48,447 bases of DNA from a virus: the IMG/VR virus record IMGVR_UViG_3300012929_000007; one strand, written 5' to 3'. The position numbers and the translations under genes are program-made. This document shows, in pieces, positions 1 through 48,447 of this stretch. The notes beneath the pieces were generated by a model that had not been told where the DNA came from, did not search any database, and saw nothing but the letters and a program-made list of their open reading frames with translations. Numbering within the stretch: the first letter of the stretch is position 1; each line of letters opens with the position of its first letter.

Positions 1-123
1 ACCGGTCGGCAAGAGTTGAATGGTGAGCTGCTGTCTGACGTGGTCGGCGCGATGCTTAGCCATGACGTGTTTGATGCCGATGGCTTTCGGTGGGACGCTG
101 ACTTGCCGGATGACGTGTCTACG
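1..123. repeat. Terminal direct repeat, copy 1 (identical to 48325-48447)
   Basis: Checked base by base. It indicates a circularly closed contig. Confidence 0.95.
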
Positions 124-663
124 GTCACTGTCAATGTCGACCCTGCGGTAACCTCGTCAGCAAAGAGCGACTTCACAGGCATATCGGTTACCGCGTCGGA
201 TGCATCCCGGCGTGAAGGGTTTGTGCTGCATAGCGAGTCCTTTAAGGGTTCGCCAGCACAGGCCATGGAAAAGGTTGCGTTGCTGTATGACGTGCACATG
301 GCTAACTACGTTGTAGCTGAGGTCAATAACGGCGGGGATTACGTCGGCACCGTGCTTAGGCAGATACGCCCCGATATCAAGCTCAAGACTGTCCATGCGT
401 CCGTGGGTAAGCGTGCACGTGCCGAGCCGGTAGCCATGCTGTATGAGCAAGGCCGCATCCATCACGTTGGTAAGCCGACGATGTACGCGGCCTTAGAGGA
501 CCAGTGGACGTCTTGGGTGCCCAAAGGCACCAAGGATGACGAGGGTAACGAGATTGGTAGTGACGAGAGCCCTGACGAAATGGATGCCGTGGTTTGGGGC
601 TTCACTGAACTCATGCTCAAGCGTGGCCGTACTGTTGCAACCTCGCGGACTGTGAGAGGCTAA
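1..663 (+). CDS. Terminase large subunit, C-terminal (nuclease) part; continues the ORF that is open at 47521..48447 across the circular junction
   Basis: Frame 1 is open from base 1, and bases 1-123 duplicate 48325-48447 in the same frame. The joined product is about 488 aa. It sits directly upstream of the portal gene. Confidence 0.85.
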   Translation, partial: TGRQELNGELLSDVVGAMLSHDVFDADGFRWDADLPDDVSTVTVNVDPAVTSSAKSDFTGISVTASDASRREGFVLHSESFKGSPAQAMEKVALLYDVHMANYVVAEVNNGGDYVGTVLRQIRPDIKLKTVHASVGKRARAEPVAMLYEQGRIHHVGKPTMYAALEDQWTSWVPKGTKDDEGNEIGSDESPDEMDAVVWGFTELMLKRGRTVATSRTVRG

Positions 664-667
664 ACGC

Positions 668-2224
668 ATGACGCAACCAACCAATCCGGCGGATCCTGAT
701 GGGGTTGCGCCAGAGAACGAGCCGCTTAGCGGAGCGTTCAACCCCGATGACTACGACTGGCCCAAGCACCTTAAGCGGGCGCTTGATGACCTCAAGCCCA
801 AGGGCTTGCGCATCGACACGTGCTGGCGGTACTACAACAATGACCATCCACGCGTGTGGATGACGGACAACATCCGTGAGCGGTTGGACCAACACCTGAT
901 CACGAACATGTCCGAGAACTGGTGTGATGTGGCTGTTGACGCGCCCATCAAGCGACTTATGTGTGACGGGTTCGTGGACCGGGGCACAAAGGACACACAG
1001 AACGTGCTCATGAGCGATGCCGCGCTCAACGTGTGGAAAGACAACGATCTACGTCTCGGACAGAAGGACGTATACACGGACGCGGGGGTGGCTGGCGAGG
1101 CGTTCTTGTTCGTGTGGAAGGACGACACCAAGAAGACCGGCGTTGACATCACGCGCAAGGACGCACGCAACGTGTGGTGGCCGAAGTATTGCCACCGTGC
1201 CGACCCTGAGCGGGTGGTACTCGTGTGGGCGGACTACGAAGAGGGCATCTGGCGCGCCACGTGCTACTACAAGTACGTGGTTGTTCGGCTTGTCGGCCCC
1301 AAGGTCAAGGACTTGGCCAACGCCATCATGCCGCAAAGCCGTTGGTTCGAAGTAGACCCCGATGAGCCCGGAGGCGAGCACGGGTTCGACAAGGTGCCCG
1401 TTGTTCGGTTCGCGTTCACCTCGGAACGTCGGCCGATCATCGACCGCATCCGCACCATCCAAGACAAGATCAACAAGCTTGCGGCCAACCTCCTTGTCAC
1501 GGCCGAGTTCAACGCGTGGCGCAAGATGGCCATTCTGACTGAGCAGACCATCGATGACGAGACGATCAAGATGCGGCCCAACCGTGTCGCCGTGCTTGAT
1601 CCCGGGGGCGGAGATGGGGGCGCGGCCCCTACGTCCATTTGGGAGGGTAGCGAGACTGATCTGAGCAACTACAGCGATGAGCAAGACAAGCTTATTGACA
1701 AGTTGTTTACCAAGGCCACGCTACCGGGCCACCTCAAAGTCAAGGCGGACAAGGTCGCACCGTCCGGCGCGGCGTATGAAGCCGATGAGGGGCCGTTCAC
1801 CGAGTACGTAGGCGATCTGCAAGACGTATACGGCGAGTCCTGGCATGACATGTTTGAGCTTGCGCTAGGCGTGGACGTCGAGTCCCAATGGCGCGATGCG
1901 CACGTACGTAGTGAGTTCGACGTCGCACAGACAGTCAAGATGTTCGTTGACGCCGGTGTACCGCTCAGCTTGACGCTCAAGTACTGCGCCGGATGGACCG
2001 AAGAGCAGATCGAAGAACTACAGAACGCGCCACTGTCGCCAAAGGAACAACTATCCATGGCGGCAAGTCAGGCGCTCGCGAACGGAACAGCGCTGACAAG
2101 CGACAACCCGCCACCACAGGGTGGGGGCGCACCACCTCAGCCGCCGAATAAGGGTGTGGGACCAACCGGCCCACCGACCAACAAGGACCGAGCCAAAGCG
2201 GCAACCGCACGGCCGACTAGCTGA
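668..2224 (+). CDS. Portal protein
   Basis: 518 aa, immediately after TerL with the junction TAAACGCATG. Size and position are typical, and the C-terminal tail is Pro/Gly-rich. Confidence 0.8.
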   Translation: MTQPTNPADPDGVAPENEPLSGAFNPDDYDWPKHLKRALDDLKPKGLRIDTCWRYYNNDHPRVWMTDNIRERLDQHLITNMSENWCDVAVDAPIKRLMCDGFVDRGTKDTQNVLMSDAALNVWKDNDLRLGQKDVYTDAGVAGEAFLFVWKDDTKKTGVDITRKDARNVWWPKYCHRADPERVVLVWADYEEGIWRATCYYKYVVVRLVGPKVKDLANAIMPQSRWFEVDPDEPGGEHGFDKVPVVRFAFTSERRPIIDRIRTIQDKINKLAANLLVTAEFNAWRKMAILTEQTIDDETIKMRPNRVAVLDPGGGDGGAAPTSIWEGSETDLSNYSDEQDKLIDKLFTKATLPGHLKVKADKVAPSGAAYEADEGPFTEYVGDLQDVYGESWHDMFELALGVDVESQWRDAHVRSEFDVAQTVKMFVDAGVPLSLTLKYCAGWTEEQIEELQNAPLSPKEQLSMAASQALANGTALTSDNPPPQGGGAPPQPPNKGVGPTGPPTNKDRAKAATARPTS

Positions 2225-2243
2225 CACGTGAGAGGTTAGAAGC

Positions 2244-4244
2244 ATGCCTAACGTCTATCACTACCTTGAAGGGCCGTACGCGGTTAGCCAACGCCGGTAC
2301 GACTCGCTTATCGGGGGCGGTCGGCCCGGTTGGTACACGACCCCAACGGCACGCATCCCGGACGGAACCATTCAGGTAGGTGGCATCCCGGCAACGGACG
2401 TCCGTGCGGCTCAGAAGTTCCCGTACCCGCGCCCCAAGGTGTTGCAGAACATCACGAGCATGCAGAGCGGTCACGGATGGACAGCGTCCAACGCGCTCGC
2501 CAACGCCATGAACGACAATACGGCCTTTGTGATCGGCGCACAGAGCGCGTACATCACGAGCAAGACCGACACGACAGCCGCCACGATTACGAGTGGCACG
2601 CTGGCGCTGGACATGAGCGCTACCAAGACGATTCGGCTACTCGTCATGGTTACCGGCGGAGACAACATCCAAGGCATGAGCCTTTACGCCACATCGGACA
2701 ACTTCGCAGCCAACTACTCGTTCAGCAACATTCAGAACGTGGTAGCCGACCCGTCCGTGCGTTGGCTCAAGGATGGTGAGTGGAAGTGGGTCACTGTCAA
2801 CATGGCGTCAAGCGCCAGTGCGACAGGTGGCGTGACTGGCAAGCCTAACTACGCGGCGATTGACCACCTCCGCATTCGGCTAACGACCACAACCGGCACG
2901 AGCGCAACCGTCCACCTACAGGCTGTGCAGGTGGTGGAGCGGCGTTCGTTCGCGTCCGGCGGCATCGTGTGCTTCACGTATGACGACAGCTACCGGGCGC
3001 AATACACGCTCGCGAAGGTCCATCTCGACAAGTGGGGCTTTCCGGCAACGGCGTTCACCATCAAGAGCAACGTCACCGATGGGGACGGTGGCAATACGGC
3101 GTGGATGACGACGCAGATGCTCAAGGATCTCCGGTCGTACAGTCGGTGGGAGATTGCGCTTCACTGCAACACGCTAGCCAATCACGCTCGGGCGTTCTCC
3201 GGCGCAACGAACGGTGCAACCGGGACGGTGTACGGCACCAATCCACTTAGCGCCGTCGAACTGGACGATGACATCTCGCGTGAGGAGGACTGGCTTACGG
3301 CCAACAGTCTCACGGATGGGTTCTTCGGTCACTGCTACCCACAGGGCCGATTCCTGACTGCTACGCGAGACCTCATGGCGCGCCGGGTGGCATACGCGCG
3401 GGCCATGACCGCTAACAGCAACGGGTGTGAGACGGTACCTCCGGCCGACCCGTACGCCATCCGTTGCTACACGCTGGATAACAACAGCAACATCGCCACG
3501 CTACAGGCCATCGTGGACAGCGTTGCGCTGCATGGTGGCATGGCGGTCTTCTGCTGTCACGACCTGGTCACCACGCCCACGCTGTCCACGCAGTTCAAGA
3601 CGGCCGATCATGCCACCTTGGTTGACTACGTGGCTGGTAAAGCGGGGTTGCGTGTGATGACGCTCGGAGACGTCATGCGGACGCTTACGGCGCAAGACAC
3701 GTCGGTCCTTGATACGTCCGATGTGCTCGCTGTTGGTGAGGCTGTCGCGGACCGGCGGTTTGTAGCCAACAGTGGCAACACGCAGACGTCAGGACTGTTG
3801 CAGCTCACGTACTTCACGGCCAAGAAGACCGAGGTCATCAACAACCTGACGATGTATACGAGTGGCACGCTCGGCGCGGTGTTGACGCTGGTCAAGATGG
3901 GCGTGTATTCGGTTGCGTCGAACGGTGACTTGACGTTGGTGGCGTCAACGGCCAGCGACACGACGCTGTTCAACGCAGCGAACACCAAATACACAGCGGC
4001 GTTGTCTGCGGCGTGGACCAAGCAGGCGGGTCAGCGGTATGCGGTTGGCCCGCTCGTTGTCGGAACCACCATGCCGACGTTCTACGCCATCAACCTGTCT
4101 GGTGCGTCCATCATCGACGGTGTGTTTGCGGCTGAGCCTAAAGTCGGAGCTGCGTTGAGCAGCCAAAGCGACTTGCCGTCGACCATTGCCAGCGGGTCAT
4201 TGGCGCTGAGTCGCCGTGTGCCCTACATGGAGATGACCCCGTAA
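2244..4244 (+). CDS. Polysaccharide deacetylase (NodB-like) domain protein, 666 aa, probably virion-associated
   Basis: RBS GAGAGG precedes the ATG. The central segment IVCFTYDDSYRAQYTLAKVHLDKWGFPATAFTI...WEIALHCNTLANH resembles the (T/F)xDD and His motifs of carbohydrate esterase family 4. Confidence 0.55.
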   Translation: MPNVYHYLEGPYAVSQRRYDSLIGGGRPGWYTTPTARIPDGTIQVGGIPATDVRAAQKFPYPRPKVLQNITSMQSGHGWTASNALANAMNDNTAFVIGAQSAYITSKTDTTAATITSGTLALDMSATKTIRLLVMVTGGDNIQGMSLYATSDNFAANYSFSNIQNVVADPSVRWLKDGEWKWVTVNMASSASATGGVTGKPNYAAIDHLRIRLTTTTGTSATVHLQAVQVVERRSFASGGIVCFTYDDSYRAQYTLAKVHLDKWGFPATAFTIKSNVTDGDGGNTAWMTTQMLKDLRSYSRWEIALHCNTLANHARAFSGATNGATGTVYGTNPLSAVELDDDISREEDWLTANSLTDGFFGHCYPQGRFLTATRDLMARRVAYARAMTANSNGCETVPPADPYAIRCYTLDNNSNIATLQAIVDSVALHGGMAVFCCHDLVTTPTLSTQFKTADHATLVDYVAGKAGLRVMTLGDVMRTLTAQDTSVLDTSDVLAVGEAVADRRFVANSGNTQTSGLLQLTYFTAKKTEVINNLTMYTSGTLGAVLTLVKMGVYSVASNGDLTLVASTASDTTLFNAANTKYTAALSAAWTKQAGQRYAVGPLVVGTTMPTFYAINLSGASIIDGVFAAEPKVGAALSSQSDLPSTIASGSLALSRRVPYMEMTP

Positions 4245-4246
4245 CG

Positions 4247-5203
4247 ATGGACGTAACGCCGTTGCTCAAGGCGGAGGATGATCTACTAGCTATCGAGTTG
4301 GACACGTCCGACAAGGTAGCCAGCATCCTCCGCCCGGTGTTCGCGCGCATCCTGGCGGAGATCACGGCGCTATGGCCAGGCGACGACGCGAGCCAAGACG
4401 CCAAGACCCGAGCGCTCGCAAGTGTGCGTTTAAACAGACTGCAACCCCTCATGGCCTTGGTCCGGTCCACCATCAAGCAGGGCGCTCGGGAAGCCCTGGC
4501 GCACGGGTTGCGTGCCGCACAGGATGAGGCGCTTGCCGCTGGCGCACGGGCCATGTTGCCGCCGTCCGGGTACCACCTCAGCGCGGCCCTGCATGGGCGT
4601 GTTGACAAGCTTGAACAAGACATGCGCGAAAGCGTAGCCAATAGCAGCGTGCTGCTCGGGCATGTTGACACGCTTACGGACGTCCACATCGCACTAGCGG
4701 TTGCACAGCAAGGTATCAACAAGTCAGAGATGGTCGCGCGATACGTGACCAACGAGGCGAGCAACGACGCGCTTACGACCGTATCGCGAGCCACTGATGA
4801 GCTGGTGTCAGTGTGGCATGCCGAGCGTGACGCGTGTCTTGACTGCCTCGCGTACCAAGGCGAGATTGACACCGGTGAAGGTTATCCCGAGGGCTTGACG
4901 TTCGCGGATAAGCCGATATCGCGCGGCCCGGTTGAGTCACCACCGTTACACCCCAACTGCCGATGTAGTCAGTGGCTCGTGCACAAGGATGTTGCCGAAC
5001 CCCTTGCCGAATCGCTTAAGCGCGAGGCTGAGCGGTCGGTGTTGCGCGGCTGGTCATTGCCAAGTGAATCGAACAACGCTCGTGTTGCTGCCGCTAATAG
5101 GTTGCTTAATCGAGGTACTGACCTGCCTAAGTCAGTTCGTGAGTACGCGCAACGTGCGGTCAAACACGGAACCTTCATGCGTGGACGCAGACCACCGACA
5201 TAG
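4247..5203 (+). CDS. MuF-like head morphogenesis / minor capsid protein (SPP1 gp7 family)
   Basis: Carries the C-terminal HPNCRC motif and lies downstream of the portal region. Confidence 0.75.
   Translation: MDVTPLLKAEDDLLAIELDTSDKVASILRPVFARILAEITALWPGDDASQDAKTRALASVRLNRLQPLMALVRSTIKQGAREALAHGLRAAQDEALAAGARAMLPPSGYHLSAALHGRVDKLEQDMRESVANSSVLLGHVDTLTDVHIALAVAQQGINKSEMVARYVTNEASNDALTTVSRATDELVSVWHAERDACLDCLAYQGEIDTGEGYPEGLTFADKPISRGPVESPPLHPNCRCSQWLVHKDVAEPLAESLKREAERSVLRGWSLPSESNNARVAAANRLLNRGTDLPKSVREYAQRAVKHGTFMRGRRPPT
4427..4436. repeat. YGTTTAAACR copy 1
   Basis: cGTTTAAACa inside the MuF-like gene, read as R-L-N. Confidence 0.95.
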
Positions 5204-5285
5204 CGACAACGGCGCATGTCTGCTAGATTGACGGACATGCGCGGGACGCGCACCGGGAGGGATTCCCGTATGAAAGGACAACTCA

Positions 5286-5834
5286 ATGAGTGGCGACACC
5301 ACGGGCGACAAGGGCACTGGTGCGACGGACGGGACGTCCGGCAAGCCAGACGACAAGGCCACTACGGACGCAACCACCGACGCTACCGGCGCAACCGGTA
5401 AGCCCGGAGACGCGGACACGAAGGACAATGACGTCACCGGGTTGCGTAACACCGTCAAGGCGTTGCGCAAGGAACGTGACGACATGGCCAAGGCTCAGCG
5501 GGATGCTGAGCTTGCCAAGCTGCCCGAACTAGAGCGCGCACAGTCGGAAGCCATCGCCTTGAAGGCTGAGAACGAGAAGCTTGCGACCGAGAACATGCGC
5601 TACCAAGTCGCCATGAAGCTTGGACTCCCGTGGACCATCGGCAAGCGCCTTACCGGCGACACCGTTGAAGAGATGGAAGCCGATGGCGCAGAGTTGGCCA
5701 AGAGCTACAAGATCGATGACAAGCGACTCATCGATGACACGGCGAACAAGCGGCCCCGTAACGACGCAAAACGTGACGGCGGGACCGGCAAACCCGACAT
5801 GAACGCCCTACTGCGCGCGATGCGTAACGGGTAA
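5286..5834 (+). CDS. Capsid scaffolding protein
   Basis: 182 aa, acidic and coiled-coil-rich (AELAKLPELERAQSEAIALKAENEKLATEN). It lies immediately upstream of the major capsid gene and has RBS GAAAGGA. Confidence 0.65.
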   Translation: MSGDTTGDKGTGATDGTSGKPDDKATTDATTDATGATGKPGDADTKDNDVTGLRNTVKALRKERDDMAKAQRDAELAKLPELERAQSEAIALKAENEKLATENMRYQVAMKLGLPWTIGKRLTGDTVEEMEADGAELAKSYKIDDKRLIDDTANKRPRNDAKRDGGTGKPDMNALLRAMRNG

Positions 5835-5853
5835 CGGAAAGGTAGCGTCCCGC

Positions 5854-6819
5854 ATGGCCGTCATCTCACGCGCGGAAGCAATCGCGCTCATCTCCGAGCA
5901 GAACATGGGCGAACTCTGGCAGGACGTCATCAAGCAGTCCCTTGCCATGCAGACGTTCCGGCACGTCCAGATGACCAAGAAGCAAATGAAGGTGCGCGTT
6001 CTCGACGCCCTTCCGGCCGCGCCGGGTGGCGGTGCGTGGATCGACGGCGACATGGGCACCAAGCCCACCCTGTCCATGGCGTGGGCCAACAAGTGGCTTG
6101 AGGCCGAGGAAATCGCGGGCATCGTCCCCATCCCGGAGAACGTTCTCGATGACGCGGACATGGACATTTGGGCGGAGGTTCGGCCGCGCATCGCCGAGTA
6201 CGTCGGCTACCACCTGGACAGCGCCGTGTTCCTGGGGATCAACGCGCCCGCGTCGTTCGGCGATGACCTCTACACCGGGGCCGTCAACGCGGGCAACGTG
6301 ATGGACCTGAGCAACTACATCGCGCTCGGCACGCAGGGTCAGGGCTACGACATCGCGGGCGCGTTCTCCGAGACGATCGGCCTCGTGGAAGACGACGGGT
6401 TCGCGGCGAATACCATCTGGACCAAGCGGGCTATCCGTCGCCGGATGATGAACCTGCGTGACGCCAACGGCGAGCCCATCTACTCGACCGACTTCAAGCA
6501 GAGTGGACAGACGTCGGTCGCGCAGATCTGGGGCGTGGAAACGTACCTCGCGGAGAACGCCGCGCTCAACCAGAACGCCAACCTGCACGCCATCATCGGC
6601 GATCGGTCGCGTGCCGTGCTCGGCATCCGGCAGGACATCGAGTTCAAGTTCCTCGACCAGGCCACCCTCACGGACGGCGCTGGCAAGGTCATCATGTCCT
6701 TGGCCGAACAGGACATGATCGCGCTGCGGTTCAAGATGCGCGCCGGGTTCACCGTGGCTGACCCGATCACCTGGGAGGGTGGCGCGGCGGGTTACCCGTT
6801 CGCCGTTCTCGTCGCGTAA
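5854..6819 (+). CDS. Major capsid protein (HK97-fold type)
   Basis: 321 aa, positioned after the scaffold gene and followed by a hairpin. The composition is typical of a capsid protein. Confidence 0.75.
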   Translation: MAVISRAEAIALISEQNMGELWQDVIKQSLAMQTFRHVQMTKKQMKVRVLDALPAAPGGGAWIDGDMGTKPTLSMAWANKWLEAEEIAGIVPIPENVLDDADMDIWAEVRPRIAEYVGYHLDSAVFLGINAPASFGDDLYTGAVNAGNVMDLSNYIALGTQGQGYDIAGAFSETIGLVEDDGFAANTIWTKRAIRRRMMNLRDANGEPIYSTDFKQSGQTSVAQIWGVETYLAENAALNQNANLHAIIGDRSRAVLGIRQDIEFKFLDQATLTDGAGKVIMSLAEQDMIALRFKMRAGFTVADPITWEGGAAGYPFAVLVA

Positions 6820-6842
6820 CACGCACACTTGCCAGGGACGAC

Positions 6843-6863
6843 GCGCGGTCTATAGGGCCGCGC
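6843..6863 (+). terminator. Hairpin downstream of the capsid gene (GCGCGG-N9-CCGCGC), possible attenuator
   Basis: 6-bp GC stem seen directly in the sequence. There is no clear U-tract. Confidence 0.3.
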
Positions 6864-6894
6864 CTCAACCCCTAACAGAGATGAGAATCAAGGC

Positions 6895-7266
6895 ATGGCA
6901 AAGAAGGTTCGACTTACCAACGTGTTCCGTACGGTCAAGGTCAAGGGTGCGAGCACAGGTAACCTCGCGGTAGCAACGGCGCTGGTCAACGGGCTCAGCC
7001 ACGACGGAGTCACGTACGCGACTGGGGACCGCATCCTCCTCAAGGCGCAGACCACGGCGGCCGAGAACGGCATCTACACCATCGTTGCGTCCGGCGCGGC
7101 CCCACGCACGGCGGATTGGGCGGCCGGTATCTCGGTGGTCGGCTACGCCGCGCGTGTCTACAACGGAACCACGCTCGCCAACACGGTTTGGGCCGTGTAC
7201 GCGGAACCCGCCGTTGTCGGCACTGACGACCCCCAGTTCATCAAGCACGAACGCATGGGGGCGTAA
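6895..7266 (+). CDS. Hypothetical head-module protein
   Basis: 123 aa with RBS-like AAGG before the ATG and a protein-like composition. Confidence 0.5.
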   Translation: MAKKVRLTNVFRTVKVKGASTGNLAVATALVNGLSHDGVTYATGDRILLKAQTTAAENGIYTIVASGAAPRTADWAAGISVVGYAARVYNGTTLANTVWAVYAEPAVVGTDDPQFIKHERMGA

Positions 7267-7272
7267 TCGACC

Positions 7273-7530
7273 ATGGCCAGCGGCGTTCAGATCGACAAGA
7301 AGCGCGTCAAGGAGAACCCGACCGAAGAACTCATCACCCCGCACGGGGCTGAGATCACGGTCACTCCGTCGCGCGCACGTGACCTTCTCGCACGTCCCCC
7401 GCTTCGTTTCAACGACCAGGTTGAGCGTCGGTACGTTCGCGCCGGAGAGGACCCCACGGTTACAACGGAAGCGGTCAGCAAGGCCGCGCCACCCCGTACC
7501 GGTACCCGCGCGAACACCGAGGAGAGCTGA
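7273..7530 (+). CDS. Hypothetical protein
   Basis: 85 aa, tightly packed between its neighbours. Confidence 0.4.
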   Translation: MASGVQIDKKRVKENPTEELITPHGAEITVTPSRARDLLARPPLRFNDQVERRYVRAGEDPTVTTEAVSKAAPPRTGTRANTEES

Positions 7531-7531
7531 C

Positions 7532-7861
7532 ATGGCACGCGGAGCGATTCCGATCACGGTCTCGACCACCAAGGGCACGGTGCTTGCTACTCCTGTGGCA
7601 GGCGACCCCGTGAACTTCCACTACCTTCAGAATGACGGCACGGTACGCGTGCACGTCAAGAATACCAACTCCGGCAGCACGGCGCGTACGGTCACGATCA
7701 AGATCGCACAAACCGTGGACCAGCAGGCCGTGACCGACTTCACCGAGGCCATCGCGGCGGGGGTCACGCAGGTGTACGGCCCGTTCCCTGTCGCCATCTA
7801 CGGCACGCAGGTCAACATCAATGTGGACAACGCCGAACTAACCCTCGTGGCTGTCCAGTAA
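7532..7861 (+). CDS. Hypothetical structural protein (internal start of track ORF 7085..7861)
   Basis: The ATG at 7532 follows the stop of 7273..7530 by 1 nt. The upstream 150 codons of the long ORF are Arg/Pro/Ser-rich and overlap two better ORFs. Confidence 0.5.
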   Translation: MARGAIPITVSTTKGTVLATPVAGDPVNFHYLQNDGTVRVHVKNTNSGSTARTVTIKIAQTVDQQAVTDFTEAIAAGVTQVYGPFPVAIYGTQVNINVDNAELTLVAVQ

Positions 7862-7907
7862 CCTGCACGTCGGCGCTTCCTGGGGTGGGAGAAAGGGCGG
7901 GGCAAGT

Positions 7908-8483
7908 ATGACGGACATCGATCTGACACTGTCGCCATGGGATCGGTTGGCCAAGCTTGCCCCGCCCGGTACCAACGTTGTCGACTTGCAAGAAGCGGCT
8001 TCCCGATGGTCACTTACGGCGGACGTGTACGCGGCGGCTGCGGACATCTGGGAAGACAAGCTCATGACCATCGACAACGCGCCGGACGTCAACACGCAAG
8101 ACCCGAGCGACCTAGCCACCATGGGGGGTATCTCGCGCGTTCGGCAAGACGGCATCCTCATCGACTTCGCAGTGTCCGCGACGTTCGGCAACACGCAAGC
8201 GGCGCGTCGGTCACAGTCGATACAGATAAAGACCATCATCCGGCGGCTACGAGCCAAGGCAAAGCCCCACTCGCCGCTCGTGCACAGCCAGCGTTACAAC
8301 CCGTGGCGCAACATGCCCCGCTGCATGTGCTTCTGTCACAACGCCAACGGCGTACCCAACACGTCGTTCAACTGCGATGATGACGGGTACTCGTGGACAA
8401 CGGACAGTGGGTCGGTCTACGGCCCCGACACGCAATGTAGTTGCACGTGCGGGCAGTTCATCATCATCGACAACGGCGAGTGA
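7908..8483 (+). CDS. Head-tail connector/adaptor protein (putative)
   Basis: 191 aa with RBS GGGAGAAAGGG. The call rests on position in the head-tail joining module. Confidence 0.45.
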   Translation: MTDIDLTLSPWDRLAKLAPPGTNVVDLQEAASRWSLTADVYAAAADIWEDKLMTIDNAPDVNTQDPSDLATMGGISRVRQDGILIDFAVSATFGNTQAARRSQSIQIKTIIRRLRAKAKPHSPLVHSQRYNPWRNMPRCMCFCHNANGVPNTSFNCDDDGYSWTTDSGSVYGPDTQCSCTCGQFIIIDNGE

Positions 8484-8487
8484 CACC

Positions 8488-8862
8488 GTGTCGATCCCTA
8501 TTGCACTTACCACGATCACCATCAAAGGGCATCGGCCGCAACTAGCCATGGACCCCGGTGCGGCAGGGTACGACGGTCCGGCCCCGCAACTCGCCGTGCT
8601 GGCCACGGAGGTTCGCGCGTGCATAAGCCAGCCGAGCGAGACGCGTAACACTGATGGTGCCGACGAGGTCAACGATTACAGCCTCATGTGTGACCCCGTG
8701 GCTGTTGGGCTCACGCAGTACGACTACGTGATTGACGAGATGACGGGGGTTACGTATGAAGTGCGCAAGGCGTCAAAGAGTGTCCCTGTTGCGTTTGGCT
8801 TGCAACATCTGAAAGCCACGATACGCGAGGCGAAGGGACTTATTGATGAGTCCGTTGCCTGA
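8488..8862 (+). CDS. Head-tail joining protein (putative)
   Basis: GTG start 5 nt after the preceding stop. The call is positional. Confidence 0.4.
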   Translation: MSIPIALTTITIKGHRPQLAMDPGAAGYDGPAPQLAVLATEVRACISQPSETRNTDGADEVNDYSLMCDPVAVGLTQYDYVIDEMTGVTYEVRKASKSVPVAFGLQHLKATIREAKGLIDESVA

Positions 8863-9247
8863 TAGCGAAGGTGCCTTGAGAGGGTGGCTACGCGCGCAAT
8901 CCGACGTTGTTGCCCTCTGTGCACAGCGGCAGTATTTCGAGATGCCCAAACAGGACCGTCCAGGAATGCCGTTCTTGCTGCATTACCGTATCGGCGGAAG
9001 GCCCGATGAGCTGGGGCAGGATTACCCGGATTTTATCATTGAGGCTTGGGGAGGTACCAAATTCGAGGCGTGCGAGCTTGCACGTGTCGTGGTTGCCGGT
9101 ATTAACGACATAGCGGCCCCGGTACACATCGGAGATGCGTGGGTTATGGGCGGTAGTGTCAATCTTGGCCCGGTGCCGACGTCTGGCACAGCGTGGGGCA
9201 AGCGCTATCGCATCGATACGTCTTTCCATATACGATCAGCACTGTAA
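8846..9247 (+). CDS. Head-tail joining / tail completion protein (putative)
   Basis: The ATG at 8846 overlaps the end of the upstream gene. 133 aa. Confidence 0.45.
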   Translation: MSPLPDSEGALRGWLRAQSDVVALCAQRQYFEMPKQDRPGMPFLLHYRIGGRPDELGQDYPDFIIEAWGGTKFEACELARVVVAGINDIAAPVHIGDAWVMGGSVNLGPVPTSGTAWGKRYRIDTSFHIRSAL

Positions 9248-9291
9248 GCCCATGGCGGGTTACAGGTTTGGCCCGCACGGCGCGGAAGGAA

Positions 9292-9301
9292 CGTTTAAAC
9301 G
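9292..9301. repeat. YGTTTAAACR copy 2
   Basis: cGTTTAAACg directly abutting the ATG of 9302..9538. Confidence 0.95.
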
Positions 9302-9538
9302 ATGACTGAGCCCACCAAGGCCGCTCCGGCACCGGTCGCCAAGAAGGCCACCACGGTAACGGACACGGTGCACGTCAGGACCACCGCCTTCAACGTCACT
9401 CCCCAGCACGCGGAGGAGGCCGAGGAGATGTTCCGGGCGTTGCACGAGGGTGAGAACCTGACCGACGTCAAGACACTCGGCGTGACGCATGACATCGGCA
9501 ACGGCGTGACCTACGAGTTCACGGCGACCGTCAAGTAA
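9302..9538 (+). CDS. Hypothetical protein
   Basis: 78 aa. The ATG is directly preceded by CGTTTAAACG, with GGAAGGAA further upstream. Confidence 0.5.
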   Translation: MTEPTKAAPAPVAKKATTVTDTVHVRTTAFNVTPQHAEEAEEMFRALHEGENLTDVKTLGVTHDIGNGVTYEFTATVK

Positions 9539-9539
9539 C

Positions 9540-9887
9540 ATGGCCGGTTACCGCGTCATCACCACTGTGGATAGCGCCGCTATCGAGGCGCTGAAGACCA
9601 CACCGGAAGTACAAGCGTTGCTTGACCGGTGTGCGAAACGTGCGCTTGAGTTCCAAGAGGCCACGGTCCCGGTGTTGACAGGCGCGCTGAAACGCCATCT
9701 TGAGATCGATGCTCCTAGCGTCGACACTCGCCGAATCGGTGTTCTCAAGCCGCACCCACCACTCAAGGACGCGACACAGTACGTGCTACCCGTTGAGGAA
9801 GGGCACCGTACGCGGTCCGGTTCTTGGGTTCCCGCTCAGCCGTTCATTCGACCTTCCATTGACGCTGCAAAGAAAGGCTTGACCTAG
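9540..9887 (+). CDS. HK97 gp10-like head-tail joining protein
   Basis: The pattern PVLTGALKRHL...EEGH...PFIRPS resembles the HK97 gp10 family. Confidence 0.5.
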   Translation: MAGYRVITTVDSAAIEALKTTPEVQALLDRCAKRALEFQEATVPVLTGALKRHLEIDAPSVDTRRIGVLKPHPPLKDATQYVLPVEEGHRTRSGSWVPAQPFIRPSIDAAKKGLT

Positions 9888-9889
9888 CC

Positions 9890-10435
9890 ATGGGTAACCC
9901 GACCAAAGTCAAGGTGGGCGCTGGCCTACTTTACATTGCCCCTGTGGGCACAACGGAACCGACCGACCTGACCACACCGTGGGCCACCGTGAATGCGGCG
10001 TGGCTGCCCATCGGCTACACGGACACCGGTCACGAGTTCGCGTCACAGCCCGCTTTCGAGGCGATCGACGTTGCCGAAGAGCTGTCCCCGATCCGCTACG
10101 AGCAGAGCAACACGAACGAGACGGTCACGTTCGCGGCGGCCGAGATGACCAAGGACAACCTGACGCGCGCGTTCAACGGCGGCACCGTGACCACGATTTC
10201 CGGCACGGTCGTTCGGTTCGAACCTCCGGCGATCGGCAGCGCCACCCGAGCCATGATCGGGTGGAACAGCGACGACGGGACCGAGCGCTGGATCTTCCGC
10301 AAGTGCGTGCAGGCGGGCAACGTCCAGATCGCGCGGCGCAAGTCCCCGGCCAAGGCGCTCGTGGCCATGGAGTTCCGGCTCGAAGTGGTCGGCGGAGGCG
10401 TCCGTGCGTGGACGTCCATCATCGACACCGCCTGA
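9890..10435 (+). CDS. Major tail protein
   Basis: 181 aa, positioned upstream of the chaperone pair and tape measure. Confidence 0.65.
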   Translation: MGNPTKVKVGAGLLYIAPVGTTEPTDLTTPWATVNAAWLPIGYTDTGHEFASQPAFEAIDVAEELSPIRYEQSNTNETVTFAAAEMTKDNLTRAFNGGTVTTISGTVVRFEPPAIGSATRAMIGWNSDDGTERWIFRKCVQAGNVQIARRKSPAKALVAMEFRLEVVGGGVRAWTSIIDTA

Positions 10436-10641
10436 TGCGCGGCGATAACGACGGTACTCCGGAACCAATGCTCAAGTTCTTCGAGTTCGCGCATCTTCCG
10501 GAGAATCTTAAGCACGCCTCCCGCATGTTCCACGACACAGCACATTGGGTTGTGGACAACGTCCCAAGGAATCCCGAGCGTACGGTTGCGCTCCGCAAGT
10601 TGCTCGAAGCAAAGGATTGCGCGGTTCGCGCTCTCCTGTAG
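10435..10641 (+). CDS. Small hypothetical protein between the major tail and chaperone genes
   Basis: The start overlaps the upstream stop (TGATG). 68 aa, helical, ending RKLLEAKDCAVRALL, and followed by a 12-bp hairpin. Confidence 0.5.
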   Translation: MRGDNDGTPEPMLKFFEFAHLPENLKHASRMFHDTAHWVVDNVPRNPERTVALRKLLEAKDCAVRALL

Positions 10642-10647
10642 GACATC

Positions 10648-10676
10648 GGCCCGGTACTCACGGCGAGTACCGGGCC
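10648..10676 (+). terminator. Perfect 12-bp stem, 5-nt loop hairpin (GGCCCGGTACTC acggc GAGTACCGGGCC)
   Basis: Seen directly in the sequence. It lies 6 nt after the stop at 10641 and has no U-tract, so it could be an attenuator or an mRNA 3'-end stabiliser. Confidence 0.5.
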
Positions 10677-10698
10677 ACCACCCTAGGAAAGAGGGGTC

Positions 10699-11283
10699 AT
10701 GGCGACTCAGGACATCGAACGGCTTGAGGCAGAGCTTGCCGCTCTGCGCAGCAAGGACAGTGCGAACGGCAACGGCGCGGTTGAGGGTGACGTGGTAACC
10801 CCTCCCAGCAACGGTCTTGTCCTCGTCATCCATGACGAAGAATTCGAATGCCGACGCGTCGGGACGTCTTGGCAGATGATGCAGTTCGCCAAGGCTCAGC
10901 AGGCCGCAAACGTCAAGGTCCCGTCGCGCATGCCGGAGGACGACCCCCGCCGCAAGGACATCGAAGACAAGCGCAACGCGGCGGGTATGGCGATGCTTGC
11001 CACCCTGTACGACACCGCAATGGTCCTCCTCAAGCCGGGTGAGCGCGACCGCTTCAAGGACTTCATGGATGAGGTCAGCGCCAGCGACGAGGGCTTGAAC
11101 CCGGGTGAGCTGGAATCCGCCATCGGCAACGTCATCGCGGCGGCAGGTGGTGAATCGGGAAAAGCGGATACGCCTACGTCGCAACACTCCTCGGGGTCTT
11201 CTCAGACCACGAGCAAGAGTATTCAGGTTGTCTCGTTCGACACGGGTACGGACGGGGTTGCGGAACTCGCGCCGAACTTGTAG
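10699..11283 (+). CDS. Tail assembly chaperone (G-like)
   Basis: 194 aa with RBS GGAAAGAGGGG, immediately upstream of the tape measure gene. Confidence 0.7.
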   Translation: MATQDIERLEAELAALRSKDSANGNGAVEGDVVTPPSNGLVLVIHDEEFECRRVGTSWQMMQFAKAQQAANVKVPSRMPEDDPRRKDIEDKRNAAGMAMLATLYDTAMVLLKPGERDRFKDFMDEVSASDEGLNPGELESAIGNVIAAAGGESGKADTPTSQHSSGSSQTTSKSIQVVSFDTGTDGVAELAPNL

Positions 11284-11471
11284 ACAGCCTGCCGCTCATC
11301 TTGCTTCTTGATTGGACATACGCACACATCGTCGAACACATGGAGCAAGAGCAGCGACAAGAGTTTGATGACGCGCTAGACAATGTTCGATACGCGGAAG
11401 AGCGAGCACGCGAGGCACGGCGCGAGCGAATCGCCTTGGTCCGCGAGATGGAAGCCAACAGCAGCGTTTAG
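10699..11471 (+). CDS. Tail assembly chaperone -1 frameshift product (G-T-like)
   Basis: A canonical slippery heptamer G_GGA_AAA lies at 11157-11163. The -1 frame is open from there to the TAG at 11469-11471, just before the tape measure start. Confidence 0.55.
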
Positions 11472-11485
11472 CGCAAGGGGTGGCA

Positions 11486-14400
11486 ATGCAACTAGGCGAA
11501 GCATTCATTCAACTAACGCTTGCATTGCCACCCGGGGCAAACGCGGAGGTTGCCAAAGACGCGGCCAAGGCTGGCGAAGCGGCAGGTAAGGCCCTCACCG
11601 AGGGCATGAACAAAACGATAAGCGTCGACGCCGCAATGCGGGGGGTAACGCAGACAACGGCCAAGGCTGGCGTTGAAAGCGGCAAGACGTTCGGTGAGGG
11701 CTTCAAGAAGTCTACTCAGGACAGTACCAAGGACACCAAGGTCGGCCCGGACGACAGCACGAGCACTCGACAAGGCGCGGACACCGGGGGCAAGTTCTCG
11801 GAGTCGTTTAAACGCGCAGTTGACAGCGCGCTCCGAAACCTCCCATCGCCGAATATCAATGCCGACACGTCAGCGGCACAGCAACAGATAGCCGCGCTCC
11901 GGACCAAGCTTGAGGAGCTGTCCGGCAAGAGCGTCGGTGTCGACATCGATTCGTCGGCAGCGCTTGCCAAAGTCCAGGAGATCAGTGCTGAGCTTAATAA
12001 ACTCGGCTCTGAGAGCGCCAACATCGCCATCAAGGTTGACGCGGGCGCAGCGCAAGCCAGTCTTGAGCACCTTACCGAAGAGGTCAACAAGATCAAAGAC
12101 GTCAACGTCAAGGTCAACGTTGATACCGCGTCTGCGTCGGACGCAGCCGGAAAGTTCAGTGAGAAGTTCAAGGCGACGATCGAGGGGGCGTTAAGTAACC
12201 TCCCCGACGTCAAGATCAACGCGGACACAACAGACAGTGAACTCAAGCTCGCCGCGCTCAAGAAGGAACTTGCAGACCTCGGTAACGCTAAGGTCGGCAT
12301 AGACATCGATCCAAGTCTTGCACAAGCGCAGATCACGCGCATCAAAGCCGACCTTGATGAGCTTAGCAAGAAGGACGCGAACGTACAGATTCGTGTCGAC
12401 GCGGGCGCGGCTGCGGCAGAACTAGCCGCGTTCAAGCGTGAGACCGACAAGCTTGACGGCAAGAACGTAAAGGTCAAGGTCGACGCGGACACCGGAAGCG
12501 CCATAAGCAAGCTTGAAGGCGTCAACAGCGCGGCTGGCAACGCAGGGCAAGGCATCGGGGTCATCCCGCTAGCGCTTGCGGGTATTGCCCCTGCTGCCGC
12601 TCCGGCGGCTGCGGCTGTGGTGGCTGCGTGTGGGGCCATGGCAGGGGCTGTGGCTGGCGCGGCAGCCGGTATCGGCGTACTCAAGCTTGCGTTTCTCGGC
12701 GTCGGCGACGCGTCCAAGGCGCTTGCTGCGTCCGACGCGGCTGCGGCGCAGACAGCTCAAGCTCAACAGGCTGCCAACGCTGCGGTAGCCACTTCGCTCA
12801 AGGGCGTTCAGAACGCCGAGAAGGACTTGCAGCGGGCGCGCGAGGACGGTGCACGCGCGGTAGCCGACGCAATGAAACAGGTCTTGACCGCTGAGCAAAA
12901 CGTTGGTGACGTCGAGAAGCAAGCGGCACACGACGCAACCCAAGCAGCCAAAGACGTTGTTAGCGCCAAACAGAACGTGCTAGACGTCACCAAGCAGGCG
13001 TCACGTGAAGAGCGGGATGCCCAACAGGCCGTTACCGACGCTACTGCAAACTACAAACAGGCTCAGCTTGACGCAGCACAGGCAGTCAAGGACGCAATCC
13101 AGGGCGTTACTGACGCACAGGACAACTACCGGCAGGCTCAGCACGACACAGCCGAAGCGGCGCAAGCGGCAGCTAAGGCAGTAACAGCGGCGCAAGAAGG
13201 TCTCAAACAAGTATTTGTGGACAACGCGCAGCGCGAGAAGGACGCTGTGGAGGCTGTTGCCGGGGCGCAAGCCGATCTCAAGCGTGCGCAAGAGGATGTT
13301 GTCCAGTCCACTAAAGACGCTGCACAGAAGATCATCGAAGCGCAGAACAACGTCAAGGACGCGCAGGAGAAAGCGGCCGATGACCAGGTCGCTTCCGCCC
13401 GTAAGGTGGCTGACGCCCAACAGGCGATTGTCGACGCGCACAAGGCTGCGGAACAACAGGCCAAGGATTCGGCGCGTGCGATTGCTGACGCGCAACAGGG
13501 AGTGGCCGACGCAGAGAAGAACGCTGCGGACACCGAGGTTCAGGCCGCGCAGCGAGTCAAGGACGCTCAGCGCGGCGTGGTGGACGCCCGTCGTCAGGCT
13601 GCACAGTCCGCCGAGCAAGCCGCTCAGCGTGTCGAATCCGCAGAGCAAGCGCTAGCCGCCGCGCAACGGTCTAGTAAGGACGCTCAGAACGCGCTAACGC
13701 AAGCGCGTAAGGACTACGCAACGCAGATGCGCGACCTGAGCTTGAGCGTGCGTCAGAACGCGCTTAGTCAGCAACAGGCGCTTACGAGTATCCAACTCGC
13801 GGAAGAGAACCTTGCTAAGGTCCGCGCGGATAAGAAAGCCACTCAAGCCGAGAAGGACAACGCGGCGGAAGCGGTCCAACAGCAAAAGCTCGACTATGAG
13901 GACTTGGTCAACCGGGGCAAAGACCTCGCGGCGCAACGCAACGCGCAATCCAAGCAAGTCCTGTCGGCACAGCAGCAAGTAACCGCCAGCGTTGGCAAGA
14001 TTGCGGACGCGGAGAAGAACCTCAAGAACGCCCGGCAGGGTGTAAGCGATACCGCAATCGCCAATAACGAGCGCATCCAAAAGGCTCAAGAGGCGCTTGC
14101 CGGTTCACAGCAGGCCCAAACCAAGGCTGAGCTTGACGGCGCTAAGAACATCACTGGCGCGCAACAGAAGCTAGCCGACACGCGTGACAAGGCCGCACAA
14201 GCGGCTGAGCAGAGCAGCCGCAAGATATCCACGGCCGACCAGAACCTTACCGACGCACAGAACAAGGCAGCCGAGCAGCGCGAACAAGACCAAAAGAAGA
14301 TTGTCGACGCGCTACAGAAGGTTGCTGCGGCGCAGCAAGCCCAAGTGCGCTTGGCTGAGGACAACGCGCGCAAGATTCAAGCTGCCGAAGACAAGCTAGC

Positions 14401-17400
14401 CAAGTCGCGAGAATCGCAATCTCGCACTATCGCCGAGGACGCCAAGAAGGTTCGCGACGCACAAGATAACATCGCCAGTGCGCAGCAACGGCAAGCCGAT
14501 GTCACGTACGCCAATCAACGAAAGCTTAAGGCTGCGCAAGACAATATCGCTAAGGCCGAGCAACGGCAAGCGCAGGTACGTGCGCAGAACGCTAGGAAAC
14601 TGTCCGACGCCGAGCGTGCAGTCATTCGCGCGCAAGAGCAGCAAGTCACGGTTCAAGAGAACGGCACTAAGCGTGTCAAGGACGCACAGGACAAGGTCAC
14701 TCAGGCTATCCAGCATCAATCCGATGTAGCCACCTCCAACTCACGGAAGATTCAAGCCGCTGAGGACGGGGTGGCTAAGGCGCGTGAGAACGCATCGCGA
14801 GCTGCGGAAACCGCAGGTCGTTCGGTAGCTGACGCGCAAGACAAGGTAAAGACCGCCGAAGACAACCTCGCCAAGGCGCGTAAGAACGCGTCACAGGTCG
14901 GCATCGATGCCGCCAATAAGCTCAAGACCGCGTTGCAAGGCATCGGTCAAGCGCAGATCGACTTTGCGAAGTTTTGGAACAAGTTCTCGCAGACGGTCAA
15001 GGCACAGACTAGCAACGCGGCAGGGGCCGGTATCCTTCCGGCCATCCAAGCAGGGCTTGAGAAGAGCGTCCTCGGCGCGGCCGGAAACGTCAAGACGGGC
15101 CTTATCAAGTTCATCAGTGACACTGGCAACACCATCGGCGGGTTGGTCACTAAGGCGTTCGCTGCGCTCGACAGCCCACAGATCAAAGGCTTTGGTGCGT
15201 TCCTTACGCGGACGACACAAGGCAGCATCAAGACGTTCGGGGACGCGCTCATAAACGTCGGCAAGGGCGTTGCGGCGCTTATCGTGGCATTCGAGCCGTT
15301 CCAAGGGCCGGTACTTAAGGCAATCAAGGACGTGTCCGATCAGTTCCTCAAGTGGGCCACGAACCTCAAGGGCAGCAAGGACTTTCAGGTATTCACGGAT
15401 TACGTCAAGCAGAACGCGCCGTTGCTTGAGCAACTGGTCAAAAACCTCGTCACCGTGATTGGCCACCTCGGGGTGGGCATCTCAGGTCTTGGGGGGCCGG
15501 TACTCAAGACGCTCGTTGACCTAACCGGGCAGATTGCCAAGCTCAGCCCTGACACGGTGGCCAAGCTCGCGGCAGCCGTGTATCTACTTGTCGCAGCGTT
15601 CAAGGGCATCACGGTCGTATCCAACGCCGTATCTGCGATTAGCGGTGTGTCGAGCGCGCTTGGGACGTTGACCAAGGTGTTTGGTGGCGCTGCGGTAGCC
15701 ACGGAAGCCATGACGGTAGCTGAGGGTGAGGCGACAGTCGCCACGAGCGCGCTTGACGTCGCGCTAGGCATCCTTACGGCTCCTATAACGCTCATTGTCG
15801 CAGCTATCGCGTTGTTCGTCGGTGGCTTGGTGCTGCTGTATAACAAGAACAAGTGGTTTCACGATTTCGTCAACACCGCGTGGGCCAACATCAAGAAAGC
15901 CATCAGTGCGGTAACGGATTGGTTTGTCAATACCGCGTGGCCCGCCATGAAAAAGGTGTGGGACCAACTTGTCGAGCTGTTCAAGAGCCCGACCGTACAG
16001 ACGTACCTAAAAGCGCTCGGTACGGAGTTCAAGGTCACGTGGGACCTTATCGTCGGCGCGGTTAAGGTGGCATGGGCGTATCTGTCCGGCGTGTTCAAGA
16101 TTATCGGTGACCTTCTGTCCGGAAACTTCAAGAAGGCGTGGACCGACTTCGGCACTACGGTCGGCAACGTATGGAACGGCATCAAGGCCACCGTCAGCAA
16201 GGTATGGACAGACATCCAAAACTCCGTGTTCGGCAAGGCCATTGATTACATCAAGGGTGCGTTTGCCGCCGCGTGGAATTGGCTATGGAAAAACCTTATC
16301 GGCCCGGTGTGGTCCGGTATCAAGACCGTCATCAGTACGACGTGGGGGATCGTCAAGGGCATATTTGACACTATCGTTAGCGTCGTCAAGACGGTTCTTG
16401 GCCCGGTGTTCAACGTGCTGTGGAAAGTGTTCATCAAGCCCGCGTGGGAGGGCATTCACCTCGCCATCCGGATTGCTTGGGTCGCGATTCAGATCATCTA
16501 CAAGACCATTGAGATTGCCCTAATCCTTCTCGGCAAGGCGTTTACGGCGCTGTGGAAAGACGTCATCGTCCCGGCGTGGAACGGCATCAAGTCGTTCATC
16601 AGCAAGACGTGGGACGGTATCAAGAAGATCTTTGACATTGTGGTCGGCTTCTTGAAGAAAGAATTCGCGCAAGCGTGGACGTGGATAAAGGACCACGTCG
16701 TGGCAATGTGGAACGATCTCAAGCGAGGTATCAAGATCGAATGGGATTGGATTCACGACCACATCTTGCAGCCGATCATCAATTGGCTGAAAAAGACGTT
16801 CGGTCCCGCTTGGACGTGGCTTAAAGATACCGTCAAGGCGCTGTGGGCTGACATGAAGCGCGGCATCAAGATTGAGTGGGATTGGATCAAGGACCACATC
16901 CTAAATCCCGCGCTCAACTGGGTTAAGAAAACGTTCGGTCCGGCGTGGACATGGCTCAAGGACCATGTTAAGGCCGTGTGGGCGGACATGAAGCGCGGGA
17001 TTAAGATCGAATGGGACTGGATCAAAGATCACATTTTCGAGCCCATCAAGACGTTTATCACCAAAACGATTCCCGACGCGTTCACAACCGGCGTCAACGC
17101 GGTAAAGGCGGCATGGCAAAAGGTAACGGACATCGTCAAAGCCCCGATCAAGATCTTGGTTAACACGATCATTGACGACGGGATCATTGCGGGGTTCAAC
17201 AGCATCGCCACCAAGGTCGGGGTATCGCCGATTACGCCGATCCCCAAACTTGCCACGGGTGGCGTGCTGCCGGGATACACGCCCGGCAGCGACGTGCACA
17301 TGTTCACCAGTCCCACGGGTGGCGCGCTCGCGCTGTCAGGAGGTGAAGCCGTCATGCGCCCGGAGTGGACTCGCGCGGTAGGCCCGGCGTTCGTGGACAG

Positions 17401-18301
17401 CATGAACGCTGTAGCCCGGTCGGGAGGCGTTCACGGGGTCAAGCAGGCCCTTGGACTTGCCCGAGGTGGCATCGTCCCGCGTCAGGCGCTAGCAGGGGGT
17501 GGGATCGTCGGCACGCTGTCCGGGTGGTGGGAAGACCTGTCGAGCATGGTTGATGGTCCGCTTAAGACCATTGGCAACATCGCGGAGGGAGCTAAGAACC
17601 TCGCTAAAGCCCCGTGGCTCAACGACATGGTGCACAAGGCCGTTGAAACGCTCATGACCGGCGTCAAGAATATCGTCATCGGCAACCACTCGGGTGGAGG
17701 TAACAGCCCCGGCACGAGCGTTCTTGGCAAGCCTGGCGACCTAAAGATCAGTGACGGTCAAGGGTGGGCGTGGCAGGAAAGCGTGCTCCGCAAGGCGTTC
17801 CCTTCGATTGCGTTCTACAGCACCACAGGTGGCCACCACGCCAAGAACTCGTGGCACTACAAGGGCCGCGCGGTCGACATGACCCCCAGTATGGATATCT
17901 TCAACTGGATCAAGAAGAACTATGGCAGCAAGACGCTTGAGTTGATCTACGGTCCGGCTGGCGGTCAAACGGTCTGGCATGGACAGAACCACAGCTACAG
18001 CCCTAGCCTCATGGCCGCGCACTATAATCACGTGCATTGGGCATACAACCAAGGTGGCGTTCTACCCACATACGACGATGGCGGTTGGTTGCAACCCGGC
18101 AGCGTCGGGGTTAACCGTTCAGGCAAGCCGGAAGCCGTGCTCACGCCGGAAGAGTCCAGAGGCTTGAAGAGCATGGGTGTTGGCGAGCTTATCGATAAGC
18201 TTGAGGAGCTTATTGACGAGGTCAAGAAGGTTGCGCCCGGCGTGGGCGGCTACATCCGGGGGTCGGGACGCGGGATCGTTGCCGCAGGACGGAGCGTTTA
18301 A
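11486..18301 (+). CDS. Tape measure protein (about 2270 aa) with an embedded LAS/M15-type peptidase motif near the C-terminus
   Basis: The ATG at 11486 lies 6 nt after AAGGGG (the track start is GTG 11480). The protein has long Ala/Gln/Asp coiled-coil repeats, a hydrophobic core, W-rich repeats, and WHYKGRAVD...HYNHVH at roughly 17760-18050. Confidence 0.9.
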   Translation: MQLGEAFIQLTLALPPGANAEVAKDAAKAGEAAGKALTEGMNKTISVDAAMRGVTQTTAKAGVESGKTFGEGFKKSTQDSTKDTKVGPDDSTSTRQGADTGGKFSESFKRAVDSALRNLPSPNINADTSAAQQQIAALRTKLEELSGKSVGVDIDSSAALAKVQEISAELNKLGSESANIAIKVDAGAAQASLEHLTEEVNKIKDVNVKVNVDTASASDAAGKFSEKFKATIEGALSNLPDVKINADTTDSELKLAALKKELADLGNAKVGIDIDPSLAQAQITRIKADLDELSKKDANVQIRVDAGAAAAELAAFKRETDKLDGKNVKVKVDADTGSAISKLEGVNSAAGNAGQGIGVIPLALAGIAPAAAPAAAAVVAACGAMAGAVAGAAAGIGVLKLAFLGVGDASKALAASDAAAAQTAQAQQAANAAVATSLKGVQNAEKDLQRAREDGARAVADAMKQVLTAEQNVGDVEKQAAHDATQAAKDVVSAKQNVLDVTKQASREERDAQQAVTDATANYKQAQLDAAQAVKDAIQGVTDAQDNYRQAQHDTAEAAQAAAKAVTAAQEGLKQVFVDNAQREKDAVEAVAGAQADLKRAQEDVVQSTKDAAQKIIEAQNNVKDAQEKAADDQVASARKVADAQQAIVDAHKAAEQQAKDSARAIADAQQGVADAEKNAADTEVQAAQRVKDAQRGVVDARRQAAQSAEQAAQRVESAEQALAAAQRSSKDAQNALTQARKDYATQMRDLSLSVRQNALSQQQALTSIQLAEENLAKVRADKKATQAEKDNAAEAVQQQKLDYEDLVNRGKDLAAQRNAQSKQVLSAQQQVTASVGKIADAEKNLKNARQGVSDTAIANNERIQKAQEALAGSQQAQTKAELDGAKNITGAQQKLADTRDKAAQAAEQSSRKISTADQNLTDAQNKAAEQREQDQKKIVDALQKVAAAQQAQVRLAEDNARKIQAAEDKLAKSRESQSRTIAEDAKKVRDAQDNIASAQQRQADVTYANQRKLKAAQDNIAKAEQRQAQVRAQNARKLSDAERAVIRAQEQQVTVQENGTKRVKDAQDKVTQAIQHQSDVATSNSRKIQAAEDGVAKARENASRAAETAGRSVADAQDKVKTAEDNLAKARKNASQVGIDAANKLKTALQGIGQAQIDFAKFWNKFSQTVKAQTSNAAGAGILPAIQAGLEKSVLGAAGNVKTGLIKFISDTGNTIGGLVTKAFAALDSPQIKGFGAFLTRTTQGSIKTFGDALINVGKGVAALIVAFEPFQGPVLKAIKDVSDQFLKWATNLKGSKDFQVFTDYVKQNAPLLEQLVKNLVTVIGHLGVGISGLGGPVLKTLVDLTGQIAKLSPDTVAKLAAAVYLLVAAFKGITVVSNAVSAISGVSSALGTLTKVFGGAAVATEAMTVAEGEATVATSALDVALGILTAPITLIVAAIALFVGGLVLLYNKNKWFHDFVNTAWANIKKAISAVTDWFVNTAWPAMKKVWDQLVELFKSPTVQTYLKALGTEFKVTWDLIVGAVKVAWAYLSGVFKIIGDLLSGNFKKAWTDFGTTVGNVWNGIKATVSKVWTDIQNSVFGKAIDYIKGAFAAAWNWLWKNLIGPVWSGIKTVISTTWGIVKGIFDTIVSVVKTVLGPVFNVLWKVFIKPAWEGIHLAIRIAWVAIQIIYKTIEIALILLGKAFTALWKDVIVPAWNGIKSFISKTWDGIKKIFDIVVGFLKKEFAQAWTWIKDHVVAMWNDLKRGIKIEWDWIHDHILQPIINWLKKTFGPAWTWLKDTVKALWADMKRGIKIEWDWIKDHILNPALNWVKKTFGPAWTWLKDHVKAVWADMKRGIKIEWDWIKDHIFEPIKTFITKTIPDAFTTGVNAVKAAWQKVTDIVKAPIKILVNTIIDDGIIAGFNSIATKVGVSPITPIPKLATGGVLPGYTPGSDVHMFTSPTGGALALSGGEAVMRPEWTRAVGPAFVDSMNAVARSGGVHGVKQALGLARGGIVPRQALAGGGIVGTLSGWWEDLSSMVDGPLKTIGNIAEGAKNLAKAPWLNDMVHKAVETLMTGVKNIVIGNHSGGGNSPGTSVLGKPGDLKISDGQGWAWQESVLRKAFPSIAFYSTTGGHHAKNSWHYKGRAVDMTPSMDIFNWIKKNYGSKTLELIYGPAGGQTVWHGQNHSYSPSLMAAHYNHVHWAYNQGGVLPTYDDGGWLQPGSVGVNRSGKPEAVLTPEESRGLKSMGVGELIDKLEELIDEVKKVAPGVGGYIRGSGRGIVAAGRSV
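11795..11804. repeat. YGTTTAAACR copy 3
   Basis: cGTTTAAACg in the tape measure gene, read as F-K. Confidence 0.95.
16673..17045 (+). repeat. In-frame tandem repeat of 135 bp, about 2.7 copies, inside the tape measure gene
   Basis: The unit AWTW(I/L)KD..K..WADMKRGIKIEWDWIKDHIL.P..NW.KKTFGP starts at 16673, 16808 and 16943. Confidence 0.8.
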
Positions 18302-18304
18302 ACG
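18295..18304. repeat. YGTTTAAACR copy 4
   Basis: cGTTTAAACg. It contains the tape measure stop TAA and abuts the ATG at 18305. Confidence 0.95.
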
Positions 18305-18679
18305 ATGGTCGCCGTTTCGCTCGCATACACATGGGTCAACCTGGTTGCGACAGGGGCCAGCGTGAGCGCGTACACGGGGCGTGGCCGCTCTCGGGACTAC
18401 AAGACCGAGGGCTCTGTGCAGGGGTTCGCCGGAGGTCGATACCGCTCGATCTCCACGGAAGGCGTGGCAGGACAGCAGACGTTCGTTTTGCGCGACGTGT
18501 CAGACGCCAACATCGACACGCTTAAGAGCTGGATTGGGCAAACGGTGCTCGTGCGCGACAATCGGGGCCGTCGGATGTTCGGCACGTACTATGACATCGC
18601 CTATACGGACCGCATGCTTGCCAACTATTACGACGTGACGATTAACGTCGTTGAGGTCACGTACAACGAGGGGGGCTAG
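18305..18679 (+). CDS. Minor tail protein (distal-tail-like, putative)
   Basis: The ATG lies 1 nt after the CGTTTAAACG motif that contains the tape measure stop. 124 aa. Confidence 0.5.
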   Translation: MVAVSLAYTWVNLVATGASVSAYTGRGRSRDYKTEGSVQGFAGGRYRSISTEGVAGQQTFVLRDVSDANIDTLKSWIGQTVLVRDNRGRRMFGTYYDIAYTDRMLANYYDVTINVVEVTYNEGG

Positions 18680-18682
18680 GCG

Positions 18683-19804
18683 ATGCAGCCCCGTGTCACC
18701 CCTGCCCGATCTGCGTTCACAGCCGCGCAGATCGAAGCTCTCATCAAGACGGATCCAAGCATCACGCTCGGGCGTGGCATGGAGCTTATCGACCGAGACC
18801 TTAACGTCATCGCAGATATAACCGGGGACGTCCGGGAATGTAGCGTGGCTCGGGACAACCTTGCCACCCTCCACGGCACATGCGCGTTTACGACGGTCGG
18901 ACGTCTTTCTTGGGGTCGCTCTATTGTGCGCCCGTACCTCACGATCTCCAACGGCACGATCACTGCGCGGTTCAATCAAGGCGCGTATTTCACGAACACG
19001 CCCGAGACCGACACAGACAGTGTGCCGACTACGTACACGGTGCAGGGGTTCGACATACTCAACGCGCTCAACACGCTCGTTGGCGACAGCTACGCAATCA
19101 ACATCGGAGACACGTACCTCGGGGCCGTAGATCAGATTCTCGGCAACCTGGGGTATAGCAAGTACGGTATCGATCCTGTGCAGGCAGCCACCACGGCAAC
19201 TGCCGCGAAAGGGTGGCCGATCGATGAAACCACCACGTGGCTACAGATCGTCAACGAGCTGCTTGCTGCCGTGGGGTACCGGCCGATCTACAGTGATTGG
19301 ACCGGCAAGCTTGTGTGTGAGAGCATCGTCAGTCCGACAACGGCCGCACCGGAGTGGGCATACGACCGGGGTACGTACACCGGACAACTCGTGCCAGGGC
19401 AGAAGATAGCGCATGACTTCTTTGCCACCCCAAATCGATGGGTTGGTGTCAACGGCAACACCGACACGGTGACGACCCCGACCGAGGGTGCCGGAGTATT
19501 CACGTACGTGAACGCCAACGACGGAGAGACCAGCACGGCGGCACGTGACCAGGTGATCACCAAGGTACTTACCGTGACTGCCGCAGACCAGACCGCGCTA
19601 CAAGCTGCGGTACTCGCGCAAGTCGCCGTGGACAAGGTGGTCGGCACAACCATCGAAGCACAGACAAGTGCAAATCCGTTGCATTGGCACCAAGACGTCG
19701 TGAGCGTCGAAACCCTTGAATTTGGCGTACTCAAGATGCAAAATACAAAGTGGTCGATGGACCTGCACACGGGTGTCATGTCGCATAGTTGGGCAAAGAT
19801 ATGA
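18683..19804 (+). CDS. Minor tail protein
   Basis: 373 aa, following the tape measure module. Confidence 0.6.
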   Translation: MQPRVTPARSAFTAAQIEALIKTDPSITLGRGMELIDRDLNVIADITGDVRECSVARDNLATLHGTCAFTTVGRLSWGRSIVRPYLTISNGTITARFNQGAYFTNTPETDTDSVPTTYTVQGFDILNALNTLVGDSYAINIGDTYLGAVDQILGNLGYSKYGIDPVQAATTATAAKGWPIDETTTWLQIVNELLAAVGYRPIYSDWTGKLVCESIVSPTTAAPEWAYDRGTYTGQLVPGQKIAHDFFATPNRWVGVNGNTDTVTTPTEGAGVFTYVNANDGETSTAARDQVITKVLTVTAADQTALQAAVLAQVAVDKVVGTTIEAQTSANPLHWHQDVVSVETLEFGVLKMQNTKWSMDLHTGVMSHSWAKI

Positions 19805-20181
19805 GCCTTGAGGACGACATCTTGAGTGCGGTTAAAGACCTCATCCGGCGCGCCAAGCAGATCACCACGTACGCGGGAGTGGTTAGCGCTGTCGACACGG
19901 CGAACAAGGTTATAAGCGTCATTGTGGACGGTGCGAACGCCGCGACACCGTGTCTACCGTTAGCACACTACGACATCGCGGTCGGTCAGCGCGTCACGGT
20001 CATGCAAGCAAGCGCGACGTACTATGTGATCGGGGTTCTCGGCTTCAAATCGGTCGTGACGCTGCCGGGGTACACGGGCACTCACCCGACCGGAACGGTC
20101 CCGGGGCAGATGTGGTACCGGACGGACACTAACCACGCGTACGTGAATGTCAACGGAACACCTACACAGGTCGATAACTAG
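19801..20181 (+). CDS. Minor tail protein (putative)
   Basis: ATGA start/stop overlap with the upstream gene. Confidence 0.5.
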   Translation: MSLEDDILSAVKDLIRRAKQITTYAGVVSAVDTANKVISVIVDGANAATPCLPLAHYDIAVGQRVTVMQASATYYVIGVLGFKSVVTLPGYTGTHPTGTVPGQMWYRTDTNHAYVNVNGTPTQVDN

Positions 20182-20189
20182 GGGTATCC

Positions 20190-22757
20190 ATGGGCGCGAT
20201 TAGTACGACCACCTTCGGTGAGCCGATGGGGTACCCCAATCAGCAGTACATCGACCGCGAAAACTTCGACGGCGATATGTGGTTCCTCAAGCGGGTGTCA
20301 CAGACGCAGTTCGACATCTTCAAGAGCAGTAACAACGGCGCATCGTGGTCCGGCCCTATCGCGTCTGTCACGCGTACGAACCTGCAAGAGGTCTCAGGGC
20401 TGTTCATGGACAGCAACGGGCATATTCATGTGCTTACGCGCGTGTATGAGTCCGGCACTGACCGGGTGTTCTACATGCGGCTACAGGCCAACGCCACCAC
20501 TTTCGACACTGAGCAACTTGTGGTCGGCGCTAGCGCAGCCACAGCAGGGCTTGTCTACACGGGCCTTGACGTGGTGGCGTTCAAGCTGTCAAGCACGTGG
20601 TACGTGCACATGGCAGTCGGCACGCACAACGGCACGTCCGGCGGGGTAACGCTGTTCTCGGCCACCGTGAGCAGCACAAATACGTTCACGGTGCGAAACA
20701 CGTTGGTTAGCGGTTACCGGCAATGGCTCAACGGCCCGGATGGCATCGTCCACCCGACCATCATGTTTGAGCACACGGGCGACGGTAAGACCACCAACGG
20801 CAGCCCTGCGCTGTGGGCGGTATGGGGTCGCGCCACGGTCTACACGGCGCGGCTCACGTGGGCGTCCGGGCCGGTGTGGGTTAGCCCCAACACGAACACG
20901 CCTCCGGCAGTGTCCAGCCTCAGCCCTAGCCAGCCGAGCAACACGGCTGTGTACGACGCACACAGTTCGATTGTGCTCATCCCGTATCCGGTGTCCAGCG
21001 TCGTCCGCATCGCAGAGCGCAACGTCGATAACACGACGCAAGCTCAGCGCGACACACCAACCCATACGGCCGGAACTGTCAAGCACTGCGCCATAAGCGT
21101 AAGCGCGGCCACGAGCAACATGCGTGTGTACGCCGTGGGCACGAGTGACAGCAAGTTGTATTACGTGGATTACAACCGGGGTGCGGACACGTGGGGTGCG
21201 TGGACAGCGGTTAGCGCGTCGGCCATCGTTGGGGCCACGTCCACAAGCTATAGCGTGCGAAGGACCAACTACGGTAACGGGCACTTCGACAGCGCGATTG
21301 CCACGGGTTCAAGCCCGTACAACCTCATCAGCACGAGCGACACAGCATCGGGTGCGCCCAAGGTACCGGCGTTGTCAGCTCCGGCTAACGGGGTGGCCCA
21401 AGACGTCAACGCGGCGCTTCCGTTCACGTGGAACTTTACGGCTGACGATCCTAGCGAAACACAGGACTCTTACGCGCTTCGCAAGACGCTCAGCTCAGTT
21501 GTCACGTACTGGAATGCGTCGTCTAGCACGTGGGTAGGCAGCGAGGTATTTAACTCCTCCGGCACGTCCGGTGTCACGTTGGCAAGTGGTTGGGGATCCA
21601 CATCGGACGCTAACCATTTCTACGCGGTCAAGGTAAAGGGCACGATCTCAGGGCTCAGCACGAACTACAGCTCACAGGTTCAGGTGCAACCGTCCGCCAA
21701 GGACAACCCCACGATTACGAGCCCTAGCGCAAGCCCCACAAGCGCGCTTATCACAGTGTCTTGGACGGTGGCCACGCAAAGTGCGTACCGTATCCAGCTC
21801 ACCAAAGCAGGCGTTAGCGTCCGCGATACCGGGTGGGTTACGAGCACGGCCACAAGCCTCGATCTACCGGACACCTTGCTTGCCGCCGCGTATGTGCTCA
21901 CGGTTACCACGAGGAACAACAAGGGTTTGACGGGCGACCCCCAGACGCTCAACTTCACTCCGGCGTACACCGGTCCCGCCGTAACAAGCCCTACGGTGGC
22001 CGCGTTCAACACCCTAGGGATCATCCGGGCCACGCTTACCAACCCCGACCCGACACAGCCTCAGCCGCTTGTGGTGGCTAACGACGTATACCGACGTGTC
22101 ATCGGGGACACGGGCAACGGGGTCAAGGTCGGCACCGTACCGAGCACCGTACCGATTAGCCTTGTCGCGCCGTTCCACCCGGGTTTTGAGGAGACGAATA
22201 GCTCGGACAACTGGGGCACAGCCGGAGGTTCTGTCAGCACGGCAGCACGCGATACGGGCCAAGCACACACGGGACTCGCGAGCTATGCTCAAACGGCAGT
22301 CAACGGCACCGGGTTCGCAGGTGTCAACTTTGGACCGCTTAACCAGTTCGCGGCACTGCCGGGCGATACGTTCTTCCTGTCGTTTTGGTTCAAGGCCAAC
22401 AGCGGCATGGTCATCAAGGGTCAGGTCGGCTGGCGTACGGCAGCCAACGGCAGCAACGGCACCCCCAGCACGGGAGCTAACGTCACTGCTACGGGGTCGT
22501 GGCAGCAATACACGATGACGTCGGGTGCCGCGCCGAGCAACACCGCGTTTGCGTTCCCGAGCCTCACGCAGAGCAGCACGGCGAATACGGCGGGGGACAA
22601 GGCATACTCCGACGATGCCGTGTTCTACAAGGCGGGCAGCGTGGCCACGCCAGTCACATACGACGATTTCACGTGCGGTAGCGGAATCGCGTACGAGTAC
22701 AGCGTTATCACGACTGGCGTAAATGGTGCGGTTACCCAAAGTGCTTGGGTGTCGTGA
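20190..22757 (+). CDS. Large minor tail / receptor-binding protein with a BNR-like motif and a C-terminal carbohydrate-binding-like domain
   Basis: 855 aa. It has an Asp-box-like SSNNGASWSG motif, Ser/Thr-rich beta-type repeats, and a C-terminal GFEE..W..AGG pattern reminiscent of the CBM4/9 fold. Confidence 0.55.
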   Translation: MGAISTTTFGEPMGYPNQQYIDRENFDGDMWFLKRVSQTQFDIFKSSNNGASWSGPIASVTRTNLQEVSGLFMDSNGHIHVLTRVYESGTDRVFYMRLQANATTFDTEQLVVGASAATAGLVYTGLDVVAFKLSSTWYVHMAVGTHNGTSGGVTLFSATVSSTNTFTVRNTLVSGYRQWLNGPDGIVHPTIMFEHTGDGKTTNGSPALWAVWGRATVYTARLTWASGPVWVSPNTNTPPAVSSLSPSQPSNTAVYDAHSSIVLIPYPVSSVVRIAERNVDNTTQAQRDTPTHTAGTVKHCAISVSAATSNMRVYAVGTSDSKLYYVDYNRGADTWGAWTAVSASAIVGATSTSYSVRRTNYGNGHFDSAIATGSSPYNLISTSDTASGAPKVPALSAPANGVAQDVNAALPFTWNFTADDPSETQDSYALRKTLSSVVTYWNASSSTWVGSEVFNSSGTSGVTLASGWGSTSDANHFYAVKVKGTISGLSTNYSSQVQVQPSAKDNPTITSPSASPTSALITVSWTVATQSAYRIQLTKAGVSVRDTGWVTSTATSLDLPDTLLAAAYVLTVTTRNNKGLTGDPQTLNFTPAYTGPAVTSPTVAAFNTLGIIRATLTNPDPTQPQPLVVANDVYRRVIGDTGNGVKVGTVPSTVPISLVAPFHPGFEETNSSDNWGTAGGSVSTAARDTGQAHTGLASYAQTAVNGTGFAGVNFGPLNQFAALPGDTFFLSFWFKANSGMVIKGQVGWRTAANGSNGTPSTGANVTATGSWQQYTMTSGAAPSNTAFAFPSLTQSSTANTAGDKAYSDDAVFYKAGSVATPVTYDDFTCGSGIAYEYSVITTGVNGAVTQSAWVS

Positions 22758-22786
22758 TGACGTGTTAGCGTAGTACATCCACATTC

Positions 22787-23809
22787 TTGGATTCTCGGCC
22801 AGACAGGACAGCCCCCATGATTTTGCTCGGTGTTCACGGCCCCGGCACTCCCACCGAAATCCGTGCGACGTACCCGCTGACAGACGCTACACGCGAATTC
22901 AAAGGCGGGGTTATTCCCCCGCAGAACCTCATCCCCAGCTTTGAGAACCTGTGTCGTCCGGCGCTGGACGATGACATGCACGTGGTTGTGTCGTTCAAGC
23001 CCCGTCCGGACGACGTGACCAACGGCGCGTGGCAGCTCTACATTGAACAACTCGCGCGGCACATCAACGTCAACGAGTTGGCCGACAAGGTGACCGTCGT
23101 GTTCTGGCATGAGCCGGAGGACGACACGCGCGACAGCTATCCGAACGGGACGCACAAGGTCATGAGCTTCGGCACAGCCGAGGACTTCGTTCGGTACTTC
23201 AACACACTGCACGCGTGGGTCAAGGGCGTGGACCCGAACATCGTGACATGTCACGCAGCACTCGGTTACGGTTACCGGCCCAAGGTCGGCGGCCCGCATG
23301 ACAAGAGCGCATGGGTCGCCAACCCGGACGCATGGGTGACTCGCGCGGACGTCCACGCCATCGACATCTACAGTGGGCGGTCATTCCCCGTCACGGACAC
23401 GCTTGAGGTGAGCCCGGTGTTTAAACGGTGGCTTGACTCGCGACCGGACGATGTGGCGTGGGCGGTTGCGGAGCGTGGCTGGCCGACCGTCGAGCACGAG
23501 GCGCGCGCAAAGGCCATCACGGACGAGTTCGCGTGGCTCAAGACGCTCCCGGAAGCCGCACGGCCAACCTTCTACCTGGTGTGGGCCACGGACGGCACCG
23601 AGCACGATCCGAGCCTGTTACTCGATACGAGCGCGCAGAACGCCATCAATACCGGGTTCGCGCTGCTCAACGCACCTGACGAGGATCCCACACCCGTACC
23701 GGCACCCGAGACGGTGGAGTGCCCGCTGTGCCACGGGTCGGGGCGGGTACCTGTGGCACATACCATCGCTATTCAGACGTTCGTAACGGTGGCGAAACCA
23801 GGTGCGTAA
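22787..23809 (+). CDS. Putative glycoside hydrolase (TIM-barrel-like, FWHEPEDD motif) with a C-terminal CxxCxGxG zinc-finger-like tail
   Basis: The ORF is clear; the start could instead be the Met of MILLGVHG (ATG 22817), since RBS placement is unclear. The functional call rests only on the WHEPE acid/base-like motif and the position next to the lysis genes. Confidence 0.4.
   Translation: MDSRPDRTAPMILLGVHGPGTPTEIRATYPLTDATREFKGGVIPPQNLIPSFENLCRPALDDDMHVVVSFKPRPDDVTNGAWQLYIEQLARHINVNELADKVTVVFWHEPEDDTRDSYPNGTHKVMSFGTAEDFVRYFNTLHAWVKGVDPNIVTCHAALGYGYRPKVGGPHDKSAWVANPDAWVTRADVHAIDIYSGRSFPVTDTLEVSPVFKRWLDSRPDDVAWAVAERGWPTVEHEARAKAITDEFAWLKTLPEAARPTFYLVWATDGTEHDPSLLLDTSAQNAINTGFALLNAPDEDPTPVPAPETVECPLCHGSGRVPVAHTIAIQTFVTVAKPGA
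23418..23427. repeat. YGTTTAAACR copy 5
   Basis: tGTTTAAACg in 22787..23809, read as F-K. Confidence 0.95.
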
Positions 23810-23843
23810 ACTCCCCCCGCCGCGCCACCGTAGAACACCATGG

Positions 23844-24263
23844 ATGATCCGTACGCCCCAAGGGTTGCGAGATCACCCGGCATGGGTGTTCATCGGCTTG
23901 CTATTCGTCGTGTCGGGGTTCGGGTACCTCACAGGTGTCGCCAACAGCGCCATTGCTCGGGTAGTCGGTACTGTCGGGGTGCATATCTGGGGTGGCGTGC
24001 TCATGTGTACGGGCATCCTGCTTGTGGTGGCCACTGTACTAGCGCGCATCGCGCTCAAAAAGCTTGCGCTCAGGGTGCTTTCCTGTTGCATGCTCGCCTA
24101 CACCGGGTGGGTACTTATCATCGTCCCGATCTCACATGCCGCGACAACGGTTGTGCTTACCGGGAGCTTGGTCGTGCTCGCGGAATTCGAAGTTGCCCAC
24201 CTCAAGGCACTTATCAAACACGCGCACGAAATTAGTAAAGAGTTGTCGGTGCATGACACGTGA
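23844..24263 (+). CDS. Holin-like membrane protein (about 4 TM segments)
   Basis: Hydrophobic segments WVFIGLLFVVSGFGYL, VHIWGGVLMCTGILLVVATVLA, VLSCCMLAYTGWVLIIV and TTVVLTGSLVVLA. It lies in the lysis cassette. Confidence 0.5.
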   Translation: MIRTPQGLRDHPAWVFIGLLFVVSGFGYLTGVANSAIARVVGTVGVHIWGGVLMCTGILLVVATVLARIALKKLALRVLSCCMLAYTGWVLIIVPISHAATTVVLTGSLVVLAEFEVAHLKALIKHAHEISKELSVHDT

Positions 24264-24646
24264 ATACCCAGATTTTGGTCACTGCTATTGTCAGTATCCT
24301 GGCTAGTGGTGGCGTTGCCGGAGCGATTGCCGCGTGGCTCAAGGACCGAAAGAAGGACGACGCAACCGCGCTATTGACCAATGTGGAAGCGTTGCAAAAA
24401 CAGGTTGTACTATTGACCACGGTGACGGATTATCTCCGGCGAGAGAACGGGCAACTTCAATTGGACCTGGTGACAGAACAGGAGGGTAAGCGCCAACTCC
24501 GGGTGCAACTCGCACAGGTTGAGGAGGAGCTACAGCAGGTGCGCCGGACCGCACGGCAGACACAACAGCAGTGCGACGATCTTAGCGAACGACTACGTAG
24601 GCTAGTAGTGGGGGAGGGTGGAAATGGATACTCCGATGCCCGATGA
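24260..24646 (+). CDS. Membrane-anchored coiled-coil protein (lysis accessory, putative)
   Basis: GTGA overlap with the holin stop. It has an N-terminal TM segment followed by a coiled coil (LQLDLVTEQEGKRQLRVQLAQVEEELQQ). Confidence 0.5.
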   Translation: MNTQILVTAIVSILASGGVAGAIAAWLKDRKKDDATALLTNVEALQKQVVLLTTVTDYLRRENGQLQLDLVTEQEGKRQLRVQLAQVEEELQQVRRTARQTQQQCDDLSERLRRLVVGEGGNGYSDAR

Positions 24647-24788
24647 CGTCGACAACTTCCCGAACTTCGATGACGTCGACAGCTCGACAGTGGAGCTACC
24701 GGACAGCAGCTACCAGGAACCGACCACGACCGATACGCCGGAAGGGGACGATACGTCATGCGGTACTCGCAGAACGGTTACGCCGTAG
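24624..24788 (+). CDS. Small acidic ORF (54 aa) overlapping both neighbours
   Basis: RBS GGGGAGGGTGG precedes the ATG at 24624. It contains an internal duplicated GATGACGTCGAC. It is not in the ORF track because it is under 60 aa. Confidence 0.25.
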   Translation: MDTPMPDDVDNFPNFDDVDSSTVELPDSSYQEPTTTDTPEGDDTSCGTRRTVTP

Positions 24789-25477
24789 ACCCTAACCTCA
24801 TGGCGACGTACACCATCCCGGGGTCTTCCGTGCGAATCACACTTCGGCGTGGGGACGCATCGTGTGTGCTGCTGTGGTTCGCCAAGGAGTTCAACGCGCA
24901 CGTTGAGCCCTTGCACCACAACGATACCGGCGGATTCATCATCAAGGGTATCGAGGGGGGTGTGAGTCTGAGCAATCACGCATCCGGCACGGCGATGGAT
25001 CTACGGTGGAACGATCACCCGCTCGGCGCACGAGGAACATTCGGCGCGTTGCAGGTGGCCACCATCCGCCGGTTGCTCAACCTGTGCGGAGGTGTGGTCC
25101 GTTGGGGTGGCGACTACCACTCCCGCGCCGACGAGATGCACTATGAGATCAACGCCGGGCCGTCACGGGTGCGCGCGCTCGCGGACAGGATCCGCGCCGG
25201 ACACATGCCGGACACCAACCCAACCCCAACCCCGCACCCGGGCAGCCACCCCCTGTACCCAGGTGTCGCCATGCGGCGCGGCATGATGAACAACAACGAC
25301 GTCCGAGTGTTTCAGGCCAAGCTGTCGTCCCGAGGTTGGCATCTCGCGGTTGACGGCGATTTCGGTCCGGGCACAGAACACGTAGTCCGCCAGTTCCAAG
25401 CCGAAAAACACCTTGGGGTCGACGGCATCGTTGGACCGGTCACGTGGGCGGCAATATGGACCGCCCCGATCACGTAA
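24758..25477 (+). CDS. Endolysin: M15/VanY-type D-Ala-D-Ala peptidase plus a C-terminal PG_binding_1-like domain
   Basis: Motifs SNHASGTAMD ... ADEMHYE, plus the C-terminal FQAKLSSRGWHLAVDGDFGPGTEHVVRQFQAEKHLGVDGIVGPVTWAAIW. Confidence 0.8.
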   Translation: MRYSQNGYAVDPNLMATYTIPGSSVRITLRRGDASCVLLWFAKEFNAHVEPLHHNDTGGFIIKGIEGGVSLSNHASGTAMDLRWNDHPLGARGTFGALQVATIRRLLNLCGGVVRWGGDYHSRADEMHYEINAGPSRVRALADRIRAGHMPDTNPTPTPHPGSHPLYPGVAMRRGMMNNNDVRVFQAKLSSRGWHLAVDGDFGPGTEHVVRQFQAEKHLGVDGIVGPVTWAAIWTAPIT

Positions 25478-25490
25478 GGTAGGGCCACGT

Positions 25491-25730
25491 ATGACACAGC
25501 CGATGCCCGTCAAGATTGTTGCCAACCCCAAACGACCGTACAAGGCGATATACACTATCGTGCTCGCGGCGCTGACTGCTGCGGCCGGTATCTGGGTTGG
25601 CAACGTGTACCTCACGGGAGCCCTGGCGCTCCTCACGGCGGTCGGCACGTACTTTGTGCCCAACCCGCTCATCACGGTTCCGGACAACTCGCCGGTCATC
25701 CTGTCGCACCCGGACAGTCCTAGCGTTTAA
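25491..25730 (+). CDS. Small 2-TM membrane protein (holin-like), last gene of the rightward arm
   Basis: ATG at 25491. TM segments are AIYTIVLAALTAAAGIWVG and LTGALALLTAVGTYFV. The stop TAA lies inside a GTTTAAAC copy. Confidence 0.5.
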   Translation: MTQPMPVKIVANPKRPYKAIYTIVLAALTAAAGIWVGNVYLTGALALLTAVGTYFVPNPLITVPDNSPVILSHPDSPSV

Positions 25731-25733
25731 ACA
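25724..25733. repeat. YGTTTAAACR copy 6
   Basis: cGTTTAAACa. It contains the stop TAA of 25491..25730, 12 nt before the terminator stem. Confidence 0.95.
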
Positions 25734-25743
25734 GGCAGGCAGC

Positions 25744-25784
25744 AAAACGCCCCGGCACCCATGTAGGGTTGTCCGGGGCGTTTC
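25744..25784. terminator. Bidirectional intrinsic terminator between the convergent arms
   Basis: AAACGCCCCGG (25745-25755) pairs with CCGGGGCGTTT (25773-25783), with an inner 4-bp ACCC/GGGT helix. An A-tract lies on one side and a T-tract on the other. Confidence 0.75.
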
Positions 25785-25786
25785 GG

Positions 25787-25796
25787 TGTTTAAACG
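25787..25796. repeat. YGTTTAAACR copy 7
   Basis: tGTTTAAACg, 4 nt after the terminator stem and 8 nt from the stop of the minus-strand gene 25804..26112. Confidence 0.95.
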
Positions 25797-25803
25797 AGGC
25801 CGG

Positions 25804-26112
25804 TCAGAGCACCGTGCCGCAGAAGTTCGGCCCCTCCCACGCGGACACCGACACGGCGTGCCCGGGGAAGGTGTCGTACGACGGTAGCCAGTTGTGCGTC
25901 ACGTAGAGGATCGAGCCGTTGGCCTGTCGGATGCCGTACCGGAACTTGTGCAACGGAACCGATGACGCGGGGGTGGTCCACGCGTGCGTCAGGTGCGGGT
26001 AGCCGAACACGTACACGGCGTGCGTGGTGCACACGGGCGCGGCGAGTGCTGGGGCTGCGAACCCCAACGCCCCGAACATGAACCCTGCGACGAGTAGTGC
26101 GATACGGCGCAT
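25804..26112 (-). CDS. Small secreted protein (signal peptide, 2 Cys)
   Basis: N-terminus MRRIALLVAGFMFGALGFAAPALA-AP with RBS AGAGGGGAAAG. It is the last gene of the leftward arm. Confidence 0.6.
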   Translation of the reverse strand: MRRIALLVAGFMFGALGFAAPALAAPVCTTHAVYVFGYPHLTHAWTTPASSVPLHKFRYGIRQANGSILYVTHNWLPSYDTFPGHAVSVSAWEGPNFCGTVL

Positions 26113-26160
26113 GACTTTCCCCTCTTTGGGTGGCAGAAACAGCCCTCAGCCTACGCGCAG

Positions 26161-26481
26161 CTAGCCCTCAGGCCAATCCGTCAGCGGGCGCGAGGGCCGC
26201 TCGACCAGCTTAGGGTCCGGCATGACGTCTCGGGTCCGGTTTGCCGGGTGGCGGGCCATTGACGCGTCGCGCGCGGCCTTTGACCGGTCCGGGAAGGACA
26301 GCGTCGGCGGAACTGGGGGGTCCTCCCCGATTCGTCCGGCAGCGCGCATCTCCAAGAACTTGATGTACGCCTTGTGGTCACGCTCGCTGCGCGCGGCGAA
26401 TGTTCCGATGAGCATCGCGCCGATGACGGTCACAACTACGCCGATCGTGATGATCAGAAGCTTTAGCGTGTCGGCTGTCAT
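26161..26481 (-). CDS. Membrane protein, 106 aa (internal start of track ORF 26161..26913)
   Basis: ATGA overlap with the stop of 26478..27293. It has an N-terminal TM segment LLIITIGVVVTVIGAMLIGTF. Confidence 0.55.
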   Translation of the reverse strand: MTADTLKLLIITIGVVVTVIGAMLIGTFAARSERDHKAYIKFLEMRAAGRIGEDPPVPPTLSFPDRSKAARDASMARHPANRTRDVMPDPKLVERPSRPLTDWPEG

Positions 26482-27293
26482 CGCTCCTCCCACGCCGTTG
26501 CGACGAGGAACGTACCGGTCCGGAGCGCTTCCGCGATGCGCTTGCTTCCCAGCTCCCGCCACGTCATGCCGCCACCCGACCGCGTGTCCGTCGTGTACCA
26601 AAGACCCGCACCTGTCTTGAACGCGACGTACGTGTACTGCCGTTCGCCGTCCGGCGACGAGGTCCATGAGATGGTGGGCTCTTCGCCGTCCGGCTCCCGT
26701 GCGTCGAACTCGCGGATGGCGTTGGCTTCCGCCATGAGCCGTACCGCTGTTGCTTCGATGTTGTCCGGATCTTGCCCTGTGAGCATGTCGGCCCCCTTGT
26801 CGTTGTTCGCGGTGTTCGTACTTACCGTACACGGTTCCGTGTCGGTTCGGGCCTGTGTCTCGATATGGGCTCGCGTACCGGCCGGAAACGGCTCGTCCGA
26901 CCACACGTCGCATGTCTCGTCGAAGTACCCCAGCTCAAACCAAGGCTCGTGTTCGAACCGCTGAAAGAACAAGCTGTCCGATTTCTTGGGTTGCCGTTTG
27001 AGGTTGAACGCGAACTCACGCCCCGTGGACACGGTGATGACCTCGCCACGTTCCCGATCGGGGTAGTCCACGTACTGTTGCGCCGGATCCTTACCCGCCA
27101 ACACGACGATCTCACGTGCGGCGTTGGACAGCGCGAGATACATCCGCCCCACCTCCGCGTCATACATCATGTGACGTGCCACTGCATGTGCGGTACGGTC
27201 TCGCTTTTGTTCCCATCGCCGGTAGGTTGCGACGTTCTGACGCCACGTCGTGGCCCCAAGAAGCTCCGTTGTCGTGTCGGAGTAGCGTTCCAT
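26478..27293 (-). CDS. Hypothetical protein, 271 aa
   Basis: Protein-like composition with coupled neighbours. No motif recognised. Confidence 0.6.
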   Translation of the reverse strand: MERYSDTTTELLGATTWRQNVATYRRWEQKRDRTAHAVARHMMYDAEVGRMYLALSNAAREIVVLAGKDPAQQYVDYPDRERGEVITVSTGREFAFNLKRQPKKSDSLFFQRFEHEPWFELGYFDETCDVWSDEPFPAGTRAHIETQARTDTEPCTVSTNTANNDKGADMLTGQDPDNIEATAVRLMAEANAIREFDAREPDGEEPTISWTSSPDGERQYTYVAFKTGAGLWYTTDTRSGGGMTWRELGSKRIAEALRTGTFLVATAWEER

Positions 27294-27302
27294 GTCGTCC
27301 CC

Positions 27303-27431
27303 CTAGAAGAACTTGGCTGCGCACGACGGGCAGATGCCGTGACTGTCCGGCCCACCTTTTCCGTCGTCGCTCATTACCGTCTTGCACCACGAGCACACAA
27401 CCCGCGTGCACAACCGAATTATCCGTCTCAT
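27303..27431 (-). CDS. Zinc-ribbon mini-protein, 42 aa (CxxC...CxxC)
   Basis: Translation MRRIIRLCTRVVCSWCKTVMSDDGKGGPDSHGICPSCAAKFF. ATGA overlap with the upstream ORF. It is not in the ORF track because of its size. Confidence 0.4.
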   Translation of the reverse strand: MRRIIRLCTRVVCSWCKTVMSDDGKGGPDSHGICPSCAAKFF

Positions 27432-27601
27432 GCCCAATGACCCCCGCTTGATTCGTGATCGCGCCGCTCCCACTCACAGTACCCGCCAGCCAAATCGTGA
27501 AGCCTGACGAGTGCGGCATGCGCGGCCACCATCTTGTGATGCCGGGTGGCCCACAAGTAGACCCTTTTCAGCTCGTCTCGCGTCTCCTCCGCCGTGAACA
27601 T
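27428..27601 (-). CDS. Hypothetical protein, 57 aa
   Basis: Hand-translated as MFTAEETRDELKRVYLWATRHH.... Its stop overlaps the next start (ATGA). Confidence 0.35.
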   Translation of the reverse strand: MFTAEETRDELKRVYLWATRHHKMVAAHAALVRLHDLAGGYCEWERRDHESSGGHWA

Positions 27602-27620
27602 TTCAATGCACGTCCCCTCA

Positions 27621-27905
27621 CTAGTCGCTTGCGTGCGTCCTTGCCACCAACTTTACTCGGTCCGCGTGCGGGCGGTCCAAGTAATAGATCCATCGACAAT
27701 ATTCGTCAGGATGCGGAAGCGTTGACGTGTCAGGGTCGATGCCTTGCCACTTCCAGCAGTGCTCATACCGGCGCGCCTTACACCTTGGGCACGGCTCAAG
27801 CAGTACGTTGTTCGGCTGTCTTGCCACCACGTTACGCCCCGTGGTGATTCTTCGGTGCGTGCCGTTTGACGTGAATCCGGCGGGTTGCGTCGGCCCCCGC
27901 GTCAC
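27621..27905 (-). CDS. Hypothetical Cys-containing protein (CPRC...HC)
   Basis: The GTG start overlaps the upstream stop (GTGA). 94 aa. Confidence 0.45.
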   Translation of the reverse strand: MTRGPTQPAGFTSNGTHRRITTGRNVVARQPNNVLLEPCPRCKARRYEHCWKWQGIDPDTSTLPHPDEYCRWIYYLDRPHADRVKLVARTHASD

Positions 27906-35753: not shown

Positions 35754-36218
35754 TTAGAAGGGCGATTCGCCCGCGTCGTTCGCCGCCGTTTGGAGGTTGC
35801 TCAGCACGGCGGTGTGGTGGGACGCGTCCACGTACTGTCGCTGTCCGTACGTCACGGCTTGATTCGCGTCGTTTAGCTGAAGTAGCACGTGCGTTGCGTG
35901 CTTCGCGAGTGCGACGGGAACGGCAGCCTCGTACGCGTACTTCGCCTCGCGCAGACCTTCGCCGGTTTCGGTCCGGATGGCCGTGACGACCGAGATCTTG
36001 TGTGTGCGGGTCGTGTCCCACCCGACCGATTCGAGATCCGCCGTAACGAGCTGTCGCGCAGTCTCGGTAAGGTCGGTAGTCGCCTGGCGCACAAGCTCAA
36101 GGCGAATCGCATCCGCCCAATCGTTGATGTGCGCGGTGCTGTACTGCCCGAAAAGACTCTCAGCGACAGTCGCAAGATGTTGCTTGACCGCTGCCGCTTC
36201 AATGTAACCGTTCGGCAT
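35754..36218 (-). CDS. Hypothetical protein, 154 aa
   Basis: First ORF downstream of the 36.3-kb promoter-like element. Confidence 0.55.
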   Translation of the reverse strand: MPNGYIEAAAVKQHLATVAESLFGQYSTAHINDWADAIRLELVRQATTDLTETARQLVTADLESVGWDTTRTHKISVVTAIRTETGEGLREAKYAYEAAVPVALAKHATHVLLQLNDANQAVTYGQRQYVDASHHTAVLSNLQTAANDAGESPF

Positions 36219-36259
36219 GATGACCCCTCATCGTCCGTGGGTAGCCCTTGCGGCCCCCG

Positions 36260-36304
36260 CTTGCCTTACATGTCAAACACTACTCATCTTGCACGTGTTG
36301 TCAA
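36260..36304 (-). promoter_or_regulatory. Sigma-70-type promoter: TTGACA (36299-36304), 16-nt spacer, TAGTGT (36277-36282), then N7 and GTAAGGCAAG (36260-36269)
   Basis: Read directly on the minus strand, in the intergenic gap between the helicase gene and 35754..36218. Confidence 0.55.
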
Positions 36305-36336
36305 GCTGTTTGCAAAAACTCGTGCACGTGGCGTTG

Positions 36337-38922
36337 CTAGTCGTCCGTCTCCCCGTGACTGTCGTCCGTGTTGTGCCCGGTAGCCGCGCGGTAGATCATC
36401 TCTGTGTACGCAACAGGTATCGGGTAGTACGTCCCCGTGATCGCACCCTTGCCCCGAACTTGCGTCGTCCAACGCTTACCGTCGCCGTCCGAAGTCTTGG
36501 GCGGGCTACCTAGCTTGACGCCCAACGCGGCAAGCTCAAGTTCGATCGCCCGACAGTCCGTCAAACTAGCTTCTCGGATGTCGCTGCGCGCGGGACCGCT
36601 TAGCCACGCTTCGGCGGTTTGCTGGGGCCATACCCAAAATTGACGGGTCTGTGCGTTGTAAAACACCGGGTACAGCCCGTGTGTGCCGTACAGACGTGTT
36701 AGCGGCTGACGTGCAGCGTTCCATACCCGAGGGATCACCTTGTTCACTACGATTGACGGCGATACTGCGAAGTCGAACGTTGCGGCCCACTCGTCAACAC
36801 GTTGTGTGTGTGCAGGGTCCCCGAGGATGGCCGATAGCACCCGTGCGCCACAACGCATGATGGCCACCATCTGGCCACGTCGGCTTGTTGATGTCGTCAG
36901 GGTCTCAACGTCGTTGAACACATCCGCGTGTCGTAGGGCTAGCTGCACGAGCGCACCTGCGTACTGTGTTAGATCTTCTTGGTGCGTTCGCTTGAAGAAC
37001 GCATCGACGTCATGCCACTGGCTGCGTGTCGGGTCTGTGGCGGACTTCCGCGTGTCCGCGCTAGGCATAGACACCGTGACGAACCTGTCAGCCATGGCCT
37101 TTTGGTCTGTGAATGTGATGCGCTCCGCGCTGTATACCGTTGACGCGTGCAAGTCGATGTCTTTACGCTCCTTAAACCCCGTGTCTCGGTCCTTTATCGA
37201 ATACGACCCCCCTGTGGCAGCTTGCCGAAATAGCTCTTGACATTGGGGGTCCATCTCAACGTCGTCAAACCAGTTGAACACGTTGGTTGATAGTTGGTAC
37301 GTGTCACGCGCTACCGCGTATGTTACTTTTCCCGGCTTCCGTCGGATGCCGCATAGTTGCCCAAGCATCCGAACGTACGTGCTCTTGCCACTTCCGGAGT
37401 GCGCTTCAATCGCGAGGTTCGGAGACTGCCACGAGTAGTGACCTTTGAGCAGCGTAACCATGAGGAACGCCCCGAATAGCGACATGGTGTGTTCGTCTTG
37501 GAACGTCAGGAACTCGCGCAGTACATCAACCGCACCGTCCTTAAACCCGTAGTTGAGTTGAGCGTCCTTGATCTTGAGATAGTTATTGGCCGGAGTAACA
37601 GAGTCCGTCCGGATAAGGCTGTCCGGCGTGACAAAAGCAGACAGCGCCGCGTCCCATCCGTACTTTTCAATGACGGTTTGGCGCTCGTGCGTCTGACTTT
37701 GCAGGAGGCATAACAGCCGTTCACCGTGGTTGCCTCGCTTGTCCGACGTCGGAGCAAGAAGTGACATCCCCCGGTCCACCAAGAACGCACGTAGTCGGGT
37801 GGTCGATGACAGCACCGAGCTTGGCAAGTCCACGTTCTCAAGGGTGGTCCCGTCCGCCTTGTGAAAGTCTACGACCCACACTTGGTGATCTCCGTAGTCG
37901 ACCAACGACTTAGCTGTCACGCGGAAGTTAGACCATGCCACGTATTCGAGCTTATCTCCGGACCCGACCGCTGTGGAGTACCCGGTTTCCCCCATCTCGT
38001 ATAACCAACCGCGCTCACTATCGGCCACGATAACTGCGATATCGGCAAGCCGCTTATCTTCCGTCTTGCGCCAGATACCCTCAAGCTTGGCAAGATCGGT
38101 GTCTGACAAGGGATCGGTCAGCGCGCCGCTCGTAGCCCGTAGCCACGCCCGGAACATCGGCAGGTCGCCAGGAAGCATTTTGGCCAGCCGTGACGCAATC
38201 TTTGCAAACGCGATGTTCCCTAGGTCCGGCGAATCCGGTTCGTCAGCCACCCGGGTAAGCAGGTCCACAACCTCACGATCAACGGTCTTCTCACCATCGA
38301 CCTTTCCCGCAAGACGCGTCTTGGTGCGCACGCGTGTCGGCACCATGTCGGCCGGAAACTCTTTGGGCTCAACCGGGTTGGCCACCTTGTACCGGGTGCC
38401 GTTGCTGTGCACGGACGGCGACAGCACCACGTAGCCTTTCCCTGCCGCGCGAGTATCCACACCGGGCCAGTAGGCGTTACCGGGTTGGGTCTGTTCAAGT
38501 TGCCGGGTGGGGTCGTTAGGCTGCCGGTACAGCAAGTGGTGCTTGTACGCGGTACTAGTTGACTGTTTAAACGTTACGGGGAATGTGACCTCCGGGTGCT
38601 CAGTGTCCACGTCGACCCACACATAACCGTCGTCCGGCGTGCCTCCCAGGTTGGCGTTTGGGTACTTGTCGAACCACCCCCGGATGACGTCCGCGTCCTT
38701 GGTGGCCTTGTCCCCCCACTTGAACCCGGATAGCGGCAGCTTGCCGACGTCCTTAGGGTCGCACGGGATGTCTTTCCACTCACCTTTTACTTGCCTCAGG
38801 TGCGTGTGCGGCCCCATGGCCGGAGAGCACAGGGGGAACACCCGGTGATAGAACTTTGCCCACCACAGCGCGTGCTCGACCATGGGTGACGTGACCGCTA
38901 GCGGCCGGACAAGCTTTGGCAT
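36337..38922 (-). CDS. Bifunctional primase-polymerase (Prim-Pol) / D5-type helicase
   Basis: 861 aa. The N-terminus has a Prim-Pol-like pattern (VFPLCSP...GKLPLSGFKW...YVWVDVDTEH), and the C-terminal half carries the P-loop AHSGSGKST. Confidence 0.8.
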   Translation of the reverse strand: MPKLVRPLAVTSPMVEHALWWAKFYHRVFPLCSPAMGPHTHLRQVKGEWKDIPCDPKDVGKLPLSGFKWGDKATKDADVIRGWFDKYPNANLGGTPDDGYVWVDVDTEHPEVTFPVTFKQSTSTAYKHHLLYRQPNDPTRQLEQTQPGNAYWPGVDTRAAGKGYVVLSPSVHSNGTRYKVANPVEPKEFPADMVPTRVRTKTRLAGKVDGEKTVDREVVDLLTRVADEPDSPDLGNIAFAKIASRLAKMLPGDLPMFRAWLRATSGALTDPLSDTDLAKLEGIWRKTEDKRLADIAVIVADSERGWLYEMGETGYSTAVGSGDKLEYVAWSNFRVTAKSLVDYGDHQVWVVDFHKADGTTLENVDLPSSVLSSTTRLRAFLVDRGMSLLAPTSDKRGNHGERLLCLLQSQTHERQTVIEKYGWDAALSAFVTPDSLIRTDSVTPANNYLKIKDAQLNYGFKDGAVDVLREFLTFQDEHTMSLFGAFLMVTLLKGHYSWQSPNLAIEAHSGSGKSTYVRMLGQLCGIRRKPGKVTYAVARDTYQLSTNVFNWFDDVEMDPQCQELFRQAATGGSYSIKDRDTGFKERKDIDLHASTVYSAERITFTDQKAMADRFVTVSMPSADTRKSATDPTRSQWHDVDAFFKRTHQEDLTQYAGALVQLALRHADVFNDVETLTTSTSRRGQMVAIMRCGARVLSAILGDPAHTQRVDEWAATFDFAVSPSIVVNKVIPRVWNAARQPLTRLYGTHGLYPVFYNAQTRQFWVWPQQTAEAWLSGPARSDIREASLTDCRAIELELAALGVKLGSPPKTSDGDGKRWTTQVRGKGAITGTYYPIPVAYTEMIYRAATGHNTDDSHGETDD
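38564..38573. repeat. YGTTTAAACR copy 12
   Basis: tGTTTAAACg in the Prim-Pol/helicase gene, read as F-K. Confidence 0.95.
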
Positions 38923-38931
38923 AGCGGACCC

Positions 38932-39207
38932 CTAGCGAATGACGATTGCGTCTGCCGGAACTTTGCTCGTGTACTGCTTATGCTCAAACGCGCGTGCGCA
39001 CATGTCCTCCAAACCTACGTGTTCGCCGCTGAGCGACGCTTCGTTGATCGTGATACCGCGCATGACATGTCCGATGTCGGTCGCGTAGATGCCCCATGCA
39101 ACAACGAGTTCCGCGCGCACGTGAGGGGCCTCGCTGACACGCTCATGAAAATCGTTGTCTACGGCGTACATGCCCGGATGCGCGGGGAACACCTGGATTA
39201 GCTTCAT
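38932..39207 (-). CDS. Hypothetical protein, 91 aa, first gene of the leftward arm
   Basis: Start MKLIQVF lies 3 nt downstream of a GTTTAAAC copy. The longer track ORF runs into the switch region. Confidence 0.5.
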   Translation of the reverse strand: MKLIQVFPAHPGMYAVDNDFHERVSEAPHVRAELVVAWGIYATDIGHVMRGITINEASLSGEHVGLEDMCARAFEHKQYTSKVPADAIVIR

Positions 39208-39209
39208 AG

Positions 39210-39219
39210 TGTTTAAACG
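39210..39219. repeat. YGTTTAAACR copy 13
   Basis: tGTTTAAACg at the left edge of the switch region, 3 nt upstream of the start of 38932..39207. It overlaps a plus-strand TAGTGT. Confidence 0.95.
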
Positions 39220-39259
39220 TCCCATCTGTCGTCTATGGGGAACCTGTGGCCTCACCCTA

Positions 39260-39689
39260 CCATCGTCTTACCGGTGCGTCGCGGATTCCGGGTAGTCCGG
39301 TGTACCCCAGGGTGCATCAACGGTTACATCAGAGGTTTTTGATCTTGAACCCGTAGTATCCACCATTATCTATGGCTATGTCAAGATCATCTACAGGGCC
39401 TGACGTACCCAGTGATGCACCCCCTGACGTACCCAAAGATGTACCCCAAAACCCCAGGTCAAGGGCCATGATGTAACTGATGTAACCGTATTTCGTCTTC
39501 TCATGTGTGTGTGAGGTGGTGGGAAGGTCGTTCGTGGGCTCGTGACAAACGTCCTTAGGGTAGGGGGCTTATTTTCCCCGGGAGGTTACGTCGTTACATC
39601 ACGCCACGATCTTGAGCTTACTTTGGTAAGATAGGAGTTGCCCGCCCCGACATGGCGCGGCCGAGACAACAGAACAGGGTGTTTAAACA
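39260..39689. promoter_or_regulatory. Divergent switch region, candidate replication origin, packed with short direct and inverted repeats
   Basis: About 430 bp non-coding with lower GC. At least 8 copies of GAYGTAMC/GKTACRTC are present, plus CCTGACGTACCCA twice, GATCTTGA three times, and the inverted pair GGTGCATCA/TGATGCACC. It is bounded by GTTTAAAC at 39211 and 39681. Confidence 0.6.
39680..39689. repeat. YGTTTAAACR copy 14
   Basis: tGTTTAAACa at the right edge of the switch region, abutting the GTG start at 39690. Confidence 0.95.
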
Positions 39690-39983
39690 GTGAATGAGCA
39701 AGCGCGCAGAGCTTACGCACTTAGCCTCATCTGGAATCTTGACACGGGGTACCACGCCGAATGTGTCAGCAAGGGGGTTACTCCGCGCGACATCGAACCG
39801 GACATCAACGGATGGTTACGAATCGGAAGGTACGCATCGGGCAAGGCAAGTGCGTGGGTGCAGGCAAACAAGCTACGTAAGAAGTGGAACAACCTACAGA
39901 CGGAGGTTCGCGGTGTTGAAGGGCAGGAGTGGAAAGCGGAGATTTGGGTCAAGCAGCACGACGGAGGGGGTACGCCCGAGTAG
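39690..39983 (+). CDS. Hypothetical protein, 97 aa, first gene of the rightward arm
   Basis: The GTG start lies 1 nt after GTTTAAACA. Its composition is more protein-like than the overlapping frame 39694..40185. Confidence 0.5.
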   Translation: MNEQARRAYALSLIWNLDTGYHAECVSKGVTPRDIEPDINGWLRIGRYASGKASAWVQANKLRKKWNNLQTEVRGVEGQEWKAEIWVKQHDGGGTPE

Positions 39984-40014
39984 TGGGGCGCGCCGCGTTC
40001 CGTTCATCGCGCAG

Positions 40015-40185
40015 ATGCCGGACGGGTACGACGCGCAAGACGCCATGGACTGGGTCGCCAGCATCAACGAGGCGATGATTGCCATCACGGCGGACGCGCA
40101 CCAAGAGGTTTTGTTCAAGCGCACGTGGCGCGTCATGGAAGAGCTTGGCCTAGGGCCGGAGACGGATGAGACCGACAATGCCTGA
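40015..40185 (+). CDS. Hypothetical acidic protein, 56 aa
   Basis: ATG at 40015 (MPDGYDAQDAMDW...). Its 3' end overlaps the polymerase start. Confidence 0.35.
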   Translation: MPDGYDAQDAMDWVASINEAMIAITADAHQEVLFKRTWRVMEELGLGPETDETDNA

Positions 40186-42427
40186 GATTGCTATCGGCAA
40201 CCCGGACGGCACCGTCACCATGCGGGCATGGTCTGCCTGCGAGCTGGGGGCGTGGCTGGCGGACAACGTCAAGCCCGTGGGCGGGGCGGTCAGCCTAGAT
40301 ACGGAGGCGTCCGGGCTGCACGTTGACGGCATGTGGGCCAGCGATGCCGCCAAGTGCTCGCCAGAGGCCCGTGTGAGCATCGTGAGCCTCGCATGGCACG
40401 AGTGGGCCAAGGACATCTGTCCGCCCTGCTACGGGGCAACGGTGGGCGTTCCTGTGGGCGGGGACCACGAGGACGGGTGCATGGGTGACGGGTCGTACGA
40501 GCGACTTGAGCGGCGGTCTGTGGCCATCCCGTTCGATCAGGGCATGATCGGCGGTAAGCAGGGCCGTTACATCAAGCGGGTCACCAAACGCACACCGGTG
40601 TTGGGGTGGCAGATCATTCCGCACACGGCCGAGTGCGTGTTCGTACATCGGCCGATGGAAGATCGGCACATCCCCCCGCAGACGTGCGTGTGTGCGCCGT
40701 GGAACTTCGGCGTGCAGGGGTGGCGAGACCTGTGTGAGTTCCTTGTCTCGCGCGTGGACTTTTTTAACGCGAAATACGACATGTGGATCATGCTCGCGGG
40801 GTTGCGCAACGGTGCCCACGCGGCGTGCGACCCCAGGTGCGTGGGGTGGCAGCACGCCAAGGGGTGTTTAAACGCAGGGGTTGACCTGAGCGGCCAGCTC
40901 GGGCGGGACGTCATGCTCTGGGAGTCCATCGTGGACCCTGTGCAGAAGGCCAGCCTCGACAACGTGGCGCACAAGTTCTTCGGCGAGCGCAAGGACAACG
41001 GCATCGAGGAAGGACTCAAGGCTAACGGCGTGGGGCTCGGCAAGCGGTATGACCTCGTGGCGTGGGATATCGCGGGCAAGTACGCGGCCAAGGACGCGGA
41101 CCTTACGTGTCGGGCGGTCATGCGGGAAGACAGCATGCGCGACATGGGCGAGATCGACTTCAAGGACTTTCCCATCATTGAGCGCGAGCACGAGAAGTGC
41201 TTGACGCTCTTCCGCATGGAGCAACGGGGCGTGGGGTTCGACGCGGACCTGTGCGCAGAACAGGCCGTGAAGATGCATGCGGAGGTGGCGACGCTTGTCG
41301 GTCAGCTTCCGTTCACGGCCAACAGCATTGCGGCAGGCAAGTACTTCTTTGGGTCGCCGGAGAGTGGCGGTCTCGGCATCATGCCCATCAAGCTCACGGA
41401 CGGGGGTGCGCCAAGCTGTGATGCTGAGGTGGTTGCGCGACTTACGCACGAGCAAGGTACGGCGGGGGAGGTGGCCAAGCTTTGGGCGCACATCTCTAAC
41501 ATGCAGAGCGTTTGTAGCAAGTGGTACGACGCGTGGCCGAACAGGGCGGGGCGGGATGGTCGTCTACGAACGAACTATTGGCAATGCTCGGTTGAGAGTG
41601 ATCGTGCAGACGGATACAGCGGGGGTGCCATCTCGGGTCGGCTTAGCGCGGACCGCGTACAACTTCAAGGTGTCCCGCAAGCGTGGCGCATTCCGCCGGA
41701 CGTTGTCGGCATCAAGAAACTTTTCCGTGCACGTGCAGGGCACGAGGTATGGGAGATCGACGCTAGTAATGCAGAGGTTCGTGTCGCTGCGTGGCTATCG
41801 CAGTGCCACGCGCTAGCTGCGGTCATCAACTCGGGCGTCAACGTGCACGATGCCAACACGAAGAACATCTTTGGCATCGACGAAACCGATCCACGGTGGA
41901 CGCAGATTCGCACGAGCATGAAGCGCGGCATTTTCGGCACGATCTACGCGTCGGGCGTACGGACGCTCAAGCAGCAGATCGACGCGGACCTTAAGGCGGA
42001 TATCCCCGAGCGCGACATCCGGCGCTTTCAGGATGAGCTGAACGCCGCGTATCCGGAACTCAAGCGGACCGCCAAAGCGTGTGAGCGCAAGGTGGACACG
42101 AACATCGGCGGACCGGGTTACGTGCGGCTGGTGTCGGGCCGACGTCGGGTGTTCGGCTGGGGTGAGAAGACGTACAAGGCGTTCAACGCGTGTGTGCAGG
42201 GTGGCGTGTCAGAGATGATGTCGGTCCTCATGCTTGAGGTGGACCGTACGTACCCCGGTATCTTGATCAACCAGGTGCATGACTCGCTTTGGCTTGAGAT
42301 CCCGAGCATCGTCGCGGAGTCGATCGTCAAGGACGTTCAGGCGATGGGCAAGGATATCTTCGAGCGCGCGTTCAGCACGAACGCGCTACACATCACGTTT
42401 GAGTTCGACGCAAAGCGGTTGGTGTGA
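40178..42427 (+). CDS. DNA polymerase I (family A) with a 3'-5' exonuclease domain
   Basis: Exo I-like SLDTEASG, motif A-like EIDASNAEVRV, motif B-like RTSMKRGIFGTIYASG and motif C-like QVHDSLWLE. The alternative start is 40166. Confidence 0.85.
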   Translation: MPEIAIGNPDGTVTMRAWSACELGAWLADNVKPVGGAVSLDTEASGLHVDGMWASDAAKCSPEARVSIVSLAWHEWAKDICPPCYGATVGVPVGGDHEDGCMGDGSYERLERRSVAIPFDQGMIGGKQGRYIKRVTKRTPVLGWQIIPHTAECVFVHRPMEDRHIPPQTCVCAPWNFGVQGWRDLCEFLVSRVDFFNAKYDMWIMLAGLRNGAHAACDPRCVGWQHAKGCLNAGVDLSGQLGRDVMLWESIVDPVQKASLDNVAHKFFGERKDNGIEEGLKANGVGLGKRYDLVAWDIAGKYAAKDADLTCRAVMREDSMRDMGEIDFKDFPIIEREHEKCLTLFRMEQRGVGFDADLCAEQAVKMHAEVATLVGQLPFTANSIAAGKYFFGSPESGGLGIMPIKLTDGGAPSCDAEVVARLTHEQGTAGEVAKLWAHISNMQSVCSKWYDAWPNRAGRDGRLRTNYWQCSVESDRADGYSGGAISGRLSADRVQLQGVPQAWRIPPDVVGIKKLFRARAGHEVWEIDASNAEVRVAAWLSQCHALAAVINSGVNVHDANTKNIFGIDETDPRWTQIRTSMKRGIFGTIYASGVRTLKQQIDADLKADIPERDIRRFQDELNAAYPELKRTAKACERKVDTNIGGPGYVRLVSGRRRVFGWGEKTYKAFNACVQGGVSEMMSVLMLEVDRTYPGILINQVHDSLWLEIPSIVAESIVKDVQAMGKDIFERAFSTNALHITFEFDAKRLV
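40865..40874. repeat. YGTTTAAACR copy 15
   Basis: tGTTTAAACg in the DNA polymerase gene, read as L-N. Confidence 0.95.
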
Positions 42428-42511
42428 CGTGTTCTACCGATGGCTAGCAACCATTCAACTCGCCGCGCTAACTGTGTTGCTGGCGTGGGTATTAACAAGT
42501 GGGGCGTGCAG

Positions 42512-42712
42512 ATGAGAAAGAGTGTCATCAACATTGGGCGTGTTCGGTCGCGGTTCGTAGCCGAGCCGTGGTTCATGTGGTGTCCGTTGTGCCCAACGCT
42601 TCACGGGTTCGCCATGCACCGTACGCATGAGATTGCCATCGACGCCAAGGACAGGCACCTGTTCAAGCACCACCCGGATAAGTTCGCGTACGTGGAGGTG
42701 TGGTCGGCATGA
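42512..42712 (+). CDS. Hypothetical Cys/His-containing protein, 66 aa
   Basis: ATG at 42512 (the track ORF starts at 42440). Its stop overlaps the next start (ATGA). Confidence 0.4.
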   Translation: MRKSVINIGRVRSRFVAEPWFMWCPLCPTLHGFAMHRTHEIAIDAKDRHLFKHHPDKFAYVEVWSA

Positions 42713-43161
42713 ACCTTCCGGCGCGTTGGGTAAGCATCGATCCCGGGGATCGGCACGTCGGGTACGCCACATGGGACGAGGACACGTGTACGTCGGCCAT
42801 CGAGCTGACGCCGGAGACGTGTGTGGCAGCGCTTGAGGTGGGGCTATTGGGGCGCACGATCCATACGGTCGTGTGTGAGAAGTGGGCACTTTACGCGTGG
42901 AACGAAAAGAGCATGTCAGGTAACGAATTCCTGACTGCACAACTTATCGGGGTGATAAAGTACCTGTGTGGTCGCACGCAAGTCCCGTACATCGGGTACA
43001 ACGCGGGATCGCACAAGTCCATCTACAAGATGGGGTGGTACCTGGACATGACGCGTCGTGACCTCGCGCAGTTGCCGTGGTGGGGTTTCGGCGGGCATGC
43101 AAAGGACGCGTGGTGTATCGGTACGTGGCACGTCGCCAAGTCCGGCAAGGTACGGGGGTAG
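42709..43161 (+). CDS. RuvC-like Holliday junction resolvase
   Basis: N-terminus VSIDPGDRHVGYATWDE and a C-terminal acidic/His pattern (GGHAKDAW). Confidence 0.65.
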   Translation: MNLPARWVSIDPGDRHVGYATWDEDTCTSAIELTPETCVAALEVGLLGRTIHTVVCEKWALYAWNEKSMSGNEFLTAQLIGVIKYLCGRTQVPYIGYNAGSHKSIYKMGWYLDMTRRDLAQLPWWGFGGHAKDAWCIGTWHVAKSGKVRG

Positions 43162-43166
43162 GGGTC

Positions 43167-43739
43167 ATGTCAGGAGCGGTAGCGCCGTATGTACGGACCA
43201 ACGTCGTTGACCGGCTTTGGCGCGAGGGGTGGTTCATCAAGACCGCCAAGGGCATTTCGCGGAGTGTGCCAACGCTAAGCGCGGAAGACATGGCGGCTGA
43301 GTCGGTGTTCACGGCGATGCGGGCGGCTGAGTCTTGGCGTGAGGACGGTGTGCATCCGGTCGATTCGTGGGTCAAGTTTCGGGCACGCAACGAGATGCTT
43401 CGGCTGTGGCGTAAGCACTTGAACGAGCGCGCACGGTTTGCCGACGTGGACTTGACGTCGCCGGTCATCGACGGCGGTAACCCGCTTATCGACATGATCT
43501 GTCAGGCGCGGAGTGCTGAGGACCAAGCACGAGTCTTGGACTGGCAAAGCGTGGCGCGGGACGTGCACAAGGCGTTGGACACGCTCACAGTCAACCAACG
43601 CAGCGTGGCCGTGAGCCGCATGCACGCCAGGACACAACGCGCTCCGGGGCACGTGGCTGCACAAGGCAACTGGCATGGCGCGCGGTCCAAGCTCCGCAAC
43701 CGGCTGCAACACCTTAGGTGGATGGTGGTCCCCGCATGA
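43167..43739 (+). CDS. ECF-like sigma-70 family factor (putative)
   Basis: Region-2-like AEDMAAESVFTAMRAAESWRE...SWVKFRARNEMLRLWRK and region-4-like LDTLTVNQRSVAVSRMH...ARSKLRNRLQHLR. Confidence 0.45.
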   Translation: MSGAVAPYVRTNVVDRLWREGWFIKTAKGISRSVPTLSAEDMAAESVFTAMRAAESWREDGVHPVDSWVKFRARNEMLRLWRKHLNERARFADVDLTSPVIDGGNPLIDMICQARSAEDQARVLDWQSVARDVHKALDTLTVNQRSVAVSRMHARTQRAPGHVAAQGNWHGARSKLRNRLQHLRWMVVPA

Positions 43740-43776
43740 CGCTTGTGGCCTTGGGGGTGTAGCTGTGGCCCCCACC

Positions 43777-44334
43777 GTGAAGTTTCGACCCGATCAGCCG
43801 CTGTTCAAGGCTGACGCCTTCCGCATGCCCTTGTGGATTCACGCGCCCTTTGAGGTGTGCCGAGGGTTTGTCAAGTGGATGGCGGTAAGCCTGCATGCGG
43901 ACAACCCGCATAGCAACGTCATGCACAACGCGACGTTCACTCGGGGAGCGTCGGCGCCACACCGTAATGCGTTTTGGTCCGGCCGCCCGGTCGTCAAGGG
44001 GCCTAAGTGGCGCGTCATGGTGTGGCGCTGGGGCGTTGTGTTCTGTGTGCTGGCGTTCATCAAGTACGCGCCGTTAAGCGCGTGGTTGTGGGTTGCTCGG
44101 CGGTTGGGGGACACGCTCAAGCTTATCGGGGACGTCACGGTGTGGGCGTGGGCTAACTGGGGTTGGCTGCCGCTCATTCTGGTCAGCACTCTTGCGGGGG
44201 TGTGGGCGGCAACACATGCCGTGCGGGTGGGGGTGGCTGCGCTTAAAGAACGTCTGCGGAACGGCCATGAGCGTAGTGAATGGTACGTGTACGTGCTTGC
44301 TATTCGGGATCAGGTTCGGGGGTGGTTCGCGTGA
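43777..44334 (+). CDS. Membrane protein (putative)
   Basis: GTG start at 43777. Hydrophobic segments are WRWGVVFCVLAFIKYAPLSAWLWV and WGWLPLILVSTLAGVWAATHAV. Confidence 0.45.
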   Translation: MKFRPDQPLFKADAFRMPLWIHAPFEVCRGFVKWMAVSLHADNPHSNVMHNATFTRGASAPHRNAFWSGRPVVKGPKWRVMVWRWGVVFCVLAFIKYAPLSAWLWVARRLGDTLKLIGDVTVWAWANWGWLPLILVSTLAGVWAATHAVRVGVAALKERLRNGHERSEWYVYVLAIRDQVRGWFA

Positions 44335-46349
44335 TGATCGGCGCATTCGTGCTTGTCTGCTTGGGCTTGTTGCCGTGTGCGCTTTGGGCACTTGTGCAAG
44401 CCGCCGAGCACGCCCAACGTCGGGACAAGTGGATCCGACCCGCCGCTCAGGTGCTTATCGACAACTTGCCCAAGACGGGTACGGACGCTGTGGGGGTTGC
44501 CGCCAACATCGCGGCTGCACTGCGTACGCACCCGGAACGGTATGTGACGCTGCCCAAGGTGTGGCCGATCGACCCGACTGACCTCACGTCGCATGTCTTG
44601 GTCAAGCTGCCGATCAGTCCCGGCACCAATGAGAAGGTCAAAGATCGGATTGCGGGCGAGATCGGGTCGCGCCTTGGGTTTGACGGCGCACCGTCCGCTG
44701 AGTGGCTATACGTGGGCCACGGGGCGTTGGTCAAGCTGTATCCGACACCGTCATTCGGCGCGCCACGAACCGTGTACGACTACCTTCCGTTCGTGGAAGC
44801 CGAAGCGGGGAGTCCGCATCGCGTTGTGCTGGGTACGGATGTGTCGGGCGCACCGGTCGTGTACGACCATGTGACCATGGGGCCGCACATCAAGGCGTCA
44901 GCGGGGTCAGGTGGAGGTAAGAGTAACCTGTATCGATTTTTGGTGCCGCAGTACATTCGGAGTGGTGCGCAGGTCGTCATTTTGGACGTCAAGGGTGTGT
45001 CCATGCTTGACCTTGCGGTTGCTTTGGAGTTCCGCAACATCAAGTATTATAGCGAGGCTGAGACGTGCCACAACGCGTTTCAGGCCGTGTTCGCTGAGCT
45101 TGAGCGACGACGTAAGGAGGATATCTCGGCACGGCTTTCAGGTCGCGCGGCCGTTTTTGCCCCTTTGCACGTCATCATGGAAGAGGCCAATACCCTCATG
45201 GCCATGCTCAAGGACTTTTGGGAGTACGCCAAGGCGGCACACAGCGAGGCTGCGAGGCATTCTCCGGCCGTGCGTTCCATGCACTACAGCGTGTATATGG
45301 GGCGTGAGTTTGGTATCTATATCCATGTAATCTGCCAGCGGGCGGAGGCTGCGGTGTTTGGTGGCGGGGCGGTTCGCGAGAACTTCAACGCCGCGCTTAT
45401 GAGCAAGTGGGACATGCGCACGTGGAAGATGTTGGCGCACGGGCATCGGTACATTCCGCATCCGATGGACTGGAGTTGGTACCTTGTCACGTCAACGGCT
45501 GTGGTGCGGTATATGCCACCACACTTGCAAGAGTCGGATGCATGCCTTCTTGCCGACCTGGATAACGTGTCTGACTTGGCTTGGTCGGCGGAGCTTGAGG
45601 CTGTGCCAGACGTGCGCGTTACGTCGGTGCAAGGGTACCTACCGCAAGGGGTGAATGAGATAGCAGGCTTGCCACACATTGAGCTAGCCATGACGGTAAC
45701 GCTTAAGGAAGCACACAGCATGCTTGCCAAGCACGGGCACAACGTGCCGTTAACGGTGCTTGAGCAGTGGCAGAAGGGGGCACGTAGCGCGGAGTCCAAG
45801 GGGTATGCACCGTGGCCGAGTGCCGTTGGCGCTAACGGGCGTACCAAGGTGTACGCACGCACGGACATTTTGGCGTGGCTGACGAGTGGCCCGGAACCGT
45901 CTGGCAAGTTTTGGGACGGTGTGTTTGTCGACATCCGGCGTGCTGACTTGGCGATTAAGCCGCATGTCATCTACGGGCTTAGGGTGGAGACGTACGGCGA
46001 TACGGTCGGGTATATCGGGCAGACGCATCAAGCGCTTGAGACGCGTAGTGAGCAGCACGCGGAGACACAGTATTGGGGGGATCTCATCACCGATACGGTT
46101 GAGATATTCTCGGGCGATATGACGTGTATCGAGGCGCGTGAGATCGAGGGGCTGCTGACCGATACGCTTGCGTGCGTGCTTAATCGGCCGGTACCTCAGG
46201 TGGGCGCGGATGTGCGTCCTCGGTGGAACCCTGCGGCTGAGACCGTTGAGGGTCTGCGCGACGCACGGCACGCACGAGACATCGAAAGTGGTAGGCCGTT
46301 GTTCAGCAGTCCAATGGACCGGTCACGGGGGGTGTCCGGACGGGGTTAA
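44334..46349 (+). CDS. FtsK/SpoIIIE-like DNA translocase with a C-terminal GIY-YIG-like module
   Basis: TGATG overlap with the upstream gene and an N-terminal TM segment. Walker A is SAGSGGGKS and Walker B-like is LHVIMEEA. The C-terminal sequence is VIYGLRVETYGDTVGYIGQTHQALETRSEQH. Confidence 0.65.
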   Translation: MIGAFVLVCLGLLPCALWALVQAAEHAQRRDKWIRPAAQVLIDNLPKTGTDAVGVAANIAAALRTHPERYVTLPKVWPIDPTDLTSHVLVKLPISPGTNEKVKDRIAGEIGSRLGFDGAPSAEWLYVGHGALVKLYPTPSFGAPRTVYDYLPFVEAEAGSPHRVVLGTDVSGAPVVYDHVTMGPHIKASAGSGGGKSNLYRFLVPQYIRSGAQVVILDVKGVSMLDLAVALEFRNIKYYSEAETCHNAFQAVFAELERRRKEDISARLSGRAAVFAPLHVIMEEANTLMAMLKDFWEYAKAAHSEAARHSPAVRSMHYSVYMGREFGIYIHVICQRAEAAVFGGGAVRENFNAALMSKWDMRTWKMLAHGHRYIPHPMDWSWYLVTSTAVVRYMPPHLQESDACLLADLDNVSDLAWSAELEAVPDVRVTSVQGYLPQGVNEIAGLPHIELAMTVTLKEAHSMLAKHGHNVPLTVLEQWQKGARSAESKGYAPWPSAVGANGRTKVYARTDILAWLTSGPEPSGKFWDGVFVDIRRADLAIKPHVIYGLRVETYGDTVGYIGQTHQALETRSEQHAETQYWGDLITDTVEIFSGDMTCIEAREIEGLLTDTLACVLNRPVPQVGADVRPRWNPAAETVEGLRDARHARDIESGRPLFSSPMDRSRGVSGRG

Positions 46350-46411
46350 GGTGTCCGAAGGTCCGGGGGCGTCCGGATGGCATACGCGCAGGTCACCCTG
46401 GTTCGGACACC
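46350..46411 (+). promoter_or_regulatory. Structured intergenic element: 10-bp inverted repeat GGTGTCCGAA / TTCGGACACC enclosing GTCCGGA repeats
   Basis: Seen directly in the sequence, between the FtsK-like gene and the DUF3310-like gene. Confidence 0.35.
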
Positions 46412-46426
46412 CCGGACCGGACAACG

Positions 46427-46804
46427 ATGGGGGTAGTCATGGGTAGCGGCAAGCACGATGCGGTGGCACGGCCGGATCATTACAACTGGCATCCGGCGAT
46501 CGAGTGCATTCGGGTTACGCAAGAGTTCAACTTCAACCTTGGGAACGTCGTCAAGTACGTATGGCGCGCGGGCAGGAAGAGCACGAGCGCTATTGAGGAC
46601 CTGCGCAAGGCTCGGCAGTACCTCGACTTTGAGATTGCGCGCTTGGGGGACGCGCCGTGCCATGTGCGCGCAGAGAAGGTTACAGCGGGGTGGGTACACG
46701 AATTTTATCGGTGCGGTATGGAACAGACGCATGTGGCACACACGGTAGAACCTATGGATATCGGGGTCCGGCGGTGCATCACGTGGTGCGACGGGTACTT
46801 GTGA
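46427..46804 (+). CDS. DUF3310-like protein
   Basis: RPDHYNWHPAIECIRV...NLGNVVKYVWRAGRK...EDLRKARQYLDFEI matches the remembered DUF3310 signature. Confidence 0.6.
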   Translation: MGVVMGSGKHDAVARPDHYNWHPAIECIRVTQEFNFNLGNVVKYVWRAGRKSTSAIEDLRKARQYLDFEIARLGDAPCHVRAEKVTAGWVHEFYRCGMEQTHVAHTVEPMDIGVRRCITWCDGYL

Positions 46805-46980
46805 TGGCAGGTTTAAGGCGTGAGTCCCCGATGTCCATGCTTGAACGTGCGGTCATGAACACCGGGCAGCGTACGTACATTGACGTTCAAGCGGAGCTTT
46901 ACGCGCAAGGGATTGATGTGGGAGAGACACCTGTTCGTCGTGCGTTGCGTAAGCTACGATCGGAGATCTCCGAGCGTTAG
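46804..46980 (+). CDS. Small hypothetical protein, 58 aa (possible HTH)
   Basis: TGATG overlap with the upstream stop. Confidence 0.4.
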   Translation: MAGLRRESPMSMLERAVMNTGQRTYIDVQAELYAQGIDVGETPVRRALRKLRSEISER

Positions 46981-46991
46981 GGTTAAACGAC

Positions 46992-47528
46992 ATGGCACAT
47001 CGTGAATACGAGAACGCCATTCAGCGTTGTGACATATGGGCTAAGAAGCGTAGGGCTCTTGAGCTGAGACTAGCTAAAGAGCCCTACAGCCGTATTGCCG
47101 ACGAACTTGATGTCAGCACTGCAACGGCCCATCAATGGGTGCGCGAGCTGACTGCTATCCAACTTCCGCAAGAGGACATGGACGACGTTCGGGCGCATGA
47201 AGCGGCGGGTTACGACGCATCCGAGCAGCGCGTAACCGCGATGATGGCCATGGTGGCGGACATTGCCGCAGAACGTAAGGCTAAGAATGAGCCCATCGGG
47301 TATCAGATCGAGCAGCTTAACAGCCTTGAGAAGACACTCGGCGAGGTGCGCAAACAGCGCGCGCTACTTCTTGGCATCAACCGGCCCGTGTTGGTCAAGC
47401 ACAACGTGACGATTCGTAACGTGCTTGATGACGAGATCGAAGCGCTTGTTTCGGAGCTTAGCGGGGGCGGCAACATCATGAGTGACCCCGAGATGGTCGA
47501 TCTTGAAGGGGACACCGCCGATGACTAG
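46992..47528 (+). CDS. Terminase small subunit (putative, N-terminal HTH)
   Basis: The sequence YSRIADELDVSTATAHQWVRE looks like an HTH. The gene overlaps the TerL start by 8 nt and is preceded by GGTTAAACGAC. Confidence 0.55.
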   Translation: MAHREYENAIQRCDIWAKKRRALELRLAKEPYSRIADELDVSTATAHQWVRELTAIQLPQEDMDDVRAHEAAGYDASEQRVTAMMAMVADIAAERKAKNEPIGYQIEQLNSLEKTLGEVRKQRALLLGINRPVLVKHNVTIRNVLDDEIEALVSELSGGGNIMSDPEMVDLEGDTADD

Positions 47529-48447
47529 AGGCGTGAGTAACAAGCCCAAACCCGAGCCAACACCGGTGTCGGAACTGCGCGAACGCATCACGGCGCTTGA
47601 TCCCGATCGTAAGCGACAGCTAGCCGCGCGCCTCCGGGTGGAGCGTGAGGTACGTCGGACGGCGTGGCTGTGCCGCATCCCCATGTGCGTGGGCAACCCA
47701 CACCCTGAGTGCCCGGTGCGGCATGCTCGGGCAAACCAGCGGTTGCCGTTTAAACGCGGAGATGGCAAGACCGGTGCCTTGTGGATGGCAGGTCGCGGGT
47801 TTGGTAAGACGCGCATCGGTGCTGAGGGTGTACGCACCATGACCACTAAGACGCGCGGGGGTGCTGGTCGTATCGCGCTCATTGCGCGGACCGCTGCCGA
47901 CGTACGTGACGTCATGATTGAGGGTGAAAGTGGCCTGCTCAATGTATTCCCCAAGTGGGAACGTCCTGAGTATCAACCTAGCAAGCGACGTATCGTCTTT
48001 CATAACGGAGCTGTTGCGTTTGCGTATTCCTCAGAGGACCCTGACTTACTGCGTGGCCCACAACACGATTTCGTATGGGGTGATGAGTTCAGTACATGGC
48101 GTTACCTTGCGGCTGTCATGTCCAACGCTTTGATGGGTATGCGGCTTGGTGAAGAGCCGCGCATGATCCTTACGGGTACGCCTCGCCCGAGCAAGGACGT
48201 CAAGAAGCTGGTCAACGGCAAGTTCGGCAACTTCTATATCATTCGCGGCACCACATACGACAATCTTGTCAACCTCGCGCCTGTCTTTCATGACACGGTG
48301 ATCCGGCAGTACGAGGGTACGCGCACCGGTCGGCAAGAGTTGAATGGTGAGCTGCTGTCTGACGTGGTCGGCGCGATGCTTAGCCATGACGTGTTTGATG
48401 CCGATGGCTTTCGGTGGGACGCTGACTTGCCGGATGACGTGTCTACG
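47521..48447 (+). CDS. Terminase large subunit, N-terminal ATPase part (open at the window end, continues at base 1/124)
   Basis: ATG at 47521. Walker A-like GRGFGKT and Walker B-like HDFVWGDE. No stop occurs before the window end, and the frame matches 1..663 through the 123-bp overlap. Confidence 0.85.
   Translation, partial: MTRGVSNKPKPEPTPVSELRERITALDPDRKRQLAARLRVEREVRRTAWLCRIPMCVGNPHPECPVRHARANQRLPFKRGDGKTGALWMAGRGFGKTRIGAEGVRTMTTKTRGGAGRIALIARTAADVRDVMIEGESGLLNVFPKWERPEYQPSKRRIVFHNGAVAFAYSSEDPDLLRGPQHDFVWGDEFSTWRYLAAVMSNALMGMRLGEEPRMILTGTPRPSKDVKKLVNGKFGNFYIIRGTTYDNLVNLAPVFHDTVIRQYEGTRTGRQELNGELLSDVVGAMLSHDVFDADGFRWDADLPDDVST
47747..47756. repeat. YGTTTAAACR copy 16
   Basis: cGTTTAAACg in the TerL gene, read as F-K. 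Confidence 0.95.
48325..48447. repeat. Terminal direct repeat, copy 2
   Basis: Identical to 1-123. Confidence 0.95.

Follow-up and report, generated by a model that had tools for sequence, protein, structure and literature searches.

Why should a GC-rich viral genome carry the same AT-rich palindrome again and again? In the 48,447-nt stretch of DNA analysed here (the window), GTTTAAAC occurs in 16 exact copies where 0.2–0.4 would be expected overall, an enrichment of about 50-fold. We asked whether this excess reflects selection, where the copies lie, and which protein might read them.

An exact palindromic word in excess

The excess, first claimed in the initial annotation, was confirmed against three kinds of expectation. 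Dinucleotide shuffles of the window (n=100) averaged 0.37 copies and never exceeded 3, none of the 100 reaching 16. Markov models of orders 0–3, of which order 3 had been proposed as a check, predicted only 0.12–0.32. Codon-preserving shuffles within genes (n=2000), proposed likewise, gave an intragenic mean of 0.21 and a maximum of 2 against the 8 copies observed, and 0/2000 reached 8. Window GC content is 60.6%, close to the earlier by-eye estimate, and 15 of the 16 coordinates first listed were right, 11796 being a typing error for 11806.

As had been noticed, a pyrimidine precedes and a purine follows every copy (16/16), which makes the full unit the 10-bp YGTTTAAACR. A logo built from 65 sites consists of this unit alone, with no conserved position beyond the ±1 flank, and no covariation links the Y on one side to the R on the other, pointing to two independent YGTTT half-sites. 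The window contains 16 TTTAAA hexamers, each within a motif copy, and one-mismatch variants number 3 where 7.5 are expected; with near-misses not enriched, the copies are all-or-none. The ‘degenerate versions’ described at 660 and 46981 do exist as sequences but carry little weight for the same reason. Eight of the 15 amino-acid contexts able to encode GTTTAAAC do so, through the rare codons TTT, AAA and TTA, with three intragenic copies in frames of the L-N type and five in frames of the F-K type. That only two frames are used had been taken as a sign of selection; the observation is true but says little, because a copy in the third frame would bring in a stop codon. Nor does the spacing around the genome, also remarked upon, weigh much, as it is not significantly regular (CV 0.72 vs 0.91 for random placement; 13.5% of random sets are equally even), and the early arm is 2.5-fold richer in motif copies. 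The enrichment and exactness of the motif show that selection acts on it as a DNA word.

Placement of the sites and their conservation in relatives

A search of relatives, which the initial annotation had recommended, found the motif conserved both clade-wide and at individual positions. The related contigs are all free genomes of 46–51 kb, and relatives with portal identities of 43–79% carry 7–31 copies. In one relative, R, whose proteins are 30–80% identical, 14–15 of the 16 copies recur at orthologous positions, site 34826 being the sole one without a clear counterpart. The nearest cultured relatives by capsid are Microbacterium and Mycobacterium phages. At the terminase site the codons are identical in R, L007 and L008 (portal identity down to 44%), a synonymous choice shared by four genomes. 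One lineage, L006/L034, is motif-less and has no SprT-like gene, and in L006 the sites have decayed: the terminase site is broken by a synonymous TTC, and the counterpart of site 9293 has become GTTTCAAC.

The placements reported at the outset proved correct (Table 1): the motif provides the TAA stop at 18296 and 25725, abuts start codons as CGTTTAAACGATG at 9293 and 18296, sits within the 16 nt that separate the boxes of a minus-strand TTGACA/TAACGT promoter (30135) and 3 nt before a minus-strand TAGTGT box (29117), and brackets in pairs the convergent terminator and the divergent region. Many of these arrangements recur. The terminator-flanking pair is found in R, and in L040 as GTTTAAAT/ATTTAAAC; the motif/−10 layout at 29117 is found also in R, L009, L010 and L040, and a like layout stands ahead of the SprT-like genes of phages UtzChips and Tuck; the layout at 39211 is repeated in R, L007 and L009; and R has a promoter orthologous to that at 30125–30152. 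Spacers of TTGACA-N16/17-TAGTGT/TAACGT promoters hold the motif in the window, R, L009, L010 and L040, with a variable motif-to-−10 offset of 2–6 nt. Across the 65 sites, 14 lie 0–3 nt upstream of a start codon, directly past the ribosome-binding site. Promoters and gene junctions show a recurring site geometry. Promoter spacers, gaps between ribosome-binding site and start, and terminator flanks are, however, also among the few unconstrained slots of a packed genome, so placement alone is no proof of a role in gene expression.

Table 1. Motif copies and associated features of the window (aa, amino-acid position).
Feature	Coordinates	Strand	Context	Relative R
Motif copy	4428..4435		In MuF-like gene 4247-5203, codons CGT TTA AAC	Orthologous, aa 59 vs 60
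Motif copy	9293..9300		Between ribosome-binding site GGAAGGA and ATG 9302	Orthologous
Motif copy	11806..11813		Tape-measure gene, TCG TTT AAA CGC	
Motif copy	18296..18303		Supplies tape-measure TAA stop; 1 nt before ATG 18305	Orthologous
Motif copy	23419..23426		In gene 22817-23809	Orthologous, aa 200 vs 204
Motif copy	25725..25732		Stop of last plus-strand gene; left flank of convergent terminator	
Bidirectional terminator hairpin, AAACGCCCCGG...CCGGGGCGTTT	25745..25787		Motif copy on each side; read from sequence	
Motif copy	25788..25795		Right flank of terminator; 9 nt past stop of minus-strand gene 25804-26112	
Motif copy	27938..27945		Small gene 27902-28120, downstream of SprT-like gene	Identical aa position, 58
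SprT-like gene, 283 aa	28214..29065	minus	Candidate motif reader	
Motif copy 29117-29124, 3 nt, −10 box TAGTGT 29113-29108	29108..29124	minus	SprT-like gene promoter	
Early promoter TTGACA-N16-TAACGT	30125..30152	minus	Spacer holds motif copy 30135-30142; drives gene 29168-30082	
Motif copy	34826..34833		Near 5′ end of PD-(D/E)XK nuclease gene	
Motif copy	38565..38572		Primase-polymerase gene, aa 103	
Motif copy	39211..39218		Bounds divergent control region on the left; 3 nt upstream of ATG of first leftward gene 38932-39207	
Motif copy	39681..39688		1 nt before GTG 39690, 5 nt before ATG 39694; right edge of divergent control region	
Motif copy	40866..40873		DNA polymerase I gene	Orthologous
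Motif copy	47748..47755		Large terminase gene, CCG TTT AAA CGC = P-F-K-R	

Co-occurrence with a SprT-like gene and the candidate reader

Within the clade, the SprT-like gene is the only early-arm gene that is found in all genomes with the TTTAAA motif (7/7) and is absent from L006/L034 and the outgroup L038, a comparison in which L006/L034 represent a single independent loss event and about 13 kb of that genome are missing from recovery. The closest cultured homologues of its product belong to Microbacterium phage UtzChips and Arthrobacter phage Tuck (45–51% identity), which have no other clear homologue in common with the window; beyond it they match only in a DNA polymerase I, at 26% identity, and in a peptidoglycan-binding domain. 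UtzChips has 23 copies of a one-base variant of the motif, CGTGTAAACG, vs 0.05 expected, and Tuck has 9 within 14 kb; the variant, too, is placed in core promoters, the SprT-like gene's included, and at stop codons. Curtobacterium phage Ashes, a look-alike of the same architecture, has no SprT-like gene and zero motif copies. We also examined 80 bacterial loci chosen solely by SprT-like homology, from Actinobacteria, Proteobacteria, Planctomycetota, Acidobacteria and Chloroflexi. These contain 161 copies of GTTTAAAC vs 7.0 expected, at least one in 74 of the 80, and the density is greatest at the SprT-like gene, where many intragenic copies are 16–20 bp perfect palindromes with a rare TTA codon. 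In conjugative elements the gene lies between those for relaxase and coupling protein, and one motif copy is on the relaxase/oriT side. Motif and SprT-like gene thus keep company in mobile elements that are otherwise unrelated, be they phages, prophages or conjugative elements, and since the two travel together, the SprT-like protein is the best candidate for the reader.

The protein comprises an HExxH...H metalloprotease core, a putative C-terminal Cys4 zinc ribbon and, in this clade, an N-terminal HeH/Rho_N-like domain. The SprT-like core metal-binding motif is present, with H159-E160-x-x-H163 and H172 invariant in 10 homologues; C236, C243, C269 and C271 are invariant. A tblastn search matched 164 phage records, and those among the matches listed are annotated as SprT-like protease, as are more than 100 phage records in GenBank. 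A homologue in L110 matches Pfam PF10263 at E = 4.8e-5, weaker than the curated cut-off; the window protein itself gave no Pfam match, profile searches against PDB sequences gave none either, and a single-sequence AlphaFold2 model (pLDDT 42.8) was too low in confidence for use. A SprT/Spartan fold has been reported for a homologue from Cluster AZ, in which no immunity repressor was identified; there, phages Liebe and Maureen are four nucleotides apart, and a 1-nt frameshift that truncates the SprT-like protein accompanies clear instead of turbid plaques (10.1101/2025.05.26.655371).

With moderate confidence, we read YGTTTAAACR as the sequence recognised by a DNA-binding protein that the phage encodes, for which the SprT-like protein is the best candidate, and its copies as dispersed stoperator-like sites. 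This agrees with the earlier suggestion that a dimeric phage regulator binds a symmetric site in stoperator fashion, which is the best fit to the independent half-sites, the overlap with promoters and junctions, and the conserved positions. The SprT-like protein would bind the motif directly as a dimer, each of two subunits taking one YGTTT half-site. At its own promoter and at the neighbouring gene's, the motif falls between the −35 and −10 boxes or abuts them, and a bound protein would therefore switch off both early promoters, amounting to autoregulation. The remaining copies, at gene starts, stops, the terminator, the edges of the divergent region and within genes, may load the protein genome-wide, where it could form roadblocks or insulators in the fashion of stoperators; alternatively, the sites might anchor the protease domain on the phage's own DNA. 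The asymmetric variants GTTTAAAT and GTGTAAAC, found in L040 and AZ/EH phages, are unexpected for a simple homodimer, and the N-terminal domain is unchanged in L040.

Other readers had been put forward, but none of the protein candidates follows the motif. The product of 46992–47528 is likely the small terminase and is present in the motif-less lineage too, 46831–46980 is found in the window genome alone, and a host AT-binding nucleoid protein is unlikely because the word goes with a single gene family throughout elements from at least five bacterial phyla. It is also unlikely, in our judgement, that a different reader, either a host protein or a small phage protein that evolves too fast for BLAST to follow, binds the word with the SprT-like protease as its functional partner. 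The protease might then cut the factor occupying the sites, or else a protein trapped there, after the manner of ImmA/IrrE or Spartan; ImmA/IrrE-type proteases cleave repressors, and Spartan removes DNA–protein adducts. Such a partnership would suit the gene's place between relaxase and coupling protein, a site of covalent protein–DNA complexes, and the known biochemistry of SprT/Spartan, which is DNA-dependent proteolysis and not sequence-specific reading (10.1101/2025.05.26.655371). Microbacterium phage Eden, moreover, lacks the motif although it encodes a more remote SprT-like homologue (34% identity), and a scan for SprT-like residues that switch with the motif variant brought out no clear case. 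Yet within the clade no other gene follows the motif and none is common to the window clade and AZ/EH phages, a host reader would need identical specificity over at least five phyla, and loci picked by the SprT-like gene alone have the word in 74/80 cases.

More doubtful still is that the motif serves DNA metabolism, in priming or loading of the primase-polymerase or replisome, in nicking, or as a self-mark vs GC-rich host DNA, its placement in promoter spacers and junctions being merely where an AT-rich word is tolerated. Copies lie all round the genome, half of them intragenic with 8 of the 15 possible coding slots filled, one conjugative-element copy is on the relaxase/oriT side, and GC-rich DNA contains the word so rarely that it would mark the element. 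Irregular spacing and the 2.5-fold denser early arm argue otherwise, as do two adjacent promoters about 1 kb apart that each retain a copy in four genomes, the conservation of positions individually and without turnover, and the primase, polymerase and terminase genes retained by the motif-less lineage. That GUUUAAAC acts in RNA, between Shine-Dalgarno and AUG or before terminators, as a translational-repressor, endoribonuclease or self-pairing site is scarcely credible: although 14/65 sites are 0–3 nt 5′ of a start codon right past the ribosome-binding site, every site is transcribed on some message and the palindrome is identical on either strand's transcripts, the promoter-spacer-centred sites with a geometry repeated in unrelated phages point to DNA, the Y/R flanks lack pairing covariation (4/16 would give C-A mismatches), many homologous loci hold 16–20 bp perfect DNA palindromes, and in L040 and UtzChips the asymmetric variants run both with and against transcription.

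Comparison with known systems

Literature searches agreed with the initial annotation that no described system uses this motif. The 8-bp word is identical to the PmeI/MssI restriction site. Phages deplete restriction targets, and we rejected a restriction-modification target because the word, far from being avoided, is conserved and enriched about 50-fold; no methyltransferase or endonuclease gene was seen in the window or listed relatives. A −1 frameshift heptamer (U_UUA_AAC) was rejected because the intragenic copies use both open frames, none of them falls at the tail-chaperone overlap, and the other half of the copies is intergenic. The ECF-like sigma factor encoded at 43167–43739, earlier proposed as reader, is merely 27–30% conserved and is present in motif-less L006, and a promoter element for it is at odds with the lack of conserved positions outside the 10-mer and the many copies 0–3 nt from starts.

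KorA and KorB of IncP plasmids are element-encoded, autoregulating dimers that read palindromic operators, OA GTTTAGCTAAAC and OB TTTAGCSGCTAAA, at promoters and elsewhere. The outer arms of these operators, GTTT...AAAC, resemble the motif; their half-sites are 4–5 bp apart, whereas those of the motif abut. No KorA or ParB-type protein was found among the scanned window proteins, and 40 of these (the whole non-structural half plus structural genes 2244–5203 and 18305–25730) gave no match to an integrase, partition protein or repressor in Pfam, PHROG or NCBIfam. As for the candidate reader, an HExxH core, together with a predicted small zinc-binding DNA-binding domain, is shared with SprT/Spartan/Wss1 and with ArdC of plasmid R388, a mobile-element DNA-binding metalloprotease deployed early after entry (PMC7213743; 10.1101/2025.05.26.655371); these proteins bind ssDNA or junctions, are not known to be sequence-specific and have no cognate palindrome described. 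In mycobacteriophages of Cluster K and Microbacterium phages of Cluster EF, start-associated sequences (SAS) form a conserved word just 5′ of many starts (PMC7302621). SAS replace or contain the ribosome-binding site, whereas the window motif is start-associated in about 20% of cases, follows the ribosome-binding site, and has other copies in promoters, stop codons and genes.

The stoperators of Cluster A phages (L5, Bxb1), bound by the immunity repressor and differing in motif between sub-lineages, likewise number tens of exact short sites per ~50-kb actinophage genome (PMC9283540, PMC6550527). We found the same distribution here, with one or a few sites at early promoters, the rest in short gaps at stop or start codons, and some intragenic. 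Stoperators, however, are asymmetric sites of 13–14 bp that follow the direction of transcription and are bound in temperate phages by an HTH repressor acting as a monomer, whereas YGTTTAAACR is a 10-bp palindrome without orientation, the window phage has no integrase or recognisable repressor among the 40 proteins scanned, and its candidate reader is of the SprT-like metalloprotease family. Since the phage also shows no partition genes, a lysogeny repressor role is not simply transferable.

Dispersed dyad repeats are already known in lytic actinophages, namely the 17-bp TGTTCGGNNNCCGAACA of Cluster O (>30 copies) and the 18-bp GATCAACCNNGGTTGATC of Cluster EG, which are predicted to bind a dimeric protein, with neither function nor protein identified (PMC4351075, PMC7302621). 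The motif resembles these as an invariant inverted repeat spread genome-wide, denser among non-structural genes, about one third intragenic, in non-temperate phages, and it belongs with them as an invariant repeat of at least 10 copies, partly intragenic, in a non-temperate actinophage. It differs in its abutting 5-bp half-sites, in place of 7–8 bp arms and a spacer, and in that the motif or a one-base variant spans unrelated phages, prophages and conjugative elements in several phyla, a co-occurrence that here yields a candidate reader gene. Unlike those repeats, the motif reaches well past a single phage cluster.

Enrichment and placement of the palindrome

The 10-bp palindrome CGTTTAAACG is enriched in the window, kept exact, conserved among related phages and placed at promoters and gene junctions. 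Its 8-bp core, the PmeI/MssI site GTTTAAAC, is the top over-represented 8-mer of the 48,447-bp window (60.6% G+C), with 16 exact copies where Markov models of order 0–3 predict 0.12–0.32 and dinucleotide-preserving shuffles averaged 0.37 and never exceeded 3. The initial annotation's finding is real, and stronger than first stated. Fifteen of its 16 coordinates hold, the copy placed at 11796 lying at 11806, and a pyrimidine precedes and a purine follows every copy, as described there; the spacing of the copies is not significantly regular. All 16 TTTAAA hexamers in the window fall within the motif, and one-mismatch variants number 3 against 7.5 expected, which argues that the copies are kept exact. 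When synonymous codons were permuted within each gene, a control proposed at the outset, the eight intragenic copies compared with a mean of 0.21 and a maximum of 2, and none of 2000 shuffles reached the observed count. Where the protein sequence permits the word, 8 of 15 coding slots are filled, by way of the rare codons TTT, AAA and TTA. Eight copies occupy 44.8 kb of coding sequence, versus eight in 3.6 kb of non-coding sequence and stop codons.

The window is a tailed-phage genome, complete and closed into a circle; its ends cut through the large terminase gene, so the record is circularly permuted. None of its genes was found to encode an integrase, a partition protein or a repressor. Nucleotide searches of deposited phages gave zero matches to the window, and scans with two single proteins, the primase and a tail protein, turned up no relatives among viruses; the capsid protein has counterparts of ~42% identity in Microbacterium and Mycobacterium phages. 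Possible roles for the repeats and inverted arms in the divergent control region are an origin or sites for a second regulator.

Features of the window
Feature	Position (nt)	Strand	Detail
Structural and lysis genes	~1-25730	plus	
Large terminase gene	47521-48447 and 1-663		spans the window ends
666-aa protein	2244-4244		between portal and MuF-like gene; polysaccharide deacetylase domain
Tape-measure gene	11486-18301		unusually long, 2271 codons
Early arm	25804-39207	minus	genes include primase-polymerase, PD-(D/E)XK nuclease, AAA_24 ATPase, SSB-like protein
SprT-like gene	28214-29065	minus	283-aa product
Motif site	29117		3 nt before TAGTGT in the promoter of the SprT-like gene
Gene of 304-aa neighbour	29168-30082		
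Motif site	30135		in the spacer of the promoter for gene 29168-30082
Early promoters with downstream box	36304, 30969, 30152	minus	conserved tGTAAGC/GTAAGG ~6-7 nt past the -10 box
Divergent control region	39208-39690		
Inverted arms	39320-39332 and 39477-39489		perfect, ACGGTTACATCAG
Direct repeats	39399-39446		12-nt-phased, CCTGACGTACCC / AGTGATGCACCC
Rightward arm	from 39690	rightward	genes include DNA polymerase I, RuvC-like resolvase, ECF-like sigma factor, FtsK/HerA-like ATPase, small terminase
ECF-like sigma factor	43167-43739		Pfam Sigma70_r2, E = 3.6e-7; fast-evolving, 27-30% identity to orthologues

Among 65 sites from four genomes, 14 lie 0–3 nt upstream of a start codon, directly after the ribosome-binding site, and in 8 a gene ends on the TAA within the motif. 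The site pairs first noticed around the convergent terminator and at both edges of the divergent control region are present, and both layouts recur in relatives. Early-arm promoters form a host-type family (TTGACA, 16–17 nt, TAGTGT or TAACGT), of which only some, two in the window, carry the motif in the spacer. Both of these keep it in the relative R (IMGVR_UViG_3300021440_000037), and the SprT-like gene's promoter does so too in the related contigs L009, L010 and L040. The distance from motif to -10 box is variable among genomes (2–6 nt). That the motif is present in some promoters only, and at variable distance, marks it as an operator-like addition overlapping core promoters rather than a promoter element. 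Promoter spacers and gaps between ribosome-binding site and start are also the easiest places for keeping an AT-rich word. A TTGAC found 6–7 nt after three intragenic copies is a weak signal (3 versus ~0.7 expected) with no -10 box following it, and was dropped. The box downstream of the -10 element in three early promoters also occurs in R, L009, L010 and L040, and together with the -10 box it recalls the 18-bp motif of Cluster EC, TAGaCTCTaGGTgTaAgC (PMC7302621).

Conservation, loss and variation among related phages

Relatives were found via their portal, primase and AAA_24 proteins. Conservation, which the initial annotation had proposed to check, was borne out: the same word recurs in genomes down to 43% portal identity, and relatives at ≤35% portal identity have zero copies. 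R (46,922 bp, reassembled) has 31 copies, and related contigs have 11 (L007), 15 (L008), 14 (L009), 19 (L039) and 22 (L041) per 21 kb, 7 per 22 kb (L010) and 9 per 12 kb (L014). Comparison of the window with R places an orthologue at the same position for 14–15 of the 16 sites, although the proteins concerned are only 30–80% identical, and in four genomes codon choice preserves the terminase-gene site CCG TTT AAA C (P-F-K). The logo of the 65 sites has nothing conserved outside YGTTTAAACR. Its flanking Y and R do not covary, which fits two independently read YGTTT half-sites and not nucleic-acid self-pairing.

A single loss event is known within the clade, in the lineage of contigs L006 (JAWVGW010001062.1) and L034 (71% portal identity), which has zero copies in the 35 kb recovered of an incomplete genome, some 13 kb being missing. 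Decayed sites are visible there at orthologous positions, as CCGTTCAAAC in the terminase gene, through a synonymous change, and as GTTTCAAC before the orthologue of gene 9302. A replacement motif was sought in L006 and none was found. At the place equivalent to the divergent control region L006 has unrelated TGGATACGGC repeats, and the slot of the deacetylase-domain protein is variable, L006 adding there a 1186-aa pectate-lyase-like protein.

In L040 (contig SRR22868772_45939) the word itself has changed: we found 17 copies of GCGTTTAAATGC, one transition from the palindrome, against 0.06 expected, in the same contexts as in the window, and zero copies of GTTTAAAC. Among its 20 TTTAAA sites, those that combine a G-type with an A-type half exceed both symmetric forms, possibly reflecting avoidance of perfect palindromes or altered binding by the reader. 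At L040 sites 11027 and 13612 the AAATG of the motif provides a start codon.

Association with an SprT-like gene

Of the early-arm genes, the SprT-like gene alone was found in every one of the seven TTTAAA-motif genomes and is lacking in both L034 and the outgroup L038. Its product combines a HeH/Rho_N-like domain, N-terminal and strongly conserved, with an invariant HExxH...H motif and a C-terminal four-cysteine ribbon. By tblastn it has matches in 164 deposited phages, mostly annotated 'SprT-like protease'; PDB sequence searches with the protein were empty. The three readers suggested initially are set aside, because the ECF-like sigma factor and the small terminase also occur in the motif-less lineage and the 49-aa protein occurs nowhere but in the window. 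An early protein of 167 aa that seemed to correlate was rejected likewise, its family being present in L034 (profile comparison, probability 99.6%). The small proteins of ~73 aa beside the SprT-like gene form no conserved family. In Cluster AZ and EH phages a sigma-like 'DNA binding protein' precedes the SprT-like gene, and the 304-aa neighbour is not related to it.

The closest cultured matches to the SprT-like protein (45–51% identity) belong to two temperate phages, Microbacterium phage UtzChips (Cluster EH, OQ190482.1) and Arthrobacter phage Tuck (Cluster AZ, OP820474.1). Homology between UtzChips and the window is otherwise limited to a DNA polymerase I at 26% identity and a peptidoglycan-binding domain. 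The top over-represented word of UtzChips is GTGTAAAC (consensus CGTGTAAACG), with 23 copies against 0.05 expected, situated in promoter spacers and on stop codons, and also 39 nt upstream of the SprT-like gene. Tuck has nine GTGTAAAC copies in 14 kb, three of them adjoining the -10 box of TTGCGT-N17-TAGACT promoters, including that of the SprT-like gene. Curtobacterium phage Ashes has the same architecture, with a sigma-like DNA-binding protein beside a serine integrase and no SprT-like gene, and it has zero copies of the word. Microbacterium phage Eden, with a more distant SprT-like homologue (34% identity) and no accompanying word of this kind, stands as a counter-example to the link; its top word was rejected as an analogue, being a leaderless promoter.

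We scanned the SprT-like alignment against one genome per bacterial species, which gave 80 loci (1.19 Mb) from Actinobacteria, Alpha-, Beta- and Gammaproteobacteria, Planctomycetota, Acidobacteria, Chloroflexi and others. These contain 161 copies of GTTTAAAC against 7.0 expected and 98 of GTGTAAAC against 18.6 expected. At least one GTTTAAAC copy is present in 74 of the 80 loci, C is the preceding base in 119 of the 161 copies, and density across the loci is at its maximum at the SprT-like gene. Many loci have a copy within the gene itself, at either ...RLN... (CGT TTA AAC, with the rare TTA codon) or ...FKR...; such copies are often perfect palindromes of 16–20 bp, for example CAGCGCGTTTAAACGCGCTG, and in Planctomycetota take the form GTTTACAC. 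Some alphaproteobacterial loci (L110, L117, L097 and similar) are conjugative elements, in which the SprT-like gene has a MobA/VirD2 relaxase gene on one side and a VirD4/TraG coupling-protein gene on the other; one GTTTAAAC lies within the gene and another ~1.2 kb upstream, towards the relaxase, where the intergenic region is divergent. Seven Streptomyces prophage-like loci (L053, L054, L057, L059, L060, L071 and L081) have SprT-like homologues, 4–11 copies of GTTTAAAC and 3–11 of GTGTAAAC within 20 kb, and a further strongly enriched AT-rich word, TAGTATTT / TTTGGAAT.

A candidate reader and known dispersed repeats

The association of the word with the SprT-like gene is shown by four largely independent comparisons: the loss within the clade, the unrelated cultured phages, the look-alike phage without the gene, and the 80 cross-phylum loci. 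From this association we infer that the SprT-like protein reads the motif, an undetected partner being less likely. A position scan of GTTTAAAC-type versus GTGTAAAC-type SprT-like proteins found no covarying residue. The SprT-like protein would probably bind as a dimer on two YGTTT half-sites, and would repress the neighbouring promoter as well as its own, at the least. Other copies would spread the protein along the genome, where they might serve as roadblocks or might anchor the protease domain. More broadly, and more tentatively, a widespread subfamily of SprT-like zinc metalloproteases from phages, prophages and conjugative elements may have a sequence-specific DNA address (CGTTTAAACG or lineage variants such as CGTGTAAACG and GCGTTTAAATGC), which the elements plant in their own promoters, at gene junctions and even in the SprT-like gene. 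The protein would then be at once a genome-wide regulator of the stoperator type that controls its own expression and a protease tethered to the DNA of its element. If the link is true, phage regulation or immunity, DNA-tethered proteolysis and plasmid transfer would be joined via one short word.

Literature searches on GTTTAAAC and GTGTAAAC in phages returned nothing relevant, in agreement with the initial remark that no described system was known to use the motif, and no paper tying SprT-like proteins to a palindromic site was found. The SprT-like family is not known for sequence-specific binding. The pairing of motif and gene is present in cultured, tractable phages of Arthrobacter Cluster AZ and Microbacterium Cluster EH, whose dispersed motif CGTGTAAACG is apparently undescribed so far. 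No immunity repressor is known for these two clusters; a 2025 preprint reports that none has been found in Cluster AZ, and contains no description of the GTGTAAAC motif (10.1101/2025.05.26.655371). The Cluster AZ phages Liebe and Maureen differ by four nucleotides, including, in Liebe, a frameshift that truncates the SprT-like protein, and Liebe plaques are clear and those of Maureen turbid (10.1101/2025.05.26.655371). The SprT-like protein could be the missing immunity factor of temperate Cluster AZ/EH actinophages.

The phenomenon belongs to a kind already known, the dispersed operator-like repeats of actinophages. Cluster-specific repeats have long been noted and are mostly unexplained, and the present case supplies a concrete candidate reader, together with an easy assay target in the PmeI site. 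Lytic actinophages have dispersed dyad repeats of unexplained function, including a 17-bp Cluster O repeat with >30 copies, a predicted dimeric-protein site with no promoter link, and an 18-bp inverted repeat in Cluster EG; start-associated sequences are known from Clusters K and EF (PMC4351075, PMC7302621). The Cluster A stoperators are the explained example, and the sole dispersed-repeat case with an established reader (PMC9283540). Unlike these known repeats, the motif described here is a short palindrome, it reaches across phyla, and its candidate reader comes from the SprT-like protease family.

Follow-up and report, generated by a model that had tools for sequence, protein, structure and literature searches.

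We analysed a window of 48,447 nt of phage DNA (the window is the whole stretch that was analysed, and all coordinates refer to it), in which a non-coding gap separates two diverging transcription units. The gap is the sole divergence point of transcription in the genome. Alignment of homologues places the start of the leftward gene at ATG 39207 and not at GTG 39255, and the rightward gene starts at GTG 39690; the gap therefore covers 39208-39689, i.e. 482 bp. A preliminary description had reported a gap of about 430 bp at 39260-39689. Its reading of the region as divergent and non-coding stands, while its left edge had to be moved. The lower GC content that it had reported is also found (0.52 for 39201-39600 compared to about 0.61, and 0.52-0.53 for the gap compared to 0.61 for the genome), as are the flanking helicase and polymerase genes that it had named. 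The helicase is a Prim-Pol/DUF927 protein, and the DNA polymerase (40166-42427, plus strand) is of family A. In this phage 286 bp lie between the start codon of the helicase and the gap; in one relative (L002) the gap abuts the helicase start. The host is probably an actinobacterium. The features of the locus can be seen in Table 1.

Table 1 Features of the divergent gap and of the genes discussed. Strand is given where the feature has one.
Feature	Position	Strand	Remarks
Prim-Pol + DUF927 helicase + C-terminal domain of about 150 aa; proposed initiator	36337-38922	-	Pfam Prim-Pol 1.2e-19, DUF927 4.1e-7
Non-coding gap between two diverging transcription units (482 bp)	39208-39689		start codons on both sides
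GTTTAAAC copy, 3 nt ahead of leftward start codon	39211-39218		genome-wide family
Tentative leftward −10 with extended TG, TGGTAGGGT on minus strand	39254-39262	-	predicted from sequence
Alternative leftward −10 candidate CGGTAAGAC	39267-39275	-
Left cluster: degenerate forward cGGTGTACC (39298-39306), reverse GGTGCATCA (39311-39319) and GTTACATCA (39323-39331)	39298-39331	-
Perfect 9-bp inverted repeat TGATCTTGA / TCAAGATCA, 32 nt apart	39340-39389		encloses part of the easiest-melting 30-mer 39365-39394
Four direct iterons, 12-nt period: TGACGTACC, TGATGCACC, TGACGTACC, AGATGTACC	39401-39445	+	starts 39401, 39413, 39425, 39437
Anchor box CCAGGTCA	39454-39461	+	CAGGTC invariant in 5-way alignment, present in L007 and L008; unique in window
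Forward tandem pair TGATGTAAC TGATGTAAC, 9-nt spacing	39469-39486	+
Spacer between facing pairs, 98 bp; candidate unwinding region	39487-39584		GC 0.55 compared to 0.61 in this phage
Reverse tandem pair GTTACGTCG and GTTACATCA, 8-nt spacing, facing the forward pair	39585-39601	-
Third GATCTTGA copy, between reverse pair and −10-like box	39608-39615	+
Rightward promoter-like extended −10 TGGTAAGAT	39624-39632	+	sole exact match in window; GGTAAGMT in 7 of 7 phages
GTTTAAAC copy, 1 nt ahead of rightward start codon	39681-39688		placement same in L002 and L003
First rightward gene, 97 aa; alternative candidate binder	39690-39983	+	conserved in five phages

An Rfam scan of 38800-40000 gave no match, and a 46-aa ORF within the gap is called in no relative. 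DNA searches with the gap for near and distant matches in GenBank phages returned nothing, nor did single-protein scans of viral contigs, and a genome-contig scan gave no prophage relative. The GC skew has its minimum and turning point at about 39.2 kb, which proves nothing because it coincides with the switch in gene orientation.

Repeats and other elements of the gap

The repeats that the preliminary description had listed are all present at the coordinates it gave. The 8-mer family GAYGTAMC matches the window 14 times, with 8 matches falling in 39323-39600; 6.1 would be expected for the whole 48 kb, and none of 100 shuffles reached 14. The tandem pair at 39470-39486 faces the pair at 39585-39600, CCTGACGTACCCA is repeated at a distance of 24 nt, and GGTGCATCA/TGATGCACC form an inverted repeat. 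The family is better described by the 9-mer TGAYGYAMC, which takes in GGTGCATCA/TGATGCACC as members and has 8 exact gap copies among 11 in the window. Two further copies differ from it at one position, namely AGATGTACC (39437) and CGACGTAAC (39585-39593, minus strand), giving a total of 10 in 39311-39601; the site count in the gap is about 10-13 (10-11 in 39298-39601). The 3' half of the word is ACC in the four-site array and AAC in the tandem pairs.

The 6-nt core GAYGYA occurs at 22.8 per kb in the gap compared to 2.4 per kb outside (binomial p = 8e-8). A background-corrected scan over every stretch of 300 bp put 39301-39600 first for 7-mers and second for 5- and 6-mers. Its rivals sit within a repetitive ORF of 2273 aa, and no non-coding word cluster ranks above that of the gap; raw exact-6-mer counts did not single out the region, and only the background-corrected scan did so. 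Genome-wide word counts gave no second repeat cluster elsewhere in this phage.

The copies of GATCTTGA/TCAAGATC at 39341, 39381 and 39608 were likewise found, being three of 9 in the window compared to 0.74 expected. Two other claims found no support. The word GTTTAAAC, which had been taken to bound the region, is the commonest 8-mer of the whole genome (16 copies compared to 0.37 expected); it may be a DNA operator or a signal at the RNA level. A putative ECF-type promoter GGGAAC-N16-TAGTGT (39185-39212) overlaps, in antisense, the codons with which the leftward gene opens (V-F-P), and the relatives lack GGGAAC. A gene for an ECF-like sigma factor is present at 43077-43739. The forward site TGTAAC together with CGTATAG was also considered as an ECF-type promoter, which is at most a weak idea, given a spacing that varies from 12 to 18 nt and the absence of the box in this phage.

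A scan for the sigma-70 consensus gave only one weak leftward match, no better than shuffles. At the place that matches the leftward −10 candidate, TGnTAnnnT-like words are found in L001 and L004. None of the iterons overlaps a −10-like box; they end at least 25 nt upstream of these predicted boxes. Transcription is predicted to start at about 39639 rightward and about 39247 leftward. CAGGTCA was rejected as a −35 element (TTGACC on the minus strand), there being no −10 at a workable distance, and a DnaA box GTATCCACC at 39356-39364 was rejected as not conserved in the relatives. Words containing GATC recur at similar offsets in the relatives; GATC is not enriched in the gap of this phage (p = 0.35), and Dam-SeqA-type clustering was discarded as significant in no phage compared (p = 0.05-0.35).

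In the phages compared, the easiest-melting 30-mer of each locus falls inside the gap, and two such zones flank the array. A nearest-neighbour stability scan places the easiest-melting 30-mer of the whole genome of this phage at 39365-39394, left of the array (fraction weaker 0.000), and the second zone holds the forward pair. The spacer between the facing pairs has a GC content of 0.39-0.49 in the relatives compared to 0.52-0.57 for their genomes; it is below that of the genome in every phage, only mildly so in this one. The spacer of the relatives contains a T-run and a TCACGTATAGAG box, both of which this phage lacks. Hairpin or priming-signal potential of the spacer was not significant (z +0.1 to −2.9, with one strand of one phage notable), and on these scores a hairpin or priming signal was dropped.

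Conservation of the layout in related phages

The preliminary description had proposed alignment with related phages as a check. Six metagenomic relatives were used (L001-L004, L007 and L008), the Prim-Pol/helicase of which is 47-64% identical to that of this phage, and offsets were counted from CAGGTC. Repeat positions turned out to be conserved in all six and their spelling not. In the seven phages the same layout is kept to about 1 nt: left cluster, four direct sites with 12-nt phasing, CAGGTC, forward pair, a lower-GC spacer of about 100 bp, reverse pair and a −10-like TGGTAAGMT box. Slots −41, −29/−30, −17, +15 and +24 are occupied in all seven, while slot −53 is kept in this phage, L002, L003 and L007 and shifted to −62 or −47 in L001, L004 and L008. 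The reverse pair, with 8-nt spacing, is found in 7 of 7 phages at +122 to +153. On the left side, at −130 to −190, the relatives have an inverted pair along with one more reverse site.

The word is GA(Y)G(Y)A in this phage, L001 and L002, (G/A)ATGYA in L007, and TTG(Y)A in L003, L004 and L008 (TTGYN in L008). The core changes simultaneously in all the slots, GAYGYA being the form of four phages and TTGYA that of three. The helicase of L007 clusters with those of the TTGYA clade (67-71% identity), and because of this grouping the word switch is a single, derived and concerted change. Such a change is what would be expected from co-evolution with one binding protein. The words change together in all slots and the helicases of distant phages have unrelated words; the tree holds one switch event only, so that co-variation with a given protein domain is confounded with phylogeny. 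The reverse pair lies 25-26 nt from the −10-like box in this phage, L001 and L002; the distance is 37-39 nt in the other clade, a difference of about one helical turn.

Arrays of a similar kind were found in more distant cultured actinophages. In Streptomyces phage Keanu, Microbacterium phage Jera and Arthrobacter phage PinkFriday the helicases are about 30% identical, the genes are co-directional, and arrays of the phage's own word adjoin the helicase gene. Keanu has all 9 of its 9 copies of GTTACCCC in 320 bp just 3' of the primase/polymerase/helicase gene, where 0.15 would be expected. Jera has 8 copies of TGCTAGA compared to 0.32 expected, including four at an 11-nt phase in the gap between Prim-Pol and PolA, flanked to left and right by inverted copies, and a pair directly upstream of the Prim-Pol start. 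PinkFriday has a tandem GTAAC pair, a T-run, CATACGTA and then inverted GTTAC copies. In an unbiased scan the top cluster fell in the helicase-adjacent gap in L001, L002, Keanu, Jera and PinkFriday; exact-word scans give no clear answer for the degenerate TTGYA phages, and in Curtobacterium phage Parvaparticeps, a distant relative, the scan found no array. The array lies 5' of the helicase gene in this phage and its six relatives, and 3' of it in Keanu, Jera and PinkFriday. Three GenBank records that we inspected carry no replication-origin annotation, and the literature searched gave no description of the origin of this phage group.

Candidate initiator and proposed function of the gap

The Prim-Pol/helicase is the sole protein common to all array-bearing loci, and 155 GenBank phages encode a homologue of it. 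Both of its Pfam matches are above the curated cut-off, with DUF927 (PF06048) at 30.4 bits compared to 22.6 over residues 333-519, and the Walker A motif GSGKS/T (GSGKST in this phage) is invariant in six homologues. No sequence-level match to the helicase was found among solved structures. A model of the C-terminal domain (about residues 700-861; pLDDT 74) shows three helices and, after them, a beta-hairpin (segment residues 67-135). Foldseek gave no significant match for this domain in PDB or BFVD, and sequence searches of Pfam and PDB gave none either. The full-length model was unusable (pLDDT 48) and was not searched by fold, because matches at such confidence would be meaningless. Cch, a DUF927 protein, is related to the Rep of SaPIbov1 (PMC7581432).

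Among other candidate binders, the 97-aa product of the first rightward gene has no family or structure match and no homologue in any GenBank phage, including Keanu and Jera. The small leftward protein was rejected as a binder of the iterons because L002 lacks its gene and keeps the array. The first genes to the left and right of the gap gave no match to a helix-turn-helix or other DNA-binding domain.

The comparisons support a functional, conserved array of iteron type at the only point of transcription divergence in this phage. We judge it reasonably probable that the gap is a replication origin of the iteron type set between two divergent early promoters. The preliminary description had already named the region as a candidate origin, and this now gains comparative support from the seven-phage layout with its concerted word change, from the helicase-linked arrays and from the DUF927 family; we infer from these data which protein reads the iterons, that replication starts here, and that transcription is affected. 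The role of master regulatory hub or switch, which had also been proposed, is at most suggested by the conserved −10-like box, which is a predicted element, and by the shifted spacing. A lysogeny-type switch is not supported. For a switch of the lambda type, we found no helix-turn-helix in the first genes on either side and no overlap of operators with predicted −10 boxes, and the ORFs scanned contain no repressor or integrase.

In the mechanism that we propose, the Prim-Pol/DUF927 protein would be a self-loading initiator, helicase and primase that reads TGAYGYAMC as its 9-bp iteron. An oligomer would nucleate on the phased array of four sites and on the forward pair next to it, and the forward (39469-39486) and reverse (39585-39601) pairs would position two oppositely oriented helicase rings across the lower-GC spacer of about 100 bp. 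The DNA would open beside the array, in one or the other easy-melting zone; priming would fall to the Prim-Pol domain, and the family-A polymerase from the neighbouring gene would extend. Site occupancy probably also tunes early transcription, because the sites are about 40-60 nt upstream of both −10-like boxes, and divergent transcription would supply negative supercoiling to the origin. Several observations were counted against an origin: the spacer of the facing pairs is only mildly lower in GC in this phage, whose weakest duplex is left of the array; the C-terminal domain gave no significant fold match; the array is upstream of the proposed initiator gene, unlike in SaPIs; Parvaparticeps showed no array; and the helical-turn shift between sites and −10-like box suits transcription no less well than replication.

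That shift points to sites that are coupled to RNA polymerase along a single helical face and, with the conserved −10-like box at the sole divergence point and the tandem pair just 5' of the Prim-Pol start in Jera, it would suit a purely transcriptional operator array. A phage regulator (the 97-aa protein, which is conserved in five phages, or a later product) would then control both early promoters, and the origin would be elsewhere or site-free. We consider this unlikely. Sites numbering 10-13, with a phased array and facing pairs over about 100 bp, exceed the needs of known operators, the sites are clear of the −10-like boxes, and the first genes on each side encode no helix-turn-helix or other DNA-binding domain that we could find. 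Moreover, homologues of the 97-aa protein are absent in Keanu, Jera and PinkFriday, yet arrays adjoin the helicase gene there, and L002 is without the small leftward gene.

A composite of two binders seems distinctly less likely still. The helicase would act on the facing pairs as the origin core, and a second protein would act on the four-site array, on the left cluster, or on GATCTTGA/CAGGTCA for control of transcription or firing. No such second DNA-binding protein was identified, and the concerted A-to-T change of the 5' core, seen in each slot of L003, L004 and L008, speaks for one protein reading the core, although the 3' half of the word does differ between the array and the tandem pairs and there are conserved elements other than iterons (CAGGTC, the GATCTTGA inverted repeat, and the TCACGTATAGAG box in the relatives). 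Short direct-repeat arrays also occur in parS-type and pac/cos sites, but a centromere-like partition site, a packaging site or chance clustering of words is highly improbable here: no ParA/ParB or integrase is found in the ORFs scanned, the terminase genes are at the opposite end of the map, and chance is excluded by a layout conserved at nucleotide level in seven phages.

Beyond the iteron-type origin itself, we put forward a wider reading that is rather doubtful, namely a composite origin-promoter module general to many actinobacteriophages with Prim-Pol/DUF927 helicases. One primase-helicase would read phage-specific words of 6-9 nt, load head-to-head at the origin, and set divergent early transcription from helically phased positions 5' of the two early promoters. 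If this is true, replication firing would be coupled to early gene expression, and the A-to-T word switch would be a natural specificity swap that defines incompatibility groups among co-infecting phages.

To our knowledge, origins are unmapped in almost all actinobacteriophages, including those of the large SEA-PHAGES collections. This locus and its relatives offer a concrete, testable candidate for an origin, one whose word and slots are defined and for which a candidate initiator can be named. The approach seems to extend to other phages, because the same reasoning led to arrays in phages of Streptomyces, Microbacterium and Arthrobacter. The word switch between sister lineages may serve as a natural experiment on the evolution of initiator-origin specificity, and a mapped origin would aid phage-derived replicons for actinobacteria.

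Comparison with known replication origins

The Reps of SaPIs are self-loading initiator-helicases that read iterons of 5-6 nt, present in 6-12 copies per origin (PMC9371898). Their iterons are, as here, short and element-specific (PMC9371898, PMC7581432); the phage has a 6-nt core in a 9-nt word and 10-13 sites. In SaPI origins an AT-rich centre is flanked to left and right by two or more iterons, which point in opposite directions (PMC9371898), an arrangement found here in 7 of 7 phages around a lower-GC centre, weakly so in this one. In both systems the array adjoins the gene of the initiator or proposed initiator. The phage protein also resembles those of SaPIs in joining helicase and primase, as in SaPI5, where primase and Rep are fused (PriRep5; PMC9371898), or in its DUF927 kinship (SaPIbov1 Rep and Cch). 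The SaPI origin is directly downstream of rep, whereas the array of this phage is upstream of the proposed initiator gene, between divergent promoters. The phage further differs in its additional phased four-site array and invariant CAGGTC box, in its primase domain of AEP-type Prim-Pol, and in being an autonomous siphovirus-like genome of about 48 kb and not a satellite. The SaPI reader is a winged-helix C-terminal domain, whereas the C-terminal domain here has no significant fold match.

The alpha protein of satellite phage P4 combines primase, helicase and a C-terminal origin-binding domain in one polypeptide and reads short repeated octamers in ori; P4 also depends on crr, another cluster of repeats some 4.5 kb from ori. 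The proposed single primase-helicase reading short repeats resembles this, but this phage has no second cluster, its primase belongs to another type, and the sequences show no detectable similarity. The core origins of SV40 and papillomaviruses lie within a control region between divergent units, where two helicase hexamers are placed by short words in inverted pairs and the bound initiator also controls the neighbouring promoters. These viruses are eukaryotic and use SF3 helicases, in which an N-terminal origin-binding domain reads the DNA. The likeness is a functional analogy only and not homology (the analogy is also drawn in PMC7581432).

Iteron plasmids of the F, P1 and pPS10 type (PMC4980987) and lambda ori have, like this phage, direct repeats at about helical phase beside an easily melted segment, and in the plasmids inverted copies near the initiator promoter serve autoregulation. 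Their iterons are of 17-22 bp and a winged-helix Rep or O recruits host DnaB, whereas the words here are of 9 bp and the presumed reader is the helicase itself. The iterons of lambda are inside the O gene, while the words of this phage are non-coding. Iterons beside an initiator gene are an expected kind of element; the gap is most likely an origin of this kind, which is new for this phage group.

Genome setting and repeat family of the gap

The window genome is phage-like, complete and circularly permuted (about 48.4 kb, 60% GC). Since its minus-strand block runs from 39207 and its plus-strand block from 39690, the gap between them is the genome's sole point of transcription divergence; the gap limits, 39208-39689, follow from taking ATG 39207 as start of the leftward gene, which corrects the preliminary description. 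No close relative of the genome was found among the GenBank phages searched. Because actinobacteriophages account for nearly all of the distant homologues (24-32% identity) of its polymerase, portal and Prim-Pol, the host is likely an actinobacterium. The ECF-like sigma factor downstream of the polymerase (Sigma70_r2 29 bits, cut-off 24; weak TIGR02937 match) is also encoded in the metagenomic relative L002. A 689-aa protein of the same rightward unit has weak FtsK/HerA/TraC-type P-loop matches under the curated cut-offs. Next downstream of the helicase is a small protein that weakly matches the ribosomal protein L7/L12 C-terminal domain, as do its homologues from the relatives L001, L002 and L004.

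All repeats first listed for the gap were found where they had been placed. The window contains 14 matches to the family GAYGTAMC, 8 within 39323-39600, and no shuffle out of 100 yields as many as 14. The word TGAYGYAMC describes the family better (8 of the 11 window copies lie inside the gap, plus two one-off variants) and takes in the GGTGCATCA/TGATGCACC repeat that had been listed separately. Its 6-nt core, GAYGYA, is ten times as dense in the gap as outside (p = 8e-8), and four sites form a phased array with a period of 12 nt. In a background-corrected word-cluster scan of the window, the region comes top with 7-mers and second with 5- and 6-mers, its competitors sitting within the repetitive 2273-aa ORF. 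A raw 6-mer count over the window did not single the region out, and GATC is not enriched in the gap.

Coordinates of the features discussed (window positions unless another phage is named)
Feature	Position	Strand	Remark
Large-terminase gene (Terminase_6C)	16-663		window opens in this gene
Portal, capsid, 2273-aa ORF, endolysin	after terminase, to ~25.7 kb	+
Hairpin AAACGCCCCGG ... CCGGGGCGTTT	25725-25795		11-bp stem; positions include the GTTTAAAC copy on either side
Prim-Pol/DUF927 helicase, PD-(D/E)XK nuclease, AAA_24 ATPase	39207 down to ~26.1 kb	-	minus-strand block
L7/L12-like small protein	35754-36218	-
TGGTAGGGT	39254-39262	-
Weakest segment	39365-39394
Phased array	39401-39445
CAGGTC(A) box	39454-39461		unique in window
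Forward pair	39469-39486
TCTCATGTGTGTG	39500-39512
Reverse pair	39585-39601
TGGTAAGAT	39624-39632		sole exact copy in window
Family-A DNA polymerase, RuvC-like resolvase, ECF-like sigma factor	39690 onward	+	plus-strand block
ECF-like sigma factor	43077-43739	+
689-aa protein	44280-46349	+
GTTTAAAC palindrome	4428, 9293, 11806, 18296, 23419, 25725, 25788, 27938, 29117, 30135, 34826, 38565, 39211, 39681, 40866, 47748
GATCTTGA/TCAAGATC	7698, 12210, 16731, 17148, 37570, 39341, 39381, 39608, 47499		0.74 expected
Keanu array	L009 5914-6233		GTTACCCC, 9/9 copies within 320 bp; 0.15 expected
Jera array	L010 2420-2438 and 5367-5639		TGCTAGA, 8 copies; 0.32 expected
PinkFriday array	L012 4776-5074		tandem GTAAC pair, T-run, CATACGTA, then inverted GTTAC copies and TGGTAGAGT box
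CATACGTA in PinkFriday	L012 4904-4912

Conservation of site positions across relatives

A protein search with the Prim-Pol/helicase gave five relatives at 48-64% identity and one distant match. A gap of 480-550 bp lies in the same place in all the contigs compared, those of four of these relatives (L001-L004), L008 and the metagenomic fragment L007. Checked against these phages, as the preliminary description had proposed, the repeats keep their positions in all seven phages and differ in the spelling of the word. In the alignment of the gaps, a CAGGTC box is invariant, a TGGTAAGMT box is kept near the rightward gene, and the repeated words lie between. Relative to CAGGTC, every one of the seven phages has site cores beginning at -41, -29/-30, -17, +15 and +24, and four of them have one at -53 as well. 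A reverse tandem pair, spaced by 8 nt, follows at +122 to +153; another two to four sites, for the most part reverse, occupy -114 to -210. The word is GA(Y)G(Y)A in the window, L001 and L002, (G/A)ATGYA in L007, TTG(Y)A in L003 and L004, and TTGYN in L008; its 3' flank (AMC, AGG, AAG and so on) is phage-specific too, and the change hits every slot together. The N-terminus of the L007 helicase is 67-71% identical to that of the TTGYA clade and only 46-49% to that of the window's clade. Because L007 thus groups with the TTGYA clade, the A-to-T change is one derived event that spread through a dozen sites. Constant geometry combined with a word that changes in concert is what a single co-evolving, phage-encoded reader protein would be expected to leave.

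In each of the seven phages the CAGGTC(A) box separates the phased array from the forward pair. Just past the forward pair, after a T-run, a TCACGTATAGAG box at about +45 to +60 is kept in L001-L004 and L008. L007 has CGTGTAG in its place, and Arthrobacter phage PinkFriday echoes it with CATACGTA. The window lacks the box and has TCTCATGTGTGTG at that point. The box may act as a signal for priming or unwinding.

By nearest-neighbour stability, the easiest-melting 30-mer of each whole locus falls in its gap. Each phage has two easy-melting zones, at -135 to -90 and at 0 to +45 or beyond, which flank the phased array. The weakest segment of the window belongs to the left zone and overlaps the right arm and spacer of a perfect 9-bp inverted repeat, TGATCTTGA/TCAAGATCA; that of the relatives lies at the forward pair or within the spacer between the facing pairs. 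This spacer is below its genome in GC in all phages, only mildly so in the window, and has no significant hairpin potential and no Rfam match.

Arrays beside other helicase genes and the candidate reader

The helicases of Streptomyces phage Keanu, Microbacterium phage Jera and PinkFriday are only 27-32% identical and the genes co-directional; each phage carries an array of its own word in the non-coding gap adjoining the helicase gene, which its GenBank record leaves unannotated. In Keanu, an AT-rich stretch separates facing tandem pairs. Jera has four TGCTAGA copies phased at 11 nt in the stretch that separates Prim-Pol from PolA, inverted copies to either side of them, and one pair immediately before the Prim-Pol start. 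When each locus was scanned for word clusters without bias, the top window fell in this gap in L001, L002, Keanu, Jera and PinkFriday; the scan gave no clear answer in the degenerate TTGYA phages and found no array in the locus of Curtobacterium phage Parvaparticeps. The three arrays are candidate origins.

The Prim-Pol/helicase adjoins the array in every case, and this association makes it a candidate reader. Its helicase domain matches Pfam DUF927 over the curated cut-off, the family of Cch, itself related to SaPIbov1 Rep (PMC7581432). SaPI Reps are self-loading initiator-helicases that read iterons through a C-terminal winged helix; an origin holds 6-12 iterons of 5-6 nt, two or more on either side of an AT-rich centre and in opposite orientation, and in SaPI5 a primase is fused to Rep (PMC9371898). 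The gap and its Prim-Pol/DUF927 helicase match this system closely in logic. The C-terminal ~160 residues are predicted, with moderate confidence (pLDDT 74), to form helices and then a beta-hairpin. Because they gave no significant structural or sequence match, this region is an unproven candidate for the reader domain. A small leftward protein was rejected as reader, being missing from L002, whose array is complete. The 97-aa first rightward protein is conserved in five phages, and no family, structure or GenBank-phage homologue was found for it.

Flanking signals and readings of the array

The gap array is a real, conserved repeat array, putatively protein-binding. We consider it rather probable, from sequence comparison, that it is a replication origin of the iteron type, set between the two early promoters, with the adjacent Prim-Pol/DUF927 initiator-helicase as its reader. 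The rightward box TGGTAAGAT is conserved in the form GGTAAGMT throughout the seven phages, some 55 nt upstream of the first rightward start codon. It resembles an extended -10 lacking a -35, a common promoter style in actinobacteria; TGGTAGGGT, a weaker counterpart, may serve the leftward unit. The ECF-type promoter proposed earlier coincides in part with the opening codons of the leftward gene, and the relatives do not share it. From the end of the reverse pair to the rightward box there are 25-26 nt in the window, L001 and L002 and 37-39 nt in the other clade. Because this shift is about one helical turn, it hints at an interaction of RNA polymerase with a bound protein along a single helical face, which makes the proposed 'regulatory hub' plausible, as something we only infer. 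That the array consists purely of transcriptional operators seems unlikely to us, and a composite of two binders more doubtful still. There is no support for a lysogeny-type switch; the ORFs scanned beside the gap include no repressor, integrase or helix-turn-helix protein.

The GTTTAAAC copies, thought to bound the region, instead belong to the commonest 8-mer genome-wide (16 copies, 0.37 expected). About ten are non-coding, 1-50 nt ahead of start codons, and the others lie within large genes; the palindrome precedes the first genes of both divergent units and occurs as GGAGC-GTTTAAAC-G-ATG at 9293 and 18296. There are 11 copies in 14.5 kb of L002, four in L003, two in L004 and none in L001. 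The copies are reminiscent of the multi-copy 'stoperator' sites that cluster A mycobacteriophages carry, or of an RNA-level signal. The hairpin AAACGCCCCGG ... CCGGGGCGTTT marks the exact convergence of plus- and minus-strand gene blocks and is probably a bidirectional terminator; a simple terminator scan did not call it, the loop being too long. All six GATCTTGA/TCAAGATC copies outside the gap are coding, five with TCAAGATC on the sense strand, and may be due to codon usage; the three in the gap are non-coding.

Reading the gap as an iteron origin is no surprise in principle, and is useful since origins are unmapped in this large phage group. The array is alike in kind to the SaPI, P4 and plasmid iteron origins and resembles the SV40 control region by analogy. 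What sets it apart is where it lies with respect to the initiator gene, the additional phased array and the phage lineage to which it belongs.
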